DNA from: Candidatus Saccharimonadales bacterium
GTDB lineage: Bacteria; Patescibacteriota; Saccharimonadia; Saccharimonadales; 2-12-FULL-41-12
Direction of reading: 5' to 3'
Assembly: GCA_025451045.1 (NCBI GenBank)
Contig: JANWLD010000001.1
Coordinates: 133,812 to 197,811, forward strand
DNA length: 64,000 nucleotides
Numbering within the stretch: position 1 is the first letter of the stretch; each line of letters starts with the position of its first letter. The notes beneath the pieces were generated by a model. It did no database searches and had not been told where the DNA came from. It saw nothing but the letters and a program-made list of their open reading frames with translations. Positions 1 through 64,000 of this stretch are shown in pieces. The position numbers were made by a program, and so were the translations under genes.

Positions 1-879
1 ATTTTTCGTTTGACGATAATTATCAGCACGATAGTGTGTATTTTGGGGATAATCCAATACCTTTTGCCAAAAGATTTTATGACTCACTTCGGCTATTCAT
101 TAGATAGAGGCGTAAAACCGGCGTTTTTCATTGATGAAAAGCCGGATCTACCACGGATTATGTCCACTTTGCGCGACCCAAACTCACTCGGCGCTTATCT
201 GATATTGCCAATTACTATCTTGGCCGGCGCATGGCTGAAAAAGCCGAAACTTAGAATGTTGTTTTCCGGTTTGTTGTTACTGCATGCCTTAGCGTTATTT
301 TTGACTTTTTCACGCAGCGCATGGGTCGGTGCGGTTTTAGCTGTTGGAATAATGTTTTTCTGGCATTTCAAAGAGAGAACCAAGTTAATTGTCAAAAAAT
401 ATTGGCCGCTGATTGTCGCTGGGTTGGTAGTACTTACAGCCGGAGTCTTCATGCTTCGTGACCAGTATGTCGTGCAGAACGTGGTATTTCATTCCGATGA
501 AAACACCCGCCGGACTGATTCGAACAACCTGCATGCCCAATTTGCCGAAAACGGCCTGAAGGGAATTGCAAATGAACCGTTCGGCCATGGCCCGGGAACC
601 GCTGGACTAGTGTCGATCCAGACAAAACAAGTGGTCTTAACGGAAAATTACTTTATCCAAATTAGCTATGAGGTAGGGATTATCGGACTTGCCTTGCTTG
701 TTGGAATCATGATTTTTGTTTGTAAGTTGCTATATGAGCGGAATGATTTCTACGCATCGGCACTACTGGCATCTTTTGCCGGCATCACTTTTTGCTGTTT
801 GCTACTCCATACCTGGAGCAACGAAGCCGTTGCCGCCCAGTGGTGGTTGCTAGCAGGGCTCGTTATGAAAGAAAAGTAG
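1..879 (+). CDS. O-antigen ligase/polymerase-like (Wzy_C-type) polytopic membrane protein, 5'-truncated by window edge
   Basis: The frame is open to base 1, with no stop before the TTG at 10. It has many hydrophobic spans and a loop HSDENTRRTDSNNLHAQFAENGL...FGHGPGTAG typical of the O-antigen ligase family as I recall it. Confidence 0.6.
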   Translation: MFRLTIIISTIVCILGIIQYLLPKDFMTHFGYSLDRGVKPAFFIDEKPDLPRIMSTLRDPNSLGAYLILPITILAGAWLKKPKLRMLFSGLLLLHALALFLTFSRSAWVGAVLAVGIMFFWHFKERTKLIVKKYWPLIVAGLVVLTAGVFMLRDQYVVQNVVFHSDENTRRTDSNNLHAQFAENGLKGIANEPFGHGPGTAGLVSIQTKQVVLTENYFIQISYEVGIIGLALLVGIMIFVCKLLYERNDFYASALLASFAGITFCCLLLHTWSNEAVAAQWWLLAGLVMKEK

Positions 880-930
880 CTGATCTAGTTAATGGAGAGG
901 AGTTATTTAAGTCCTAAAACCAGGGGGCCT

Positions 931-1278
931 TTACTTAAATATATTGTCATCAATCTTACCGCTACAGACTTTAGGAAGAGTATTGGTACGATATACATAA
1001 CCTGCGATCCTATACAATTCGTAGCCTTCTTTATTGATAACGTAATCCCTTTCACACACGAAGGCTGTATAAAAATGAATACCGTCGTGGGATAAATCAT
1101 AAAGAGGATATGTATGCTCTGAATGTGAAAAAGCAGCGCTGCCGAACCTTTGGTTAAACAGCGTGTAGCCTCCATATCCTGCCGCTGTTAGCATTAGAAG
1201 TACCAGCAGAGAACCGAAAAGCCTCCCGACCCCCGGTGAGTTGAGCCTGTTTAATATTGATGATTTTGTTGTTGCCAT
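931..1278 (-). CDS. hypothetical membrane-anchored protein
   Basis: ATG ORF of 115 aa with a basic N-terminus followed by one hydrophobic helix (LFGSLLVLLMLTAAGYGG). No recognisable domain. Confidence 0.45.
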   Translation of the reverse strand: MATTKSSILNRLNSPGVGRLFGSLLVLLMLTAAGYGGYTLFNQRFGSAAFSHSEHTYPLYDLSHDGIHFYTAFVCERDYVINKEGYELYRIAGYVYRTNTLPKVCSGKIDDNIFK

Positions 1279-1319
1279 AGAATTTATTTTCCTTTTCTAA
1301 CTATAAATGTAGCATAAAA

Positions 1320-2321
1320 CTAATGTTTACCAAAAGTAAAAAAAGACCGCATACTATGGGCGTTAGGCGGTAAATCCTGATACAGAATTGAGCGGATATA
1401 GCTGCTGCTGACTTTGCGATTTCTTTGAATTTTAAACCGCTCAATCAAGACATGCGGAATATTGAATACTGAATAGAAAAGTCCTTTTAAAAGAGTAATA
1501 AGTCGGGCTTTTAGCAAAGTGCTGAGCAAAATCGCACTGTAGGCTGCAAAAAAGCGGGGAAGCATTTTGGGGAGCAAGTTTAAGGGAACATTCTTCCAAA
1601 AAAGCATCGGCAGGTTCTTTATGGTTTGCAGTGTCGTGAAACCGGAAATCTTACCACTGGTACTGCCGGTGGCATGGTAGCCCACAGCTTTTGGCTGGTA
1701 CATTACTTCCCAGCCCCTTAGCTGAAGTCGGAAGTTGTAGTCGGTATCTTCATAATAAGCAAAAAACTTTTCATCGAAGAATCCAGTATCTCTCATTGCC
1801 TCAGCCTTGTACATGGCAGCGCCGGCACAGACACCGAAAACTTCGCCGGATTTACCTTCAGCATTTTCTGCTAGCTCATCCCTTTGGCGGGCAATCGCCA
1901 AACCCCAGATAGAATATTCATCACCGGTGTTATCTATCTTTTTACCATCTTTTGACAATAGTTTTCCAGTTGCCGCACCGATTCTTTTATCAATAAAAGT
2001 TTTTTCGAGTTCTTCCAGCCATTTTTTTTCTAAAACGACGTCGTTGTTCAAAAGCACTATATATTCAGCATTATTTTCCAGTGCTTCTCTTATCCCAGTG
2101 TTTACTCCTCCGGCAAAGCCAAGGTTCTTTTTGTTTTGGATTAATATGGTTTCTGGAAAAGATTTGCCAATAAGTTCCACTGAATTATCTTCCGATGCGT
2201 TGTCAACTACGATAACGGAGTGTTTTTTAGTTTGACTTCTTAATGATGCCAAACATTTTGTAGTTAGCTCACCACCGTTCCAGTTTGGGATAATAACCCA
2301 GATACCTGTATTATTTAACAT
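1320..2321 (-). CDS. family-2 glycosyltransferase (rhamnosyltransferase-like)
   Basis: N-terminus IWVIIPNWNGGELTTKCLASL...VVDNASEDNS, plus LLNNDV and YEDTD acidic motifs typical of GT2. Confidence 0.8.
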   Translation of the reverse strand: MLNNTGIWVIIPNWNGGELTTKCLASLRSQTKKHSVIVVDNASEDNSVELIGKSFPETILIQNKKNLGFAGGVNTGIREALENNAEYIVLLNNDVVLEKKWLEELEKTFIDKRIGAATGKLLSKDGKKIDNTGDEYSIWGLAIARQRDELAENAEGKSGEVFGVCAGAAMYKAEAMRDTGFFDEKFFAYYEDTDYNFRLQLRGWEVMYQPKAVGYHATGSTSGKISGFTTLQTIKNLPMLFWKNVPLNLLPKMLPRFFAAYSAILLSTLLKARLITLLKGLFYSVFNIPHVLIERFKIQRNRKVSSSYIRSILYQDLPPNAHSMRSFFTFGKH

Positions 2322-2344
2322 GTATTGTTTAATTTTAACTTAAG

Positions 2345-3169
2345 TTGATGAGTTCTATAAAACACGAGAGATTTCCGCTTAAAAAGCAAAAAAGTCTCCT
2401 TCTTGAAATGATTAGGACGGACTTTAAACTGCGCTACCAAGCGTCAGCGCTTGGATATATTTGGTCCATCCTAAAACCGCTGTTCACGTTTGCTATTTTA
2501 TACATCATTTTTGCCTTGGTTTTAAAGCTGGGCGCACGTGAACAAAATTACGCGCTTTCACTACTTTTGGGCGTGGTACTTTGGAGTTTTTTCGCTGAAG
2601 CCACCAGTGCGTCTTTGGTTTCAATAGTTTCCAGCGGTAATCTAATCAGAAAGATAGATATACCCAGATATCTTATACCTATAGCGTCTACCACTGCAGC
2701 ATTTATAAACATGCTTCTGAGCCTGGTAGTATTCGGGGTTTTCCTGCTTCTTGGTTCTAACTTGGCTATTGGCTGGCATACTTTGTGGGTGCTTCCTTTG
2801 CTCATATTAGAGTTGGTCGTGATGAGTCTTGGCTTCGGCTTTTTCTTTGCCGCGTTTTATGTAAAACTGCGCGATCTTAATTATATTTGGGAAGTTATCA
2901 GACAGGCGCTTTTTTATGCTATCCCAATAATTTATCCATTGAGCAGAATAAATGATATAGAAATTCAGAAAATACTTCTGATGAATCCACTTACTCAAAT
3001 AATCCAAGATGCAAGGAGTGTAACGACTTATGACAAAATCGAGCGCATCCCACAAGTTTTTGGCAGCGGACTATATGAGCTTATCCCAATAATCTTTGCA
3101 ATACTGTCGTTGGTTATTGGCGTATGGTATTTCAGCAGGCATTCTAAATATTTTGCAGAGGATTTGTAA
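2345..3169 (+). CDS. ABC-2 type polysaccharide/teichoic-acid export permease (Wzm/TagG-like)
   Basis: About 6 hydrophobic spans and the N-terminal DFKLRYQASALGYIWSILKPL motif of Wzm/TagG/KpsM-type permeases. It abuts the ATPase gene with no gap. The start is TTG 2345 or ATG 2348. Confidence 0.8.
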   Translation: MMSSIKHERFPLKKQKSLLLEMIRTDFKLRYQASALGYIWSILKPLFTFAILYIIFALVLKLGAREQNYALSLLLGVVLWSFFAEATSASLVSIVSSGNLIRKIDIPRYLIPIASTTAAFINMLLSLVVFGVFLLLGSNLAIGWHTLWVLPLLILELVVMSLGFGFFFAAFYVKLRDLNYIWEVIRQALFYAIPIIYPLSRINDIEIQKILLMNPLTQIIQDARSVTTYDKIERIPQVFGSGLYELIPIIFAILSLVIGVWYFSRHSKYFAEDL

Positions 3170-4393
3170 ATGGATAATGACGTAGCTATCAAAGTAAAGG
3201 GTGTATCGAAACACTTCATTCTTCCTCACAAAAAAAGAAACTCTCTAAAATCTTTTTTTCTTAATCCTTTTTCAAATTATCGAAATGAGAAACAACATGC
3301 TTTGGACAATGTTTCCTTTGAGGTAAAAAAAGGCGAATTTTTTGGCATAATCGGTAGGAACGGTAGTGGAAAGAGTACATTATTGAAATGCATGGCAGGA
3401 GTCTATATGCCGACCGAGGGCTCAATAACCGTAAATGGTAGTTTAGTCCCTTTCATTGAATTGGGCGTGGGATTTGATCCGGAACTTAGTGGACGAGATA
3501 ATATTTACCTGAACGGAGCTTTGCTAGGCTTTTCCAGAAAAGAGGTAGATAAAATGTATCAGGAAATTGTGGATTTTGCCGAACTGGAAAAGTTTATGGA
3601 TCAAAAATTGAAAAACTACTCATCCGGTATGCAGGTCCGACTGGCTTTTTCGGTGGCAATTCAAGCTAAAAGTGACATTTTACTACTGGATGAAGTCCTG
3701 GCAGTCGGCGACTCAGCTTTCCAGCAAAAGTGTACGGATTACTTCACTTCAATAAAAAAGAAGAAAAAAACAATAATTTTAGTTTCGCACAACATGCAAG
3801 CCGTCGAAAGATTCTGCGACAGGGCATTATTGATTGATAATTCTACCATTCAAAAGATTGGCGACAGCTCGAAAATAGCAGAAATGTATGAGAACATATT
3901 TTTGCGCGAAAAAATGGAAAAATTAAATGGAGAACGTCAACAAAAAAGGCGAGAGGTACTATCAGCTAGCGGCCAAGCAGTAGAAATTAAAAGTGTTAAA
4001 GTTACTCAAAATGGGAAAAAAGTAAAAGAGGTAAACGCTCAAAAAGAATTTGAAGTAGAAGTACTTTTATTGAGCAAGAGAGGCTTAAAGGAAGCAAACA
4101 TTGGGATAAATATTAAAAATCAAGACAGAATTATGTTGCTTTCGGCTGATACTATCGCCGAGTTAGGAAATATAGATATCCCAAAAAATAAGAAAGTAAA
4201 AATTATCTACAAAATTAGCAATATACTCGCAAATGGGCTATACACCATTAATCTCGGGGTCGTAGAAGGAGCCATACCTAATGATGAAGTAATTTTTAGA
4301 GAAGAAAATTCCCAAGAGTTTATTATCACAGGGAGTGAATCAAATCCAAGGGCCCTAGCACATACAAATATTGACGTAAGAGTGCAGGTGTGA
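3170..4393 (+). CDS. polysaccharide export ABC ATPase (Wzt/TagH-like) with extra C-terminal domain
   Basis: Walker A GRNGSGKST, signature YSSGMQVRLAF and Walker B ILLLDE. About 160 aa follow the NBD. Confidence 0.85.
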   Translation: MDNDVAIKVKGVSKHFILPHKKRNSLKSFFLNPFSNYRNEKQHALDNVSFEVKKGEFFGIIGRNGSGKSTLLKCMAGVYMPTEGSITVNGSLVPFIELGVGFDPELSGRDNIYLNGALLGFSRKEVDKMYQEIVDFAELEKFMDQKLKNYSSGMQVRLAFSVAIQAKSDILLLDEVLAVGDSAFQQKCTDYFTSIKKKKKTIILVSHNMQAVERFCDRALLIDNSTIQKIGDSSKIAEMYENIFLREKMEKLNGERQQKRREVLSASGQAVEIKSVKVTQNGKKVKEVNAQKEFEVEVLLLSKRGLKEANIGINIKNQDRIMLLSADTIAELGNIDIPKNKKVKIIYKISNILANGLYTINLGVVEGAIPNDEVIFREENSQEFIITGSESNPRALAHTNIDVRVQV

Positions 4394-4412
4394 ATAAGGG
4401 GCATAGATACTT

Positions 4413-5792
4413 ATGAAAGAATCAGGTAAAAAAAATAGAATCTTAGTTCTATCACACATCTCCGAGCTAGTTGGCGGCGCCGAGAAGTCTCTACTTGATG
4501 TGTTCGACTCATGGGCTGAGGATTACCCTATAGAGCCGATCTTTATATTGAAAGAGCCAGTCGGTACCATGAAAGTCGCCATCGAAAAAAGAGGCTGGAA
4601 ATACTATGGTGTCGAATATACTTTTTGGTCGGAAGGGGAACCGCCAAAAACCAGTGAAAAAAAATACGTCGCGGCTTTGAAAAATACCAGAGCCATACAA
4701 AAAATCGAAGATATAATCCAGCAAGAGCAACCCGATTTAGTACTGACTAATTCGGTAGTCTGCCCATGGGCGGCCATCGCAGCACATTATCAAAAGATTC
4801 CGCATGTTTGGTTTGTTCGTGAATATGGAGACTTGGATCATGGCAGAATTTTTGAAATTGGCCGAAAGAAAACGCTACAAGATGTAGGCAACCTATCTGA
4901 GTTGGTGGTCGCGAATTCTAAAACTCTCGAAAACCACCTAGAAAAATATATTGATAAACAAAAACTAACGACACTTTATACGCCTTTTAATATAAAAAAA
5001 CTACTGGAAAAATCCGATGAAAAAGTAAAATCACCATTCAGTTACAGTAATAGTTTAAAAGTGGTTGTCACCGGAAGTCTTACCCCATCAAAAGGCCAAC
5101 TTGACGCCATAAAAGCCATAGGCAGATTAAATGTTGCCGGGTACTTGGCTGAGATTTGCATAATTGGCGGAAACGGACCAAAAGATTATAAGAAACGAAT
5201 TAGAAAAACAATAAAAAAATATAAGATTTCTGACAAAGTAAAATTGGTTGGTCATCAGGCTAATCCCTTGGCCCTGATATCATTAGCAGATGTTGGCATA
5301 ATGTCTTCCCGTATGGAGGCTTTTGGGCGAGTAACGTTTGAATACATGGCCGTAGGCTTGGCTATGATAGGAACGGATTCCGGTGCAACGCCCGAAATGA
5401 TAGAAGATGGCAAAAATGGCTATTTATATAAGCCGGGTGATATTGAAACTCTTGTTCACAAGCTAAAAATATATATAGAAGATCCTAATTTGATATCTAA
5501 ACATGGCCAAAACTCGAAGAGAAAAGCTGAAGAAATGATGCAGGGTAAGTACAAATCAGAGGACGTATATCAGAAAATACTTGGACTTTTGTCTGACGAC
5601 GGCCAAAAACAAAAAACGCAGCCTATTAATTACACGCATAAATGGCTGGAATATCCACAACTGGCCAATGACTTTATAATTGAGACGGGTAAGATATCGG
5701 TAAAAAAACTTATTTTTAAAAGAGCAAGGACCAGATTAGGCAGTGTAAGAAGAAAAACTCGCCAGACTGCTAAGAAAGCTATAAAAGGTTGA
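4413..5792 (+). CDS. GT-B fold glycosyltransferase (family 4-like)
   Basis: C-terminal half FGRVTFEYMAVGLAMIGTDSGATPEMIEDGKNGYL matches the GT4 E-x7-E region. An SD-like aagggg lies upstream. The C-terminal tail is basic. Confidence 0.8.
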   Translation: MKESGKKNRILVLSHISELVGGAEKSLLDVFDSWAEDYPIEPIFILKEPVGTMKVAIEKRGWKYYGVEYTFWSEGEPPKTSEKKYVAALKNTRAIQKIEDIIQQEQPDLVLTNSVVCPWAAIAAHYQKIPHVWFVREYGDLDHGRIFEIGRKKTLQDVGNLSELVVANSKTLENHLEKYIDKQKLTTLYTPFNIKKLLEKSDEKVKSPFSYSNSLKVVVTGSLTPSKGQLDAIKAIGRLNVAGYLAEICIIGGNGPKDYKKRIRKTIKKYKISDKVKLVGHQANPLALISLADVGIMSSRMEAFGRVTFEYMAVGLAMIGTDSGATPEMIEDGKNGYLYKPGDIETLVHKLKIYIEDPNLISKHGQNSKRKAEEMMQGKYKSEDVYQKILGLLSDDGQKQKTQPINYTHKWLEYPQLANDFIIETGKISVKKLIFKRARTRLGSVRRKTRQTAKKAIKG

Positions 5793-5796
5793 TACT

Positions 5797-6726
5797 ATGG
5801 CGACTTTTAAACCTATTACCATCGTAGTTCCGGTTTATGCCGACTGGAGTTCGCTTAAAACCTGTATAAAGTCTTTGAAGCAAACCATCAGTGAAAATGA
5901 CAAAGTAATTTTCGTTAATGATTGCGGCCCGCGAGCTGAATACTTAAGGAAAAAAATAAAGAAGGCCATAAATAAATATCCGAATTTCGAATACTTCCAT
6001 AATCCGTATAACGTAGGCTTTATAAAAACCTGCAACCGGGCGGTATTTGAACTTGATAATACGGCCAATGATGTACTGCTACTTAACAGTGACACGGAAG
6101 TTACTACCGGCTTCCTTGATGAAATGCGGTCGTTAATTGCGGAAGATAAGAAAATCGGTGCAATATCGCCGCGCTCTAACAATGCGACCATTGCGACCAT
6201 ACCTCTATCATCGGCGCTGCAGAAAGGCATTAATCCGAACAAGGCCTTTAAAATCTGGTGGAAAATAAAAGATAAGCTGCCGCGATACAACGAAGTACCG
6301 GTTGCCCATGGCTTTTGTCTGTTAATCCGTCGCTCGGTGATAAGTAAATGCGGGCTTTTTGACGAAGTGTTCGGCAAAGGCTACGGCGAAGAAAATGACT
6401 TTTGCCTGAGGATTAAAAAACAAGGCTTCACCAGCGTGCTTGCTAACCGGGCGTTTGTCTTCCACCTTGAAGCGAGGAGCTTCACATTGGAAGCAAAAGC
6501 AAAACTGCTGGAGAAAAACAGCAAGGTACTATACAAAAGATATCCAAACTACAGGCAATCCGTCAGGGACTATATGAAAGAGGCACTAATCAGGGAAGCG
6601 AAGGCTGAACGCGCGGCAGGCGTAAAAATAAACCCCGGCCCGAAAGACAAAATCAAAAATTTAATAAAACGTAATAAAAAAACCCACCAATTGGCTAAAA
6701 AGACCCGGGATAAAATTAGAAACTAA
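5797..6726 (+). CDS. family-2 glycosyltransferase
   Basis: ITIVVPVYADWSSLKTCIKSL, VNDCGP and LLNSDTEV motifs. The C-terminal tail is basic. Confidence 0.8.
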   Translation: MATFKPITIVVPVYADWSSLKTCIKSLKQTISENDKVIFVNDCGPRAEYLRKKIKKAINKYPNFEYFHNPYNVGFIKTCNRAVFELDNTANDVLLLNSDTEVTTGFLDEMRSLIAEDKKIGAISPRSNNATIATIPLSSALQKGINPNKAFKIWWKIKDKLPRYNEVPVAHGFCLLIRRSVISKCGLFDEVFGKGYGEENDFCLRIKKQGFTSVLANRAFVFHLEARSFTLEAKAKLLEKNSKVLYKRYPNYRQSVRDYMKEALIREAKAERAAGVKINPGPKDKIKNLIKRNKKTHQLAKKTRDKIRN

Positions 6727-7988
6727 TCAGCTAATTCATCTAAGTTTTCAAGCAGTTTTTTAGCCGTTTGTTCAGAAGAACGGTCCTGCCAGACATATTT
6801 TTGGGCAGAAGGAATAATTTTTTCCGTTCTATCCCTGAAATTATTCGGGCTTGCAACTATAGTGGAAATACGGTTGAACCAAGACACTTCGTCATTTTTA
6901 ATCTTTATTATGAAGTTTTCGATTTCTTTTGATTGGTATGGCAGTATATCGGAAACCACCGGCATAATACCGGCAGCCAAATAATCAAGGCATTTTATAT
7001 CGGACTTTGACCTGTTAAAAGCTGAATCCACAAGAGGAGATAAGCCAATATTGTAAGGGCCTTGTTCCAAAAACCACTTTACGAAGTTTGGGTATAGCGA
7101 GCCAAATCTGGGGGTATTTAACTGCGTTATCCAGGTTCGCTCAGGCACGTTTTGTGAAACGCCAATAGTTGTCAGCTGGAATGAACCGGGGTGTTTTTCA
7201 TGAACTTTATCGAGCGCTGGGATAATCATCGCGAAATCTGCCTCATGGGTAGCCGTTCCCATATATACCATTTGGATAGGGCCTTTGTTTTTTGTTCGTA
7301 TTTTTTTTGTCTGCCACAGTCGGGGGTCTAAACTATTAGTTATGACTTTGGTCTTGGCTTTGTACCTATTTTCAACCAGTTCACCAGTCGATACCCATAT
7401 TTGGTCAGATTTTTCCAATAAATATTCCATTGCTTCTACTCTTTTAGTTTGGACAGCGTATTCCGGGTGTTCTTCACTGATTTGATGAAACGCGTCATCG
7501 TTGTCGACAATTATTTTTGCAGTCTTTGTCTGTTCCAAAAGTCTCTGAGACTGCTTGACATCATTAAATGCCGTACGCTGGACAATAACAAAATCGGCCT
7601 CTATATTTGCCGGCGGTCTCAGGGAAGATAATATATTTAATTCTATTTTCTCGCGCACGGCATTGTCGGACAAAGGGCTTATCAGCCGGATGAATGATGA
7701 GCTACGCGGGAAAAAATGCCCATCGCGAAGAACTAAGGCGACTTTGTATTTTTTGTTACGGTCTGTGTCCGGGTATGAATAAACTTCTTTTAGAACTTTA
7801 ATCAGGTTTTTTTTCTGTCGGTAGGGACTATAAAATGAGCTTTTGATTAGGGTACGATGGACTGGGTTATAGTGGTTTGCGAGGATTGCCGCCTGATAGA
7901 TTCTGCCATGGATAAGATGCAGGGAGATTTTTCGCAAGCGGCGGTAATTTTCCCGGATGAAATCTATTTCTTTGAGCTCATTTTTCAT
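6723..7988 (-). CDS. putative glycosyltransferase (GT-B-like C-terminal half), specificity unknown
   Basis: 421-aa ORF overlapping neighbours by 4 and 11 nt. The C-terminal segment YMGTATHEADF...NIGLSPLVDSAFNRSKSDIKCLDYLAAGIMPV resembles GT-B proteins in polysaccharide loci. This assignment comes from memory only. Confidence 0.45.
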   Translation of the reverse strand: MKNELKEIDFIRENYRRLRKISLHLIHGRIYQAAILANHYNPVHRTLIKSSFYSPYRQKKNLIKVLKEVYSYPDTDRNKKYKVALVLRDGHFFPRSSSFIRLISPLSDNAVREKIELNILSSLRPPANIEADFVIVQRTAFNDVKQSQRLLEQTKTAKIIVDNDDAFHQISEEHPEYAVQTKRVEAMEYLLEKSDQIWVSTGELVENRYKAKTKVITNSLDPRLWQTKKIRTKNKGPIQMVYMGTATHEADFAMIIPALDKVHEKHPGSFQLTTIGVSQNVPERTWITQLNTPRFGSLYPNFVKWFLEQGPYNIGLSPLVDSAFNRSKSDIKCLDYLAAGIMPVVSDILPYQSKEIENFIIKIKNDEVSWFNRISTIVASPNNFRDRTEKIIPSAQKYVWQDRSSEQTAKKLLENLDELAD

Positions 7989-9414
7989 TTATCCAGGCCT
8001 TTTTACCATTGTTATACCAATCAGCTGTAGAATCCTTTATAAAATGCGGGAAAGCACTTATGAAGAAAATCAAAATGGTTATGAGTAAATAGCTGAATTT
8101 TAGCGATGGGCGTTTTAAAGCTCCAATGATCAGCTGGTTCCAAACCAGATAAATTATAGGCAGGACACAGAACAGATACCGGCCATGCACGGCGAATCCA
8201 AAGCGACCTGTTTGATGGTATAGATTAATGCTTTGGATTAATAACACGCCCGAGTAAAAAAGACTTATATAAACTAAGACTTTGATGTTCTTATCGATTT
8301 TCTTCCAACGGACTATAAGGAGATAAAATCCGGCCAGAAGGATAACCAGCGCCCAATCAACCGCCAACCTACTGGCCCGGAGGTATTTGTGGGCGAATAC
8401 GCCGAAAGTCCGGTCTTCTACCAACGGGACCCAGTTTTTTGAGTATTGGGCGATATTTTTCTTGGCCTTGGGGTGATTGGCTGAAAAGATTATCTCATCA
8501 CGCCTGAACAAATCACTGCCGCGGCATTCTTGCAGGGTTCTAACTTTAGGGCAAGAAGGAGCGTAATCTTGATAATTTATCAGGTTAAAAACATAGCGCT
8601 GAACAAACAAGATGCTTAACAGGCCAATGGTTACTATTAAAAAGTAGTTCAATTTTTTTGAAACGGCAAAACTTTTACCAAATTGCTTGAACACGATTGG
8701 CAAGCTTTTTACGTATTTAACACTGAAAATCAAACAAACAATAAATGCGATTGGCAGAAAATTGATTTTTGTCAGCGATCCGGCGAGCAGGACCACTAAC
8801 ATCAGCAGTATGTCGCGGGCATCAATCTTTCGGATGAGCCGGAGCAACAATAAAAAGCTGGCAAGTGAAAGAAAAACAAACAGATTATCATAGCTGATTG
8901 CTGAAAATAAAAACGTAAACATAAGGGTATTTACCAGCATGAATATAGATAAGTTCCTCGCTAAAACATTGATTTTTATAAAATCCGCTATTTTGACCAA
9001 CACTACCAACGAAGCTAAACCAAGACCGACGTTAAACAGCCTGATAACGATATAAGCATTATCTAGCCCGCTGACCAACTTGTACGGAAAACTCAAGATA
9101 TAGTGATATATAAAAAACGGGTTGTGGACAGCGTCAAGCAAGATATCATGCCCCTGTTGATGAGGCAAAAAGGGCGTGGGGAAATGCTCGGAAAAATACT
9201 TTATATATGTAAGATGATAATTCTCATCCGGCGGAACTCCGAACTTTATAAAAACTGCAAAATATAGGCCCTGCAGTGCGAACCAGCCAAGTGTTAAATA
9301 CAAAAAAGTTTTGGACGAGAAGAAGTTTAAACCGCGTTCAACGGTCTTTGACATAAGGTTATTTAAGTCCACTGTTGCGCCAGTAAGGTCAGATTGCTTG
9401 GCTTTTTCCCGCAC
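7978..9414 (-). CDS. GT-C-like polytopic membrane protein, paralog A (putative extracytoplasmic glycosyltransferase)
   Basis: More than 10 hydrophobic spans with an acidic first-loop motif PPDENYH after TM1. It is a clear paralog of 17524..18963. The start is uncertain (GTG 9414 or ATG 9354). Confidence 0.55.
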   Translation of the reverse strand: MREKAKQSDLTGATVDLNNLMSKTVERGLNFFSSKTFLYLTLGWFALQGLYFAVFIKFGVPPDENYHLTYIKYFSEHFPTPFLPHQQGHDILLDAVHNPFFIYHYILSFPYKLVSGLDNAYIVIRLFNVGLGLASLVVLVKIADFIKINVLARNLSIFMLVNTLMFTFLFSAISYDNLFVFLSLASFLLLLRLIRKIDARDILLMLVVLLAGSLTKINFLPIAFIVCLIFSVKYVKSLPIVFKQFGKSFAVSKKLNYFLIVTIGLLSILFVQRYVFNLINYQDYAPSCPKVRTLQECRGSDLFRRDEIIFSANHPKAKKNIAQYSKNWVPLVEDRTFGVFAHKYLRASRLAVDWALVILLAGFYLLIVRWKKIDKNIKVLVYISLFYSGVLLIQSINLYHQTGRFGFAVHGRYLFCVLPIIYLVWNQLIIGALKRPSLKFSYLLITILIFFISAFPHFIKDSTADWYNNGKKAWINEK

Positions 9415-9468
9415 TCAAGAATTCTAACATGGTTATATCTTGACGGCTTAACTCCCTGTGTACCGATG

Positions 9469-9477
9469 TGTTATAGT
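9469..9477 (+). promoter_or_regulatory. extended -10 (TGtTATAGT) 7 nt upstream of ATG 9485
   Basis: TG at 9469-70, TATAGT at 9472-77, then 7 nt to the ATG with no SD in between. Confidence 0.45.
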
Positions 9478-9484
9478 CTCAAAA

Positions 9485-10930
9485 ATGAGTATATCCGGCA
9501 AAACAAAAAAGCTAGTTAAACGTTATAAATTTATGTTGATTGGAATTTTAGCGGTTATTTTCCTATATGTAGGAGTTGCAGGAACGGTATCGGCGACGGC
9601 TCAATGGTGGGTTGGCACTGGTGATACCGTTCACCATGTAGACTACATCTGGCGCTTACATAACGGAGATATCCCTAAACGCACCGATGGTATACAGTAC
9701 CCGCCATTTGTTAAGCTAGGTGGGCAGAAACCACAGATAGAGTCCGCTAATCCGCCATTGTTTTATGCCCTGCAAGCACCGCTTATTGGACCATTGCTAA
9801 ACCAAGACCATTGGGAAAAGGCTATCGCTGTGGGCAGGGCAATCAATATATTCATCGGCGTGATATGTATAATCGTATTAGCTTGGGCTGGCTGGTTATT
9901 TGGCGGTAGACGCAGGGAAATGTTTGCGGTCGCAGTACCGGCTTTATCGGTAATGACGTATAGGTTCACAAGGTTGAATCTGGATTATTCCGTTGATGCG
10001 CTACTTCTGGTGTTTTCGACTTTGTCGATTATCTTTATCTATAAACTTCTGCAAAACGGGCTTCAGAAAAAATATCTGGCAGTTCTTACGCTTCTATCCG
10101 TGGCAGGCATGGCAACCAAAGGGCCTTATATAATGTTCCTAGGCGTTACTTTGCTGGCAATCATCCTGGCATCGGTAGTCCATGGCAAGAAAAGCACAGT
10201 TAAGAATATTTTGAGCGGTTCAGCCATATCGGCGGCTATTTTAGTGATCACCCTTATTTGTATAGGTTGGTTCTACTACTTTTGGAATTACAAGGTTTAC
10301 GGCAACTGGTTTACGGCCCGCCCGCCCGAATATAGGGGTAACCGGGAAGTAAAATCATTTCATGAAGTAATCACCAGCACCAGCCTTTGGTTCATATTCT
10401 ATACTGGATATGCGAAGGCTATCGCGGTATCCGCCGCAATTACCAGTTTTGCTACTGCCGGAATATTGATTGTGAAGAAAAGTGGTATCAAAAAACTGTT
10501 AAGCGACAAGCCTCTGCATCTGACCGCTTTGCTGATGGCCTTAGCTACAATCGGTATATTCGCCACCCAGATTCAGCACGCTGTAGGTATAGGGGCATAT
10601 AATTTCAGGTATATGCTGCCGGCAATGTTGCCGATAGCACTGCTAATGACATACGGATTGTTGGAATTTAAGCGCGCTAGGGGACAGCTGGTAGCCCTAG
10701 CCGCCGCAGCCGCCGGCTACACATCGATATTGGCGGTCGCTTCTTCTTCAACTTTGGCTGACAGGGTATCGGGGTTTGAATCTGCCGACGGCAATGTAAA
10801 CAAATTGCTCACCGCGACATCTAGCAATGGGCTGTCTGACTCGATACTTTATATTTTGTTAGGACTATGTGCCATCGGAGCAATACTTTTGTCAGTGTCG
10901 CTGTTTAGGCTTTCAAGATCGGACAGATAA
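9485..10930 (+). CDS. polytopic membrane protein, ArnT/PMT-like GT-C candidate
   Basis: More than 10 hydrophobic spans across 481 aa. The ORF is open from GTG 9458, but ATG 9485 sits just downstream of the -10. No soluble domain. Confidence 0.45.
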   Translation: MSISGKTKKLVKRYKFMLIGILAVIFLYVGVAGTVSATAQWWVGTGDTVHHVDYIWRLHNGDIPKRTDGIQYPPFVKLGGQKPQIESANPPLFYALQAPLIGPLLNQDHWEKAIAVGRAINIFIGVICIIVLAWAGWLFGGRRREMFAVAVPALSVMTYRFTRLNLDYSVDALLLVFSTLSIIFIYKLLQNGLQKKYLAVLTLLSVAGMATKGPYIMFLGVTLLAIILASVVHGKKSTVKNILSGSAISAAILVITLICIGWFYYFWNYKVYGNWFTARPPEYRGNREVKSFHEVITSTSLWFIFYTGYAKAIAVSAAITSFATAGILIVKKSGIKKLLSDKPLHLTALLMALATIGIFATQIQHAVGIGAYNFRYMLPAMLPIALLMTYGLLEFKRARGQLVALAAAAAGYTSILAVASSSTLADRVSGFESADGNVNKLLTATSSNGLSDSILYILLGLCAIGAILLSVSLFRLSRSDR

Positions 10931-10931
10931 C

Positions 10932-12623
10932 TTATTGGCTTAATATTACATTCTTTAGCAAGTTGGTGATGCTCGGGCTGTCATAGACTTCCCACCACTT
11001 AGCCATACTTTTGCTAGTGGTGCTTTCGATATCTCCCGGGTTGCTGGAAGTACGAACTACGTAATATCTCCCGTCTCGCTGGAAGCCTTTGCCGAATTGT
11101 TTAGACGTACCAATAATAGCCGGGACATCTGCGCTTAAGTCGGGACCATCAAATAAACTGCCAACATATTGCCAGCGGTCATTAAAGCGCACCGGGTTTA
11201 TTCTTCGAACAGTTCCATGGTCAAACAAGTACCAATCACTGCCTACATGGAATGATGCTCTTATAGTTCCTCCAAGCCCATCGTTAGTATCGGGAGTATT
11301 TTTAATTTGAGAAAGGTATTCACCGGAAATAGTGATTACTGGTACTGCATCGTAACCGGTAATCAGTTTCAGATACGTCGTATTAGTATCGGGACTACCA
11401 GTGCCTGAAATAGGATAAATTTTCCCGCCGTCTAAAAGATAAACCTTTCCGCTATTGGCTGAACGCGCTAATCTGGCGAGCTTACTGTTGATTTGTAATT
11501 CGCTAAGCGTTCTGCCCTCAAATTGTGGCGTCTCGCTATTGTATTCACTTTCAAATCCCCAGGCTCTGGCGATTGATGAACTTTGGATATTAATGAAAGT
11601 CTGGCGATTTAGCAGGTACTTCTTACCAGTATTTCTAGACCCTGCAATATTATTAAGGGGCAGAGTATAGGCAGGGTAGCCACAGCCCTTATCGCTATCG
11701 CCGCTGACAAAGAAATCAGTTAACCCCCATTCTCTAATGGCATAATCACTAAGCTGGCGTTTTTTCGCTATATAACTTTCGATCATATATTTTTGCCCGC
11801 TACATTCAATCAGCCTGAAAGCGGATTGCCCAATAGGATTGCCGAACCAATCATTGAACAGCCTCCAGAAATTGCGGTTGCCATATGAACTGCAACTGTC
11901 GCCTAGACCATAGAGATGGCTAAGTGCCGCTTTGTTCGGGGTATAAGGAGTATAGTTATAAAGCCCGGCGGTAGCCTGGTTTTCTATGAAGACACTTTTC
12001 TTGCCACAACTGGTCCGCGGGTGATATTGGATTTGGTTGGTCAGGCCGGCCTTGTAAGAGTATGTATCCTTATCTCGAGCGTATTTTTTAAACTGCCAAG
12101 CGGCTTTGTAGACTTGGTTGAAAAAGCCATAATATTCACTATTACAGGGAGCGGTATCAGGACAACCGTAACCAGTCGCGCTTCGGTATTGCGTAGTTGA
12201 AGGACTAGTGTCAGTTATCAGGCTTTGCTCTTTCTGGAGTAAAACTATTAAAACTTTTTGGCTGACACCACAAGCTTTGCCAACACTATAGATTATCTTG
12301 GCCGCAGATTGAGAAGTAGTTTTCTCTCCTAGCTTGTTGCAAAGCTCAGATTGAGCCGCTCTTTCTGGAGTACCGCTGCGTGAGTAATCCTTAAGACAGG
12401 TGTAGCCATCGTCACAATCAGGTACTTTAGAGTCCAAGAATGACTGTATCCTTGTTGCGCTCAAAGCGTCGCCGTCAAAAAAAGTTGAATTATCAATAAT
12501 ACGTCCAGCCTTGAAGCTACTGCCGGAAAGAGCCTCTGTTTTGGCGCGTGCACCAAAATTAAATATTGATACAAACAGAGCGATGATTATTAAGAGGTTA
12601 AAAAAAAATTTAGACTTAATCAT
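10932..12623 (-). CDS. secreted Cys-rich protein, possible cell-wall-active enzyme
   Basis: Signal-peptide-like N-terminus (FFFNLLIIIALFVSIFNFGARA). It has a conserved-looking block VLIVLLQKEQSLITD...GYGCPD...YGNRNFWRLFNDWFG that I recall from secreted proteins of Gram-positive bacteria. The function is not established. Confidence 0.4.
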   Translation of the reverse strand: MIKSKFFFNLLIIIALFVSIFNFGARAKTEALSGSSFKAGRIIDNSTFFDGDALSATRIQSFLDSKVPDCDDGYTCLKDYSRSGTPERAAQSELCNKLGEKTTSQSAAKIIYSVGKACGVSQKVLIVLLQKEQSLITDTSPSTTQYRSATGYGCPDTAPCNSEYYGFFNQVYKAAWQFKKYARDKDTYSYKAGLTNQIQYHPRTSCGKKSVFIENQATAGLYNYTPYTPNKAALSHLYGLGDSCSSYGNRNFWRLFNDWFGNPIGQSAFRLIECSGQKYMIESYIAKKRQLSDYAIREWGLTDFFVSGDSDKGCGYPAYTLPLNNIAGSRNTGKKYLLNRQTFINIQSSSIARAWGFESEYNSETPQFEGRTLSELQINSKLARLARSANSGKVYLLDGGKIYPISGTGSPDTNTTYLKLITGYDAVPVITISGEYLSQIKNTPDTNDGLGGTIRASFHVGSDWYLFDHGTVRRINPVRFNDRWQYVGSLFDGPDLSADVPAIIGTSKQFGKGFQRDGRYYVVRTSSNPGDIESTTSKSMAKWWEVYDSPSITNLLKNVILSQ

Positions 12624-12627
12624 AGAC

Positions 12628-13161
12628 TTAATTTATTTCTATATTTACCGATTCTGAAGAACCTCGGGCTTTTTTAGAAGAGTAATTCACTTGTGCCGTC
12701 CAGGTGCCGCTACTGAATTTATCTGCCGTTATGCTTATGAAGCCGCAGCTTGTTTCGGAAACATTGTCCGTCGACTTTTTAGTTTGAGTTATCTGTTTGC
12801 CGTCTTTTTCAACGACAAGAGTGCATGTACCACCGTTTTCTATGATTCCGGGAACCCTCGAGCCTACCTCTACACCGCCTGCTGCAGTGTAACCATAAGC
12901 TGTTATTATCGGAGTAACTTTTTTCTTTGAAGCCATTTGAGCCTGGGAATTGCTACCGAACTGGTCGGCTGAAGCCTTTTTATCTTCCTCCATTCCGGCC
13001 GTAGAATTAATGTCCACACCGGTGGTGCCGATAGGAGTTTTATCGTTTTGTATGTGGCGGTTGTAGCCAGCATAAGCCAAAACGGCGGCAATCAATACCA
13101 CAGTTGTAATCAATAATGATTTTTTGCTCATTTTCTTTAACTTTTTTGTTTTTATAGACAC
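12628..13161 (-). CDS. membrane-anchored extracytoplasmic protein, hypothetical
   Basis: Basic N-terminus followed by one TM (LLITTVVLIAAVLAYAG). The start is GTG 13161 or ATG 13131. Confidence 0.45.
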   Translation of the reverse strand: MSIKTKKLKKMSKKSLLITTVVLIAAVLAYAGYNRHIQNDKTPIGTTGVDINSTAGMEEDKKASADQFGSNSQAQMASKKKVTPIITAYGYTAAGGVEVGSRVPGIIENGGTCTLVVEKDGKQITQTKKSTDNVSETSCGFISITADKFSSGTWTAQVNYSSKKARGSSESVNIEIN

Positions 13162-13227
13162 ATTAATACATTAGCACATATTGCAACTTTTTTCAAGAGC
13201 TAGTGCTTAACTCATTAGTGTCTAGCT

Positions 13228-13255
13228 TTGATACCCTAATAGGAGGCTTTATAAT
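13228..13255 (+). promoter_or_regulatory. sigma70-like promoter TTGATA-16-TATAAT, 11 nt upstream of ATG 13267
   Basis: TTGATA at 13228-33 and TATAAT at 13250-55. Confidence 0.5.
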
Positions 13256-13266
13256 AAGAATAAGTA

Positions 13267-14352
13267 ATGAAGAAACTGAAAAAACTTGTAGTTTTCTTGT
13301 TATCCATCAAATTTATCCGGAAAACTTATAATGCCTTCTCACTATTTTTGGCACGGATAGGCGGCCTGAACCGGGTTACAAGTGTTTTTTACCATTGGAT
13401 TGGTTTTTTAAGCTTTTCGCGCGAACAATACGCTGTTTTAACTGGGCGCAAAAGCTACTACCGTAACCTGGACAGACGCCGCAAAAGCCGCTCCGAACTG
13501 CGCAGAAATACCCACCGGCTGGAAAAAGGCCTGTTGATGCGCCCGCGGCGTAAAGTGTTCGCCAAAGACTATATAGAAGAAACCATAGAATTTTATGAAA
13601 AGGCTATCACCCAGTACAAAAAAAACAAAGAGGGGGTGGACCAAACCGAACTTGCCTGGGCCCAAAATGTGCTTAATGAATATTTTGCCGTCGTTTCCAA
13701 TGATGACGACAAAATAAACAAGCTCCGCGAAAGATTCCATGCGGTTGATTTTGAACCCGGCGAGGTAGATAAGAAACCGTACAAACGTGGCAATCCGAAA
13801 AGCTCAATTAAATACGAAGACTTATTGGAACTGTCACACCAGCGGCGTTCGGTCAGATGGTTTAAGCAAAAACCGGTGCCAAGAGACCTTATCGACAAAG
13901 CACTTTTAGTAGCTGAACAATCCCCTTCGGCTTGTAACCGCTTGCCGTATGAATTCCGTATCTTTGATCAACCAGAGCTTGTAAAAAAAGTTTCCTCCAT
14001 ACCGTTCGGTTCAGCCGGGTACAGGGACAATATTCCTACCATAATAGTAGTAGTCGGCAAACTAGAGAATTATTTCAGTCCGCGCGATAGGCACTTAGTA
14101 TATGTCGATTCAGCCTTAGCTGTGATGCCTTTTATGTATGCGCTGGAAACTTTAGGGCTGGCATCCAGTTCCATAAACTGGCCTGATTTTGAACCGCTGG
14201 AAGCTAAAATGCAAAAGACTTTAGGATTGTCGCCCGATGAGCGCCCGATAATGTTAATCGCAGTAGGCTATGCCGATCCGGAAGGCATGGTGGCTTATTC
14301 GCAGAAGAAATCGCTGGAAGTTCTTCGGACTTATAACAAGATCGGCCAATGA
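13267..14352 (+). CDS. nitroreductase-family protein with ~170-aa N-terminal extension
   Basis: C-terminal half RRSVRWFKQKPVPRDLIDKALLVAEQSPSACNRLPYEF matches the nitroreductase fold signature. The N-terminal part is not recognised. Confidence 0.7.
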   Translation: MKKLKKLVVFLLSIKFIRKTYNAFSLFLARIGGLNRVTSVFYHWIGFLSFSREQYAVLTGRKSYYRNLDRRRKSRSELRRNTHRLEKGLLMRPRRKVFAKDYIEETIEFYEKAITQYKKNKEGVDQTELAWAQNVLNEYFAVVSNDDDKINKLRERFHAVDFEPGEVDKKPYKRGNPKSSIKYEDLLELSHQRRSVRWFKQKPVPRDLIDKALLVAEQSPSACNRLPYEFRIFDQPELVKKVSSIPFGSAGYRDNIPTIIVVVGKLENYFSPRDRHLVYVDSALAVMPFMYALETLGLASSSINWPDFEPLEAKMQKTLGLSPDERPIMLIAVGYADPEGMVAYSQKKSLEVLRTYNKIGQ

Positions 14353-15284
14353 AAAAAATTGCTCGTTATAGATCGCTGCTTTCATGGGTAATTATCATAG
14401 TTACCGTATACTTCTTTGCTAAGACCCTTAAAAATAATTGGGATAATCTTGAGGGAGTCAGTCTTGCGCCCGATTTGTTAATTGTGGCGGCTGTAATCCT
14501 GTTTGTCCTGTCGATAGTATCTTCTGGCCTGCTGTGGGGTAAAGTAGCTAAAAAATTGACAGGTGCCCGGGTATCAGCAGCTGAGGCCGTACGTATCCAT
14601 TTGGCTTCTTGGCTACTTAAATATATACCGGGTCAGGCAGGCTCATTGCTTAATAAACTGGCATGGGCAAAACAGCGTAATATTGACGGTAAAAAGATAA
14701 CAGCTTCATTCATCTACGAAAATGTTTTTTTAGTACTGGCTTCAACGGTACCGACTATCCCTATCCTGCTTATAGCCTTGGGAGATAAGTTTAGCGAAAA
14801 CGAAACACTCTTCCTGCCTCTTTTAATAGTCGCGCCTTTCGTATTCATGGTTCTGACACCTTGGTTTTTCACCAAAGCCATAAATCTGCTCTTCAGACTG
14901 GCTAAAAAACAGCAATTGACGCAAGAAGATATGCTGACCGGCCGGGATAACCTGAAGTTTTTTGTACTGTTTATAATTCCGCGTATTATCAATGGCGCTG
15001 CTTTTGTTTTTATTGCGGAATCACTGATAGGCATACCAGCTTCACAATATCTGGTATTTGGCTCAATCTATGTTTTGGCCGGAATCGTGGGGGTATTGGC
15101 TATATTTGTCCCCAGCGGTTTAGGTGTGCGTGAAGCGGTAATCGTTTTGTTCGCCAGTGCTTACATACCAACTGAACAGGCTGTCCTTCTGGCAATAGTA
15201 AGCAGACTCTACGCCACGATAGCAGATATCCTTGTCGCAGTGGTTTATCTTTGGCTTAAACGTTCGGAAGCAGTGAAATCATGA
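14349..15284 (+). CDS. flippase-like / lysyl-PG-synthase TM-region family (UPF0104) membrane protein
   Basis: About 8 hydrophobic spans and the SWLLKYIPGQAGS motif typical of UPF0104. An ATGA overlap is present at both ends. Confidence 0.6.
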   Translation: MKKIARYRSLLSWVIIIVTVYFFAKTLKNNWDNLEGVSLAPDLLIVAAVILFVLSIVSSGLLWGKVAKKLTGARVSAAEAVRIHLASWLLKYIPGQAGSLLNKLAWAKQRNIDGKKITASFIYENVFLVLASTVPTIPILLIALGDKFSENETLFLPLLIVAPFVFMVLTPWFFTKAINLLFRLAKKQQLTQEDMLTGRDNLKFFVLFIIPRIINGAAFVFIAESLIGIPASQYLVFGSIYVLAGIVGVLAIFVPSGLGVREAVIVLFASAYIPTEQAVLLAIVSRLYATIADILVAVVYLWLKRSEAVKS

Positions 15285-16504
15285 AGAAGATAGTAATAAT
15301 TGGCTCGACGTTATCCGGCAATAAAGGAGCTGCGGCTATGCTGGAAAGCTCCATCCAGACCTTGGGCAAGTATTATCCGGATGCCAAATTTACACTGTTC
15401 AGCTACATACCGATCGCAAAAGAACAAGCTAAAAATCCTTATAACAATCTGGAAATTCTTAAAGCGACTCCGCTTTATCTAGGCATAGTCATAAATTCTT
15501 TGGCGCTTTTACATCGTGTAATTCCACCACTAAGGCCTTTGTTGCGGAGATCAAAACAGATAAAAGCTTTAAACGAAGCTGACATTCTTTTGGACCAAGG
15601 CGGGATTACATTTGTTGATGGCCGGGAGAAGTTTTTGCTGTACAACGTAGCTAGTATTTTGCCAGCCTTGATGATGAAGGCCAAAGTCGTAAAATGCGCC
15701 CAAGCCATGGGGCCGTTTAATAAAAAACTTAACAGAGCAGTAGCTAAATTAATTTTGCCCAGAGTTACTTTAATAGTTTCCCGGGGTTCGGCCACCCACG
15801 AACATCTGATGTCGCTCGGGCTTAGAAATGTTATAGCAGGTGCGGATTACGCTTTTCTTTTGGAGCTTACTGAGGCTGAAAAGAAACAGGCAAGGGAGTA
15901 TTATCAATCAGAATTTTTCGAAGGGCATAAAACCGTAGGCATATCACCAAGCGTAGTTATGCAAAAGAAGGTTGAATCAGCCGGCAAGGACTACGCAGGG
16001 CTTTTAGCGGAGTTTATTGATTATCTAACTAAGGAGGGTTATAAAACGGTTCTATTGCCACACAGTGCTCGCGAAGGGACGGATAAGACACACAACAATG
16101 ATTTGCCGGTTTGCCGTGAGATTTATAAAAAGCTTAGCAATAAAAAGGAGTGTCTTTTCATAGACAAGGAGCTAACCTCGCAGGAACTGCGCGCTATCAT
16201 TGGCAAGTGCGACCTGTTCGTAGCGTCACGCTTCCATGCGATGGTTTCGGCCCTCGCGATGGAAGTACCAGTATTAGTTGTCGGCTGGAGTCATAAATAC
16301 CGGGAAGTATTGGAGATGTTCGGTCTGGAAAACTGGGCTTTCGGCCAAGACAAACTCTCGGCAAAGTATTTGAGGGGGAGGTTTGATTATTTGGAAAAAG
16401 AACAAAAAACCATCCGCCAAAAGTTAGGGGATAATCTGCCTCAAGTAAAACAAAAATCTCAAAAACAAGTCGAAGCTATAGTAAACATACTCAAGGAGAA
16501 CTGA
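15281..16504 (+). CDS. polysaccharide pyruvyl transferase family protein (WcaK/CsaB-like)
   Basis: N-terminus KIVIIGSTLSGNKGAAAMLES and C-terminus ASRFHAMVSALAMEVPVLVVGWSHKY resemble the pyruvyl-transferase family. Confidence 0.7.
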   Translation: MKKIVIIGSTLSGNKGAAAMLESSIQTLGKYYPDAKFTLFSYIPIAKEQAKNPYNNLEILKATPLYLGIVINSLALLHRVIPPLRPLLRRSKQIKALNEADILLDQGGITFVDGREKFLLYNVASILPALMMKAKVVKCAQAMGPFNKKLNRAVAKLILPRVTLIVSRGSATHEHLMSLGLRNVIAGADYAFLLELTEAEKKQAREYYQSEFFEGHKTVGISPSVVMQKKVESAGKDYAGLLAEFIDYLTKEGYKTVLLPHSAREGTDKTHNNDLPVCREIYKKLSNKKECLFIDKELTSQELRAIIGKCDLFVASRFHAMVSALAMEVPVLVVGWSHKYREVLEMFGLENWAFGQDKLSAKYLRGRFDYLEKEQKTIRQKLGDNLPQVKQKSQKQVEAIVNILKEN

Positions 16505-16505
16505 G

Positions 16506-17471
16506 CTACTTCTTTGAGTATTGGATTTTTTTAGTACGCTCCAGCGTATCCTCGGTTAAAATTCGATTTGTACGGATTAAATCGGCAATGATTGCTAAAG
16601 CAAAAGAGATTCCTGATGCAAAAAAGAATACGGCACCAATAATTAATGATTGTAAATGTCCGCCGTGATGCTCGGCAAAGTAAATGTAGATGAATCTGGC
16701 GAAAGGTATAAGACCAAGAAGGAAAAAGAGGATGCCAAGATTAACAAAAATAATGTAAGGTTTGTGCATTATGTAGCTTCGGATAATCGCAACGGCTGAT
16801 TTGTACATATGATGCCACATAGATTTGAATAAACGGCTTTCTCGAGTCTTCGGATTGGTGGTTATCTTAACGCTGGTTATCGGAATGCGCTTATTGCCGG
16901 CATGGATGATGGTTTCCATGCAATAGCTGAAGGTCGTTATTACATTTATTTTAATCGCCGCGTCCCTTGAGTAGGCGCGGAAACCACTTGCCGCGTCCGG
17001 CAAATTGGTGCCGGCTGCTTTGTTTACTACCACACTGCCAACTTTTTGGAAAAATTTCTTTAAAGCCGAAAAGTGTTTGATAGTGTGAGTTTGACGATCT
17101 CCAATGACAATCTCGGCTTTGCCAGCAAGTATCGGCCTTACCAATTTTCCGATATCAGCTTGGGGGTATTGGTTATCACCATCAGTATTAACGATGATAT
17201 CGGCGCCATGAGACAAGCAGTAGTCTAATCCGTCGCTGAAAGATTTGGCTAGACCCTGGTTTTGTTTGTGAATTACAAAATGATTAACACCAAGAGATTT
17301 GGCTATTTTGATGGTTTTATCCGACGAACCGTCATCTATGACCAATATCGATATATCATCAATCCCGTCAATTTTCTTCGGGATAGACTGAAGTACCGAG
17401 GACAAAGTCTCTTCCTCATTCAGGCAGGGAATCTGGACGAACAGCTTCATACTAGGGCTATAATATACCAT
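16506..17471 (-). CDS. polyprenyl-phosphate glycosyltransferase (GT2, GtrB/DPM1/ArnC-like) with C-terminal TM helices
   Basis: FVQIPCLNEE, VIDDGSSDKT and TDGDNQY motifs plus two C-terminal TM helices. The likely true start is ATG 17450 (MKLFVQIP). Confidence 0.8.
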   Translation of the reverse strand: MVYYSPSMKLFVQIPCLNEEETLSSVLQSIPKKIDGIDDISILVIDDGSSDKTIKIAKSLGVNHFVIHKQNQGLAKSFSDGLDYCLSHGADIIVNTDGDNQYPQADIGKLVRPILAGKAEIVIGDRQTHTIKHFSALKKFFQKVGSVVVNKAAGTNLPDAASGFRAYSRDAAIKINVITTFSYCMETIIHAGNKRIPITSVKITTNPKTRESRLFKSMWHHMYKSAVAIIRSYIMHKPYIIFVNLGILFFLLGLIPFARFIYIYFAEHHGGHLQSLIIGAVFFFASGISFALAIIADLIRTNRILTEDTLERTKKIQYSKK

Positions 17472-17523
17472 AAATCAAGGAGATAACTGTTACAATCCTA
17501 TAGTTTCAAAGGAGTAATAAATC

Positions 17524-18963
17524 GTGGGCCGACTCAGGCGAATAATATTATCAAAGTACTTTTTACCGATTGTTTTTATCTTTTTTGGGCTGCTGGCGGT
17601 TTTTTACGCCGGGTACATTGGGTTTGGTATTCCGTCCGATGAAAATTATCATTTCGGCTCTATAAAATATTATGCCGACCAGCCGATTACAACCGGTCCT
17701 TTTACCCATAATCAGGATCCGGCAAGCATACCGATTATCAGGGCAATCGACCGCAATCCGAACTACTTATACCACTATTTGCTTAGCCTGCCCCTTAGAG
17801 GCATAGAGAAGCTTCATTTAAGCCAATACACTGAAGTATTGCTGCTGCGCTTCATAAACATAATACTAGTCATGCTGGCGCTTTATGTGCTTAAAAGGTG
17901 CTTGGATGAAATATCGGATGACAAGCTGGTAAAGAACCTCGCCATCTTTGCTTTGTCAGTAACTGGTATGGCCGTATGGGTGGCCGGCTCAATAAACTAT
18001 GATAACTTAGCAAATCTATTGTTTGTCTTATTTGTGTGGGTTTCGATACGGATTATCAAAAAACCTAGCGCGCTTTTAATAATTCTGGCTTTGATTTTGG
18101 CCATGGCGACTACGCTGAGTAAAAGCGTGTTTATTCCCGTGCTTGGGATTGGCCTGATTGCGCTGGTTTTTGCGCTTCGAACGAAAAGCTACGGCTTTAA
18201 TATATTTTATGCCCAGACCAAAAAATCATTTCGAACCAGGAGACTGTTGACTTCATCGGTCATATTAACCGCACTGCTTTTCTCCGGGCTTATAGTTGAG
18301 AGAATCGGCCTAAACCTTGTTCACTACCAAGCAGTAAAACCAAGCTGCACGAAGTTCTTCAAAGTGGAAGAATGCCGTACATACAATGTATTCAACCGTA
18401 ATTTTAGCCAAAAGCGCAGTTATAACGCGGAAGCCAAGGCTTCTTTCATAAAAAACACCAATCCAATCAGTTTCAGCGGCGAATGGCTTTATACGATGTA
18501 CAATACCCTCTATTTTCATCTTGGCGACCGTCGGTTTGAAAGCAGGGCTATAAACCAAATAATAGCCTTTTTATTTGCTATAGTTTTGTCAGTAACGGTA
18601 ATTTTATCAAGAGCAAAAAGCCGGCTTAATAAATCAGCAAAGTACGTATTGTTGCTGACAGTTTCATATGTCACAGCCCTTTTCCTTTATAACGCCAATA
18701 CTTATATTTCGTTCGGTCGCAAGTACGCTTTCCAGGGAAGATATCTGCTGCCTGTCTTGGGTTTCTTATATTTCTTTGTGATACTTTTGGTCGTAAATAC
18801 TTATCGCAACCGCAAGCCAAGCCAGCAAAAAGTATTTGCAGCCATTTGGCTGGCAGCAGTAATAATTTTTATTGTCGCTCATTTCCCGCCGTTGCTTTTA
18901 GCAAAGGAAACGGACAGCTCTTGGCGCCAGGAATTTATTCTGCCCAAAGAGATAGTGGATTAG
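17524..18963 (+). CDS. GT-C-like polytopic membrane protein, paralog B of 7978..9414
   Basis: GTG start with an aaggag SD 8 nt upstream. It shares PSDENYH, NPNYLYHYLLS, PSCTK...EECR and QGRYLLPVL blocks with paralog A. Confidence 0.55.
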   Translation: MGRLRRIILSKYFLPIVFIFFGLLAVFYAGYIGFGIPSDENYHFGSIKYYADQPITTGPFTHNQDPASIPIIRAIDRNPNYLYHYLLSLPLRGIEKLHLSQYTEVLLLRFINIILVMLALYVLKRCLDEISDDKLVKNLAIFALSVTGMAVWVAGSINYDNLANLLFVLFVWVSIRIIKKPSALLIILALILAMATTLSKSVFIPVLGIGLIALVFALRTKSYGFNIFYAQTKKSFRTRRLLTSSVILTALLFSGLIVERIGLNLVHYQAVKPSCTKFFKVEECRTYNVFNRNFSQKRSYNAEAKASFIKNTNPISFSGEWLYTMYNTLYFHLGDRRFESRAINQIIAFLFAIVLSVTVILSRAKSRLNKSAKYVLLLTVSYVTALFLYNANTYISFGRKYAFQGRYLLPVLGFLYFFVILLVVNTYRNRKPSQQKVFAAIWLAAVIIFIVAHFPPLLLAKETDSSWRQEFILPKEIVD

Positions 18964-20309
18964 TCCCGGCCTACGCCGATATAAACCAAGCCAGCATCTT
19001 TTACGGCTGAAATGTCCAGGCAGTTCATGCAGTCAACTATCAACTTGCCGGCCATTTGTTCCGACAGGGCTTTAAAACCAAGATTTTTAAATTGCGGCCA
19101 GTCTGTAGTGATAAACACCGCTTCAGCGTTTTTGCAAGCTTCTTCAGCGGAATCCTTTAGCGTAATCTGCGAACTTAACATTTCTTTCGCTTCAGCGTTT
19201 GCCTCCGGGTCATGAGCCGAAACCTCGGCTCCGCTTTCATGCAGGATATTGGCTAATTTAATTCCAGGAGATTTGCGCGAGTCACTGGTACCGGCCTTAA
19301 AAGCTAGGCCCAATACGGCAATCTTTTTACCGTTAAGACCACCAAGGGTCTGCTCGGCTTTGTCCGCGATATAGCTTGCCATTTCGTCATTTATTTGGCT
19401 AGCAGCAACCATGATAGGCATGTCCACGCTGTGGCTTAGTGAGCTGCTGATAAGTCCGCTGACATCTTTAGGAAAACAACCGCCGCCATAACCGCGGCCA
19501 GCATTTAAAAACGCTCTGCCTATCCGGGCGTCGGCGCCTACGGCGTCCATGACCTCAACTACATCTGCTTCAGTTTTATCAGCCAGCTTGGCTATGGAGT
19601 TAGCAAATGAAATCTTTAATGCTAAAAACGCATTGGCTGTAACCTTGATAAGTTCCGCGCTATCGAGGTTGGTTGCAATGTAACTGCCTTTGATATCTTT
19701 AGCCTTTATACCAGCTAGCTTAGCAATATTTTCGCGTACTTTTTCAACCTCTCTGTATAAATCCAAAACTTTTTCTACGGCTTTCTTATCGTTACCACCG
19801 ACTACTATGCGGTCAAAAAACAAAGTGTCGAAAAGGGCAGTGCCTTCCCTCAGGAATTCAGGATTTGAAACATAGCTAACATCTTTATCTTTGAAAGTTT
19901 CTACGACTTGGCGTCCAGTACCAACCGGAACGGTGCTTTTTTGAATGTAGACAGTACCCGGTTTTATATATTTGGCAGTTTCCTGTGCGGCATTGAAGAT
20001 ATATTTTAAATTTGAGCTACCATCGGGGTTATCCGGTGTGCCAACGCATGAAAATACAAAAGAACTTTCCGGTACACCGTCGCTGTAAGACGAAGTAGGG
20101 ATAAGATTTTTTTCGTCGACAGCTCTTTTGATAAGCGGGTTCATGCCTTCTTCATAAAAAAAGGACCGGCCTTCGCGTAGTGCCTGCAGACGGTCTTCAC
20201 TAATATCTAAAGCATAAACTTTGTAACCGGCATTAGCTAAGATAGCCGAAGTCGTTACTCCGACGTAACCGGTTCCGATAACGGTGGCTATATTGTTCTT
20301 ATTGTCCAT
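18960..20309 (-). CDS. ugd: UDP-glucose 6-dehydrogenase family
   Basis: GTGYVG Rossmann motif and GGGCFPKD catalytic-Cys motif. ATG 20309 is preferred over the TTG at 20318. Confidence 0.85.
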
Positions 20310-21168
20310 GACCCGCAATATTTAACAGATATTTACCATAGCCGGACTTCTTCAGCGGTTCGGCAAGTTGTAATAATTGTTCCTTATTTATAAAACCCTG
20401 GCGATAGGCTATTTCTTCTATACAACCGATTTTAAGCCCTTGGCGCTCTTCAATGACCTGAACGTACTGTGAAGCTTGATTCATGCTGGCAAATGTACCG
20501 GTATCTAACCAGGCGGTTCCTCTGTCCAACAATACCACCGTCAATTTATCACGCCGTAGATATTCGTTGTGGATTTCGGTAATCTCGATTTCGCCGCGGT
20601 CGCTCGGTTTGACATTTCGGGCTATATCAACAACATTATTGTCAAAGAAATAAAGCCCGGGGATAGCATAATTTGACCTAGGGTTGGCCGGTTTTTCCTC
20701 GATTGACCTAACATTGTTACGTGCGTCAAACTCAACTACACCATAACGCTGCGGATCGGAAACCGGATAGCCGAATATGACTCCGCCATCCGGATCGTTG
20801 GCTGCCAGAAGTTTAAGCTCTAAATCCGAGCCGTAGAATATATTGTCACCGAGAACCATCGCAACCTTATCATTGCCAATGAAATCCGCGCCGACAATAA
20901 AAGCATCAGCCAAACCGCGGGGTTTTTCTTGGACTTTGTAAGTGAAGTTACAACCTATTTGTTCGCCGCTGCCCAGCAGCTGTTCAAAGCGCGGCAAATC
21001 CTGTGGCGTAGAGATTATCAGAATATCTTTAATGCCGGCACTCATAAGTGTACTTAGAGGATAGTAAATCATCGGCTTATCATAGATGGGCACAAGCTGT
21101 TTGCTCACAGCCATAGTAATCGGATATAAGCGAGTTCCTGAACCACCGGCTAAGATTATCCCGCGCAT
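20299..21168 (-). CDS. rfbA: glucose-1-phosphate thymidylyltransferase
   Basis: [18 protein letters not shown]...[11 protein letters not shown] is the canonical RmlA N-terminus. Confidence 0.95.
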
Positions 21169-21169
21169 T

Positions 21170-22021
21170 TTACTTGTTCTCCTGAATATATTTTTTTAAT
21201 TCTTCTTGCCAGTCATCCATAACAAAACCGGTAGACTTTATTTTATCAAGGTTGAACGAACTATGCAGGGGCCTTGGGGCTACACCTTCTTTGCTGGCGA
21301 AATATTTTGCGGTTGAAGTGTCGGTTACTTGCAAATCATCCCGCTTAAGTTCCGTGAAGATAACTCTGGTAACATCAGCCCAACTGGCTGGTTCACCACA
21401 GTTACTTACATTATAAGTGCCATAAGGCGCTTTGTTTGACAGTAAGTGATGGATTGCATTTACAAGGGGCCCTGTAAAGGTTAACCGGCCTATCTGGTCA
21501 TTGACTACTATAGGTGAAATATTCTTTTGGGCAAGGCCAATCATGGTGCGCACAAAATTCGGCCCATCACCGACTAACCAAGATGTTCTTAGAATGTAAT
21601 GCTTGGATGCGACTCCGACGGCAATATCACCAGCCGCTTTGGTCTGGGCATATACCCCGAGTGGAGATAGCGGTTCATCCTCGTCATGTTCACTCTTAGT
21701 ACCATCAAAGACATACTCGGTCGACATATGTGCCAATACAAGATCATGCTCTGCCGCCGCTTTTGCCAGCTGACTGGGTGCTGTGGCATTAATCTGCCAC
21801 GACAGCACGCGTCCTTCGGGAGTTTCAGCCCCGTCGACATCGGTATAGGCAGCGGCGTTTAAGATAATATCCACCTTGGACCAGTCATAACTTTTTATAA
21901 AGTTCTTGTCAGTGATATCAAATTTATCACGGTCAACTGCTAGTGCGCTGGGATATTTTGCCGATAAGGCCTTGCCAAGCTGGCCATTTGAACCGATGAT
22001 TAAGATCCTTGATTCGTCCAA
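21170..22021 (-). CDS. rfbD: dTDP-4-dehydrorhamnose reductase
   Basis: [19 protein letters not shown] and position in the rml operon. TTG start. Confidence 0.9.
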
Positions 22022-22022
22022 G

Positions 22023-23566
<1,544 letters not shown>

Positions 23567-23573
23567 TCATCTT

Positions 23574-23579
23574 ATTATA
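23574..23579 (-). promoter_or_regulatory. -10 TATAAT (minus strand) 7 nt upstream of rfbB ATG 23566
   Basis: The plus strand reads attata at 23574-79. The 7-nt spacer aagatga has no SD. Confidence 0.45.
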
Positions 23580-23625
23580 ACTTCTAGGGAGGTACTTTAA
23601 AAACAAGTTATGCCGACTTAATGTT

Positions 23626-23634
23626 TGCTATACT
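23626..23634 (+). promoter_or_regulatory. extended -10 TGcTATACT 6 nt upstream of ATG 23641
   Basis: TG at 23626-27, TATACT at 23629-34, spacer ttttgc. Confidence 0.45.
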
Positions 23635-23640
23635 TTTTGC

Positions 23641-24123
23641 ATGAGCGATGAATGGGGAGCAAAGATTGTTTCCTTTGAAGAATTTGAAAAACTGCGTCCT
23701 AAACTGGGAAAGATAGTTGTTACCAGCGGCGGTTATGACCCGATACACCCCGGGCATATCAGCTGCATTATCGATAGTAAGAAATATGGCGACACACTGG
23801 TCGTAATCGTCAACGGCGACGCGTTTTTAACCGCCAAAAAGGGCAAGCCGTTCCAGAATTTGGAAACCCGCGCCCTGATAGTCAGCGGCATCGCCGGCGT
23901 GGACTTCGTAGTGCCGTTTGAAATAGAAAATGACCAAACGGTTTCAAAAGCACTGGAGGCGCTGAAACCCGATGTCTTTACCAAAGGCGGCGACAGGGTT
24001 GACGAAACAACGATTCCAGAATGGGAAACCTGCAAGAAACATAATATAAAGATTGTTACCGGCGTAGGACTGGAGAAAAAGTGGTCCAGCAGCTGGTTTT
24101 TGAATGAGTGGAATAAGAAGTGA
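23641..24123 (+). CDS. cytidylyl/adenylyltransferase-family protein (RfaE domain II / sugar-phosphate nucleotidyltransferase-like)
   Basis: VVTSGGYDPIHPGHISCI is an HxGH nucleotidyltransferase motif. The protein is 160 aa. Confidence 0.7.
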   Translation: MSDEWGAKIVSFEEFEKLRPKLGKIVVTSGGYDPIHPGHISCIIDSKKYGDTLVVIVNGDAFLTAKKGKPFQNLETRALIVSGIAGVDFVVPFEIENDQTVSKALEALKPDVFTKGGDRVDETTIPEWETCKKHNIKIVTGVGLEKKWSSSWFLNEWNKK

Positions 24124-24887
24124 AAAAACTTATAGCTTTTGATTTGGACGGCACGCTGGCTCCTAGTAAATCACACTTCCACCCGCGGATGGTAAACGCA
24201 TTTGATAGGTTGCTTGAAATATATCATGTCTGTGTAATCTCCGGCGGCAAATATGAATTATTCCAGCGGCAATTTTTAAGCCAGATTACCAAAGACCCGG
24301 ATTGCCTTAAACGCTTGCATTTGATGCCGACCAGCGGCACGCGTTATTACAAATTTGAAAACGGCGATTGGCAAGAACAATACGCCGAAAATATTTCTGC
24401 GGAAGGCAAGAAAAAAATCGCCAAAGCTCTGGAAGAAGGGCTGGATGAAGCCGGTTACAGGATAGAAAAGACCTACGGCGAGATTATTGAAGACCGTGAC
24501 AGCCAGATGTCCCTCTCGGTTTATGGGCAAGAAATAGTTGCCGAACTCGGCGAAGAAGGCGTAAAGATAAAAGAAGCATGGGACCCGGACGGAGCGAAAA
24601 AGCTCCGCCTGCGTGATATCATCGCGCCGAAGATTCCAGAATATGAGGTCAGAGCAGCCGGAGCAACAACCATAGACGTTACTAAGCCCGGCATTGACAA
24701 AGCATACGGGATGGAAAAACTGATGGAATACACCGGATTTTCAAAAGAAGACATATTGTTTATGGGCGACAAGATTGTCCCCGGCGGCAATGACTACTCG
24801 GTCGAGGAAATGGGCATAGATTGTATCGCTGTTAGAAGTTGGCAAGATACAGCTTACGCCATAGAAGGTATCGTAAAAGTTAGTTAA
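24120..24887 (+). CDS. HAD-IIB hydrolase, eukaryote-type phosphomannomutase-like
   Basis: The GTG start overlaps the upstream stop (GTGA). It has the DLDGTL motif I, VISGGKYELFQRQF and a C-terminal GDKIVPGGNDY. Confidence 0.6.
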   Translation: MKKLIAFDLDGTLAPSKSHFHPRMVNAFDRLLEIYHVCVISGGKYELFQRQFLSQITKDPDCLKRLHLMPTSGTRYYKFENGDWQEQYAENISAEGKKKIAKALEEGLDEAGYRIEKTYGEIIEDRDSQMSLSVYGQEIVAELGEEGVKIKEAWDPDGAKKLRLRDIIAPKIPEYEVRAAGATTIDVTKPGIDKAYGMEKLMEYTGFSKEDILFMGDKIVPGGNDYSVEEMGIDCIAVRSWQDTAYAIEGIVKVS

Positions 24888-24888
24888 T

Positions 24889-26739
24889 TTACTCGACGGT
24901 TACGGATTTGGCCAGGTTACGCGGCCGGTCAACATTCAAGCCTTTGTTGACCGCTATGTGGTAAGCAAAAAGCTGAAGGACTATTACAACTAGAAGCGGT
25001 TGTAATTGTTCGCGGACTTTCGGTATGAAAATTACGTCTGTAGCAAGCCTTTCTATATTGTCATTACCCTCGGTCGCGATAGCGATTATCGGGCCTTTTC
25101 GGGCTTTGATTTCCTCGATGTTGGACAGCATTTTATCCAGCAAGGGACCTTCAGCGGCTAAGGCTACTGTGGGGAAGTTTTCATCAATCATTGCCAGCGG
25201 ACCGTGCTTCATCTCTCCGGCGCTGCATCCTTCGGCATGGATGTAGGATATTTCCTTCAGTTTCAATGCGCCTTCAAGCGCGCAAGGATATAAATAACCC
25301 CTCCCCATAAACAGAAAGTCCCGGCAATCCGCGTACTTTTTAGCCAATTCTTTTATCTGCGGTTCGGCTTCCAGCACTTTTTTAGCTTTTTCCGGCAGAA
25401 CGGAAAGTTCCTTTAAAAGCGGCGAGAAAAGTTTGGATTTGCCGTCAGATAAATGCAAAGCGATTTCGGCTAAAATGGTAACCTGCGCCATAAAAGCCTT
25501 GGTAGAAGCCACCGATTGTTCCGGCCCGGCATGGCAATAAACGCCGGCATCAGTAATACGGGCAATGGTTGAACCGGTTGCATTAACAATCCCCAGCTTT
25601 AATATGCCGTAATCCTCCACTTTTTTAATAGCGGCAATGGTGTCTGCCGTTTCGCCTGATTGTGAAATAGCAATGACCGCGGTATTACGAGTAAAAGGCT
25701 CGCTCCTGTATTTAAATTCACTGGCCAGTTCTACTTCTACCGGTATACCGGCGATTTCTTCTATCAAATACTCACCCAAAAGTCCGGCATAGTACGACGT
25801 GCCGCAAGCGGTGATAATAATACGGTCAATATGTGTCAATTGCTGTTTGACTGCTTCCAAACCGCCAAGCTTTACGGTGTTGATTGACGGCTTTACCCGC
25901 CCGCGGGTAGCGCTTTCAATCGTGGCTGGCGCTTCATGGATTTCCTTTAGCATAAAGTGGGGGTATTTGCCGATGTCCGATTCCTCAGCCTCATAGTCCA
26001 GTTCAACCACCTCGCCAGTAGCGGCTTTTGCTCCGTCAAGGCTCTCAATATGGACTTTATCTGCTTTAATTTCAGCAACTTCAAAATCATTTAAAAAAAT
26101 CACTTTTTTAGTATTGTTAATCAGCGCGCTGGGGTCAGAGGCTATAAAATGCTCGTTTTCACCCACGCCGATGACTATCGGGCTAGACAGTCGGGCGGCA
26201 TACAGGACTTCCGGCTTATCAATGCAGTAAGTAGCTATCGCATAAGCGCCGCGCAGGTCGCTGACAGCCATCTTGAAAGCCGTGAAGAAGTCCTCGCCTT
26301 CTTTTAAATACGAATCGATAAGGTGAGGAATAACCTCGGTATCGGTTTCGGAAACGAATTTATAGCCTTTTTCCTCCAAAGTTGATTTTAGTTCCTGATA
26401 ATTTTCGATTATGCCGTTACAGACGACGAATATCTTCTTGTCCGCGTTGGTGTGCGGGTGGGCGTTTACCTTAGTGGGGCGGCCATGGGTTGCCCACCGA
26501 GTATGTCCGATGCCGCAGGAAAGCTTTGAATCGACTGTTTGATAAGTATTGCCGTTTTCAGCTACGAGCTTAGCCAAACTGTTAACTCGCCCGGCGTTTT
26601 TAAGGTAAATCAACTTACCGCCGTCGGTTGTAGCGATGCCGGCGGAATCATAACCGCGGTACTCAAGCGCCCGAAGTCCATTGATGACAAAATCCGTAGC
26701 TGAGTTCTTATCGCCGATGTAACCGACAATTCCGCACAT
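24889..26739 (-). CDS. glmS: glutamine--fructose-6-phosphate aminotransferase
   Basis: MCGIVGYIG N-terminal nucleophile, SIS-domain motifs and a C-terminal KSVTVE. Confidence 0.95.
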   Translation of the reverse strand: MCGIVGYIGDKNSATDFVINGLRALEYRGYDSAGIATTDGGKLIYLKNAGRVNSLAKLVAENGNTYQTVDSKLSCGIGHTRWATHGRPTKVNAHPHTNADKKIFVVCNGIIENYQELKSTLEEKGYKFVSETDTEVIPHLIDSYLKEGEDFFTAFKMAVSDLRGAYAIATYCIDKPEVLYAARLSSPIVIGVGENEHFIASDPSALINNTKKVIFLNDFEVAEIKADKVHIESLDGAKAATGEVVELDYEAEESDIGKYPHFMLKEIHEAPATIESATRGRVKPSINTVKLGGLEAVKQQLTHIDRIIITACGTSYYAGLLGEYLIEEIAGIPVEVELASEFKYRSEPFTRNTAVIAISQSGETADTIAAIKKVEDYGILKLGIVNATGSTIARITDAGVYCHAGPEQSVASTKAFMAQVTILAEIALHLSDGKSKLFSPLLKELSVLPEKAKKVLEAEPQIKELAKKYADCRDFLFMGRGYLYPCALEGALKLKEISYIHAEGCSAGEMKHGPLAMIDENFPTVALAAEGPLLDKMLSNIEEIKARKGPIIAIATEGNDNIERLATDVIFIPKVREQLQPLLVVIVLQLFAYHIAVNKGLNVDRPRNLAKSVTVE

Positions 26740-26835
26740 TTTAAATCATTCCTAAGCTAAATTTAAGAAATAAATTAATCTGGTTTTTCATAAACAAAAT
26801 CCTTTCGGCCTGGCAGTCGGATTAAAACAGGATGC

Positions 26836-27939
26836 TCAGATATTATCTACCAGTCTGGTTATTTTACTGCGAAAAGCTTGTATCGAGAAGTAGCTCGCGG
26901 ACTTTTTTATATCACTCTGGGTATATTTATCAGGGTTAAAGCCGGATAAAACCTTGGCCAGCGCTGCCGCTGTCTGAGGATAAAAGAACAAGCCGTTCTT
27001 GCCGGGTTTGATGTAATCCATAGCACCGCCGCCTCGAAAAGCGATTACCGGCGTACCGGCTGACAACGCCTCGACGGCGGCTATACCGAAATCATCAAGC
27101 CCGGGGAAGATAAAAGCTTTAGCCAAGCCGACCGCCTCCGCCAGTTCATCTGCCGAGTCCAACCTGCCAGTAAAAGCCACAGTCGGACCGGCCAATGCTT
27201 TTAACCTCCGGTGCTGTGGCCCGCTGCCAATCACCGTTAAGGGCAGCTTAAGCTTGCTGCAAGCCTTAACCGCTAGATCTATTTGCTTATAAGGAGTCTG
27301 CCGGCCGGTTATCACAAAACCGCCGCGTTTTTTCGGGTTTGCAGAGCGAGAGACAAACTTATTGGTATCAACTGGCGGATGGATAACCATAGATTCGCGG
27401 TTATAATATTTTTTTATCTGTTTTTGGGTATGGGTTGAGTTAGCGACCAATACATTCGGTAGCTGGCTGGCCTTATAATCCCATTTTCTCATTGGACCGA
27501 CCAGCAATCGGAGCCCGATTCTAGCCAGCCAGTTGAATATACCGAAACCCGGATTGGCCAGGTACTGCTGATAACGGCTCCAATAGTAGTGGGTTGGCGC
27601 ATTGACCAAGGATATATGAACTCCATCAATGACATTGACCGCTTTAGCTTCGGCGCCGGTTACCGAAATGACTATATCAAAACCTTTGAGCTTGAGCCGT
27701 GAAAACCACATGGCGCGGAGATATGGTATGTACTTGCGAAGCATCGAAAACGGCCAGTATTGCAGATAGCCGGTAATCACTTTGGCTGGAAACAGCTTTT
27801 GTTTCCATTCACGGCTGGCATATGAGGTATAGACTGGTGCCTCCGGGTACATGGTGTGAAGCTCAAAGACTACGTTTTCAGCTCCACCGTGCAGCAGCCA
27901 GTCGCAGACTATCGCAATGCGTGGGTGGGATTTGCTCAT
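26836..27939 (-). CDS. GT-B fold glycosyltransferase (family 4-like)
   Basis: RIAIVCDWLLHGGAENV N-terminus and C-terminal FIFPGLDDFGIAAVEALSAGTPVIA. Confidence 0.8.
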   Translation of the reverse strand: MSKSHPRIAIVCDWLLHGGAENVVFELHTMYPEAPVYTSYASREWKQKLFPAKVITGYLQYWPFSMLRKYIPYLRAMWFSRLKLKGFDIVISVTGAEAKAVNVIDGVHISLVNAPTHYYWSRYQQYLANPGFGIFNWLARIGLRLLVGPMRKWDYKASQLPNVLVANSTHTQKQIKKYYNRESMVIHPPVDTNKFVSRSANPKKRGGFVITGRQTPYKQIDLAVKACSKLKLPLTVIGSGPQHRRLKALAGPTVAFTGRLDSADELAEAVGLAKAFIFPGLDDFGIAAVEALSAGTPVIAFRGGGAMDYIKPGKNGLFFYPQTAAALAKVLSGFNPDKYTQSDIKKSASYFSIQAFRSKITRLVDNI

Positions 27940-29369
27940 TTAGCCCCTTTGGCGCTAAAAACGGCCCTAAGCGTCCGCAGCAGGATGATTATATCCAGCC
28001 AGAAGCTCCAATTCTGCACATAATACAGGTCCAGCCGCCGGCGTTCCTCAAAACTGATGTTCAGCCGCCCCGATACTTGGGCCAGGCCGGTCATACCGGA
28101 TTTTACGCTGAGGATATGATGTTTCTGAAAATACTTTTCCAACTCTTCGGGGATAAGCGCCCGTGGTCCGACGAGGCTGATATCTCCCCGGATGACGTTA
28201 AAAAGCTGGGGAAGTTCATCGATACTGGTCCTGCGTAAAAAACGGCCAAAACCGGAAACCCGAGGGTCGTTTTCCAAAAAATCGCCATTTTGGCGGTATT
28301 TTTTCGCCAGCTCAGGCTTGCCAAGCATCCCAAAAGCTTCTTCCGGTGTCGTACCGTCGAACTTTTGGCTTTGGGAGCGGAATTTATAGACCGTAAACGA
28401 CTTATTAAACTGGGTCAGCCTGGTTTGGCTAAAGAAGATTTTTTCACGGGGATGGCTTATTTTTAGCAAAATAGCGGCAGCCAGCATAATCGGAGAGGTA
28501 ATTATTAAGATAATAAGCCCTAAAACCAAATCGAATATTCTTTTTACAACCCGGCCCCAACCGATTAAAGCTGTCTGATGCACGGTGACCATCGGTATTT
28601 CCCGGAACAACTCAACTTCAATATTACCGGTGTAAAGTTCACTGCCTGCCGGCATGAAACGGAATTCTATATGGTGTCTTTGGGCGAAAGACAGTATTTC
28701 TGAGTTCTTGTCATCCTCATGGTAGATTTCCGTTTGGACGATGCTGTGGATATTGTATTTTTTAAGCTTGGATTTGGCTTCGTCCAGGCTTAAAAATACC
28801 GGAACATCCGGAAATGTCGATACTGCTTTGCCGACAATGCCGATTATCCGATAACCGGTTTTTGGAGTATCGGCGAACTGGCTGAATACACTTTTAACGC
28901 CTTTGCCGCTGCCGACTACCAGTAGGTTGGTAAGGCCGATGTTATAAGAGAACAGGACGGAGCGGATTGCTCTGGCCAAAGTACGGAAAATTATCAAAAA
29001 TCCGAGGCTTAAGCCAAAACCGTAGACAACGACCAGCCGGGCCGGGAACAGGGTATTATTAGTAACAAAATCATAGCCAACTACTGCTAATATCCCAAGG
29101 ACAGAACCGAGGATAAGCTTACCTAATTCCGTGAACCGGCTTTCAAATACATTTCTTGAATATAGTCCGATAACACCGTTGATAATAATCCACAGCGGCA
29201 ACACCATAAGTATCGCCAGCAAGTAATCCTCTGCTGGTATCTGGTGGATAAGCGGGCGCGGGTCATGTTTAACCCGGATAATGTAGGCGACCGAGAAGGC
29301 GCCCGTAAGTGCCAGAAAATCACCGACTACCAGAACCAAGCGGTAGACCAAGGATGCGTTGCTCTTCAT
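27936..29369 (-). CDS. polyprenyl-phosphate hexose-1-phosphate transferase (WbaP/CpsE-type priming sugar transferase)
   Basis: [21 protein letters not shown]...[24 protein letters not shown] 29369 has an AGGAG 8 nt upstream. The ORF track start at 29399 is less likely. Confidence 0.85.
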
Positions 29370-29570
29370 CTCAAAAACTCCTGCCGGTTGTCCTGCCAAC
29401 CAGCAAAGCTGGTTGCACTGACACCCTTTTGGTATATATAAGCATTTTTTCTTTCCAGTCCTCGCGCGTCGTACCTCTTGTACGACTTACTCCGGCCTTC
29501 AAGAATAAAATGTTATCTATCCTCAAACGCGGAGTTTCTGGTATCAGTATCATTTAGAGTATTATACCAG

Positions 29571-29579
29571 TGTTATAAT
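29571..29579 (+). promoter_or_regulatory. extended -10 TGtTATAAT upstream of gtrA-like operon
   Basis: TG at 29571-72 and TATAAT at 29574-79. ATG 29601 lies 21 nt downstream. Confidence 0.45.
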
Positions 29580-29600
29580 CAGGTTGAGATAACCATCGCT

Positions 29601-30092
29601 ATGGCTAAGAAAAAACAAAAAAACGAAATAACCCGAATAGTCGAGTATATGATAAGCGGCGGGGCTTACTTCTGGTCCGGTTATGCCGTGTTTGGTTTTC
29701 TCGACAAAATAGTCGGCGCCAGCTTTTTCTGGGCCAAATCCGTTTCGACGCTGGCCGGCTGGACGGTGAATTATCTCCTACAAAGATATTGGGTGTTTAA
29801 AAACCCAAAATTGGCCAAACATCAGACTGAGGTCACCGGACGCTATATCTTTATCACGCTGGTTGATTTCGTATTGGACTTTTTAATCGTCTATTATCTG
29901 AAACAAGCCGGCATAACGCCTTATATCGGCCAGTTCGTTTCAGCCGGTTTCTTTACCGTCTGGAATTATTTCTGGTACCGCTTCTGGGTCTTTCCTGACA
30001 AATTCAAAACTTTGCCGAAAAAGCGCCAAACCTTACCACGTGTCATAGCTCACCGAGCGCATGGCCACAGCGCTTATCGGAGGCCGGTATGA
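29601..30092 (+). CDS. GtrA-family membrane protein (putative polyprenyl-P-sugar flippase)
   Basis: The MAKKKQKNE start precedes four TM helices. WTVNYLLQRYWVFKN is a typical GtrA motif. Confidence 0.75.
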   Translation: MAKKKQKNEITRIVEYMISGGAYFWSGYAVFGFLDKIVGASFFWAKSVSTLAGWTVNYLLQRYWVFKNPKLAKHQTEVTGRYIFITLVDFVLDFLIVYYLKQAGITPYIGQFVSAGFFTVWNYFWYRFWVFPDKFKTLPKKRQTLPRVIAHRAHGHSAYRRPV

Positions 30093-30538
30093 ACACTAAA
30101 GAAAGGCCGACCAAGAAACAATATGAACTTTTAAAGTTTATCGAAACCTTCGTAGCTGAGAAGGGCTACGGCCCAAGCTATCGCGAGATAATGTCTGGTT
30201 GCAACTACACATCCGTATCGACCGTCGCGTTGCATGTTAATAACCTGATAAAACGCGGTCATTTGCGCAAAAAAGACCGCTCGGCCCGTTCGCTGGAAGT
30301 AGTTGATTCCTTAGATAGTGATATGCATAAAATCAGAAGCAATCAGATCAAGCCCAGTGAAGAAAAATGGCTGATTGAACACATAGAATATCGTTTTGCG
30401 CAGGCTGAGAGTAGCCGGCCAAGTGAAGCCGAACTAGACGGGCTGTATGTGCTGGTCGGGGCGCTAAAAGTACTGGAACTGGAGGGCGCGGCGAATTCAT
30501 TTACGCCCAGACTTAATAAATTAAAAGAACGGCTATAA
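30089..30538 (+). CDS. LexA-type winged-helix DNA-binding domain protein lacking the S24 peptidase domain
   Basis: TKKQYELLKFIETFVAEKGYGPSYREIMSGCNYTSVSTVALHVNNLIKRGHLRK aligns with the LexA N-terminal domain. The remaining ~70 aa are too short for S24 and lack its motifs. ATGA overlap with gtrA. Confidence 0.65.
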   Translation: MNTKERPTKKQYELLKFIETFVAEKGYGPSYREIMSGCNYTSVSTVALHVNNLIKRGHLRKKDRSARSLEVVDSLDSDMHKIRSNQIKPSEEKWLIEHIEYRFAQAESSRPSEAELDGLYVLVGALKVLELEGAANSFTPRLNKLKERL

Positions 30539-30547
30539 TAAGACTTT

Positions 30548-31357
30548 ATGGAAATCTTTCACGCCATAATACTTGGGATAATTGAAGGCCTGACGGAATT
30601 TCTACCGATTTCTTCCACCGGGCACTTAGTTGTCGCCGAAAGAGTATTGGACTACAAAGATACGGCCGAGATTTTTACCGTTGTCGTGCAAATGGGCGCT
30701 ATTTTCGCGGTAATTTGGTTTTACCGGGCGGATTTAGTTCATAAAGTAGCCGGTTTATTTAAGCGCGATAAAAACGTGCTGAAATTCTGGGCAAATTGGA
30801 TTATCGCGACTATTCCGGCCGGAATGCTCGGCTTTGCACTCAAAGACCGGCTTAGTGATTATGCCGTTACCGCTACCGTAGGCGTAACTATGGTGCTTGG
30901 CGGTGTTTTGATTTGGCTGATAGAGACTTACCATAAACCAGCCAAAGCTCATGGTACCGAGGCACAATTTGATAAGATCAACCCGGTAATTGCTCTTAAG
31001 ATAGGCCTTTATCAGATATTAGCTCTAGCTCCGGGCGTATCACGTTCCGGCGCGACCATCATGGGCGGTCTTTTGTCCGGACTGGACAGGGTGACAGCTA
31101 CGGCCTTTTCGTTTTATCTGAGCATACCGATTTTACTACTGGCTGGCAGTTACCAACTTCTTAGCAACCATGACGAACTTAACACTATAGCTGGCGGCGG
31201 TATGGCTCTGGCGGCTGGTACTGCCGCCTCTTTTATAACAGCTTTTATTACAATTAAGTGGTTGCTTCGCTACGTTTCACGCCATGATTTTAAGATATTC
31301 GCTTATTACCGGATAGTAGTCGGCATGCTTATCCTTATTACGCTAGCACTGGTGTAA
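30548..31357 (+). CDS. uppP: undecaprenyl-diphosphate phosphatase
   Basis: GIIEGLTEFLPISSTGHL and PGVSRSGATI motifs. Confidence 0.95.
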   Translation: MEIFHAIILGIIEGLTEFLPISSTGHLVVAERVLDYKDTAEIFTVVVQMGAIFAVIWFYRADLVHKVAGLFKRDKNVLKFWANWIIATIPAGMLGFALKDRLSDYAVTATVGVTMVLGGVLIWLIETYHKPAKAHGTEAQFDKINPVIALKIGLYQILALAPGVSRSGATIMGGLLSGLDRVTATAFSFYLSIPILLLAGSYQLLSNHDELNTIAGGGMALAAGTAASFITAFITIKWLLRYVSRHDFKIFAYYRIVVGMLILITLALV

Positions 31358-31386
31358 TTATTACGTCTTGTACGCTAGCCCTAGCG

Positions 31387-31395
31387 TGCTAATAT
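31387..31395 (+). promoter_or_regulatory. extended -10 TGcTAATAT
   Basis: TG at 31387-88 and TAATAT at 31390-95. It would start transcription near 31402, about 250 nt upstream of ATG 31655. Confidence 0.4.
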
Positions 31396-31401
31396 GAGAA
31401 T

Positions 31402-31654
31402 ACTTTAAAAAATAAATAAGCTGGAATCACGCGAAATTCGTGAACTGTGCCGCAACGGTAACGGTAGCTCAAGGGAAAAGAGCAGCCGGAGCGTCGGATT
31501 CATTCCGTGCCCCGCGCGATGAGAAAAACCGTAGGTTTGTCTCATTACCTTAAAGTCCGATACAGCTAATCCGCCAGCCGGCGGACTTCCGAGCAGAAGT
31601 AATAACAAGGTTGGTGGCTTAACCCTTTGTTTCTGCTCAAAGGAAAGAGGATCT
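31402..31654 (+). promoter_or_regulatory. long structured 5' leader / candidate cis-regulatory or non-coding RNA
   Basis: Four hairpins are readable: 31427-31443, 31519-31545 (nested 6+5 bp), 31553-31588 and 31591-31638 (8-bp closing stem). A purine-rich SD aaaggaaagagga follows. Confidence 0.4.
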
Positions 31655-33196
31655 ATGGCCATAGCAGTACAATCAATCAATCCAAGTCCTGAACTTTTAT
31701 CAGGAGCGCGCTTGGAATTGATTGAAGGCGGAGCGGAAACTACATCTTTTCAAACCGGATTAGAGGCTACTCCTAGATCGCGTGAAGAATGCATGCTTGC
31801 TGACGTTGACGACTTGGCCCGATTTCGTTCGGCTGACGGCGGGTCTTATGATCAGAGCGCCTTGGATAGCATTCTTCAGAATAAAGTCACCGCTGTCGAG
31901 GAAGGGGCTATTCCTCATAAGATCTCGGAAGTCAGGCACCAATGGATAGCTTCGCCGGAAGACAAAAAAAGCGGCGTGATAATGGATTTGGGCCGAACTG
32001 CTGTACAAACCGCTATGCGAGGACGGCTATTTTACCAGTACGATGAATCATTAGCCCGCTGTGACGAGGAAGTAGCCTATGCCGCTTATAATCAAGAAAA
32101 CCTGGAAGCTGGCGTTGCCCATGTGATGATCGCCCCGCGGATGACCCGAAAGGACGCCTCGCTTGAAGTGGCTAAAAAAGAGGGCTTGGCCGAGGCTGAC
32201 TCAATTCAGATAAATTATCTGGACGCGAACGAGGCAGTAACTAAAAGCATCTTAGCACCGGATGTACCCATTCAGGCTTGGGTTGATTGGCTGGCTGATC
32301 CTGATAACCTAGCTAGAAAATCAATAGGCGTGGAAGATCCTGAATCGGCTTTGTCGGTAATGCGGACTTTTTCGCAGCTTAATATTCCATTGGAAAAATT
32401 GCCTGAAGGGCCGGTAACTATTTTAGAGTCAGTTTTACCGCATATTAAAGACTTAGAAGCTTATCAAAAAGTACTTGGCCATATCCAAGAATTTCGCGGT
32501 AATCAGGAAGAGAAAGGCGAGATAGCCTTGAACTTTGCCACACGCTGGCGGGACTTTGATATTGCTCTTGACCAAAGTGATCGGACAGGTTTTGTCAGTG
32601 ATGAAGTCGAAGACTTCATTTACAGCCTGAAGGACCGCTGGAGCGACGAGGACCAGACTCTTATAGATAACCACAAGATAATTTCTAGCAACGGAGCGGC
32701 TCATGTAATGACCCGCGAGCTGGCAATTGTCCTGCAAAACGCCAAGCGCAATATGATTCTAACCAGCGCCGCGGTAGTTGCCGGTAACAGCCAAGTACTC
32801 AAACAAATTGATCCGGAAATAGCATCGTACATTTACCAGGTTGAAAAAAAGGCCCAGGAAGAACCGGGAGCAATAGCGACCATGGAGTTAATGGCTCGGA
32901 TGAACAGTTTGATTGCCAGTCAGAACGTTAAGGTTGGCGGAGGATGCTCCGGAATAAATGAAGCCAACTTTCGTACAAACGGTGAATTTAATATGGAAGT
33001 TGATTTAAGCGGTATGTCGGAAAGTATGATAGATCGCTTAAAAAAGGAAGCAGAGGAAGTAGACGAGGATGGCTTAACCTTGAAATGTGTTAATTGTCCG
33101 GAGTGCACCACCTTCCATGATGAAGTTAAAAAGGAAAACGGTAAATATTATTGTAAAAACAGCGGCTGTAAGCTCAGCAAGAGAAAAAATAAGTAA
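31655..33196 (+). CDS. hypothetical acidic protein with C-terminal CxxC...CxxxxC zinc ribbon
   Basis: 513-aa ORF with a strong SD. It ends in LKCVNCPECTTFHDEVKKENGKYYCKNSGCKL. No other domain is recognised. Confidence 0.6.
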   Translation: MAIAVQSINPSPELLSGARLELIEGGAETTSFQTGLEATPRSREECMLADVDDLARFRSADGGSYDQSALDSILQNKVTAVEEGAIPHKISEVRHQWIASPEDKKSGVIMDLGRTAVQTAMRGRLFYQYDESLARCDEEVAYAAYNQENLEAGVAHVMIAPRMTRKDASLEVAKKEGLAEADSIQINYLDANEAVTKSILAPDVPIQAWVDWLADPDNLARKSIGVEDPESALSVMRTFSQLNIPLEKLPEGPVTILESVLPHIKDLEAYQKVLGHIQEFRGNQEEKGEIALNFATRWRDFDIALDQSDRTGFVSDEVEDFIYSLKDRWSDEDQTLIDNHKIISSNGAAHVMTRELAIVLQNAKRNMILTSAAVVAGNSQVLKQIDPEIASYIYQVEKKAQEEPGAIATMELMARMNSLIASQNVKVGGGCSGINEANFRTNGEFNMEVDLSGMSESMIDRLKKEAEEVDEDGLTLKCVNCPECTTFHDEVKKENGKYYCKNSGCKLSKRKNK

Positions 33197-33698
33197 AAAG
33201 ATCGGATTATTCGCGGGGGTTTTTGACCCGATACATTTGGGACACACCGATTTCATTGCTCGTGCGATAAAAGAAAACGATTTGGACAAAGTTTACGTTT
33301 TGGTAGAGCGTGAACCAAAGTATAAAACCTGTATTGCTGGATACGTTGACCGCTTGGAAATGGTCAAACTCGCCATCGCCGAAATCTCGCAAGCTGAAAT
33401 ATATGAATCAAAAGCCGGGTCTTTTCCGCTCACAGCGTCTCTGCCGGAAATAAAGAAATCTAACCCGGACGCGAAGCTGTTTATATTGGCCGGCGCTGAC
33501 GTAGCAAAGCATATAAACGAATGGGAAAATGCGCGCGAGCTGCTGGAAGGCATTGAGCTGATAGTAGCGGATCGCACTGAATCTGAAACATATGGTCGGG
33601 TTTCTTCGCTAAAAATCCGACGAAAGATAACTGCCGGTGAAAAGCCTGAACTGGCTCAGGGAGTATTAGACTACGCTCAGACTCGCAAGCTTTATTGA
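33120..33698 (+). CDS. nadD: nicotinate-nucleotide adenylyltransferase-like
   Basis: IGLFAGVFDPIHLGHTDF motif. The start is uncertain. The only in-frame ATGs (33117 and 33120) lie inside the upstream ORF, and no ATG/GTG/TTG occurs between 33123 and the motif. Confidence 0.7.
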   Translation: MKLKRKTVNIIVKTAAVSSAREKISKKIGLFAGVFDPIHLGHTDFIARAIKENDLDKVYVLVEREPKYKTCIAGYVDRLEMVKLAIAEISQAEIYESKAGSFPLTASLPEIKKSNPDAKLFILAGADVAKHINEWENARELLEGIELIVADRTESETYGRVSSLKIRRKITAGEKPELAQGVLDYAQTRKLY

Positions 33699-35389
33699 TC
33701 TTCTTTGACTATCGGGGCATGGGTTTCCAGATGCACCAAGTGGCGGTCGCGGAATTTTTTAAACTCGCTCTTTTTCAGGCCGACCCTTTTGATAAAAGCA
33801 CCGATTTTTTCACTGCCGATGTAATGCGGAATCATCACATAGCTGGCGCCAAGGTCATAAAGCTCGGTAGCCTGATGGACGTTGTCACCATGACATATAA
33901 ACACTGCGGCAGGATTGATTTTCTCCAGTAAATTCACCAAAAAGACGTTAGTGCTGTGGTCAGAAATTGTTGAAACCACCAGCTTAGCTTTTTCAATCTG
34001 TGCTTCATCCAACAGTTCGGTATCAGTAACGTCGCCATATAAGTAATCTATTTTCTGGTGTTGCATTAGGTCTATTATCTCTGGGTCATAATCGACCACT
34101 AAAAAGCGGTGTTTCATCTGCTGGAAGATGTTCACGAATTCATGTCCGCCGTGGTGATAGCCCAGCAGGATTATCGGATAGCTGCTGGCTCGCTTGCTTT
34201 CGCGGAACGTAACCTCTTTTTCAAACATATGAAGCTTTATCCGGTCGAAATAACGGAACAATTCGTCATCGTATTGCATGAGATAAGTCGAGGTGGCGAT
34301 GGTTATGATAGCCACCAAGGTAATTATCGCGCCGATTTCCGGCCGCACCAGACCGCTGCTGATTGACAGCACCACCAATACGATTGAAAATTCGCTGATT
34401 TGCGACAGGTTGATACCGGTCTTAAAACTTACTCGCTTGGTATAACCGAAAATTCCCATCGAAGCGGTAACTACCATCGGTTTCACAACTATGACTATCA
34501 GTGACAATAGAAGCGCCGGCAGGATACCGTCTGCAAGGTTTTGGGTATTCAGGCTTTCTCCCAGCGTGATAAAGAATATAACTACGAAAAAATCCCGGAG
34601 CGGTTTAAGCCGAGAAGCTATTTCCTGAACATACGGCGACGAGGCTAAGGCTACGCCGGCAAACAGGGCGCCAACTTCTATTGAAAAACCAGAAGCATTG
34701 AACAGCGAGGCGATGCCAAATCCCCAACTGATGGCAAATAAAAACAACAGCTCCTGGGTTTCGGCCATATAGCGTGAAACCTTGGGCAGCAGCTTGGTGC
34801 TGCAAATCGCCAGAAATGAAAGCAGTAACAACCCCTTGCCTAAAAGCAGCGCTATCTCATCAGCCTGCAGACTGTTGCCGTTCTTGCCGGCCACTACGAA
34901 CAGCAGGGCAAAGGTGGCAACGATGTCATCCAGCAGTATTACGCCGATGGCAATTTGCCCGTGCAGGCGGTTTTGTTCTTTCTTGTCGGATAATATCTTG
35001 ACAATAATAATCGTACTGCTGAAAAACAGCGCCAAACCGGTTATCAATGCTTCAGTTTTAGAAAAGCCGAGCAGTGAACTGGTACCAAAGCCTACCAGTG
35101 TTATGGTAAAGAGAGTTACTGTGGCTACGAAAGTTACAACGCCGCCGAGTTTTCTTAGTTCTGATACGTTCAGCCCTAGTCCAATAATGAATAGCAAAAG
35201 GGCAATGCCTATTTCGGAAAAAACTTCGAATAATTCCGGCGATTGTATAAGGCCTAGAACTGATGGCCCGACTAAAAGTCCAGCTAGAATATAAGCAAGT
35301 ATCAGCGGCTGGCGGATTAGACGCATAAACAAGGCAATAGCGGCTGTTACGATTATGACCAGGCTCAACTGGCTGAATACAGAATCCAT
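33692..35389 (-). CDS. monovalent cation:proton antiporter (CPA2/Kef-type) with C-terminal TrkA-N/RCK-like domain
   Basis: About 12 TM helices followed by the soluble domain PIILLGYHHGGHEF...VVDYDPE. An agggag SD lies upstream. Confidence 0.8.
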   Translation of the reverse strand: MDSVFSQLSLVIIVTAAIALFMRLIRQPLILAYILAGLLVGPSVLGLIQSPELFEVFSEIGIALLLFIIGLGLNVSELRKLGGVVTFVATVTLFTITLVGFGTSSLLGFSKTEALITGLALFFSSTIIIVKILSDKKEQNRLHGQIAIGVILLDDIVATFALLFVVAGKNGNSLQADEIALLLGKGLLLLSFLAICSTKLLPKVSRYMAETQELLFLFAISWGFGIASLFNASGFSIEVGALFAGVALASSPYVQEIASRLKPLRDFFVVIFFITLGESLNTQNLADGILPALLLSLIVIVVKPMVVTASMGIFGYTKRVSFKTGINLSQISEFSIVLVVLSISSGLVRPEIGAIITLVAIITIATSTYLMQYDDELFRYFDRIKLHMFEKEVTFRESKRASSYPIILLGYHHGGHEFVNIFQQMKHRFLVVDYDPEIIDLMQHQKIDYLYGDVTDTELLDEAQIEKAKLVVSTISDHSTNVFLVNLLEKINPAAVFICHGDNVHQATELYDLGASYVMIPHYIGSEKIGAFIKRVGLKKSEFKKFRDRHLVHLETHAPIVKEDQ

Positions 35390-35514
35390 CTAAAAACGGC
35401 TCCCTGCTGTTGCCTGCAAAATATTCAAATCAGGTTTTGTTTTCATATATTCCACGCTAATATTAGTAGTGTATCAAACTTAACCGGTTTATTTAGGACA
35501 AATACAGTTTAAAC

Positions 35515-35997
35515 ATGAAAAATATATTCAGGATTTTCTCAGCCAAGGTTTCCGCGATTACGGGTACAGCCTATACTTTCGTTTTTGCGCTGCTAATAGT
35601 CATTATCTGGGCTGCCAGCGGTCCGTTATTTGATTTTTCAAACACTTGGCAGCTGGTAATCAATACCGGCACGACCATCATCACTTTCCTAATGGTATTT
35701 TTGATTCAAAATACTCAAAATCGTGATAGCAAAGCCATGCAGTTAAAACTGGATGAACTTATCCGCGCGACCCAGGCCCGCGATGCTTTTGTTGACCTGG
35801 AAGACCTGAGCGATGACGAACTGGACCAATTGGATAAGGAGTTTCGTGAGCTTCATGACAAGCAGTCTACCGGCGCGGTAATGAAGCGGTTGCACAAATC
35901 GGTTGAACTTGAACACGAAATCAGAAAAAGCGGCGCGCGCCGTTCAACCGAAAAGCTCAATGAGTTAATTCACAAACTAAAAAGCATAGATTCATAA
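35515..35997 (+). CDS. low-affinity iron permease family protein
   Basis: TGTAYTFVFALLIVIIWAASGPLF...WQLVINTGTTIITFLMVFLIQNTQNRDSKAMQLKLDELI matches that family as I recall it. Confidence 0.7.
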   Translation: MKNIFRIFSAKVSAITGTAYTFVFALLIVIIWAASGPLFDFSNTWQLVINTGTTIITFLMVFLIQNTQNRDSKAMQLKLDELIRATQARDAFVDLEDLSDDELDQLDKEFRELHDKQSTGAVMKRLHKSVELEHEIRKSGARRSTEKLNELIHKLKSIDS

Positions 35998-36010
35998 ATT
36001 AAGCATTAGC

Positions 36011-36039
36011 TTGACATAAAGTTGGTTTTTTGCGATTAT
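36011..36039 (+). promoter_or_regulatory. strong orphan promoter TTGACA-N14-TGc-GATTAT
   Basis: Perfect -35 at 36011-16, TG at 36031-32 and GATTAT at 36034-39. No annotated CDS lies downstream on this strand. Confidence 0.5.
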
Positions 36040-36222
36040 AAAACGGCTTTAATATTTGGTGGAGCCAGATACTAAAAGACAAAAAATTACAAAAATAAAA
36101 ATCTGGGGAGCTATTTAGTGCCTATTAAGGTTTTAATTACGCCGTCGCGCCGGGCGGTAGTGAATGTACGGGTCAAACGTCCGAAGTGGCGCAATTTTCT
36201 TATGTATTAAGACAGCTTCGAG

Positions 36223-36858
36223 CTATTTGTTAGCGGAAATCTGTTCGTCAATGACTTGTTTGAAGCCGGCCAAGTCAGTCGGATTTTCTATTTTCTTGCC
36301 GTTAAGAATGAAAGTTGGTGTTGCGGTTACACCTATGGCTTGGCCCTCTTTGATGTCGGCGTTGATGATAGAAGATACTTCCTCGCTGGCCACGTCGGTC
36401 TTGAACTGTTCTACATTCAGGCCTAACTGCGTGGCGTAACTTTCAAAAATGGTTGAAACGTTGCCGGCATTGGCCCAACTATCCTGGTTTTCATAGAGCA
36501 GGTCATGCATTTCGAAATACTTGTCCTGTTTGCCGGCGGCTTCTGCGGCCCGGGCGGCCTCAAAAGCATGGGGGTGTATCTGATTAAGCGGATAATTCCT
36601 GAACTGGAAGGTTATTTCATCGCCATAAGCCTGCTGGACTTGTTTGACTATCGGATAATAATTTTTGCAGAAAGGGCACTGGTAATCGCCGTATTCTATT
36701 AAAATCACCCCTTTAGTACCTTTGCCTTCTTTATGCTCGCTTGGCTGGACTGAAGACGCTGAATTTGATTTGCTGGTATCTGATTTTTTGGTGAAGCTGA
36801 AAACAGCGAAAAGGCCAAGTATAACCACCACTACTACGGCAATGAATTGTTTGTTCAC
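36223..36858 (-). CDS. DsbA-family thiol:disulfide oxidoreductase, membrane anchored
   Basis: CPFC active site and an N-terminal TM. GTG 36858 is preferred (AAGGGAG SD 6 nt upstream) over TTG 36861. Confidence 0.8.
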   Translation of the reverse strand: MNKQFIAVVVVVILGLFAVFSFTKKSDTSKSNSASSVQPSEHKEGKGTKGVILIEYGDYQCPFCKNYYPIVKQVQQAYGDEITFQFRNYPLNQIHPHAFEAARAAEAAGKQDKYFEMHDLLYENQDSWANAGNVSTIFESYATQLGLNVEQFKTDVASEEVSSIINADIKEGQAIGVTATPTFILNGKKIENPTDLAGFKQVIDEQISANK

Positions 36859-36900
36859 CAAATACTCCCTTTTATTAAGCTATTAATAATATACCCTGAT

Positions 36901-36929
36901 TTGTCGCCAACAAAAAACCCGCCTAAAAT
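36901..36929 (+). promoter_or_regulatory. promoter TTGTCG-17-TAAAAT, 6 nt upstream of ATG 36936
   Basis: TTGTCG at 36901-06 and TAAAAT at 36924-29, with no SD. Confidence 0.45.
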
Positions 36930-36935
36930 AAAACT

Positions 36936-37844
36936 ATGGCCGAGCTAGCACTATTCTTTATCTGCATCCTCTGTGTCAGCTTGATAAAGTCCTACAAACA
37001 TCTCTCCGTTTCGCCCGGAGATAGTCGGAATAGGGCGCCTGCCCATCTCTACCGCACACTTAAACACCTGGATTTTGTTAGAGCTATCCTTGAGGGTATT
37101 TTAATAGCGGCTTTTTCATTGTTTGCGATAAACGCGGCTTTTTCACTGGAAGTCGTTTGGTCGTTTCCGCTCATATTTGCCGGATTAATATTAGTTTTTA
37201 TTGTGTTGCCCAAGGTTGCGCCGACCAATCCGGAAATTAAGTTGGCTGAACTTTTATCCAGACCGCTATCTTATTTGCTGGATAAACTAAAAGTGCCGAT
37301 AGCGGTCGCTGAAAAACTACTGGCTAATACCAGCCGTAATATCAATAAGCCCGAACCGATAAGCCGGGAAGCACTTAAGTCTATTTTGCAGGAACAGATT
37401 AATATATCAAAACCTGAATCTGCCGCCGGATTGAGGATGGCCATAGCGGCCTTGCAGCTGGATTCGGAAAAAGCCGGTCATTTCATGGTTCGCCTGCACA
37501 AGACAAAATTTGTCAGCCAAAACGATAAAGTCGGGCCGGTGCTTTTAAGCGAACTTCATGACAGCGGCCGGAAAGTCTTTCCGGTAAAAGACAAAGACTT
37601 AAACATAGTCGGTATTGTCCAGTTGGACAGTTTAAGTGAGCTGAAAACCGGCGGTAAGGTCGGCGATGTTTTAAGCCCGAAGATGATAGTCGTAAATACA
37701 AGCGATTCGGCCATGTCAGTTATCAGAAGATTTAACGAATCGGCAGCTGAGATAATGTTTGCCAAAGATGAAACGGGTGAACCGGTTGGCGTTATTTACC
37801 TTGAAGATGTCCTTGCTAAATTTACCGACGCGGCGGATGATTAA
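36936..37844 (+). CDS. membrane protein with C-terminal CBS pair (CNNM/CorC/hemolysin-like)
   Basis: N-terminal TM helices followed by CBS-like repeats (VFPVKDKDLNIVGIVQLD...GEPVGVIYLEDVL). Confidence 0.5.
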   Translation: MAELALFFICILCVSLIKSYKHLSVSPGDSRNRAPAHLYRTLKHLDFVRAILEGILIAAFSLFAINAAFSLEVVWSFPLIFAGLILVFIVLPKVAPTNPEIKLAELLSRPLSYLLDKLKVPIAVAEKLLANTSRNINKPEPISREALKSILQEQINISKPESAAGLRMAIAALQLDSEKAGHFMVRLHKTKFVSQNDKVGPVLLSELHDSGRKVFPVKDKDLNIVGIVQLDSLSELKTGGKVGDVLSPKMIVVNTSDSAMSVIRRFNESAAEIMFAKDETGEPVGVIYLEDVLAKFTDAADD

Positions 37845-37873
37845 CGCGCAGCTTGGAATAACAGTGGTAGACA

Positions 37874-37882
37874 TGCTATAGT
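37874..37882 (+). promoter_or_regulatory. extended -10 TGcTATAGT 9 nt upstream of aspS ATG
   Basis: TG at 37874-75 and TATAGT at 37877-82. Confidence 0.45.
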
Positions 37883-37891
37883 AGCCTTCAA

Positions 37892-39205
37892 ATGACTAGA
37901 GTTTTAAGTTCGGATATAAAAAACCATATCGGCAAGAAAATAAAAGTCCGGGGCTGGTTGCATAAGAAGCGTATGCTGGGCGGACTTAACTTTATCAATG
38001 TCCGCGATCGACGCGGCTTGACGCAGATTTTGATACAGGACAAAGACGAAATTGAAAAGTTGCGCGGGATGCAAGTTGGGACAGTATTATCAATAGAAGG
38101 CGAGGTAGTCAAAGACGAACGAGCACCAAACGGTGCTGAAATCCACGAGCCTAAAATAACCGTTGAAGTTGAAGTAACCGAAGAACCGCCGATTGAAATT
38201 GACAAGCCGATTGATCACAAACCGGAAAACTTGGATACCCTTTTTGAATATCGGGCTTTGAGCCTTCGTAACTTACAAGAACAGAAAGTCTTTAAAATTC
38301 GCGCCTCAATGCTTAGGTACATCCGGGAATATTTGACCGAACATGAGTTTGTCGAAATCCAGACACCAAAACTTTTGGCTGGCGCGACCGAGGGCGGCGC
38401 CGAAGTTTTCAAGCTGGATTATTTTGGACAAGAAGCGACACTAGCCCAAAGCCCGCAACTTTATAAGCAGATGCTGGTTGGCACTTTTGAACGGGTCTTT
38501 GAAATTGCTCCGGCTTTTAGGGCTGAGCTGAGCGCCACTACCCGTCATATGAGCGAGGTGATGATGCTGGATATCGAAATGGGTTTTGCGCGTGACCATG
38601 ACGAAGTGCTGGACTTGGTCGGTGATATGACCATCAGCGTTTTAAAAAAGGTGTATAAAGAACATGCTGATGACGTAAAATCAATTAATGCGCCAGAGTT
38701 GGTTGTAGCTGATAAAGTACCGAAATTCACAGTCGCTGAGATACACGAACTTTATACCAAAGCTAATAAAACCGATACGACAGACGAAAAGGACTTAACG
38801 CCGGACGAAGAACGTTGGATATGCGAATACGCTAAGAAAAAGCATGGTTCGGAACTGGTCTACGCCATCGATTTTCCAATGCAAGCCATGAAGTTCTATC
38901 ATAAGATTAATCCTGATAATCCAAAAACCGTGCTTTGGGGCGATTTACTTTTCCGGGGTCTCGAAATCGCTACCGTGCCAATGCGTGAAAACCGTTATGA
39001 AACGCTGGTGGAGCAGATGAAGAGAGCCGGAGTAGATGTTAAACATCCCGGCTACAAATATTTCCTTCAAGCCATGAAGTTTGGGTTGCCGACGCATGGC
39101 GGCTGCGGCTATGGCATCGACAGATTAGTTGAAAAAACTTGTGGCCTTAAAAATGTTAAAGAAGCTACACTATTCCCCCGCGATATCAACCGGCTAGCTC
39201 CGTAG
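37892..39205 (+). CDS. aspS: aspartate--tRNA ligase, archaeal/eukaryal type (type 2, likely non-discriminating)
   Basis: 437 aa with QSPQLYKQ, FRAE...TTRHMSE (motif 2) and GGCGYGIDRLV (motif 3). The size matches the short AspRS class. Confidence 0.8.
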   Translation: MTRVLSSDIKNHIGKKIKVRGWLHKKRMLGGLNFINVRDRRGLTQILIQDKDEIEKLRGMQVGTVLSIEGEVVKDERAPNGAEIHEPKITVEVEVTEEPPIEIDKPIDHKPENLDTLFEYRALSLRNLQEQKVFKIRASMLRYIREYLTEHEFVEIQTPKLLAGATEGGAEVFKLDYFGQEATLAQSPQLYKQMLVGTFERVFEIAPAFRAELSATTRHMSEVMMLDIEMGFARDHDEVLDLVGDMTISVLKKVYKEHADDVKSINAPELVVADKVPKFTVAEIHELYTKANKTDTTDEKDLTPDEERWICEYAKKKHGSELVYAIDFPMQAMKFYHKINPDNPKTVLWGDLLFRGLEIATVPMRENRYETLVEQMKRAGVDVKHPGYKYFLQAMKFGLPTHGGCGYGIDRLVEKTCGLKNVKEATLFPRDINRLAP

Positions 39206-39207
39206 TA

Positions 39208-39501
39208 ATGGTTAAAAAAGCCTTCGCCGTCTTTGTTATCTTCACAACCCTGTTTATTAGTATGTCCGCGCAACTAGTTAATGCCCAAACTTCAAACGAT
39301 GATTTGAGCCCGAAATCGCAGCAGTATATTGACAACTTGAACGAATTAAAAGAAGCACAAAATAACGGCCAGCCTGTCAATGATTCTTCAGCGACATCGA
39401 ACCAGGGCACCAGCGTATGGACTTACGCGTTTTACGGGGCTCTTAGCGGGGCGGCTTATGCCTTTTGGCGTTGGCTTAAGAAACTCAGAAACCGCGGCTA
39501 A
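39208..39501 (+). CDS. small secreted protein with C-terminal hydrophobic anchor and basic tail
   Basis: Signal peptide (FAVFVIFTTLFISMSAQLVNA) and C-terminus WTYAFYGALSGAAYAFWRWLKKLRNRG. Confidence 0.5.
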   Translation: MVKKAFAVFVIFTTLFISMSAQLVNAQTSNDDLSPKSQQYIDNLNELKEAQNNGQPVNDSSATSNQGTSVWTYAFYGALSGAAYAFWRWLKKLRNRG

Positions 39502-39552
39502 AAGACCCCTAATTTGCTATAATACAAGCGTTAAACAGATGACATAAAAACT

Positions 39553-41481
39553 ATGGCTAACGACGTCGGAACTCCAAAGAATAATGACAAAAAGCCTCTT
39601 TCGTCGGTAGATCCGGCAATCGAAGCCAAAGTAGACAAAATGATGTCGCCCACAGGCGCGCCGTTGTTGCCGGACGATAAATTGCCCGATTTTGATAAAA
39701 AACAGCCTTCGGGGAATATAAAATCCCTCGCTACTCCCGTTGCTGATAAATCGCCAGCAAAAGAACCCGCATCGGCTACTGATACGGAAACAGACAAAGC
39801 CGTAGATGAAATAGCTGAAAAAGAGTCTGATCGCATACTGGCCATGGAAGATGCCAAGGCTGAATTATTGAGCGAAGGAACGGCTGAGATTGACAGGGGT
39901 TTTTTCAACCGCGTTAAGTCAAAATTTATTGCTTTTTGGCACAATAAAACAATAAGAAATTCTTGTTTGGCCGCAATTTTCTTAATCGTACTTACTGTTT
40001 TTGTTATTCCCGCCAGCCGTTATTTTATCCTGAACTCGCTTGGGGTCAGGGCTTCAATGTCGTTAAGAGTCATTGATGATAAGACCCAACAGCCATTGAA
40101 AAACGTGGAAGTCGCTATCAATGACAAATTAAACAAGACAGACATAAAGGGCGAGGTAAAGCTGACGGGTATAAAACTGGGCAAACAACACTTGGCCGTC
40201 AAAAAACCGGCCTTCGCGGATTTTAACCAGGATGTGATTATCGGCTGGGGCAGTAATCCGAGGGGTGACACGGCGCTTAAGGCGGTCGGTAGCCGCTATA
40301 CTTTCGAAATCAAAGACTATGTGTCTGGAAAACCTGTCATAAACAGCGAGGCAACAAGCGGAGTGGCCAGTGCCACTGCCAACCAAAACGGCGAAATCGT
40401 ATTGGTCGTTGCCAACCAAAACGAGGAAGTAATAAATGTACAGATTAGCAGTAAAAACTATCGTACGGAAAATATTAATCTGCAGGTTGGAAACAATGAT
40501 ATACACCAGATAAGCCTGGTACCGGCGAAAAAGCATGCGTTTGTTTCAAAACGCAGCGGCAAGTATGACCTTTACAAGATTGGCGCAGATGGAAAAAATG
40601 AGCAGCGGGTATTGGCTGGAACCGGTTCTGAAAAAGAGGATAGCATCGTGATTTTACCCAGTCCGACCAGTAACACTATCGCGTATGTAACTATAAGGGG
40701 CGAACGGCACAACACAGACGGCTTTGCCTTGTCCAGCCTAATGATAGTAAATCTGGATAACGACCAATCGGAAACTATCGATTATTCGGAAAGAATACAG
40801 CCAATTGAGTTTATTGGCAACAGACTGGTTTATGTCAAAATTTCCGAAGGAGAAAGCGGCTCAAGCCCGAACCGCCATCAGCTTATCTCATACGATGTTG
40901 ATACCGGCCAGCAAAAGATTTTGGCTAAGACCAATTATTTTAACGATGTTCTGGCGGCAAAAGGGAATATCTATTATGCCCCAGCAGCCTATAAAGTTGG
41001 CGGCAATGTCGGACTGTTCAAGATTAGTCCCGACGGCAGTGATAGAAGTACGGTTTATGATAAGGAAGTCTGGAATCTATTTCGGGTAGCTTATGACAAG
41101 CTTGATGCTGCCGTAGGCCAAAACTGGTATGAATATGGCCTTGATTCCGGTGCGTTCCATCCTTTGAGCGAGGCACCGGCTCAAGAAGAATCGAGGATTT
41201 ATACCGACAGTCCTGATGGCAAGAAGAGTGCTTGGGTAGACAAAAGGGACGGCAAAGGAGTGCTGATAATTTATGACACTGCGACCGGCCAGGACACCGT
41301 TCGGCTAACCGAAGGCGGCTTGGTTTATCCTGTCAGCTGGCTGGATGATGACCACTTGGTTTATCGTATCGCGACCAGTTCGGAAACAGCTGATTACGTA
41401 ATAAGCCTGAGCGGCGGTTCGCCTAAAAAAATCACCGACGTTACTAATACTGCCGGGCTGGACCGCTGGTACTACTATTAA
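39553..41481 (+). CDS. membrane-anchored extracytoplasmic protein with Ig-like and beta-propeller-like (TolB/PD40-type) regions
   Basis: Disordered N-terminus, one TM (CLAAIFLIVLTVFVIPA), then repeated short beta-strand patterns. The domain call is tentative. Confidence 0.45.
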   Translation: MANDVGTPKNNDKKPLSSVDPAIEAKVDKMMSPTGAPLLPDDKLPDFDKKQPSGNIKSLATPVADKSPAKEPASATDTETDKAVDEIAEKESDRILAMEDAKAELLSEGTAEIDRGFFNRVKSKFIAFWHNKTIRNSCLAAIFLIVLTVFVIPASRYFILNSLGVRASMSLRVIDDKTQQPLKNVEVAINDKLNKTDIKGEVKLTGIKLGKQHLAVKKPAFADFNQDVIIGWGSNPRGDTALKAVGSRYTFEIKDYVSGKPVINSEATSGVASATANQNGEIVLVVANQNEEVINVQISSKNYRTENINLQVGNNDIHQISLVPAKKHAFVSKRSGKYDLYKIGADGKNEQRVLAGTGSEKEDSIVILPSPTSNTIAYVTIRGERHNTDGFALSSLMIVNLDNDQSETIDYSERIQPIEFIGNRLVYVKISEGESGSSPNRHQLISYDVDTGQQKILAKTNYFNDVLAAKGNIYYAPAAYKVGGNVGLFKISPDGSDRSTVYDKEVWNLFRVAYDKLDAAVGQNWYEYGLDSGAFHPLSEAPAQEESRIYTDSPDGKKSAWVDKRDGKGVLIIYDTATGQDTVRLTEGGLVYPVSWLDDDHLVYRIATSSETADYVISLSGGSPKKITDVTNTAGLDRWYYY

Positions 41482-41493
41482 CGGCGTTGCCTT

Positions 41494-41518
41494 ATGAGGG
41501 GAGATATTCTCCCCTCAT
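41494..41518 (+). terminator. perfect 11-bp stem / 3-nt loop hairpin after the 642-aa ORF
   Basis: ATGAGGGGAGA-tat-TCTCCCCTCAT. No U-tract follows. Confidence 0.45.
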
Positions 41519-41620
41519 CGAGCCGGGCGCGGAATAAATCCGACGCTCGGTCTGCTCCCCTCTAACTATGAATTTCATATGTTACAATTAGCTTAAGAAT
41601 TAACAGAGGAATGAAGTATC

Positions 41621-41899
41621 ATGCAAGATGATATTAAACTACCGCCGCCAGAGCCGGATCCACCTGAAGATGATAAGAACCTAACTTCGCTACCGCTACC
41701 ACCTAATCAAGAAGTTCCTCAAGCTCCTGCCGAATCACCACCGGCCAAGCCCGAACCAAGTAAAAACGAGCCAAAACAACCCAAGCAACCTGAAGCAGCC
41801 AAAATTGAACACCACTTGATTCCGATAATCATAGCGCTTTTGATACTTATATTTTTGGCGGTTGTTGCCGTGATGTCGGACAACCAGCTGAGTTTGTAA
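41621..41899 (+). CDS. proline-rich tail-anchored membrane protein
   Basis: P/E/K-rich N-terminal 60 aa followed by one TM (LIPIIIALLILIFLAVVAV). An agagga SD is present. Confidence 0.5.
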   Translation: MQDDIKLPPPEPDPPEDDKNLTSLPLPPNQEVPQAPAESPPAKPEPSKNEPKQPKQPEAAKIEHHLIPIIIALLILIFLAVVAVMSDNQLSL

Positions 41900-41928
41900 T
41901 TCGTTTATCAGGATATAATAAATCTTAC

Positions 41929-42504
41929 ATGAGCCAGATTGAGGTTAATAAATGCGTCGGTATTTTAAATAATGGCGGTTTAGCAGTTATCCCAACCGAT
42001 ACTGTCTACGGCGTGGTCTGCCGGGCTGCTGATGAAGTGGCAGTCCAGCGCCTGTATAGGCTGAAATCCCGCGAAAACAAGCCTGGCACCGTCATAGCCT
42101 CATCAATTGACCAGTTGGTAGAGCTTGGCATAAAACGGCGTTACCTCTCGGCTGTTAGCCAGTATTGGCCTAATCCTATCAGCATAGAAATCCCGCACGA
42201 CATTAATTATTTAAATCAAGACACCGGTCGTCAGGCGGTTAGGGTTGTAAATAACAAAAATCTGCAACAAATATTGGACAAGACAGGGCCTCTGTTAACT
42301 TCCAGCGCCAATACACCGGGCAAGTCTACTTCAAAAAATATTGCTGAAGCCAAGAAATATTTTACCGATAAGGTAGACTTTTATTTGGATGGCGGCGAGC
42401 TGCCCGACAATCCCTCGACCCTGATCCGGATCATTGACGATGCTGTGGAAGTTTTACGCCAGGGAAGTGTTAAAGTAAATGAAGCAGGAGAGATTGAGAA
42501 ATGA
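41929..42504 (+). CDS. tsaC: L-threonylcarbamoyladenylate synthase (YrdC/TsaC family)
   Basis: GGLAVIPTDTVYGVVCRA and LTSSANTPGK motifs. Confidence 0.85.
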   Translation: MSQIEVNKCVGILNNGGLAVIPTDTVYGVVCRAADEVAVQRLYRLKSRENKPGTVIASSIDQLVELGIKRRYLSAVSQYWPNPISIEIPHDINYLNQDTGRQAVRVVNNKNLQQILDKTGPLLTSSANTPGKSTSKNIAEAKKYFTDKVDFYLDGGELPDNPSTLIRIIDDAVEVLRQGSVKVNEAGEIEK

Positions 42505-42833
42505 ATTTTGACGAATACCAAAAGCGTGCTTTGACCACGGCCAGCACTACCAAAGATGATTTTAAGGACACAATGCACTGGATACTGGGAGTTACCGGCG
42601 AGGCTGGGGAGATTGCGGAGAAAGCCAAGAAGATTATCCGCGATAAAAAAGGCGTTATTTCTGAGGCCGACAAAGCAGAACTGGGCAGTGAAATCGGCGA
42701 CGTGCTGTGGTATTTAGCGGTTTTAGCACATCATCTGGGCTTGTCATTTGAAGATATTGCCGAGGAAAATTTAGCCAAATTAAAAAGCCGCAAAAACCGC
42801 GGTGTCATCGGCGGCTCGGGCGACAATAGGTGA
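42501..42833 (+). CDS. MazG-like nucleotide pyrophosphohydrolase
   Basis: GEAGEIAEKAKK...EIGDVLWYLAVLAHHLG...ENLAKLKSR. ATGA overlap with tsaC. Confidence 0.8.
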   Translation: MNFDEYQKRALTTASTTKDDFKDTMHWILGVTGEAGEIAEKAKKIIRDKKGVISEADKAELGSEIGDVLWYLAVLAHHLGLSFEDIAEENLAKLKSRKNRGVIGGSGDNR

Positions 42834-42855
42834 GTTGACCCGTTATTATTTTCTC

Positions 42856-42925
42856 CTAAGAGGGCGTTACGGAAGCGATTAAAATTATATCGCTTCCTGC
42901 ACTTGGCCTTCACAGACCCTCTTAG
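42856..42925. terminator. nested hairpins between convergent genes (bidirectional terminator candidate)
   Basis: The outer stem pairs CTAAGAGGG (42856-64) with CCCTCTTAG (42917-25). The inner stem pairs GGAAGCGAT (42871-79) with ATCGCTTCC (42889-97). Confidence 0.5.
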
Positions 42926-42934
42926 TAAAAAACA

Positions 42935-44218
42935 CTAACGGGTTTTGAAATTGGTTCGGAGCCATTCGTCTAGACTGCCACCGCCTCCTCCGGATAAGCA
43001 AACCACCGTGTCGCCATCTTTGAGGTGCTTTTCAATAGAATTCTTGAGACTTTCATTTAACTCGGCGGCTTCTTTTTGGTTAGGTTCTTCAACTGAATCT
43101 ATAAATTCCTGTGGCGTAATAACTTTTTGTGCCGGGTCTTCGCGGGCCAGATAGCTGGGGACCCAATAAAGCTTCTTTACGCCCTTAAATAAGTCCTTAT
43201 ATTCATCGCGGATAAAGTATTGCCGACGGTTGGTCAGCGGTTCATAGACGATTACCACCTTGTCTGACACCTCGCCGACTGATTGCAAACAGCCTTCAAT
43301 CTTTGGAACGGTATGGGCATAATCGGAATAGAGGTTTTCGGCAATTTTCTCGAACCTTCTGGAAACACCAGGAAAGGCTACCATATCTTTACCAAGCTCT
43401 TCAATCGGCTTGTTGGATAGTTTATTTACGGCCGAAATTACTTGCCAAGCATCTTGCCGGTTTACAGTCCCAATAATAATTAACGTGTTAAGTATTGGTT
43501 CATTTTCCTGCAGGATAGTTAAACCGTCTGGTTTTAAGTCCAGTTTTGCCATGTCTTTCTGCCACATTATTTTAAGCTCGGATTGCCCGATAAACTGCCT
43601 AAAAGCGTTTTGATAATCTTCCAGTGTCGGATACTGTTCCTGGTGGTCGTAGTCAATTCCGGTAATCAAGCTCAAATATGGCGAAAAGGCCAGAAAATTA
43701 CGGTCAAACTCGTCGCATTCATAGATGAAATATTCACTTTTGGCGTCAAAATGGCCCATATCACCAAACGGAATTTTCGCGCCCACAGAATAACTGATCG
43801 GCACGTCAATTTGCTTAAAAAGCCATACTAACATTGCGGTAGTGGTGGTTTTCCCATGGGTACCGGCAACAGCAATCAACTTCAGGCCGTTATCTTTAAT
43901 GATTTTATTTAAAAGCTCGTCACGCTTAGTAGCTTTAATTCCATGTTCTGCGGCGAATTTCAATTGAGGATTATTTGGATTTTCAATAGCTACAGCCGAA
44001 GAATAAATGATTAGATCTATAGGTTTTTCTTGATGAAGATTTCTAAGATGTTCGTCACTTGAACCGATGTATATGTCTTCAACACCTTGGTTTATCAGAT
44101 AATTTATATAGCTTGATTTCTGCTTGTCGGAACCGGATACATCGTAGCCGGACTGCTTTGCTATCAGTGCCAAGGGGCCAATGGCCGTACCGCCGATACC
44201 AATGAAATATACGTGCAT
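42935..44218 (-). CDS. Mur ligase family protein (MurC/Mpl-like)
   Basis: YFIGIGGTAIGPLALIAKQSGYDVSGSD and AVAGTHGKTTTTAML motifs. Confidence 0.75.
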   Translation of the reverse strand: MHVYFIGIGGTAIGPLALIAKQSGYDVSGSDKQKSSYINYLINQGVEDIYIGSSDEHLRNLHQEKPIDLIIYSSAVAIENPNNPQLKFAAEHGIKATKRDELLNKIIKDNGLKLIAVAGTHGKTTTTAMLVWLFKQIDVPISYSVGAKIPFGDMGHFDAKSEYFIYECDEFDRNFLAFSPYLSLITGIDYDHQEQYPTLEDYQNAFRQFIGQSELKIMWQKDMAKLDLKPDGLTILQENEPILNTLIIIGTVNRQDAWQVISAVNKLSNKPIEELGKDMVAFPGVSRRFEKIAENLYSDYAHTVPKIEGCLQSVGEVSDKVVIVYEPLTNRRQYFIRDEYKDLFKGVKKLYWVPSYLAREDPAQKVITPQEFIDSVEEPNQKEAAELNESLKNSIEKHLKDGDTVVCLSGGGGGSLDEWLRTNFKTR

Positions 44219-44292
44219 ACCTTATAAGTATAAAGCCAAGAGCTAACAGCTAAAAGCTATGAACTTAAACCGCTTTAGTTATAATCATAACC

Positions 44293-44901
44293 ATGACCGA
44301 CAAACGCAAATTAAACCATAGTTACCGCCGTCTTAGACATATCAAATCAAGATATATTCTTATTCTGGCCGTCTTTTTTCTAATATTGGGTATTTATGGG
44401 ATGCGTCAAAATTACTCGCGAATGGTAGAGTTACGCGCGGCAGTGGCTAGTGCCGATAAGCAAAACGGCGATGTCGAAACAGCGCTCAGGAACCTGAGGG
44501 AATTCGTTTACAACCACATGAACACCAACCTTTCCAGCGGCAACGTGGCGATAAAGCCGCCGATACAGCTCAAATACCGCTATGAACGCTTGGCAAAAAC
44601 CGAGGCGAAAAAGGCTGAGGAAGTGAATAGAGAAGTCAAGAAACAAGGTGAACAAATCTGCATAAAAAAATACCCGGGCCGAATTTTCAACAGCCCAAGA
44701 GTCAACTGCACGGCCAAATATATAAGCGAACATTCAGCTAAACAAAATCCAATACCAAGCGACCTTTATAAATTCGATTTTATCAGCCCGGTCTGGTCGC
44801 CTGACCTTGCCGGTGTATCGCTACTTTTATCACTGGTATTTTTCGCGGCGCTGCTATTTAGAACCGGATTGGAATTCTGGTACCGATCCGAATTGGGTTA
44901 A
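44293..44901 (+). CDS. hypothetical protein with N- and C-terminal TM helices
   Basis: 202-aa ORF. TATAAT at 44280-85 lies 7 nt upstream of the ATG. Confidence 0.45.
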   Translation: MTDKRKLNHSYRRLRHIKSRYILILAVFFLILGIYGMRQNYSRMVELRAAVASADKQNGDVETALRNLREFVYNHMNTNLSSGNVAIKPPIQLKYRYERLAKTEAKKAEEVNREVKKQGEQICIKKYPGRIFNSPRVNCTAKYISEHSAKQNPIPSDLYKFDFISPVWSPDLAGVSLLLSLVFFAALLFRTGLEFWYRSELG

Positions 44902-44902
44902 T

Positions 44903-45571
44903 CTACTGGCCGGTGCTATTGCTTGGAGTGGAGCTAGAAGAGCTTTCAGCGGCGCTATTAGTAGTGGAAGGAGTAGTGGTAGACGAACTATCGCTTTTAT
45001 TGCCGGAACCAGTGGCTTGCTCTACACAGTTCTGAGGCTGTTTGGAAAGCTCTTTGATTGCGCCGGGTACGGTGCTTTGGCTGTCATCGTCTTTAAGGTT
45101 TTCCCAGAAAATAATCTGCTCGTGGTTAATTACCATTACATCCTGCGGCCGGTGCAGTTCACAACCAAGCTTACGAATGGTGAAATTATTGGAAGCTGTC
45201 TGGTTTTTGCTGTCTGACTGAACAGCCTGGTTAGGCGTAAGGTAGTAAATGTCCGCCAGCGACATGTACTTGGCATTTACATCGGTAATCTTACCGAAAT
45301 AAACTTGACCGCCGTTTAAAAATACCGCTTGGTATTTACTGGTATCAACCAGATCGTTTTCTTTGTTGTTATTACCGTCAAAAAGGAATATCGACAGAGC
45401 AACGCCTGCTATCAAAATAGTTACTGAAAACAGCAAGGTCATATAAGTAAAGTTCAATAGCCGGTGATTTTTTATCCTATGCAATCGGCCGGGTTTTTTG
45501 CCGGAGCTACTCGCCGCATTATTACTAATTGGTTGCTGTGGTTTGTTAATATTGCGATCTGTAAAATCCAT
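44903..45571 (-). CDS. membrane-anchored protein with Ser/Thr-rich C-terminal tail
   Basis: gaggtgg SD, one TM (LLFSVTILIAGVALSIFLF) and the tail SDSSSTTTPSTTNSAAESSSSSTPSNSTGQ. Confidence 0.5.
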   Translation of the reverse strand: MDFTDRNINKPQQPISNNAASSSGKKPGRLHRIKNHRLLNFTYMTLLFSVTILIAGVALSIFLFDGNNNKENDLVDTSKYQAVFLNGGQVYFGKITDVNAKYMSLADIYYLTPNQAVQSDSKNQTASNNFTIRKLGCELHRPQDVMVINHEQIIFWENLKDDDSQSTVPGAIKELSKQPQNCVEQATGSGNKSDSSSTTTPSTTNSAAESSSSSTPSNSTGQ

Positions 45572-45691
45572 TTATTTTCCACCTCTGTTGTTCGTTAATA
45601 ACTTTAAATAGTTTAATCCATAAGCATCTCTTTTTGCAAACTATAAGGCCAATTTGAGGGCTTATTTTAAAGTGAAAATTACTTCAAGGGG

Positions 45692-45721
45692 TTGACAAGG
45701 AAAAACTCCTCGGAGTATGGT
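45692..45721 (+). promoter_or_regulatory. promoter TTGACA-18-TATGGT
   Basis: TTGACA at 45692-97 and TATGGT at 45716-21. An SD GGGAG (45746-50) lies 9 nt before ATG 45760. Confidence 0.5.
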
Positions 45722-45759
45722 AGGGGTACCATTAAATCTAACAGAGGGAGATGTAAGAA

Positions 45760-45957
45760 ATGGCATATAAGCACACTAATAGTAAGGGTGTAACATACTA
45801 TCTAAATTCAAAGGATGTAACTTTGCGCGGTGGTAAGCAGCAGACTATTTACTACTTCAGCAAGGACGAGCGCAAAGACACAGCTACCGACTTGCCAAGT
45901 GGTATGAGCGTTAACGAAAACCCACGCAACGGTTTCCTTACCGTAAAACGCGGCTAA
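45760..45957 (+). CDS. small basic conserved-looking protein (65 aa) with internal repeat
   Basis: GVTYYLNSKDV and QTIYYFSKDE are repeated blocks. The gene has its own promoter, SD and terminator. Confidence 0.6.
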   Translation: MAYKHTNSKGVTYYLNSKDVTLRGGKQQTIYYFSKDERKDTATDLPSGMSVNENPRNGFLTVKRG

Positions 45958-45974
45958 TTTAATCAAGCTAAAAG

Positions 45975-46005
45975 GCGCCTTGTTTACAAAAGCAAGGTGC
46001 TTTTT
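45975..46005 (+). terminator. rho-independent terminator
   Basis: GCGCCTTG (45975-82) pairs with CAAGGTGC (45993-46000, one G.U pair), followed by TTTTT. Confidence 0.7.
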
Positions 46006-46046
46006 GATTTTGGAAAGTACAAGCTCGGTTTGTTAAACTAGTCCTT

Positions 46047-46805
46047 GTGCCCAAAGCAATTGTAGAAGTCAAAGAACTTACCAAAAAGTATGGCAACCGC
46101 AAGGTCGTCAACAAAATCAGTTTTTCAGTTAAGCAGGGCGAAGTATTTGGTATCTTGGGACCGAATGGCGCCGGTAAGACAACTACACTGGAAATGATAG
46201 AATCAATCCGCGAAATTGACAGCGGTAACGTACATGTTGATGGCATAGATGTGCAGAAAGATTCTCAGGCCGTCAAAAACATCATCGGCGTCCAGCAACA
46301 GACCCCGGCCTTTATGGACAAAGTCAAATTAAGAGAACATATCGAGCAAATCGCTTCGATTTACGGTGAAAAGGCTGATGCCCATGCCCTTTTGGAAGAA
46401 GTCGGCCTTGCCGAAGAAACTAATTCGTATTTTGAAAACCTGTCCGGCGGCCAGAAACAACGCTTTAGCATCGCGGCTTCATTGGTTCACGGACCAAAAG
46501 TATTTTTCATGGACGAGCCGACTACCGGCTTGGATCCTCAAGCCCGGCGCAATCTCTGGGACCTTGTGCGTACTACTCAGGCCAAGGGAGTAACCATTAT
46601 TCTGACTACCCACTATATGGAAGAGGCCGAACAGCTGTGTGACAGGGTAGCGATAATGGACCGGGGTAAAATCATCGCGCTTGATACGCCGAAAAACCTC
46701 GTACAGAAATTGCTCAAGAGCGGTTTTAAAAAGAAGCAGCATGTTGAGCAAGCCAATCTGGAAGATGTTTTTATTGACTTGACCGGAAAGGAGCTCAGGG
46801 ACTAA
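46047..46805 (+). CDS. ABC transporter ATP-binding protein (ABC-2/DrrA-like)
   Basis: GTG start, GPNGAGKTT, LSGGQKQRFSIA and FFMDEPTTGLD. Confidence 0.85.
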   Translation: MPKAIVEVKELTKKYGNRKVVNKISFSVKQGEVFGILGPNGAGKTTTLEMIESIREIDSGNVHVDGIDVQKDSQAVKNIIGVQQQTPAFMDKVKLREHIEQIASIYGEKADAHALLEEVGLAEETNSYFENLSGGQKQRFSIAASLVHGPKVFFMDEPTTGLDPQARRNLWDLVRTTQAKGVTIILTTHYMEEAEQLCDRVAIMDRGKIIALDTPKNLVQKLLKSGFKKKQHVEQANLEDVFIDLTGKELRD

Positions 46806-46809
46806 ATCT

Positions 46810-47919
46810 ATGCCAAAATCATTGATGCCGGTATTTACCTTCGCCAAAATCGCTATTCGCCGGGCTTTTCGCGACAAAACAGCTATTTTCTTCATAATCC
46901 TGTTCCCATTAATCTTTTTGATTATTTTCGGAGGGTTGTTCAGCAAGGACAACGACGTTTCTTTTAGGGTAGCGCTTATTAACCAGTCAAACAGCAAATT
47001 TGCCAAGCAATTCATTGATGATGCCCAAAAAGAAAGTAGTCTGAACATTGATTCGCAGTCAGATACGCTTGATAAGGCGAAAGAAAAGATGAAACGCAGC
47101 CAGCTGGATGCCGCAATTGTCCTGCCGCCGGATTTCGGAACGGTCAAAAGAGACAATAAATACCCGACGGGTGAAGCCCAAGTCATCTATAACCAAAATT
47201 CTTCGGAGGCAGGACAGACATTAAGTTCGGTATTAAAAGAGGAATTCAATGGGATTAATTCGCAATTGGTAACCACCCAGACGCCCTTTACTGTCAAAAG
47301 CGAGCAAACCAACGAAAAAAGTTTGAACCGATTTGACTATACTTTTGCCGGGCTGGTTGGTTTTTCCATAATCGGGCTGGGCATCTTCGGACCGGTCAAT
47401 GTCTTTCCCGAACTGAAAAAACAAGGCGTCCTGCGCCGGCTTAAAACAACTCCGCTCAGAGTCTGGCAGTTTTTCATCGCCAATGTATTGTCTCAGGTAA
47501 GCGTAGGGTTGTTGTCAATTGCCATAATGCTTCTTGTAGCTATCGGTTTCTTCCATCTGAAGCTGGCTGGCAATATTGTTGAATTGGCTATTTTCATCAC
47601 GCTTGGGATTACCATGATACTGGGCATCGGTTTGGCTATCGGCGGCTGGGCCAGTAATGAACGTCAAGCGGCGCCGTTGGCTAACCTGGTGGTATTTCCG
47701 ATGATGTTCTTATCCGGTACGTTCTTTCCGCGCTTTTTAATGCCTGAATGGCTGCAGACTGTATCAGACTTTTTACCACTGACACCGGTAATCGAAGGTA
47801 TACGTTTGATTGCTACTGAAGGCCAGCATCTCATAGATCTTGGACCGCAGATAGCTATGATTCTAGCTTGGACGTTAGTGATTTATCTTATAGCCTTCAA
47901 AGTCTTCCGCTGGGAGTGA
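46810..47919 (+). CDS. ABC-2 family permease with large first extracytoplasmic loop
   Basis: N-terminal TM, a ~150-aa loop, then 5 TM helices. It follows the ATPase gene. Confidence 0.75.
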   Translation: MPKSLMPVFTFAKIAIRRAFRDKTAIFFIILFPLIFLIIFGGLFSKDNDVSFRVALINQSNSKFAKQFIDDAQKESSLNIDSQSDTLDKAKEKMKRSQLDAAIVLPPDFGTVKRDNKYPTGEAQVIYNQNSSEAGQTLSSVLKEEFNGINSQLVTTQTPFTVKSEQTNEKSLNRFDYTFAGLVGFSIIGLGIFGPVNVFPELKKQGVLRRLKTTPLRVWQFFIANVLSQVSVGLLSIAIMLLVAIGFFHLKLAGNIVELAIFITLGITMILGIGLAIGGWASNERQAAPLANLVVFPMMFLSGTFFPRFLMPEWLQTVSDFLPLTPVIEGIRLIATEGQHLIDLGPQIAMILAWTLVIYLIAFKVFRWE

Positions 47920-47958
47920 GACCTCTTCGCCGCTCCGGCTGCTCACCCCTGAAACAGA

Positions 47959-47967
47959 TGATATAAT
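47959..47967 (+). promoter_or_regulatory. extended -10 TGaTATAAT 7 nt upstream of ATG 47975
   Basis: TG at 47959-60 and TATAAT at 47962-67. Confidence 0.45.
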
Positions 47968-47974
47968 TATAGTT

Positions 47975-48376
47975 ATGAATAAGTCGGAAGAGTCGGTATT
48001 TACTAAGATTATTAAGGGAGAGATCCCTAGCCACAAAATCTATGAAGATGACAGGTGCCTGGCATTTTTAGATATTTACCCGCAGGCAGAAGGCCATACA
48101 TTGCTTATTCCTAAACAGCAGATAGACAAACTTTGGGATCTGCCTGATGATCTGTATCACCATCTTTGGAATATGGCGAAAAAAATAGAAACCAAGATGA
48201 CAGAAGTATTAAACCCACCTAGAGTCGGAATCTTTGTAGAGGGTTTTGGCGTTCCGCATGCGCATATTCACTTAATACCGGTATATAAATTAAACGATTT
48301 AAAAAATCCACAAGATATGCAAGCAAAACCTGACCATACAGCTTTGGCTGAAATAGCCGAAAGGTTGAAATTCTAG
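47975..48376 (+). CDS. HIT-family nucleotide hydrolase/transferase
   Basis: The histidine triad HAHIHLIP is present. Confidence 0.85.
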   Translation: MNKSEESVFTKIIKGEIPSHKIYEDDRCLAFLDIYPQAEGHTLLIPKQQIDKLWDLPDDLYHHLWNMAKKIETKMTEVLNPPRVGIFVEGFGVPHAHIHLIPVYKLNDLKNPQDMQAKPDHTALAEIAERLKF

Positions 48377-48473
48377 CCAGGCGTTTTCCAGAGAGGGTTC
48401 CCGTGAACGAATATCGTGGAAGTTCGCGGGATACTCTGGAAAATAAAAGCCTAACTAGAATAAGATAATTAAA

Positions 48474-49508
48474 ATGATAAATGTAGACAAGTCGCCTAAA
48501 CCATTTTTTGTTTTGGCGCCGATGTATGATGTTACGGATACGGTCTTCCGCCAAATTATTTCCGATATTGCTCCGCCGGATTTGAGCATGAGCGAATTTG
48601 TCAACGTCGACGGCTTGGCTAGCGTTGGCCGGGACAAGCTACTGCCAAAAATAGTGTTCAACTCCTCTGAAACCCCAATAATCTATCAGTTCTGGGGCAA
48701 AAAACCAGAGAATTATAAAAAAATTATCGAACAAGTTTTTGACTATTCACTAATAAACTCCGCAAATGTCTTAGCCGGCCAGAAGAAGCTTGGCAAGGCC
48801 GGAAGGGAAAAAATCATAGGTATTGATATCAACATGGGCTGTCCGGACAAAGCGGTAGTTAAAAACGGCTGTTGTAGCGCTTTAATCAAAGACCATGCGC
48901 TAGCGGACGATATCATCGAAGCTGCCAGACAAGGCATTGCCGGTCGTGGTACATTAAGCGTGAAGACCCGCATTGGCTTTTCTGAGTTTAATCAAGATTG
49001 GATACGGTTTTTGTTATCAAAGAAACTTAACATGTTAAGTATTCATTTACGGACAGTCAAAGAGATGTCTAAAGTACCGGCTCATTTTGAACTTTTACCT
49101 GAGATTATAAAACTGCGTGATGAAATATCGCCTGAAACTTTGCTGGTGGCAAATGGAGATATTAAAAGCAGACAGCAAGCCATTGAATTACATAAACGCT
49201 ACAAGATAGACGGGGCGATGATTGGCACCGGGGTTTTTAGCAATCCATTCGCCTTTTCTGAAAATAATTCGTGGGATAGCTTTACTCCTTTAAATAAGAT
49301 AGAGCTGTATGAAAAACACGTGCGTTTGTTCAAATCAACTTGGAAAAAGAATGAGCGGCCTATTGTTACGCTGAATAAATTCTGTAAAATCTATATAAAC
49401 GGCTTCGATGGCGCGAAAGAACTGCGTGAGATTCTCATGCAAGCGAAAAGTGCCGATGATCTGGAAGGTAAACTTAACATGTTAAGCAAGGAATATACAA
49501 CAAGATGA
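48474..49508 (+). CDS. dus: tRNA-dihydrouridine synthase
   Basis: FVLAPMYDVTDTVFRQ, INMGCP and SVKTRIG motifs. Confidence 0.8.
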   Translation: MINVDKSPKPFFVLAPMYDVTDTVFRQIISDIAPPDLSMSEFVNVDGLASVGRDKLLPKIVFNSSETPIIYQFWGKKPENYKKIIEQVFDYSLINSANVLAGQKKLGKAGREKIIGIDINMGCPDKAVVKNGCCSALIKDHALADDIIEAARQGIAGRGTLSVKTRIGFSEFNQDWIRFLLSKKLNMLSIHLRTVKEMSKVPAHFELLPEIIKLRDEISPETLLVANGDIKSRQQAIELHKRYKIDGAMIGTGVFSNPFAFSENNSWDSFTPLNKIELYEKHVRLFKSTWKKNERPIVTLNKFCKIYINGFDGAKELREILMQAKSADDLEGKLNMLSKEYTTR

Positions 49509-50119
49509 ATGATATCGAAGCTTTTAAGGCCGCAATTCTAAGTAGTGGTATTTTGGATAAAGAGGGCACTCATCATGTCTTCAGCCAAGGCTTACATGGC
49601 CGGAAGATAGATTTCGACCTGATTGATGACGGCAGCAGCCTATTCCGGCAATGGGTAAGTCTTACCGCCGATTTTATCAAGGTTAACTACGCGCCAATGC
49701 CGGAAATATTGATAGGGGTGGCTAATGGGACGAACCGGTTGGCTTTGGCTGTCGCTGAAAAGCTAGGCTTAAAAGGCCTTACTACCATAAAGCCGGAAGG
49801 CTCTCGTAATCAACCGATACTTACCGAAGAGTCCAAAAAAGTTCTACAGGATATAAAGCCCGATTTTCTGGTAATTCTGGAAGACGTGGGTACTACAGGT
49901 ACGAATTCGTCGTCAGTATCAAAGTCAGTTCGCGAACTGGGGATAAAGAATTTTGAAGTTATAAATACATGGCAGAGAAGTGAGAACCTGAGGCTCTTGG
50001 ATGAGACGAGAGTACCTTATAAAGCCGTAATCAAAGAAGTACTAGTTAGCTATAAGCCGGAAGAATGCGATTACTGCAAAAAAGGCTGGGAACTCCTCGG
50101 CCACGGCCAAACCAAGTAG
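49505..50119 (+). CDS. phosphoribosyltransferase-fold protein (orotate PRTase-like)
   Basis: PRPP-binding motif FLVILEDVGTTGTNS. ATGA overlap with dus. Confidence 0.55.
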   Translation: MNDIEAFKAAILSSGILDKEGTHHVFSQGLHGRKIDFDLIDDGSSLFRQWVSLTADFIKVNYAPMPEILIGVANGTNRLALAVAEKLGLKGLTTIKPEGSRNQPILTEESKKVLQDIKPDFLVILEDVGTTGTNSSSVSKSVRELGIKNFEVINTWQRSENLRLLDETRVPYKAVIKEVLVSYKPEECDYCKKGWELLGHGQTK

Positions 50120-50137
50120 TCTTTAAATAATTTCTTT

Positions 50138-50213
50138 TGGTGGGGGTGGATGGAATCGAACCATCTACCAATCGGTTATGAGCCGACTGCTCTAACCGGT
50201 GAGCTACACCCCC
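50138..50213 (-). tRNA. tRNA with CAU anticodon (elongator Met or Ile2), CCA encoded
   Basis: The reverse complement GGGGGTGTAGCTCACCGGTTAGAGCAGTCGGCTCATAACCGATTGGTAGATGGTTCGATTCCATCCACCCCCACCA folds as a cloverleaf. The acceptor stem pairs GGGGGTG with CACCCCC, the anticodon loop is CTCATAA, and the T-loop is TTCGATT. Confidence 0.9.
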
Positions 50214-50231
50214 TAGAGCTTTGTAACAGAT

Positions 50232-50240
50232 TGAGTATAG
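50232..50240 (-). promoter_or_regulatory. extended -10 TGcTATACT (minus strand) upstream of tRNA
   Basis: The plus strand reads agtatagca at 50232-40, about 20 nt upstream of the tRNA 5' end. Confidence 0.45.
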
Positions 50241-50245
50241 CAGAT

Positions 50246-50254
50246 TGCTATAAT
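50246..50254 (+). promoter_or_regulatory. extended -10 TGcTATAAT 11 nt upstream of ATG 50266
   Basis: TG at 50246-47 and TATAAT at 50249-54. Confidence 0.45.
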
Positions 50255-50265
50255 ATTAAGTAGCG

Positions 50266-50718
50266 ATGCTACCGAAAATAAACAATGCGGATTTACAGAA
50301 GAAAATCAAACGGTTTTCTGATATACGAGTTATCGGACTGGTTGCCTTTGCTATAGTGGTCCTGCTGGTTTCGTGGAGTATCTTAAATGTCCTTCAGCTC
50401 AACTACCAGCTGGAAAGGCAAAAGGCCGACTTAGTACAAAAAAATCGTCTTGCTAAACTGGAAAACCAAAACCTTAATTTGCAGAATGTATATTTCCAGT
50501 CAGATGAATATCTGGAGCTAAGCGCCCGCAGCCAGCTGAACAAAGCCGCTCCCGGTGAAAAGCTGTATCAGATACCAAAAAGCGTTGCAATGGATCACAC
50601 TGTTGATTTAGCGAAGACCGAAAAGCAGATAAAAGGGGAGCAAGAACAGGATAAATCAAAATTAGTACGTAACTTAGAAAGTTGGCGTGATTTTTTCTTG
50701 CATGCTCAAAGTGATTAG
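50266..50718 (+). CDS. septum formation initiator-like (FtsB/DivIC family) membrane coiled-coil protein
   Basis: One TM (VIGLVAFAIVVLLVSW), then a coiled coil and the ...DEYLELSARSQLNKAAPGEKLY motif. Confidence 0.65.
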   Translation: MLPKINNADLQKKIKRFSDIRVIGLVAFAIVVLLVSWSILNVLQLNYQLERQKADLVQKNRLAKLENQNLNLQNVYFQSDEYLELSARSQLNKAAPGEKLYQIPKSVAMDHTVDLAKTEKQIKGEQEQDKSKLVRNLESWRDFFLHAQSD

Positions 50719-50728
50719 TTTAAGCTAA

Positions 50729-50890
50729 TCAATCACCAGTATCTACGCCGATAGCATCCAGTTCTTGCTGGTACCAGTCCGCGCTTCCTGTTTCAGCGCC
50801 ATATACAGCGGTAGTGCCCAAGTCTTCCACTGTTATACTGGATGACTGTTCACCATTACCAGGTTCAAATTCTGCGCTAAATTCATCCAT
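50729..50890 (-). CDS. possible small acidic protein (53 aa), not in ORF track
   Basis: My translation is MDEFSAEFEPGNGEQSSSITVEDLGTTAVYGAETGSADWYQQELDAIGVDTGD. An SD-like aaagga lies ~7 nt upstream. Confidence 0.3.
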   Translation of the reverse strand: MDEFSAEFEPGNGEQSSSITVEDLGTTAVYGAETGSADWYQQELDAIGVDTGD

Positions 50891-51126
50891 AATTTTTCCT
50901 TTACACAATCAAAACTCGGATTGCATGACCATTTTCGGAATGCGAATCTATATCTTCCGACGGGTTTTTCATTAATTGCTTCCTTTGTTTTTTGTGAGGT
51001 TAATTTACAAATTAACCATAACAATAATTTTGACCTAAAATCCAATAAATCGCCGATTTAATTAAAAAGATTGTTGTAAAAGCTACTGCTTAACTCATTC
51101 ATGATATAAAAGAGTACAATAAGTTT

Positions 51127-51942
51127 ATGATTTCTGATTTACCATCACGCCAAGCTGACGGGCACAAAGGAACATTCGGAACCGTCGCAATTTTTGGCGG
51201 TGATATTTCTGCTGATGAAGTTATGCTGGGCGGCCCGGCTTTCGCGGCTGAAGCCGCCCTGCGTACCGGAGCCGGCTTGGTTGCCTTTGTTGGCAAGAGG
51301 GAAGTGTTGGTAGAGTTAATAAAATTAGTGCCGCAGGCTGTCGGAATAATCTCATCCGGCAATTTTGAAGATTCATCTAAAAAGTGGACATCTGTCGTTA
51401 TAGGCCCAGGCTTAGGCGTTAATAATCAAAATATTAAACTTATTAATTCACTTTTAAGCTTAAAACTGCCAACAGTTATAGATGCTGACGGACTAAATAC
51501 ACTAGCCGAAAACCCTAATATTTCTAATAGTATCCATAAGGGGTGCGTACTAACGCCGCATGCCAAAGAATTTGAGCGTCTAGCCAAAGCTTTTGTAGTA
51601 AAAGATGCTGATGAATTAGCAAAAAAACTTGGTTGCGTCGTAGTTCTAAAAGACAGCATTACTTATGTGTCTGACAGTACAAAAAAGTGGTCTAACAAAT
51701 TAAAAAACCCAGCCCTGGCTACCGGCGGTACCGGCGACATACTGGCAGGTTTAATTGGCGGTCTGTTGGCGCAATACGCACCTAAAACACTATCGGTTTT
51801 TGACTGCGCGCGCTTAGCCGTAGAGATTCATGCTGAAGCCGGAAAAGAGTGGAAGAATCAGCACGGTTCAGGAGGCCTTATAATAGAAGAACTTTTAGCT
51901 CTGATACCCAAAGTTATGGAAAAAATGAGACGATCTCAGTAG
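51127..51942 (+). CDS. nnrD: ADP-dependent NAD(P)H-hydrate dehydratase (YjeF C-terminal type)
   Basis: GHKGTFGTVAIFGG and GGTGDILAGLIGGLLAQ motifs. TACAAT lies 6 nt upstream of the ATG. Confidence 0.8.
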   Translation: MISDLPSRQADGHKGTFGTVAIFGGDISADEVMLGGPAFAAEAALRTGAGLVAFVGKREVLVELIKLVPQAVGIISSGNFEDSSKKWTSVVIGPGLGVNNQNIKLINSLLSLKLPTVIDADGLNTLAENPNISNSIHKGCVLTPHAKEFERLAKAFVVKDADELAKKLGCVVVLKDSITYVSDSTKKWSNKLKNPALATGGTGDILAGLIGGLLAQYAPKTLSVFDCARLAVEIHAEAGKEWKNQHGSGGLIIEELLALIPKVMEKMRRSQ

Positions 51943-52730
51943 ATGTCACGCCGCCGGAAAGCCAGCCATGACAAAGCCGCGCACAATAAAATTATTCCTA
52001 CGAAAAACCATAGATTACTCCAATTGAACGTCTCTCTCAATATTGCCTCAGACTGATAATAATGAAAAGGAAAGACTTTAGCCGGGAACTTTAGCCAGTC
52101 TACCGTGCCTGCCAACGAGCTTATCAAATATCCTCCAAAGGCCATGAACGTCGCGATGCCGATGCTGGCGCCCCTTGTCCTGCCGATTGAGGAGAGTAAA
52201 AAGGCAATCGCGCTGAAACTAAGAACCAATAAGAAACACGCAAAAGTAACAAGTACTATCAATTTCGCAGCTACATCTAAATCAACAATCAAGGCGGTAA
52301 GTATCGTAGTTAGCAGTCCTATACAAGTAACCGCGCCCAAAATAATAGTTCCAGCACTAGCCTTTGCCAACAACAATCTGGTTCTTGATATCGGCCGGGA
52401 AAGCAGTGATTCTATGGTAAGCTCCTGTTCTTCTTTGCCTATCAGGCTGCTACCCAAGCTGATTGCCAAAATTCCTAAAATCAGCGGAAGCGATAAGAAG
52501 AATATCTGGCTGTTGAGGAATCCTATAGCCGAAAAAAAATCCGTACTGCCGCCTAACAGTTGCAGAGCCGCATCCGGTATATTATCAAAGCTTTTTTGCA
52601 ATTGCTCGGCTTGGTCTTTGAAAGAAGGATAAAACACCATATTTATGAATATCATTGCCACCACGCCGATGGACCACCACATGGTGCTCCATCGCCTTTG
52701 CCAAAGGGTCCATTTGATAACTGGTATCAT
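51936..52730 (-). CDS. ABC-2 family permease
   Basis: 6 TM helices. It overlaps the upstream ATPase gene by 4 nt. Confidence 0.7.
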   Translation of the reverse strand: MIPVIKWTLWQRRWSTMWWSIGVVAMIFINMVFYPSFKDQAEQLQKSFDNIPDAALQLLGGSTDFFSAIGFLNSQIFFLSLPLILGILAISLGSSLIGKEEQELTIESLLSRPISRTRLLLAKASAGTIILGAVTCIGLLTTILTALIVDLDVAAKLIVLVTFACFLLVLSFSAIAFLLSSIGRTRGASIGIATFMAFGGYLISSLAGTVDWLKFPAKVFPFHYYQSEAILRETFNWSNLWFFVGIILLCAALSWLAFRRRDIY

Positions 52731-53647
52731 CGTCTTTCTCCCTTGCCTTCATAGAAGCGAAGGAACACTTCTTCCAAGTCTAAGGTTCTAGTGTCGATTC
52801 CTGTTATATTATTCTTGCTGAGCAGGGTAAAGAGCGGAGCAAGCTTGCCGTGGATATGAATGGTAACGCGGTTTTGATTGTGGCTGGTAACTTTCAGGCC
52901 TTTGATTTTCTTTAGCTCCGTCAACGGGATTTTATCCGCGAAAGTTATGTCAAAAGTCTGGGCGGCTTCAGATGCCATTTCGGCAATGCTTCGTTCTACA
53001 ATCAGTTTCCCTTCTCTTATTATCCCGACACGGTCGCACATCTTCTGAACTTCGCTTAATATATGGCTGCTTGCGAAAACTACGACACCGCGTTGTTTAG
53101 CTTCTTTCATAAGGCCATAAAATTCCTCTTGTATTAAGGGGTCGAACCCACTGGTAGGCTCGTCCAATATCAGGACTTCCGGTTCATGCATCAGGGCTTG
53201 GATTAATCCGATTTTCTGTCTATTCCCCCGGGAAAGCTCGCCCAAGGGTTTGCTAAACTCAGCTTTAAGGCGTTTTCCCAGTTTTTTCTCGTAGCCCTTG
53301 CTTTTAAGAGGCTGCAATTCGCTCATATATCCAAGGTACTGTTTGCCAGTCATCTTTTCATAAACAGAAAAATCACCGGATAGGTACCCGACATGCCGCT
53401 TAAGAGTTGTTGCGTCTTCCACTATGTCATAGCCAAGTATGGTGGCTGTGCCGCCGCTGGGCCCAATGAAGTTCATCAGTGTTCGTATGGTAGTGGATTT
53501 GCCGGCCCCATTTGGCCCCAAAAACCCATAAACTTCGCCGGGTTTTACTTCAAGCGATAGGTCATCAAGCGCCAGTTGCTCAGATTTTCCATACCTTTTG
53601 CTCAGCTTTTTGATAACTAAGCCGGAATCACGGTCTTTATTCGGCAT
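52727..53647 (-). CDS. ABC transporter ATP-binding protein
   Basis: GPNGAGKST, LSRGNRQKIGLI and LILDEPTSGFD motifs. Confidence 0.85.
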   Translation of the reverse strand: MPNKDRDSGLVIKKLSKRYGKSEQLALDDLSLEVKPGEVYGFLGPNGAGKSTTIRTLMNFIGPSGGTATILGYDIVEDATTLKRHVGYLSGDFSVYEKMTGKQYLGYMSELQPLKSKGYEKKLGKRLKAEFSKPLGELSRGNRQKIGLIQALMHEPEVLILDEPTSGFDPLIQEEFYGLMKEAKQRGVVVFASSHILSEVQKMCDRVGIIREGKLIVERSIAEMASEAAQTFDITFADKIPLTELKKIKGLKVTSHNQNRVTIHIHGKLAPLFTLLSKNNITGIDTRTLDLEEVFLRFYEGKGERR

Positions 53648-53661
53648 ATCTATATCTTATT

Positions 53662-54105
53662 TTACTCTCCGTGATATTTATGGGCAATGGCGTGGCCTTT
53701 GCCGCGGGCTATCAAAAAACGATTGAAGGGGAAAGCTACAATGAATGCCACGACCAAAGACAAACCGAGGCTTAGCCAAAACAGTACCGTGTCCAATCCG
53801 GCAGCTAAAGCTCCCGGAACCAGCGCGATAAAACCATTGTCAGTGATTTCCATCACAAGGATAGATATAGTATCGGCGGCTAAGGCTATCTTCAACGCTT
53901 TTTTCAACCCCAAACCATGGCTGATAAGAGGTTTCATACTAAGCGAGTATCCAAAAACAAAAGCCAGCAATATTGAAATAGTTATACTGCCCGTGGCTGA
54001 CCAGCCAAGAGCGGCAGATACCACCATGCCGATAATTTCGCCAATAGCACAACCGGTCAGGCAGTGAAGGGTAGCACTGGCGGCAGTCCGATCTAGGTTA
54101 TCCAT
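53662..54105 (-). CDS. DUF4396-like membrane protein
   Basis: LHCLTGCAIGEIIGMVV N-terminal motif and 4 TM helices. Confidence 0.6.
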   Translation of the reverse strand: MDNLDRTAASATLHCLTGCAIGEIIGMVVSAALGWSATGSITISILLAFVFGYSLSMKPLISHGLGLKKALKIALAADTISILVMEITDNGFIALVPGALAAGLDTVLFWLSLGLSLVVAFIVAFPFNRFLIARGKGHAIAHKYHGE

Positions 54106-54156
54106 AAAGCTATATTAAACCCTCATAACGGTAATTAATAACAAGAAGAAGTCGGG

Positions 54157-54882
54157 CTATGCGAAACGGGTAACTATAAACATAAAAATTACACCTAAAA
54201 TCGTCAAACCGGTCGCCTTATAGCTGGAATGTTTGCTATGTGCCTCCGGCAAAAGGTTGCTAGCACTGATATATAGTATAAAACCGGCGAAAAAACCTAG
54301 ATATATCGCAAGGGCGGTTTCTGATAATACAAAAGCTAAACTAAGTAAACCGCCGGCGATTGGCATAAGGACAACAACTGCCAGCCACTTTTTGATGTGT
54401 GTCAGCTTATTTTGGTTAAATAGCATAAAAGTTGTCGTATCGAAGCCATCGGCAAAACGGTGCCCGATAACAGCAATTGCTACCGCTGTTCCGACGGCCG
54501 CAGATACTTGAAAAGCTACACCGATACTGAGTCCGTCTAAAAAACTATGCCCACTAAGAGCCACCGCCCGGGCTACTCCTAATTTAGGGTGGCGATGCGG
54601 GCTGTATTGTTGTTCGCTTGCTTCGTGCAATGGGATAAACTTCTCAAACAGATGAAAAAGCAAAAACCCGGAAGCCATAGCCACCATCGGCCATACCGGG
54701 TCTAAGCCTTGCGATTGGGCAATTTCAAAGATTTCCGGCAGAAGGTCAAATATTACTAACCCCAAAACCAGTCCGGAAGTTAACGCCAACATTAAATTCA
54801 GCCATCGTTGGCTACGAATTGCCGTATATCCGCCAAGTAAAGCTGCTACCGATGCCGCTATCGTTAGAAGAAAAACAACCAT
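54157..54882 (-). CDS. ZIP-family divalent metal (zinc) transporter
   Basis: 8 TM helices with HSFLDGLSIG and GHRFADGF motifs. Confidence 0.8.
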   Translation of the reverse strand: MVVFLLTIAASVAALLGGYTAIRSQRWLNLMLALTSGLVLGLVIFDLLPEIFEIAQSQGLDPVWPMVAMASGFLLFHLFEKFIPLHEASEQQYSPHRHPKLGVARAVALSGHSFLDGLSIGVAFQVSAAVGTAVAIAVIGHRFADGFDTTTFMLFNQNKLTHIKKWLAVVVLMPIAGGLLSLAFVLSETALAIYLGFFAGFILYISASNLLPEAHSKHSSYKATGLTILGVIFMFIVTRFA

Positions 54883-54912
54883 AAATTGATTCTACATCGG
54901 CCCGCTGCATAT

Positions 54913-54947
54913 TTGCAAATTTGTTGCAATAATGATAAATTTTGCAA
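54913..54947. promoter_or_regulatory. three self-palindromic TTGCAA hexamers plus AATAATGATAAAT Fur-box-like core (candidate Zur operator)
   Basis: TTGCAA occurs at 54913-18, 54924-29 and 54942-47, all within the 66-bp divergent ZIP/Fur intergenic region. Confidence 0.45.
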
Positions 54948-54948
54948 T

Positions 54949-55362
54949 ATGGACAGCGAAACCAAGCTGAAAAAACTGCTCAAAGATAAAGGCTACAGTA
55001 TTACCAAGCCAAGACTGATTGTTTTTAGTTTTCTGCAGAACATGGACGGGCCGGTTTCTGTGGCCGAACTGGCCAAATCGTTACAAGATATCGACAAAGT
55101 CAGTATTTATCGCACCATAGATTTGTTTGAATCCGCAGGGATAATCCATCGGGTTTGGACAGGCTTTAAAAGCAGAGTAGAACTTAGCGAAGAATTTTCA
55201 GAACACCATCACCACTTTACCTGTGTGAATTGCGGCAAGATAATTTCATTTGACAGCGCGGCATTGGAAAAAAGTCTAACGAGCCTTGAAAAAAGCAAGG
55301 GACTTGAACTTACCCATCACTCGGTAGAGCTAACCGGCTACTGCCAGGCCTGCAGAGGCTAA
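54949..55362 (+). CDS. Fur-family metalloregulator (probably Zur)
   Basis: ITKPRLIVFSFL wHTH, the HHHHFTCVNCGKI...CQAC zinc sites and adjacency to the ZIP gene. ATG 54949 is preferred over the ORF-track start. Confidence 0.75.
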   Translation: MDSETKLKKLLKDKGYSITKPRLIVFSFLQNMDGPVSVAELAKSLQDIDKVSIYRTIDLFESAGIIHRVWTGFKSRVELSEEFSEHHHHFTCVNCGKIISFDSAALEKSLTSLEKSKGLELTHHSVELTGYCQACRG

Positions 55363-56546
55363 TTGTCTTCTTTTTGTTTATAAAATTGAGCCGTCGGGGA
55401 ATCTTCACCCCTCATGGTAATAATTGTGCTGTTTCCGTTCTTTAGATTTTTGCTTATGTGAAAAAACTTGGCGGCCTGGTTCTTATAAGGTCGGTAATCC
55501 AGCCAGGGCGTATGTGTCATGCCAGCACTCGATACGTTTGCGGCTAGGTTATCAATATCTGGCTGGCCTCCTACATAAGCGGCACCAACCATCCGGCCCA
55601 AAGCGTTGCAGACTTCTTCTTGGCTTGCTAAATCCAAATTATCCTCAGCCGCGGCATTAAACGTAGCTATGTAATCCTGCATGGATTTTTCTTCAGGCCT
55701 GTGTCCTGGCACCGTTTCTGCGTTATCAACTTCGACTATGGATTGGCATATCTCGGTCGCGATAATCCAGGGGATAAAAGGGTTGTTACCTGATCCGCTG
55801 TCCTTTATAAAACTTAAAGTAAGGTTAGGGTCGCGCCACGAAGTAACGCCATCGCTTCTGGGCAGCTCCTTCCTCAAATATTCTGGGATTGACTTTGTCA
55901 TTATCATGACGTGCGGAACACGGCGCGGCTGTACATTAGCCGTGGTATGGCCGCCGATTGTAAATTCTTCGTCCCCTTGTCCGGCCAGCCAGGACTTTGT
56001 AGCCTTAATTGCATAATTAACAAAAAGTAAATCTACAGGATTTTCCGTAGCGTTGAACATAGCAAACGGATACTTATAAAGATATTGTTTGAACTCCGGC
56101 TTGAAAAGTTTCTGATCCTGCATGTATATTACTTCGCTAAGGCGGGGAGTTGGGGAAGGTTTATCGCTGTCAGGGTCAGAAAAGTAATCACGAAAAACCT
56201 TGCGGGACGAGGCAGCTGGTTTTAGTACTCCGGTCGTATGTCCCTGCGACATGTATTCCGAGTACATGCTTTCTTTGACGTCTTCTACGGTTGGGCTTGT
56301 GTCGTCGATTTCTCCTATTGGAGCGTAATTCTCTTTGCCAATCTGCGCGCCGCCTGATAGAGGAGTAGTATTATCTTCGAAGGCGTCTTTTACTCCTCGC
56401 AAGCCTACCACGGCTAATGCGGCAACGCTCAAGCCTAGTGCCGCTGTTGCGCTAACCCGTTTAATAAGAGAATATTGAGCCTGTCTTTGCTCCGCCTGCT
56501 CTTGCTCTGAAGGGGGGCTAGGCGACTCAAACCTAGCTTGTTCCAT
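55359..56546 (-). CDS. hypothetical membrane-anchored extracytoplasmic protein
   Basis: One TM (VSATAALGLSVAALAVVGL). ATG 56546 lies 7 nt downstream of the extended -10 TGtTAAAGT (56554-62, minus strand). The ORF track start is TTG 56582. Confidence 0.45.
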   Translation of the reverse strand: MEQARFESPSPPSEQEQAEQRQAQYSLIKRVSATAALGLSVAALAVVGLRGVKDAFEDNTTPLSGGAQIGKENYAPIGEIDDTSPTVEDVKESMYSEYMSQGHTTGVLKPAASSRKVFRDYFSDPDSDKPSPTPRLSEVIYMQDQKLFKPEFKQYLYKYPFAMFNATENPVDLLFVNYAIKATKSWLAGQGDEEFTIGGHTTANVQPRRVPHVMIMTKSIPEYLRKELPRSDGVTSWRDPNLTLSFIKDSGSGNNPFIPWIIATEICQSIVEVDNAETVPGHRPEEKSMQDYIATFNAAAEDNLDLASQEEVCNALGRMVGAAYVGGQPDIDNLAANVSSAGMTHTPWLDYRPYKNQAAKFFHISKNLKNGNSTIITMRGEDSPTAQFYKQKEDN

Positions 56547-56607
56547 GTGGATAACTTTAACATTTACAGTAGTTTTTGTCAAACTAGGGACAATAAAGGG
56601 TGTGCGT

Positions 56608-56639
56608 TGACTTTTTCACCCCTGTTTGGTAGTATAAAT
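56608..56639 (+). promoter_or_regulatory. promoter TTGACT-17-TAGTAT(AAA) upstream of initiator tRNA
   Basis: TTGACT at 56608-13 and TAGTAT/TATAAA at 56631-39. The tRNA 5' end is at 56659. Confidence 0.5.
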
Positions 56640-56658
56640 ATTCGCTAAGCGAAATTGA

Positions 56659-56733
56659 CGCGGGGTGGAGCAGCGGCAGCTCGTGTGGCTCATAACCACA
56701 AGGTCGCAGGTTCGAGTCCTGCCCCCGCTACCA
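56659..56733 (+). tRNA. initiator tRNA-fMet (CAU), CCA encoded
   Basis: CGCGGGGTGGAGCAGC...GGCTCATAACC...GGTTCGAGTCCTGCCCCCGCTACCA. The C1 x U72 mismatch and close resemblance to E. coli tRNA-fMet support the call. Confidence 0.9.
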
Positions 56734-56801
56734 AGTATAAACATTTTACAAAGGGGTCATTTGACCTCTTTTTGTTATGATGGAGTTAGCTAGGGAATAC
56801 T

Positions 56802-57593
56802 ATGAAAAAACTTGAAGAATTATTAAGCCTAAAGAATAAAGCCGCAATCGTAACAGGCGGTGCTAAAGGCATAGGCTACGGAATTGCTTACCGACTGGCT
56901 GAAGCCGGGGCCAAAGTCCTAATTGCGGACATGGATGAAGAAACTGCTAGCAAAACTGCCAAAGAACTAGCCGATAAAGGCTGGATAGCCGAAGCGTTTA
57001 AAGTTGACGTATCTCACGAAGAAAATGTAAAAGCCATGATTTCTGCTTGCAAGGATAAATTTGGCGCAGTAGATATTTTAGTAAATAATGCCGGTATTTA
57101 TCCTCCTGCTCCAGTTGCCCAGATGACACAGGAACAATTTGAAAGAGTTATGGATGTGAACCTTCGCAGTGTATTCTTAACCACTAAATATGCGGCAGAA
57201 GTAATGAAGCCAAAGGGCGATGGCAGGATTATAAATATTACTTCAATTGATGCACTGCACCCATCAATGGTCGGACTTGCCCACTATGATGCATCCAAGC
57301 ACGGTATGTGGGGCTTTACCAAGAATTCAGCATTAGAGCTTGCCGAACATAATATTTGGGTCAATGCTATTGCTCCGGGCGGTATTGCTACCCCAGGAGT
57401 CGCAGCTATGAGCCAAGGTGCTTCAGCGGAGCAAATGGCAGTCTCAACTAAAACATTCATGGCTAAAATACCCATGCATCGTATGGGCGAGCCTGATGAA
57501 ATAGGTATGGTAGCCCTGTTTTTGGCATCAGACATGTCCTCATACATGACCGGCAGCCAGATTGTGGTTGATGGCGGGGCATTACTGTCTTAA
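56802..57593 (+). CDS. short-chain dehydrogenase/reductase (FabG-like)
   Basis: TGGAKGIGYGIA, NNAG and the YDASK catalytic motif. Confidence 0.85.
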   Translation: MKKLEELLSLKNKAAIVTGGAKGIGYGIAYRLAEAGAKVLIADMDEETASKTAKELADKGWIAEAFKVDVSHEENVKAMISACKDKFGAVDILVNNAGIYPPAPVAQMTQEQFERVMDVNLRSVFLTTKYAAEVMKPKGDGRIINITSIDALHPSMVGLAHYDASKHGMWGFTKNSALELAEHNIWVNAIAPGGIATPGVAAMSQGASAEQMAVSTKTFMAKIPMHRMGEPDEIGMVALFLASDMSSYMTGSQIVVDGGALLS

Positions 57594-57677
57594 GTTCCAC
57601 TCCTACGCACCCTTCTCTCTTTATAGATACTATAATAGGGGGTATACTGTAAGATGAATGACCAAGGAGGAGCATAC

Positions 57678-58097
57678 ATGCGAGGGCCGATAGATTACAT
57701 TATTGTAGGATTTGAAGGAAATAAGTTTGATGGCAGCATCCTGCGTGCCCTTGAGGAAGCCATTGACAAGGGCATTATCAGCTTAATTGCCCTCTCAGTT
57801 ATACAAAAAGATAGCAAAGGCACAATAAGCACACTGGATATTGCCAACGTAGGTGATGAGTACGTCGTAGAGTTTAATGAAAAGTACAAGCCGGATAATA
57901 AAAATATCTCCAGCGAAGACATGGATGAAGTAGCGGAGTTGATTGAAAACAATACCAGTGCGGGACTATTAATTATTGAGCAAACATGGGCCAAGCCGCT
58001 TAAAAAAGCATTGATTGATGCGAACGGTGTCTTAGTAGCTGAAGGACGAATCCATCCAGACGCTGCTGCTGAGTTAAACGAAGAAAAGGGGAAGTAG
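57678..58097 (+). CDS. DUF6325/DUF1269-like protein
   Basis: aaggagg SD 8 nt upstream of ATG 57678. It begins PIDYIIVGFEGNKFDGSILRAL, and a SHOCT gene follows, which is the usual pairing as I recall it. Confidence 0.5.
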   Translation: MRGPIDYIIVGFEGNKFDGSILRALEEAIDKGIISLIALSVIQKDSKGTISTLDIANVGDEYVVEFNEKYKPDNKNISSEDMDEVAELIENNTSAGLLIIEQTWAKPLKKALIDANGVLVAEGRIHPDAAAELNEEKGK

Positions 58098-58098
58098 A

Positions 58099-58356
58099 AT
58101 GCCAGGTTTATTAAGGGGTGTAGCGCGGACTGCCGTTATTGCTGGTACTGCAACCCACGTTTCCAATAATGTTAGCCGCAGGCAAGCCCAGAGATGGAAT
58201 GCCCAAGAACAGGAGCAAGCCGCTCAAGCCCAACCGCAGCAACCTGCTGTTAATGAGCAAATGGCACAACTTGAACAGTTAGGTAAACTCAGAGATCAAG
58301 GCATCCTTACACAAGAAGAATTTGACGCTAAAAAAAGTCAGATTCTAGGGCTTTAA
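58099..58356 (+). CDS. SHOCT-domain protein
   Basis: C-terminal LGKLRDQGILTQEEFDAKKSQILGL. Confidence 0.7.
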   Translation: MPGLLRGVARTAVIAGTATHVSNNVSRRQAQRWNAQEQEQAAQAQPQQPAVNEQMAQLEQLGKLRDQGILTQEEFDAKKSQILGL

Positions 58357-58364
58357 TTTAATAG

Positions 58365-59951
58365 CTACTTCTGGACTTTGTTTGGAATATTGCGGGAAAA
58401 CAGCAACGTAATAATTGATATAAAGACCAGTGCGTATAATGCGACCCGCAAAGATTGAAGCTGGGATTCGTTATATAGGCTACTTATCTCTGCAGAGTCA
58501 CTTGGGCTCAAGCCTGCTTTATTGGCGTAATCTTCGACCTCGCTGATGGGAACTACCGAAACTCCAGCCTCAGTTTTTTCACTGACATAAGATTTAGTGC
58601 TAGCGGATAAGTCACTACTTTGTACGTCGGCGGCGAATGAAGTCGTAAGGGATGCTATGAGTACCGATCCTATCAAGGCAGTGCCGAGTGATGAGCCAAG
58701 ATTTTGGAAAACTCCTTGCAAACCGCCGACTTCGCTGCTTCTTTTAGCAGGGACGCTGGACATATTGATATTACCGATCTGTGATGCCAAAAGTCCCAAC
58801 GCCGCTCCGACAAATAGCATTGACATGCCAAATAAAAAGCCTTTCAAAGTTGACGACACGGAAGCAAGCAAGCCAAATGAACTAGCAATTAATATATACT
58901 GGCCTAGCCTGATTATTTTCTTAGGCGACCATTTGGCAGACAAGCGGGTTCCAAGAACAGAAAACAGTATGATACCTACCGACAGCGGGAAAATCTTGAT
59001 ACCGGTCTTAAGCGCGTCATACCCAAGTGTCATCTGCAGATAGACAGGGATAATAAAGAATATGCCGGCTATCATCGCATATTGGGCAAGTAAAACCGAC
59101 AACCCGCTGCGCAACTGAGCAATCGACAGCATCGATACATCCAGCAGCACGTCTTTTTTCTGCTCGGCAAGTTTTTGTTGCCGGCTATAAAATAGGCGCA
59201 ATATGACAATCCCGGATAAAATCAGGTAAGCGCACATTGATATGCCAAGCGGAGCAAGCTCGTGCCCAAAAACTTCAGGCGAATTCAGCGGCTGGACCCA
59301 ACCCCATATTTTGCTTTGCAGCATTCCGAAAACAAGCAGAACCAAACCACTGGCGGACATTAGAACACTCAGGACATCTATTTTGATCTTTATCGGCTTT
59401 GCGGTATCAAGTATGTGGTTTTTAAATAGCAATACGCCTGCCATAGTCACGACTTCGGCGAAGAAAACATAGCGCCAAGACAGGTAAGTGGTGACAAAAC
59501 CGCCTATCAGCGGCCCGGCGGCCATTGCCGCCCCGGACACAGCGCCAATAATTGCAAACCCGGTAACTCGATCTTTGCCCTTGTAATTATTAGCAATAAG
59601 CGCCGCAATGGCTGGAATAACCAATACGGCACCGATACCTTCTATGACCGACCAGCCCAAGAACAACATAGTGATATTTGCGCTAAGGCCGGTTATCAAT
59701 GAACCTGTGGCATAAATAATGCTGCCAATAACAAATGCTTTCTTCCTTCCCCAGATATCGCCAAGCTTAGCCCCGAGCAACATAAGCGCAGCCATTGTTA
59801 GCGTATAAAATGTGATGCAAGCCTGCATCGCAGAGACTGTCGTATCAAGGTCTTTGACAACCGTAGAAATAGAAACATTCATCACGGTACTATCAAGCAC
59901 CATTACGAACTGCGCGCAAGCCAATACAATTGCTACAGTCCACTTCTTCAT
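58365..59951 (-). CDS. MFS transporter, 14-TM DHA2 (EmrB/QacA-like)
   Basis: LDSTVMNVS and GKLGDIWGRKK motifs with about 14 TM helices. ATG 59951 lies 9 nt downstream of TATAAT (59961-66, minus strand). Confidence 0.8.
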   Translation of the reverse strand: MKKWTVAIVLACAQFVMVLDSTVMNVSISTVVKDLDTTVSAMQACITFYTLTMAALMLLGAKLGDIWGRKKAFVIGSIIYATGSLITGLSANITMLFLGWSVIEGIGAVLVIPAIAALIANNYKGKDRVTGFAIIGAVSGAAMAAGPLIGGFVTTYLSWRYVFFAEVVTMAGVLLFKNHILDTAKPIKIKIDVLSVLMSASGLVLLVFGMLQSKIWGWVQPLNSPEVFGHELAPLGISMCAYLILSGIVILRLFYSRQQKLAEQKKDVLLDVSMLSIAQLRSGLSVLLAQYAMIAGIFFIIPVYLQMTLGYDALKTGIKIFPLSVGIILFSVLGTRLSAKWSPKKIIRLGQYILIASSFGLLASVSSTLKGFLFGMSMLFVGAALGLLASQIGNINMSSVPAKRSSEVGGLQGVFQNLGSSLGTALIGSVLIASLTTSFAADVQSSDLSASTKSYVSEKTEAGVSVVPISEVEDYANKAGLSPSDSAEISSLYNESQLQSLRVALYALVFISIITLLFSRNIPNKVQK

Positions 59952-60011
59952 AATGGTCGCATTATAACATCTATATAAATATGACCAGCCAAACCCCAAT
60001 TTTTAGATTGG

Positions 60012-60257
60012 CTATTTTCTTGAAGTCTGGGTTTTTCTCAGTTTCAACCGAAGGTTTGAAATATAATCTTTGGTACTAATTTGCGGATGGGTATTCAGGT
60101 ATTCCATGTGGATGTCTATAAAAGATATCCGGTGCTCGGGCCACCGTTCAGCATTTGCCCGATAGGCCGACTCCGTAATAAAAGAAGGGTCGGCTTCCAT
60201 CCGGCGCAAAACAGCTTTTGCTTCTATGAGCTCAGTCTCGTCTCTTATTACCTTCAT
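60012..60257 (-). CDS. hypothetical 81-aa protein
   Basis: ATG ORF between the RRM gene and the MFS gene on the same strand. No domain is recognised. Confidence 0.4.
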   Translation of the reverse strand: MKVIRDETELIEAKAVLRRMEADPSFITESAYRANAERWPEHRISFIDIHMEYLNTHPQISTKDYISNLRLKLRKTQTSRK

Positions 60258-60263
60258 AAATCC

Positions 60264-60554
60264 CTACCTTCGAAAACTTCCGCCGTAGCTTGGGGGACGA
60301 CTGCTACTTTGCGGCCTTGCCTGGTTAACAACCAGAGATCTGCCATTGCTTTCCTTGCCATTGAGGGCTTTGATAGCTTCCTGGCCTTCTTTTAGCTCCG
60401 ACATTTCAACAAACCCAAAGCCTTTGGAATCGCCCGTGTCGCGGTTGGTAATTATCTTAGCGCTTAAAACTTTTCCGTGCGCCGCGAACATATTATTAAG
60501 CTGTTCTTCGGTCGTACTGTAAGAAAAGCCTCCCACATATAATTTTATTGACAT
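60264..60554 (-). CDS. RRM-type RNA-binding protein
   Basis: RNP2 LYVGGF, RNP1 KGFGFVEM and a Gly/Ser/Arg C-terminal tail. Confidence 0.85.
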   Translation of the reverse strand: MSIKLYVGGFSYSTTEEQLNNMFAAHGKVLSAKIITNRDTGDSKGFGFVEMSELKEGQEAIKALNGKESNGRSLVVNQARPQSSSRPPSYGGSFRR

Positions 60555-60724
60555 AAAAACCTTTCTTTATTTGATATCGCCTGTATTTAGTACTTCTGCC
60601 GGAGGGATATCGAGCCGAAAGGCCAAGTATGACTACGGTAGTTCATAATAACTACTTGCTTACGTCTAATTATAGCATAAAACAGCCCAATAACTCCTTT
60701 CTTGCTATTATTAATCCAAGGTAT

Positions 60725-61480
60725 ATGAAACGAAGCCATATCACAAAATTAAAAAAGCCGCACATCTTTTTGGTAGCTGTACTAGCCTTAGCAGCTTATT
60801 TGATATTTGCCTATAATTATTTTTATTTCAGGCTTCATAGCATTAAGCTTGATTGGCCGAATAACCGACATACTTATCGTTTCAACGAAAAGGCCTCTTC
60901 AAATAAAACCTATGTAGCGCTTGGTGACAGCCTGACTTTTGGTTTTGGCACAGATAATTATCAGGATAGCTATACCTACCAAGTGGCTCAGTATTTGTCT
61001 CAAAACGGGCAGGGAATTTTGCTCAAGGATTTTTCTTTTCCCGGCTATAAATCTTTGGATATATTGCAGACGGTCGACGCAGTAATTGCTTATAAGCCGG
61101 ACATAGTGACTGTTTTTGTCGGGGTTAATGACACTCACAAACTAGTACAGTCCGGCGATTTTACCAAGAATTATAACCAAATCTTATCTCGTCTTTCCAG
61201 CGAAACAAAGGCCAGAATTTACGTGATTAATTTGCCTTATTTAGGTGCCAAGTCTATACTTTTGACCCCCTATAACCATTACTTTGACAGCAAAACGCGC
61301 GAGCGGAATAACACTCTCAGACAATTAGCTGATAAATATAGAGCTAGCTACATAGATTTGTATACCCCAACCGTTAATCGTTTCAAAAAAGACGGGCCTT
61401 GGTACAGCAAAGATTTATACCATCCTTCCGCTCAGGGCTACAAGATTTGGGCAGAAATTATCGAAAATGATATACATTAA
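60725..61480 (+). CDS. SGNH/GDSL hydrolase, membrane anchored
   Basis: VALGDSLTFG (block I), GVND (block III) and DLYHPS (block V). ATG 60725 precedes the TM. Confidence 0.8.
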   Translation: MKRSHITKLKKPHIFLVAVLALAAYLIFAYNYFYFRLHSIKLDWPNNRHTYRFNEKASSNKTYVALGDSLTFGFGTDNYQDSYTYQVAQYLSQNGQGILLKDFSFPGYKSLDILQTVDAVIAYKPDIVTVFVGVNDTHKLVQSGDFTKNYNQILSRLSSETKARIYVINLPYLGAKSILLTPYNHYFDSKTRERNNTLRQLADKYRASYIDLYTPTVNRFKKDGPWYSKDLYHPSAQGYKIWAEIIENDIH

Positions 61481-62597
61481 TAACCCCGTTCAACAAACTT
61501 GGATTGTTACCATCCTGCTTGGTGTAGCGTTGGCATTGTCTTTGCGCAAAAGGAAAGACAAGGAGCTATTCCCAGTTTCTGTTACCCAGGAGTTGAAAGG
61601 CCTTGCGATACTATTCATCATCTTTGCTCACATTGGATACAGCCTGTCATCAAGTTCGCAGTTCTTATGGCCGCTATCTAACTTAGCCGGAGTAGGCGTT
61701 AATATATTTTTATTCGTGTCCGGCTATGGACTGACCAGCAGCGCTTTGAAAAAACCACTTAGTATCAAGCAGTTTTATAGCCGTAGGCTTAAAAAGCTTT
61801 TCATACCTTTTTGGCTTATCATTACTATTTATTTTTTGGCCGATTACTTTTTCCTGAGCCGTAGCTACCCAGTTGAGTATATGGCTAAAGCCTTTGGTGG
61901 CATATTCCAAACCGCAGATGTTATTAAAGATTTGGATTCACCGCTTTGGTACTTCTCATTAATTTTATTTTATTACCTGATTTACCCGCTGGTTTTTATC
62001 AAAAAACGTCCATGGATTTCTGCTTTGATAATCTTCGCAGTTACTTACTTTCTAATCCACCACAGCTTCATCGGCAAATACGACAACATCCATTTGTATA
62101 AAGTCTACACCGCGGCCTTTCCACTGGGCATAATTGCGGCTTGGCTTCATTCAAACAAAGATAAAATCAGTTTGTACCTAAATAACTTTTCAAATTCAAT
62201 CACTAGCTATCGTCCAGGCAAAATGATGAGAAGATCCTTCAGCTACATTTTAATAGTCGGGTTGTTGGCGGCGGTAATTTACAGCCGGGCTTACTCCAGC
62301 CCGTGGGACAGTCCGCTCAAAGAACAGACGGTTAACCTACTGACTGTATTTGCACTTCTTTTGCTCTTTATGATTAAGCGGCTGGACATGAAGTTGCTAT
62401 ATATCTTTGGCGTGTATTCTTATGAAATTTATTTGATCCATTGGCCGTTGATATCGCGCTATGACATTATTTTCAAACATACTAAGCCGTGGCTCGGCGT
62501 AATCTTATATTTGGCAATATTTATTTTATTGGCTTGGGTATTTAGCAAACTTGTAAGCTTCGTTGAAAATTATCCAAGAAAATCTGCCAGCCAATAA
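61467..62597 (+). CDS. acyltransferase family 3 (AT3) membrane O-acyltransferase
   Basis: ELKGLAILFIIFAHIGY and about 10 TM helices. It overlaps the SGNH gene by 14 nt. Confidence 0.8.
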   Translation: MIYINNPVQQTWIVTILLGVALALSLRKRKDKELFPVSVTQELKGLAILFIIFAHIGYSLSSSSQFLWPLSNLAGVGVNIFLFVSGYGLTSSALKKPLSIKQFYSRRLKKLFIPFWLIITIYFLADYFFLSRSYPVEYMAKAFGGIFQTADVIKDLDSPLWYFSLILFYYLIYPLVFIKKRPWISALIIFAVTYFLIHHSFIGKYDNIHLYKVYTAAFPLGIIAAWLHSNKDKISLYLNNFSNSITSYRPGKMMRRSFSYILIVGLLAAVIYSRAYSSPWDSPLKEQTVNLLTVFALLLLFMIKRLDMKLLYIFGVYSYEIYLIHWPLISRYDIIFKHTKPWLGVILYLAIFILLAWVFSKLVSFVENYPRKSASQ

Positions 62598-62642
62598 AAA
62601 TTCTCTTTTTGCTCATGCTTGCTCTTTCTCTAGTGTAGGCGT

Positions 62643-63314
62643 ATGTTTGAGTTAATGAGCGAACTAGCACCTCGGTTATGGAGTGATTTTGACGGTACTG
62701 CCGTCCAGCTGGCTAAAAAGAGTCAGCCGCGCAACTGGGCTAAGTATCCACTGCCAATTATGGAAGGATATATTGACTTTTTAAGGGGTGTAAAATCAAA
62801 GCAGATAGATATCGCCGGTGTTGCCTCCAGACGGCCAAATATATATCTCCGTCGCTTGGCCATGGTTAAATCAATACAGCATCTTGGCATGATGGAATTT
62901 TTCCCAAGAGGAGACCAGCTTGCTCTTGCTGGCAGTGAAAAGGCAAAGGGCGGGTTTATTGCCGAACAAAGCCGTAGAAGCATCGTTGGCATGCTGGAAG
63001 ATAAACCACATGAGCTAGGCAAGTCATTAATAAGGGCAATAGGTAGCTCCGCCGGCCATTCTGTCGGCTTTCGCCATCCGATTTTACTTGGAGTAGTTGA
63101 ACATGAACGTATCCAGGAATATATAGAAGAACTTGCCGAAACAGCTGGAAGCGAAAGAGTAGAGTTGCCGGCAAGTATTAATTCAGGCGGCGAACCGTCT
63201 GATGGTTTTTCCGTGGTTTCAGGTAATCTTAATCTGCATGTTGTGCAGCTGCAGCCTTACTCCATAGAAGCCGGCAAAGACTTCGGCCAAAAACTTCTAA
63301 AACTTACCGCTTAA
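62643..63314 (+). CDS. hypothetical, weak HAD-like motif
   Basis: WSDFDGTAV resembles HAD motif I (DxDGT). The rest is unassigned. Confidence 0.35.
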   Translation: MFELMSELAPRLWSDFDGTAVQLAKKSQPRNWAKYPLPIMEGYIDFLRGVKSKQIDIAGVASRRPNIYLRRLAMVKSIQHLGMMEFFPRGDQLALAGSEKAKGGFIAEQSRRSIVGMLEDKPHELGKSLIRAIGSSAGHSVGFRHPILLGVVEHERIQEYIEELAETAGSERVELPASINSGGEPSDGFSVVSGNLNLHVVQLQPYSIEAGKDFGQKLLKLTA

Positions 63315-63471
63315 ATATCTTTCTACTTATGCTAGCAGGAGCTTATGTTTAACCCATGTGGACGGCTTCGGAAGAAGCGGGTTCGCCTTTAACATGCTTG
63401 ATAGCAAAGAAAGCTATAACTGACGCGGCAAAGATGCATTTATTCATAGACCCTTTTCCGATAACATATTG

Positions 63472-63500
63472 TTGACATTTTTATTAATAAATTTTAATAT
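63472..63500 (+). promoter_or_regulatory. promoter TTGACA-17-TAATAT, 10 nt upstream of ATG 63511
   Basis: TTGACA at 63472-77 and TAATAT at 63495-500. Confidence 0.55.
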
Positions 63501-63510
63501 ACTTACTACT

Positions 63511-64000
63511 ATGGGTGTTGAAGATTCTTCCCCTGGACCTGAGGCACCACCATTGCTAGAAGTAGCTTTAGGTGAGTCGAAAATTCATATACAAAACCTT
63601 CCAGAAATGATTGAAGCCTCCCGTGCCAATCGTATTCGTGTTCATCACCAGGCTTACGCTGACGGACCCGTCAGATCAACATCCATCGATGTATTTACCA
63701 GTGAGGATCAAATTCAATGGCAAGGCTCAATAGGATTTCAAAGACCTCTGATGCATCACGCTTACCAAGACAGATTAACGCGCAGCCTGTGGGGTGAGGA
63801 TAGCGAAGATACTGAAGATCTTCGGACAGAAATCTGGATTCCTGATCATCCAATGGGGAAACTAGATTCCGGTGCCTATAGTTTTTATGTGGGATTTGCT
63901 TCTGAAGCTGGCCACCGAGGTTTCGAGTATCTAGGTATTGGAGGTCCGTTTGGGTATAGGCAGGAAATTGACCCGGAAGAAGCTGTTAAGCAAGAGGAGC
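63511..64000 (+). CDS. hypothetical protein, 3'-truncated by window edge (not in ORF track)
   Basis: My translation MGVEDSSPGPEAPPLLEVALGESKIHIQNLPEMIEASRANRIRVHHQAYADGP... stays open for 163 codons to the window end. Confidence 0.55.
   Translation, partial: MGVEDSSPGPEAPPLLEVALGESKIHIQNLPEMIEASRANRIRVHHQAYADGPVRSTSIDVFTSEDQIQWQGSIGFQRPLMHHAYQDRLTRSLWGEDSEDTEDLRTEIWIPDHPMGKLDSGAYSFYVGFASEAGHRGFEYLGIGGPFGYRQEIDPEEAVKQEE

Follow-up and report, generated by a model that had tools for sequence, protein, structure and literature searches.

In the window, a 64,000-nucleotide stretch of chromosomal DNA from a member of Candidatus Saccharimonadia (Saccharibacteria/TM7, Patescibacteria; CPR) with an ultra-small genome of 44% GC and AT-rich intergenic DNA, approximately 40% of the transcription units carry a -10 hexamer separated from the start codon by 6-9 nt, or occasionally by 10-11 nt. 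These start-adjacent hexamers are very probably sigma-70-type, often extended -10, promoters abutting the coding sequence, which would give leaderless or near-leaderless mRNAs next to a coexisting Shine-Dalgarno (SD) route. The analysis established the motif and where it lies, along with its promoter hallmarks, the lack of SD sequences and the evolutionary conservation; the exact transcription start sites (TSSs) and the mechanism of translation are what we infer from them.

Start-adjacent hexamers in the window

The initial annotation had listed 17 hexamer and start pairs and read them as extended -10 promoters of leaderless or 0-5-nt-leader mRNAs. The coordinates, start codons and spacer lengths of all 17 were exact, and every computational test that we ran was consistent with this reading. 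These sites and additional ones are given below (-35 element and its distance where present, hexamer with any preceding TGn, spacer in nt, start codon).

9412..9429, minus: divergent partner of 9485, 478 aa, missed by the initial annotation; TGtTAGAAT-6-GTG
9469..9487, plus: 481-aa membrane protein; TGtTATAGT-7-ATG
13250..13269, plus: nitroreductase-family gene; -35 TTGATA at 16 nt, TATAAT-11-ATG, expected leader ~4-5 nt
23564..23579, minus: dTDP-glucose/GDP-mannose dehydratase-like; TATAAT-7-ATG, the ATG being the ORF's first start codon
23626..23643, plus: cytidylyltransferase-like, divergent partner of 23566(-), gap 74 nt; TGcTATACT-6-ATG
30534..30550, plus: missed site, start 30548; TATAAT-8-ATG
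36924..36938, plus: CBS-domain protein; -35 TTGTCG at 17 nt, TAAAAT-6-ATG
37853..37894, plus: class II aaRS (Asp/Asn type), 47 nt past the preceding gene; TTGGAA-18-TGcTATAGT-9-ATG
41914..41931, plus: Sua5/YrdC; TATAAT-9-ATG
44216..44232, minus: missed site, 427-aa protein, N-terminus MHVYF; TATACT-8-ATG
44280..44295, plus: divergent partner of 44218(-), gap 74 nt; TATAAT-7-ATG
46031..46049, plus: ABC ATPase, 252 aa; TGtTAAACT-7-GTG; directly upstream of the promoter (46031), a hairpin and T-run, terminator-like by eye
47959..47977, plus: HIT family; TGaTATAAT-7-ATG
48461..48476, plus: dihydrouridine synthase; TAAGAT-7-ATG
50242-50240, minus: TGc-TATACT, lying 20 nt upstream of tRNA-Met
50246..50268, plus: 150-aa protein, start 50266, for which the TGn alone had been given; TGcTATAAT-11-ATG
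51115..51129, plus: NAD(P)H-hydrate dehydratase; TACAAT-6-ATG
54103..54117, minus: DUF4396; TAATAT-6-ATG
54880..54918, minus: ZIP transporter; TTGCAA-18-TAGAAT-6-ATG
56544..56585, minus: 395-aa protein; TTGACA-17-TGtTAAAGT-7-ATG
59949..59969, minus: MFS transporter, 528 aa; TGtTATAAT-9-ATG
63466..63513, plus: gene running past the window end; TTGACA-17-TAATAT-10-ATG
35515 and 62643: weaker missed sites

Spacers of 9-11 nt were counted at 6 of the 17 listed sites, which would imply leaders of 2-5 nt rather than strictly leaderless mRNAs.

Enrichment and promoter hallmarks

For the enrichment counts, gene starts were mechanical longest-ORF calls instead of hand-picked ones, and dinucleotide-preserving shuffles (n = 500) of the same 60-nt upstream regions served as the control. 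TANNNT was found at a spacer of 6-11 in 24 of the 41 non-internal window genes compared to 8.0±2.4 in the shuffles (z = 6.8; 0/500 reached 24), and at a spacer of 6-8 in 17 compared to 4.2 expected; the excess thus corresponded to (24-8)/41 = 39% of the non-internal genes. The positional enrichment near starts that the initial annotation had anticipated was therefore present in the window, and the shuffled-sequence control, named there as a possible source of the same hexamer frequency, did not reproduce it. No excess was observed at the same spacer in the tightly coupled internal window genes (2/17 vs 1.9 expected), nor in 200 kb of E. coli analyzed with the identical pipeline (11/118 vs 13.7). 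TANNNT also ranked first among 64 XYNNNZ patterns for enrichment at the start-adjacent position. The positional profile peaked at hexamer offsets -12 to -15 and dropped steeply at spacer 5, as expected if the TSS cannot fall within the ORF, and it showed no peak around -26 to -30 corresponding to an archaeal-type TATA box ~26 nt upstream.

A de novo search (EM, -26 to -1 of 474 first genes from the window and related loci) returned GnTATAAT at spacers of 6-9, with a site in 42% of these genes (lambda 0.42). Clade-wide, TGn preceded 29.7% of the start-adjacent hexamers compared to 6.9% of all TANNNT, and a -35 match of at least 4/6 accompanied 29.7% compared to 12.3%; perfect TTGACA elements at 17 nt were found at 56546 and 63511. 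The extended -10 marks a subset only, being present at 7 of the 17 listed sites. The TGn dinucleotides previously assigned at 9469, 23626, 37874, 47959, 50246 and 56562(-) were correct, the coordinate 50240(-) was off by 2, and those at 46031 and 59969(-) had been overlooked.

SD sequences and leadered genes

An SD 4-mer occurred in 0/24 start-adjacent window genes, in 7/17 other first genes and in 9/15 internal genes, with 13-22% expected from shuffles; in the related loci, 13/169 start-adjacent genes had one. The earlier statement that the spacers lack an SD thus held for the window. Among the SD examples given with it, 17524, 29369, 31655, 45760 and 57678 are real and 4413 is weak (AAGGGG). 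The 4-nt overlaps that it had ascribed to internal genes were likewise recovered, the ATGA type being the commonest internal junction (7/17 in the window, 32/135 overall). ATG was the start codon of 91% of start-adjacent genes compared to 83% of SD genes, a marginal difference (p = 0.048), and the 5′ folding energies of ORF starts did not differ between genes with start-adjacent hexamers and SD genes. Two leadered genes provide a contrast:

45692..45762, plus: small ORF; TTGACA-18-TATGGT, ~30-nt leader, GAGGGAG SD, ATG 45760
57640..57680, plus: TATAAT, ~30-nt leader, AAGGAGG, ATG 57678 (the first ATG is 57654)

Conservation and compact divergent pairs

In 43 related MAG loci, the hexamer has retained its spacing in orthologues, where it precedes conserved, homology-anchored N-termini; the 43-locus statistics count orthologous genes repeatedly, and z-scores from them are inflated by shared ancestry. 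TAnnnT lies at a spacer of 6-8 in 16/17 orthologues of the 44218 gene, before a conserved ATG-CAT (MHIYF), and the start-adjacent hexamer is present in 14/16 orthologues of the ABC ATPase (46047), mostly with an ATG start, in 9/11 of the 44293 gene and in 8/15 of Sua5/YrdC (41929). The aaRS orthologues carry TGnTAGAAT or TACAAT at a spacer of 7-11, or an SD-bearing leader instead: the promoter TGgTAGAAT is conserved, lying in relatives within the 3′ end of the gene before it, and in some lineages it is 20-40 nt upstream and then accompanied by an AAGGAG SD.

Divergent start-to-start distances had a median of 91 nt compared to 228 nt in E. coli. In relatives, divergent start codons were observed 14-27 nt apart with overlapping putative -10 boxes, and the window holds one such compact pair, whose minus-strand site at 2321 had been missed by the initial annotation:

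2319..2350, both strands: divergent ATG 2321(-) and ATG 2348(+), 26 nt apart; TAAAAT-10 on the minus and TAACTT-6 on the plus strand

Warman et al. (2021, Nature Microbiology) reportedly described bacterial promoters that are bidirectional, their -10 elements overlapping. Similarly, opposite-strand -10-like hexamers overlap or abut in the relatives and at 2321/2348; unlike in that case, both predicted products would be leaderless protein-coding mRNAs, with start codons merely 14-27 nt apart.

Alternative explanations

The promoters could be real but secondary, with expression mainly by read-through and the SD-less starts translated by re-initiation or 70S scanning. Consistent with this, the starts at 37892, 47975, 48474 and 54105 lie just 45-97 nt past a same-strand gene, the promoter lies within the upstream gene in relatives, and few clear terminators are present (27 compared to 20.5 expected). 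We nevertheless regard it as quite unlikely, because 11 of the 22 window genes with a hexamer at a spacer of 6-9 face a divergent neighbor, making same-strand upstream read-through impossible there, and because the 6-nt minimum spacing is unexplained unless initiation at the ATG matters.

An alternative role of the hexamer, not as a promoter but, as in genomes of GeneMarkS-2 group B such as those of Bacteroidota, as an AT-rich ribosome-binding or enhancer element of non-SD type on leadered mRNAs, is very unlikely, even though it sits where such a site would and genes with an upstream gap of <25 nt in related loci are also enriched (31/118 vs 12.4). The motif is TATAAT, extended by TGn and accompanied 16-18 nt away by a -35 signal, and the tightly coupled window genes showed no excess of it. 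The "internal" hexamers of the loci carry TGn in 45% of cases (15/33), and ~10 of them represent the aaRS promoter inside the preceding gene's 3′ end. Furthermore, a canonical SD is present in orthologues whose same promoter sits farther upstream, and at 46047 the terminator-like element directly upstream leaves no space for another promoter. Assignment to group B, in which one non-SD motif serves first and internal genes, was rejected: the motif here is confined to genes able to own a promoter.

It is highly improbable that the starts are generally mis-assigned, with true starts downstream behind an SD and the hexamers belonging to ordinary leadered promoters. Such a case does exist at 57654, the first ATG after TATAAT, where the true start is 57678 behind AAGGAGG. 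The proposed start is, however, the ORF's first start codon at 13 of the 17 listed sites, and an in-frame start carrying an SD-like 4-mer within 40 codons downstream was found at 63511 alone, leaving 16/17 without one; 63511 is the least certain start, since a TTG with GAGG lies downstream of it. Orthologous proteins are conserved right from the proposed Met (44218 gene, k=0 in 17/17), and homologue lengths agree. The layout was said to help in choosing starts, and a public protein collection (source NCBI) indeed holds the versions chosen that way for 9485, 56546, 59951 and 57678 and lacks the longest-ORF versions 9458, 56582 and 57654 (three tested), although this agreement may not be independent, as the underlying gene finder may model the same signal. 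Specifically, the collection contains the 481-aa but not the 490-aa GTG version of the 9485 gene and the 395-aa but not the 407-aa TTG version of the 56546 gene; the 59951 product matches a public protein with 100% identity, and that protein and most close homologues have 528 aa, not 544. The 478-aa product of 9414(-) and the 252-aa ABC ATPase of 46047 are also present.

Chance TANNNT in AT-rich intergenic DNA, combined with the choice of fitting starts, has a practically negligible probability: one TANNNT in the six-position window is expected in ~20% of upstream regions (8.0/41) and 4/17 starts were preferred over longer ORFs, but chance is refuted by the shuffles, which never matched the count from mechanical starts, and by E. 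coli, and it is opposed by the positional peak, the unbiased motif and the position kept in orthologues.

Proposed mechanism and known systems

We propose that a housekeeping sigma-70-type promoter would be set directly against the coding sequence, with TAnnnT (consensus TATAAT) as the dominant -10, a weak -35 and frequent TGn. RNA polymerase usually initiates ~7 nt downstream of the -10 hexamer. With spacers of 6-11 nt, transcription would begin at the A of ATG or 1-5 nt before it, so that the mRNAs would be leaderless or near-leaderless and would have no room for an SD. The 5′-terminal AUG would presumably be recognized by ribosomes with initiator tRNA, by analogy with characterized leaderless mRNAs. 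Initiation by SD pairing (AAGGAGG-like) or at ATGA overlaps of stop and start codon would serve the operon-internal genes, along with the smaller number of first genes that have leaders. In the extended -10 (TGnTATAAT) of E. coli and Firmicutes, TG one base upstream of the hexamer offsets a poor -35, and such promoters normally precede SD-bearing leaders of 20-50 nt. The TG occupies the same place here, but the promoters abut the start codon.

Judged from sequence features, this layout is the known bacterial leaderless type, GeneMarkS-2 "group C". The main text of Lomsadze et al. (2018, PMC6028130) describes group C as leaderless transcription, mostly in Actinobacteria and Deinococcus-Thermus, with 25-50% of operons predicted leaderless, a Pribnow-box motif ~6-8 nt from first-in-operon starts and an SD-type ribosome-binding site elsewhere. 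Similarly, we found a start-adjacent Pribnow-like motif, internal genes with a ribosome-binding site and without the motif, and an affected share of ~40%, within that range. The lineage, Saccharimonadia (CPR), differs from the clades named in that main text, and its genome is AT-richer than group C, in line with a motif near full TATAAT and frequent TGn. In M. tuberculosis (Cortes et al. 2013, PMC3898074), TANNNT is the dominant promoter determinant with little or no -35 consensus, and 22-26% of genes, including half of the aaRS genes, are leaderless (TSS no more than 5 bp from the start codon). The TANNNT-driven layout is alike; the leaderless mRNAs of M. tuberculosis were shown by TSS mapping and those in the present case are predicted from sequence, TGn precedes 7% of TANNNT promoters there compared to ~30% (clade) to 41% (7/17) here, and a -35 signal, though weak, can be detected in the present set. 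Archaeal leaderless genes (group D) have a TATA box/BRE ~26 nt upstream according to the same main text (PMC6028130); they likewise combine operon-first genes without 5′ UTR and SD, as predicted here, with SD-bearing internal genes, whereas here a bacterial -10 hexamer at -12 to -7 provides the signal. Membership in group D was ruled out, as the profile lacks a peak at -26 to -30 and the organism is bacterial.

Our literature search, which covered the main text of the GeneMarkS-2 paper, found no published description of this start-adjacent layout for Saccharibacteria. In this lineage, too, a leaderless gene-start layout familiar from Actinobacteria and Deinococcus would thus be in use, and with SD and ATGA starts at internal and some first genes, two initiation routes would operate side by side in one cell.

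Start-adjacent -10 hexamers in the window

The initial annotation had described 17 first-in-operon genes whose start codon follows a -10 hexamer (TANNNT) after a spacer of 6-11 nt, and re-reading of the sequence showed every hexamer, start codon, and spacer to be exactly as given. The extended -10 element (TGn) that it reported precedes 7 of the 17 sites; its coordinate 50240 on the minus strand was two bases off, and the TGn near it is part of a tRNA-Met promoter and not of a protein-gene promoter. A perfect TTGACA at 17 nt was found at two of the 17 sites (56546 and 63511). The SD sequences cited for other genes are genuine, the one at 4413 being weak, and 4-nt overlaps of the ATGA type are the commonest junction at internal genes, as had been claimed.

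Genes were called by fixed rules (stop-to-stop ORFs of ≥120 codons, greedy selection, start at the first ATG, GTG, or TTG), which kept the choice of start independent of the motif. In the window, TANNNT at spacer 6-11 was observed for 24 of the 41 first genes (those without tight coupling to a same-strand gene upstream), compared with 8.0±2.4 when their 60-nt upstream regions were shuffled with dinucleotides preserved (z=6.8; 0/500). At spacer 6-8, the numbers were 17 observed and 4.2 shuffled, and tightly coupled genes carried the hexamer in 2/17 cases compared with 1.9 expected. This shuffled control, named beforehand as the refuting test, clearly did not match the observed frequency. The positional profile had its maximum at hexamer offsets -12 to -15 and fell steeply at spacer 5, and TANNNT ranked first in enrichment among all 64 XYNNNZ patterns at the start-adjacent position. 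The identical pipeline applied to 200 kb of E. coli K-12 gave 11/118 against 13.7 expected, indicating that the longest-ORF rule is not the source of the signal. Chance is excluded by the shuffle and E. coli controls.

An unbiased EM motif search of positions -26 to -1 in 474 first genes from the window and its relatives returned G-n-T-A-T-A-A-T, with a site in 42% of these genes and the hexamer at spacers 6-9. Upstream regions aligned on the hexamer showed enrichment of T and G at both TGn positions and a blurred TTG(a/c)a 17 nt upstream. TGn preceded 29.7% of start-adjacent hexamers but 6.9% of all TANNNT in these genomes, and a -35 match of at least 4/6 was found for 29.7% compared with 12.3%. 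Such features are hallmarks of sigma-70-type promoters, often with an extended -10, rather than of a ribosome-binding element. A non-SD ribosome-binding site is contradicted by TGn, by the -35 signal, by the absence of the motif at coupled genes, and by the aaRS comparison described below. Consensus scans were too noisy to discriminate (54 promoter-like sites, 35.7 expected; 27 terminator-like sites, 20.5 expected); nonetheless, 36936, 37892, 54882, and 45760 were recovered.

Start codon assignment

The proposed ATG is the first start codon of its ORF at 13 of the 17 sites, and only 63511 has an in-frame alternative in the next 40 codons that carries an SD-like 4-mer. Public start calls were checked by exact-sequence look-up in a public protein collection (source NCBI; 538,338-bp contig). 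It had been suggested that the layout helps to choose starts differing from the longest ORF, and the public versions agree: 9485, 56546, and 57678 are the public starts, the longest-ORF versions 9458, 56582, and 57654 being absent, and the 528-aa version starting at 59951 (an MFS transporter) is both the public one and the length of most close homologues. The GTG product of 46047 (an ABC ATPase) is also present. At least four genes in the window are wrongly predicted by the longest-ORF rule. Sites missed by the initial annotation are likewise publicly called at the start-adjacent codon, namely 9414(-), 30548, 44218(-), 50266, and the pair 2321(-)/2348(+). All these calls are agreement and no independent proof, as the gene finder behind them may itself model the signal. 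Mis-assigned starts as the origin of the layout are contradicted by first-start status, SD-like 4-mers, and public versions, and by N-terminal conservation.

Two probable modes of initiation

An SD 4-mer at -18 to -4 was found in 0/24 start-adjacent genes of the window, compared with 7/17 other first genes and 9/15 internal genes; shuffles gave 13-22%. Two genes are clearly leadered.

Leadered genes in the window
45760 (+): TTGACA-18-TATGGT, leader of ~30 nt, GAGGGAG
57678 (+): TATAAT, leader, AAGGAGG

The SD 4-mers at other first and internal genes, with these examples, indicate that SD pairing is functional in the organism and are indirect evidence that the anti-SD is intact; a search of the window and 44 loci for the 16S 3′ end found none. 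An Rfam search of the window returned two tRNAs only, with no riboswitch and no leader RNA.

At start-adjacent genes, promoter-like elements abut SD-less start codons, and the minimum spacing equals the usual -10-to-TSS distance. From the sequence, the TSS is predicted to be the A of the ATG for spacers 6-8 and to lie 1-5 nt before it for spacers 9-11, and the mRNAs would be translated by the leaderless route established in E. coli, mycobacteria, and Deinococcus, with the ribosome and initiator tRNA recognizing the 5′-terminal AUG. The ATG share (91% at start-adjacent genes, 83% at SD genes) gives the leaderless route marginal support; 5′ folding (MFE over 25 or 35 nt from the start) did not discriminate the two classes, with no difference between candidate leaderless ORFs and SD genes (p=0.5-0.8).

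The small ORF at 45760-45972 (+) encodes a basic product of ~70 aa with a high content of Lys and Tyr. Its promoter is the strongest canonical one of the region, its SD is good, and a structure judged by eye to resemble an intrinsic terminator lies downstream; high expression of this small protein is probable.

Two tRNA genes with anticodon CAT lie in the window, at 56659-56733 (+) and 50138-50213 (-). The latter has a -10 box, TGcTATACT, ~20 nt upstream of its mature 5′ end (50213). The former begins CGCGGGGTGGAG, like the E. coli initiator tRNA, and its box (TAGTAT/TATAAA, after TTGACT) lies 12-15 nt upstream of the mature 5′ end. These distances of 12-20 nt indicate that stable-RNA genes keep a short leader.

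Conservation in Saccharimonadia

Orthologues of the class II aaRS at 37892 (Asp/Asn type), 65-86% identical, were found in 43 loci (given L numbers below), nearly all from MAGs labeled Candidatus Saccharibacteria, Saccharimonadales, or Saccharimonadia. Over 680 kb of loci, the hexamer stood at spacer 6-11 in 169/433 first genes compared with 74.8±8.2 expected, a comparison with crude gene calling and an inflated z-score, since orthologues are counted repeatedly and are phylogenetically non-independent. The pattern persists in loci from 35% to 57% GC. Comparisons of single genes are more telling. The 44218 gene has a conserved N-terminus, MHIYF, and TAnnnT lies 6-8 nt before that ATG in 16/17 orthologues; the position is fixed while the hexamer drifts (TATACT, TAGACT, TACCCT, TAAACT, TACAAT, TAAAAT). 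The hexamer is also kept in 14/16 orthologues of the ABC ATPase (46047), 9/11 of 44293, and 8/15 of Sua5 (41929).

In most aaRS orthologues, the ATG follows TGnTAGAAT or TACAAT at a spacer of 7-11 nt. The same TGgTAGAAT is found ~20-45 nt upstream in L009, L023, and L032, where an SD-like sequence (AAGGAG in L009 and L023, AGGA in L032) precedes the start, and in L011, L012, L036, and L040 an SD is present with no hexamer nearby. Such a pattern would be expected if the hexamer is a promoter and an SD is needed only with a leader, and the orthologues show repeated switching between putatively leaderless and SD-led states behind the same promoter.

In L002-L005, L007, L029, L033, and L034, only 6-9 nt separate the end of the upstream gene from the aaRS ATG. 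This places the entire TGgTAGAAT promoter within the preceding CDS, and thus a short intergenic distance need not mean co-transcription in this clade. The excess at "internal" genes of the loci comes from promoters located within the upstream gene, at its 3′ end (TGn in 15/33, about ten being the aaRS promoter); only 3/33 of these hexamers start at a stop codon, which contradicts a stop-codon artefact. For same-strand neighbors, start-adjacent promoters may be secondary to read-through transcription, but this reading is inapplicable to divergent pairs.

Two loci, L002 and L007, come from MAGs labeled Verrucomicrobiia and Dormiibacterota; their aaRS is 79-83% identical to that of the window, with the same TGgTAGAAT promoter, and they are probably mis-binned Saccharimonadia contigs. 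Separately, the MFS transporter (58365-59951, minus strand) is 64-67% identical to Micrococcales proteins (Arthrobacter, Microbacterium, Cryobacterium, Agromyces). Such identity is unusually high across phyla and points to horizontal transfer between Saccharibacteria and Actinobacteria, a group to which known hosts of Saccharibacteria belong.

Compact divergent gene pairs

Divergent start-to-start distances in the clade have a median of 91 nt (≤80 nt in 44%, ≤30 nt in 10%), compared with a median of 228 nt and none ≤30 nt in E. coli; the predicted absence of 5′ UTRs helps explain such very short regions. Ten pairs have start codons 14-27 nt apart, and in eight of them TANNNT stands at spacer 6-11 on both strands, with the two hexamers overlapping or abutting, e.g., the palindromic TAGTATACT. 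L029 and L033 share the arrangement CAT-acttcTAGTATACTcttaggaag-ATG, in which both N-termini are homology-anchored to 44218 and 44293 of the window.

Compact divergent pairs
Window 2319-2350 (2321/2348): sole one in the window; both starts are public calls
L003 12860-12875
L019 17659-17679
L029 16537-16561
L033 12265-12289
L029 13063-13091
L034 12803-12831

In these pairs, the -35 of each promoter would fall within the CDS of the partner gene. We tentatively propose, with slightly more doubt than confidence, that leaderless initiation is clade-wide and selectively maintained in Saccharimonadia (~40% of transcription units), its extreme being divergent genes that share one bidirectional promoter core with overlapping -10s and starts 14-27 nt apart. 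Such a core would force mutually exclusive transcription of the two genes and, to our knowledge, would rank with the most compact arrangements of gene starts in bacteria.

Gaps of exactly 74 nt, roughly two abutting leaderless promoters of ~37 nt, occur in 7/133 divergent pairs, and 20 gaps fall within 74-80 nt.

Divergent gaps of 74 nt
Window 23567-23640
Window 36862-36935
Window 44219-44292
Also L010, L012, L019, and L030

Orthology may be partly responsible for this recurrence, the L012 pair being orthologous to 44218/44293. By appearance only, the gap histogram has clusters near 25, 46, 57, 67, and 76 nt. A 158-aa TTG ORF at 54886-55362 (+), whose start is 3 nt away from the divergent ATG 54882, occupies the 476-nt interval in front of the next minus-strand gene; it is a candidate gene, perhaps with the later start 54949.

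Discussion

The layout in the window is the pattern of GeneMarkS-2 group C, in which a Pribnow box lies ~6-8 nt from first-gene starts in 25-50% of operons and RBSs are found elsewhere, and which is common in Actinobacteria and Deinococcus-Thermus (PMC6028130). It also resembles the TANNNT-driven leaderless transcriptome of M. tuberculosis, mapped there and inferred here, although TGn is present at 30-41% of sites here compared with 7% in that species (PMC3898074). From known leaderless genomes, it differs in the lineage and in the near-consensus, AT-rich hexamer. In the literature searched, no report of leaderless genes in Saccharibacteria or CPR was found beyond reference lists. Neither promoters nor UTRs are analyzed in the TM7x transcriptome paper (a preprint); a 2025 study used RNA-seq coverage to infer 188 TSSs in TM7x and noted only that the -10-to-TSS distance was unusually variable in its data set. 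The finding is therefore a known layout in a lineage for which no description was found, and no new mechanism.

For annotation, a TGnTATAAT-N6-9-ATG rule corrects N-termini and exposes promoters; CPR genomes are mostly MAGs, and the gene finders behind many annotation pipelines have no model of leaderless starts. Saccharibacteria became genetically tractable only recently, with expression cassettes using the tuf and rpsJ promoters, and a native leaderless promoter of this compact design can be used directly in genetic tools. Leaderless initiation is often discussed as ancestral. The Saccharibacteria lineage has reduced ribosomes and few biogenesis factors, and a predicted leaderless frequency of ~40% in such a lineage provides a data point beside Actinobacteria and Deinococcus-Thermus.
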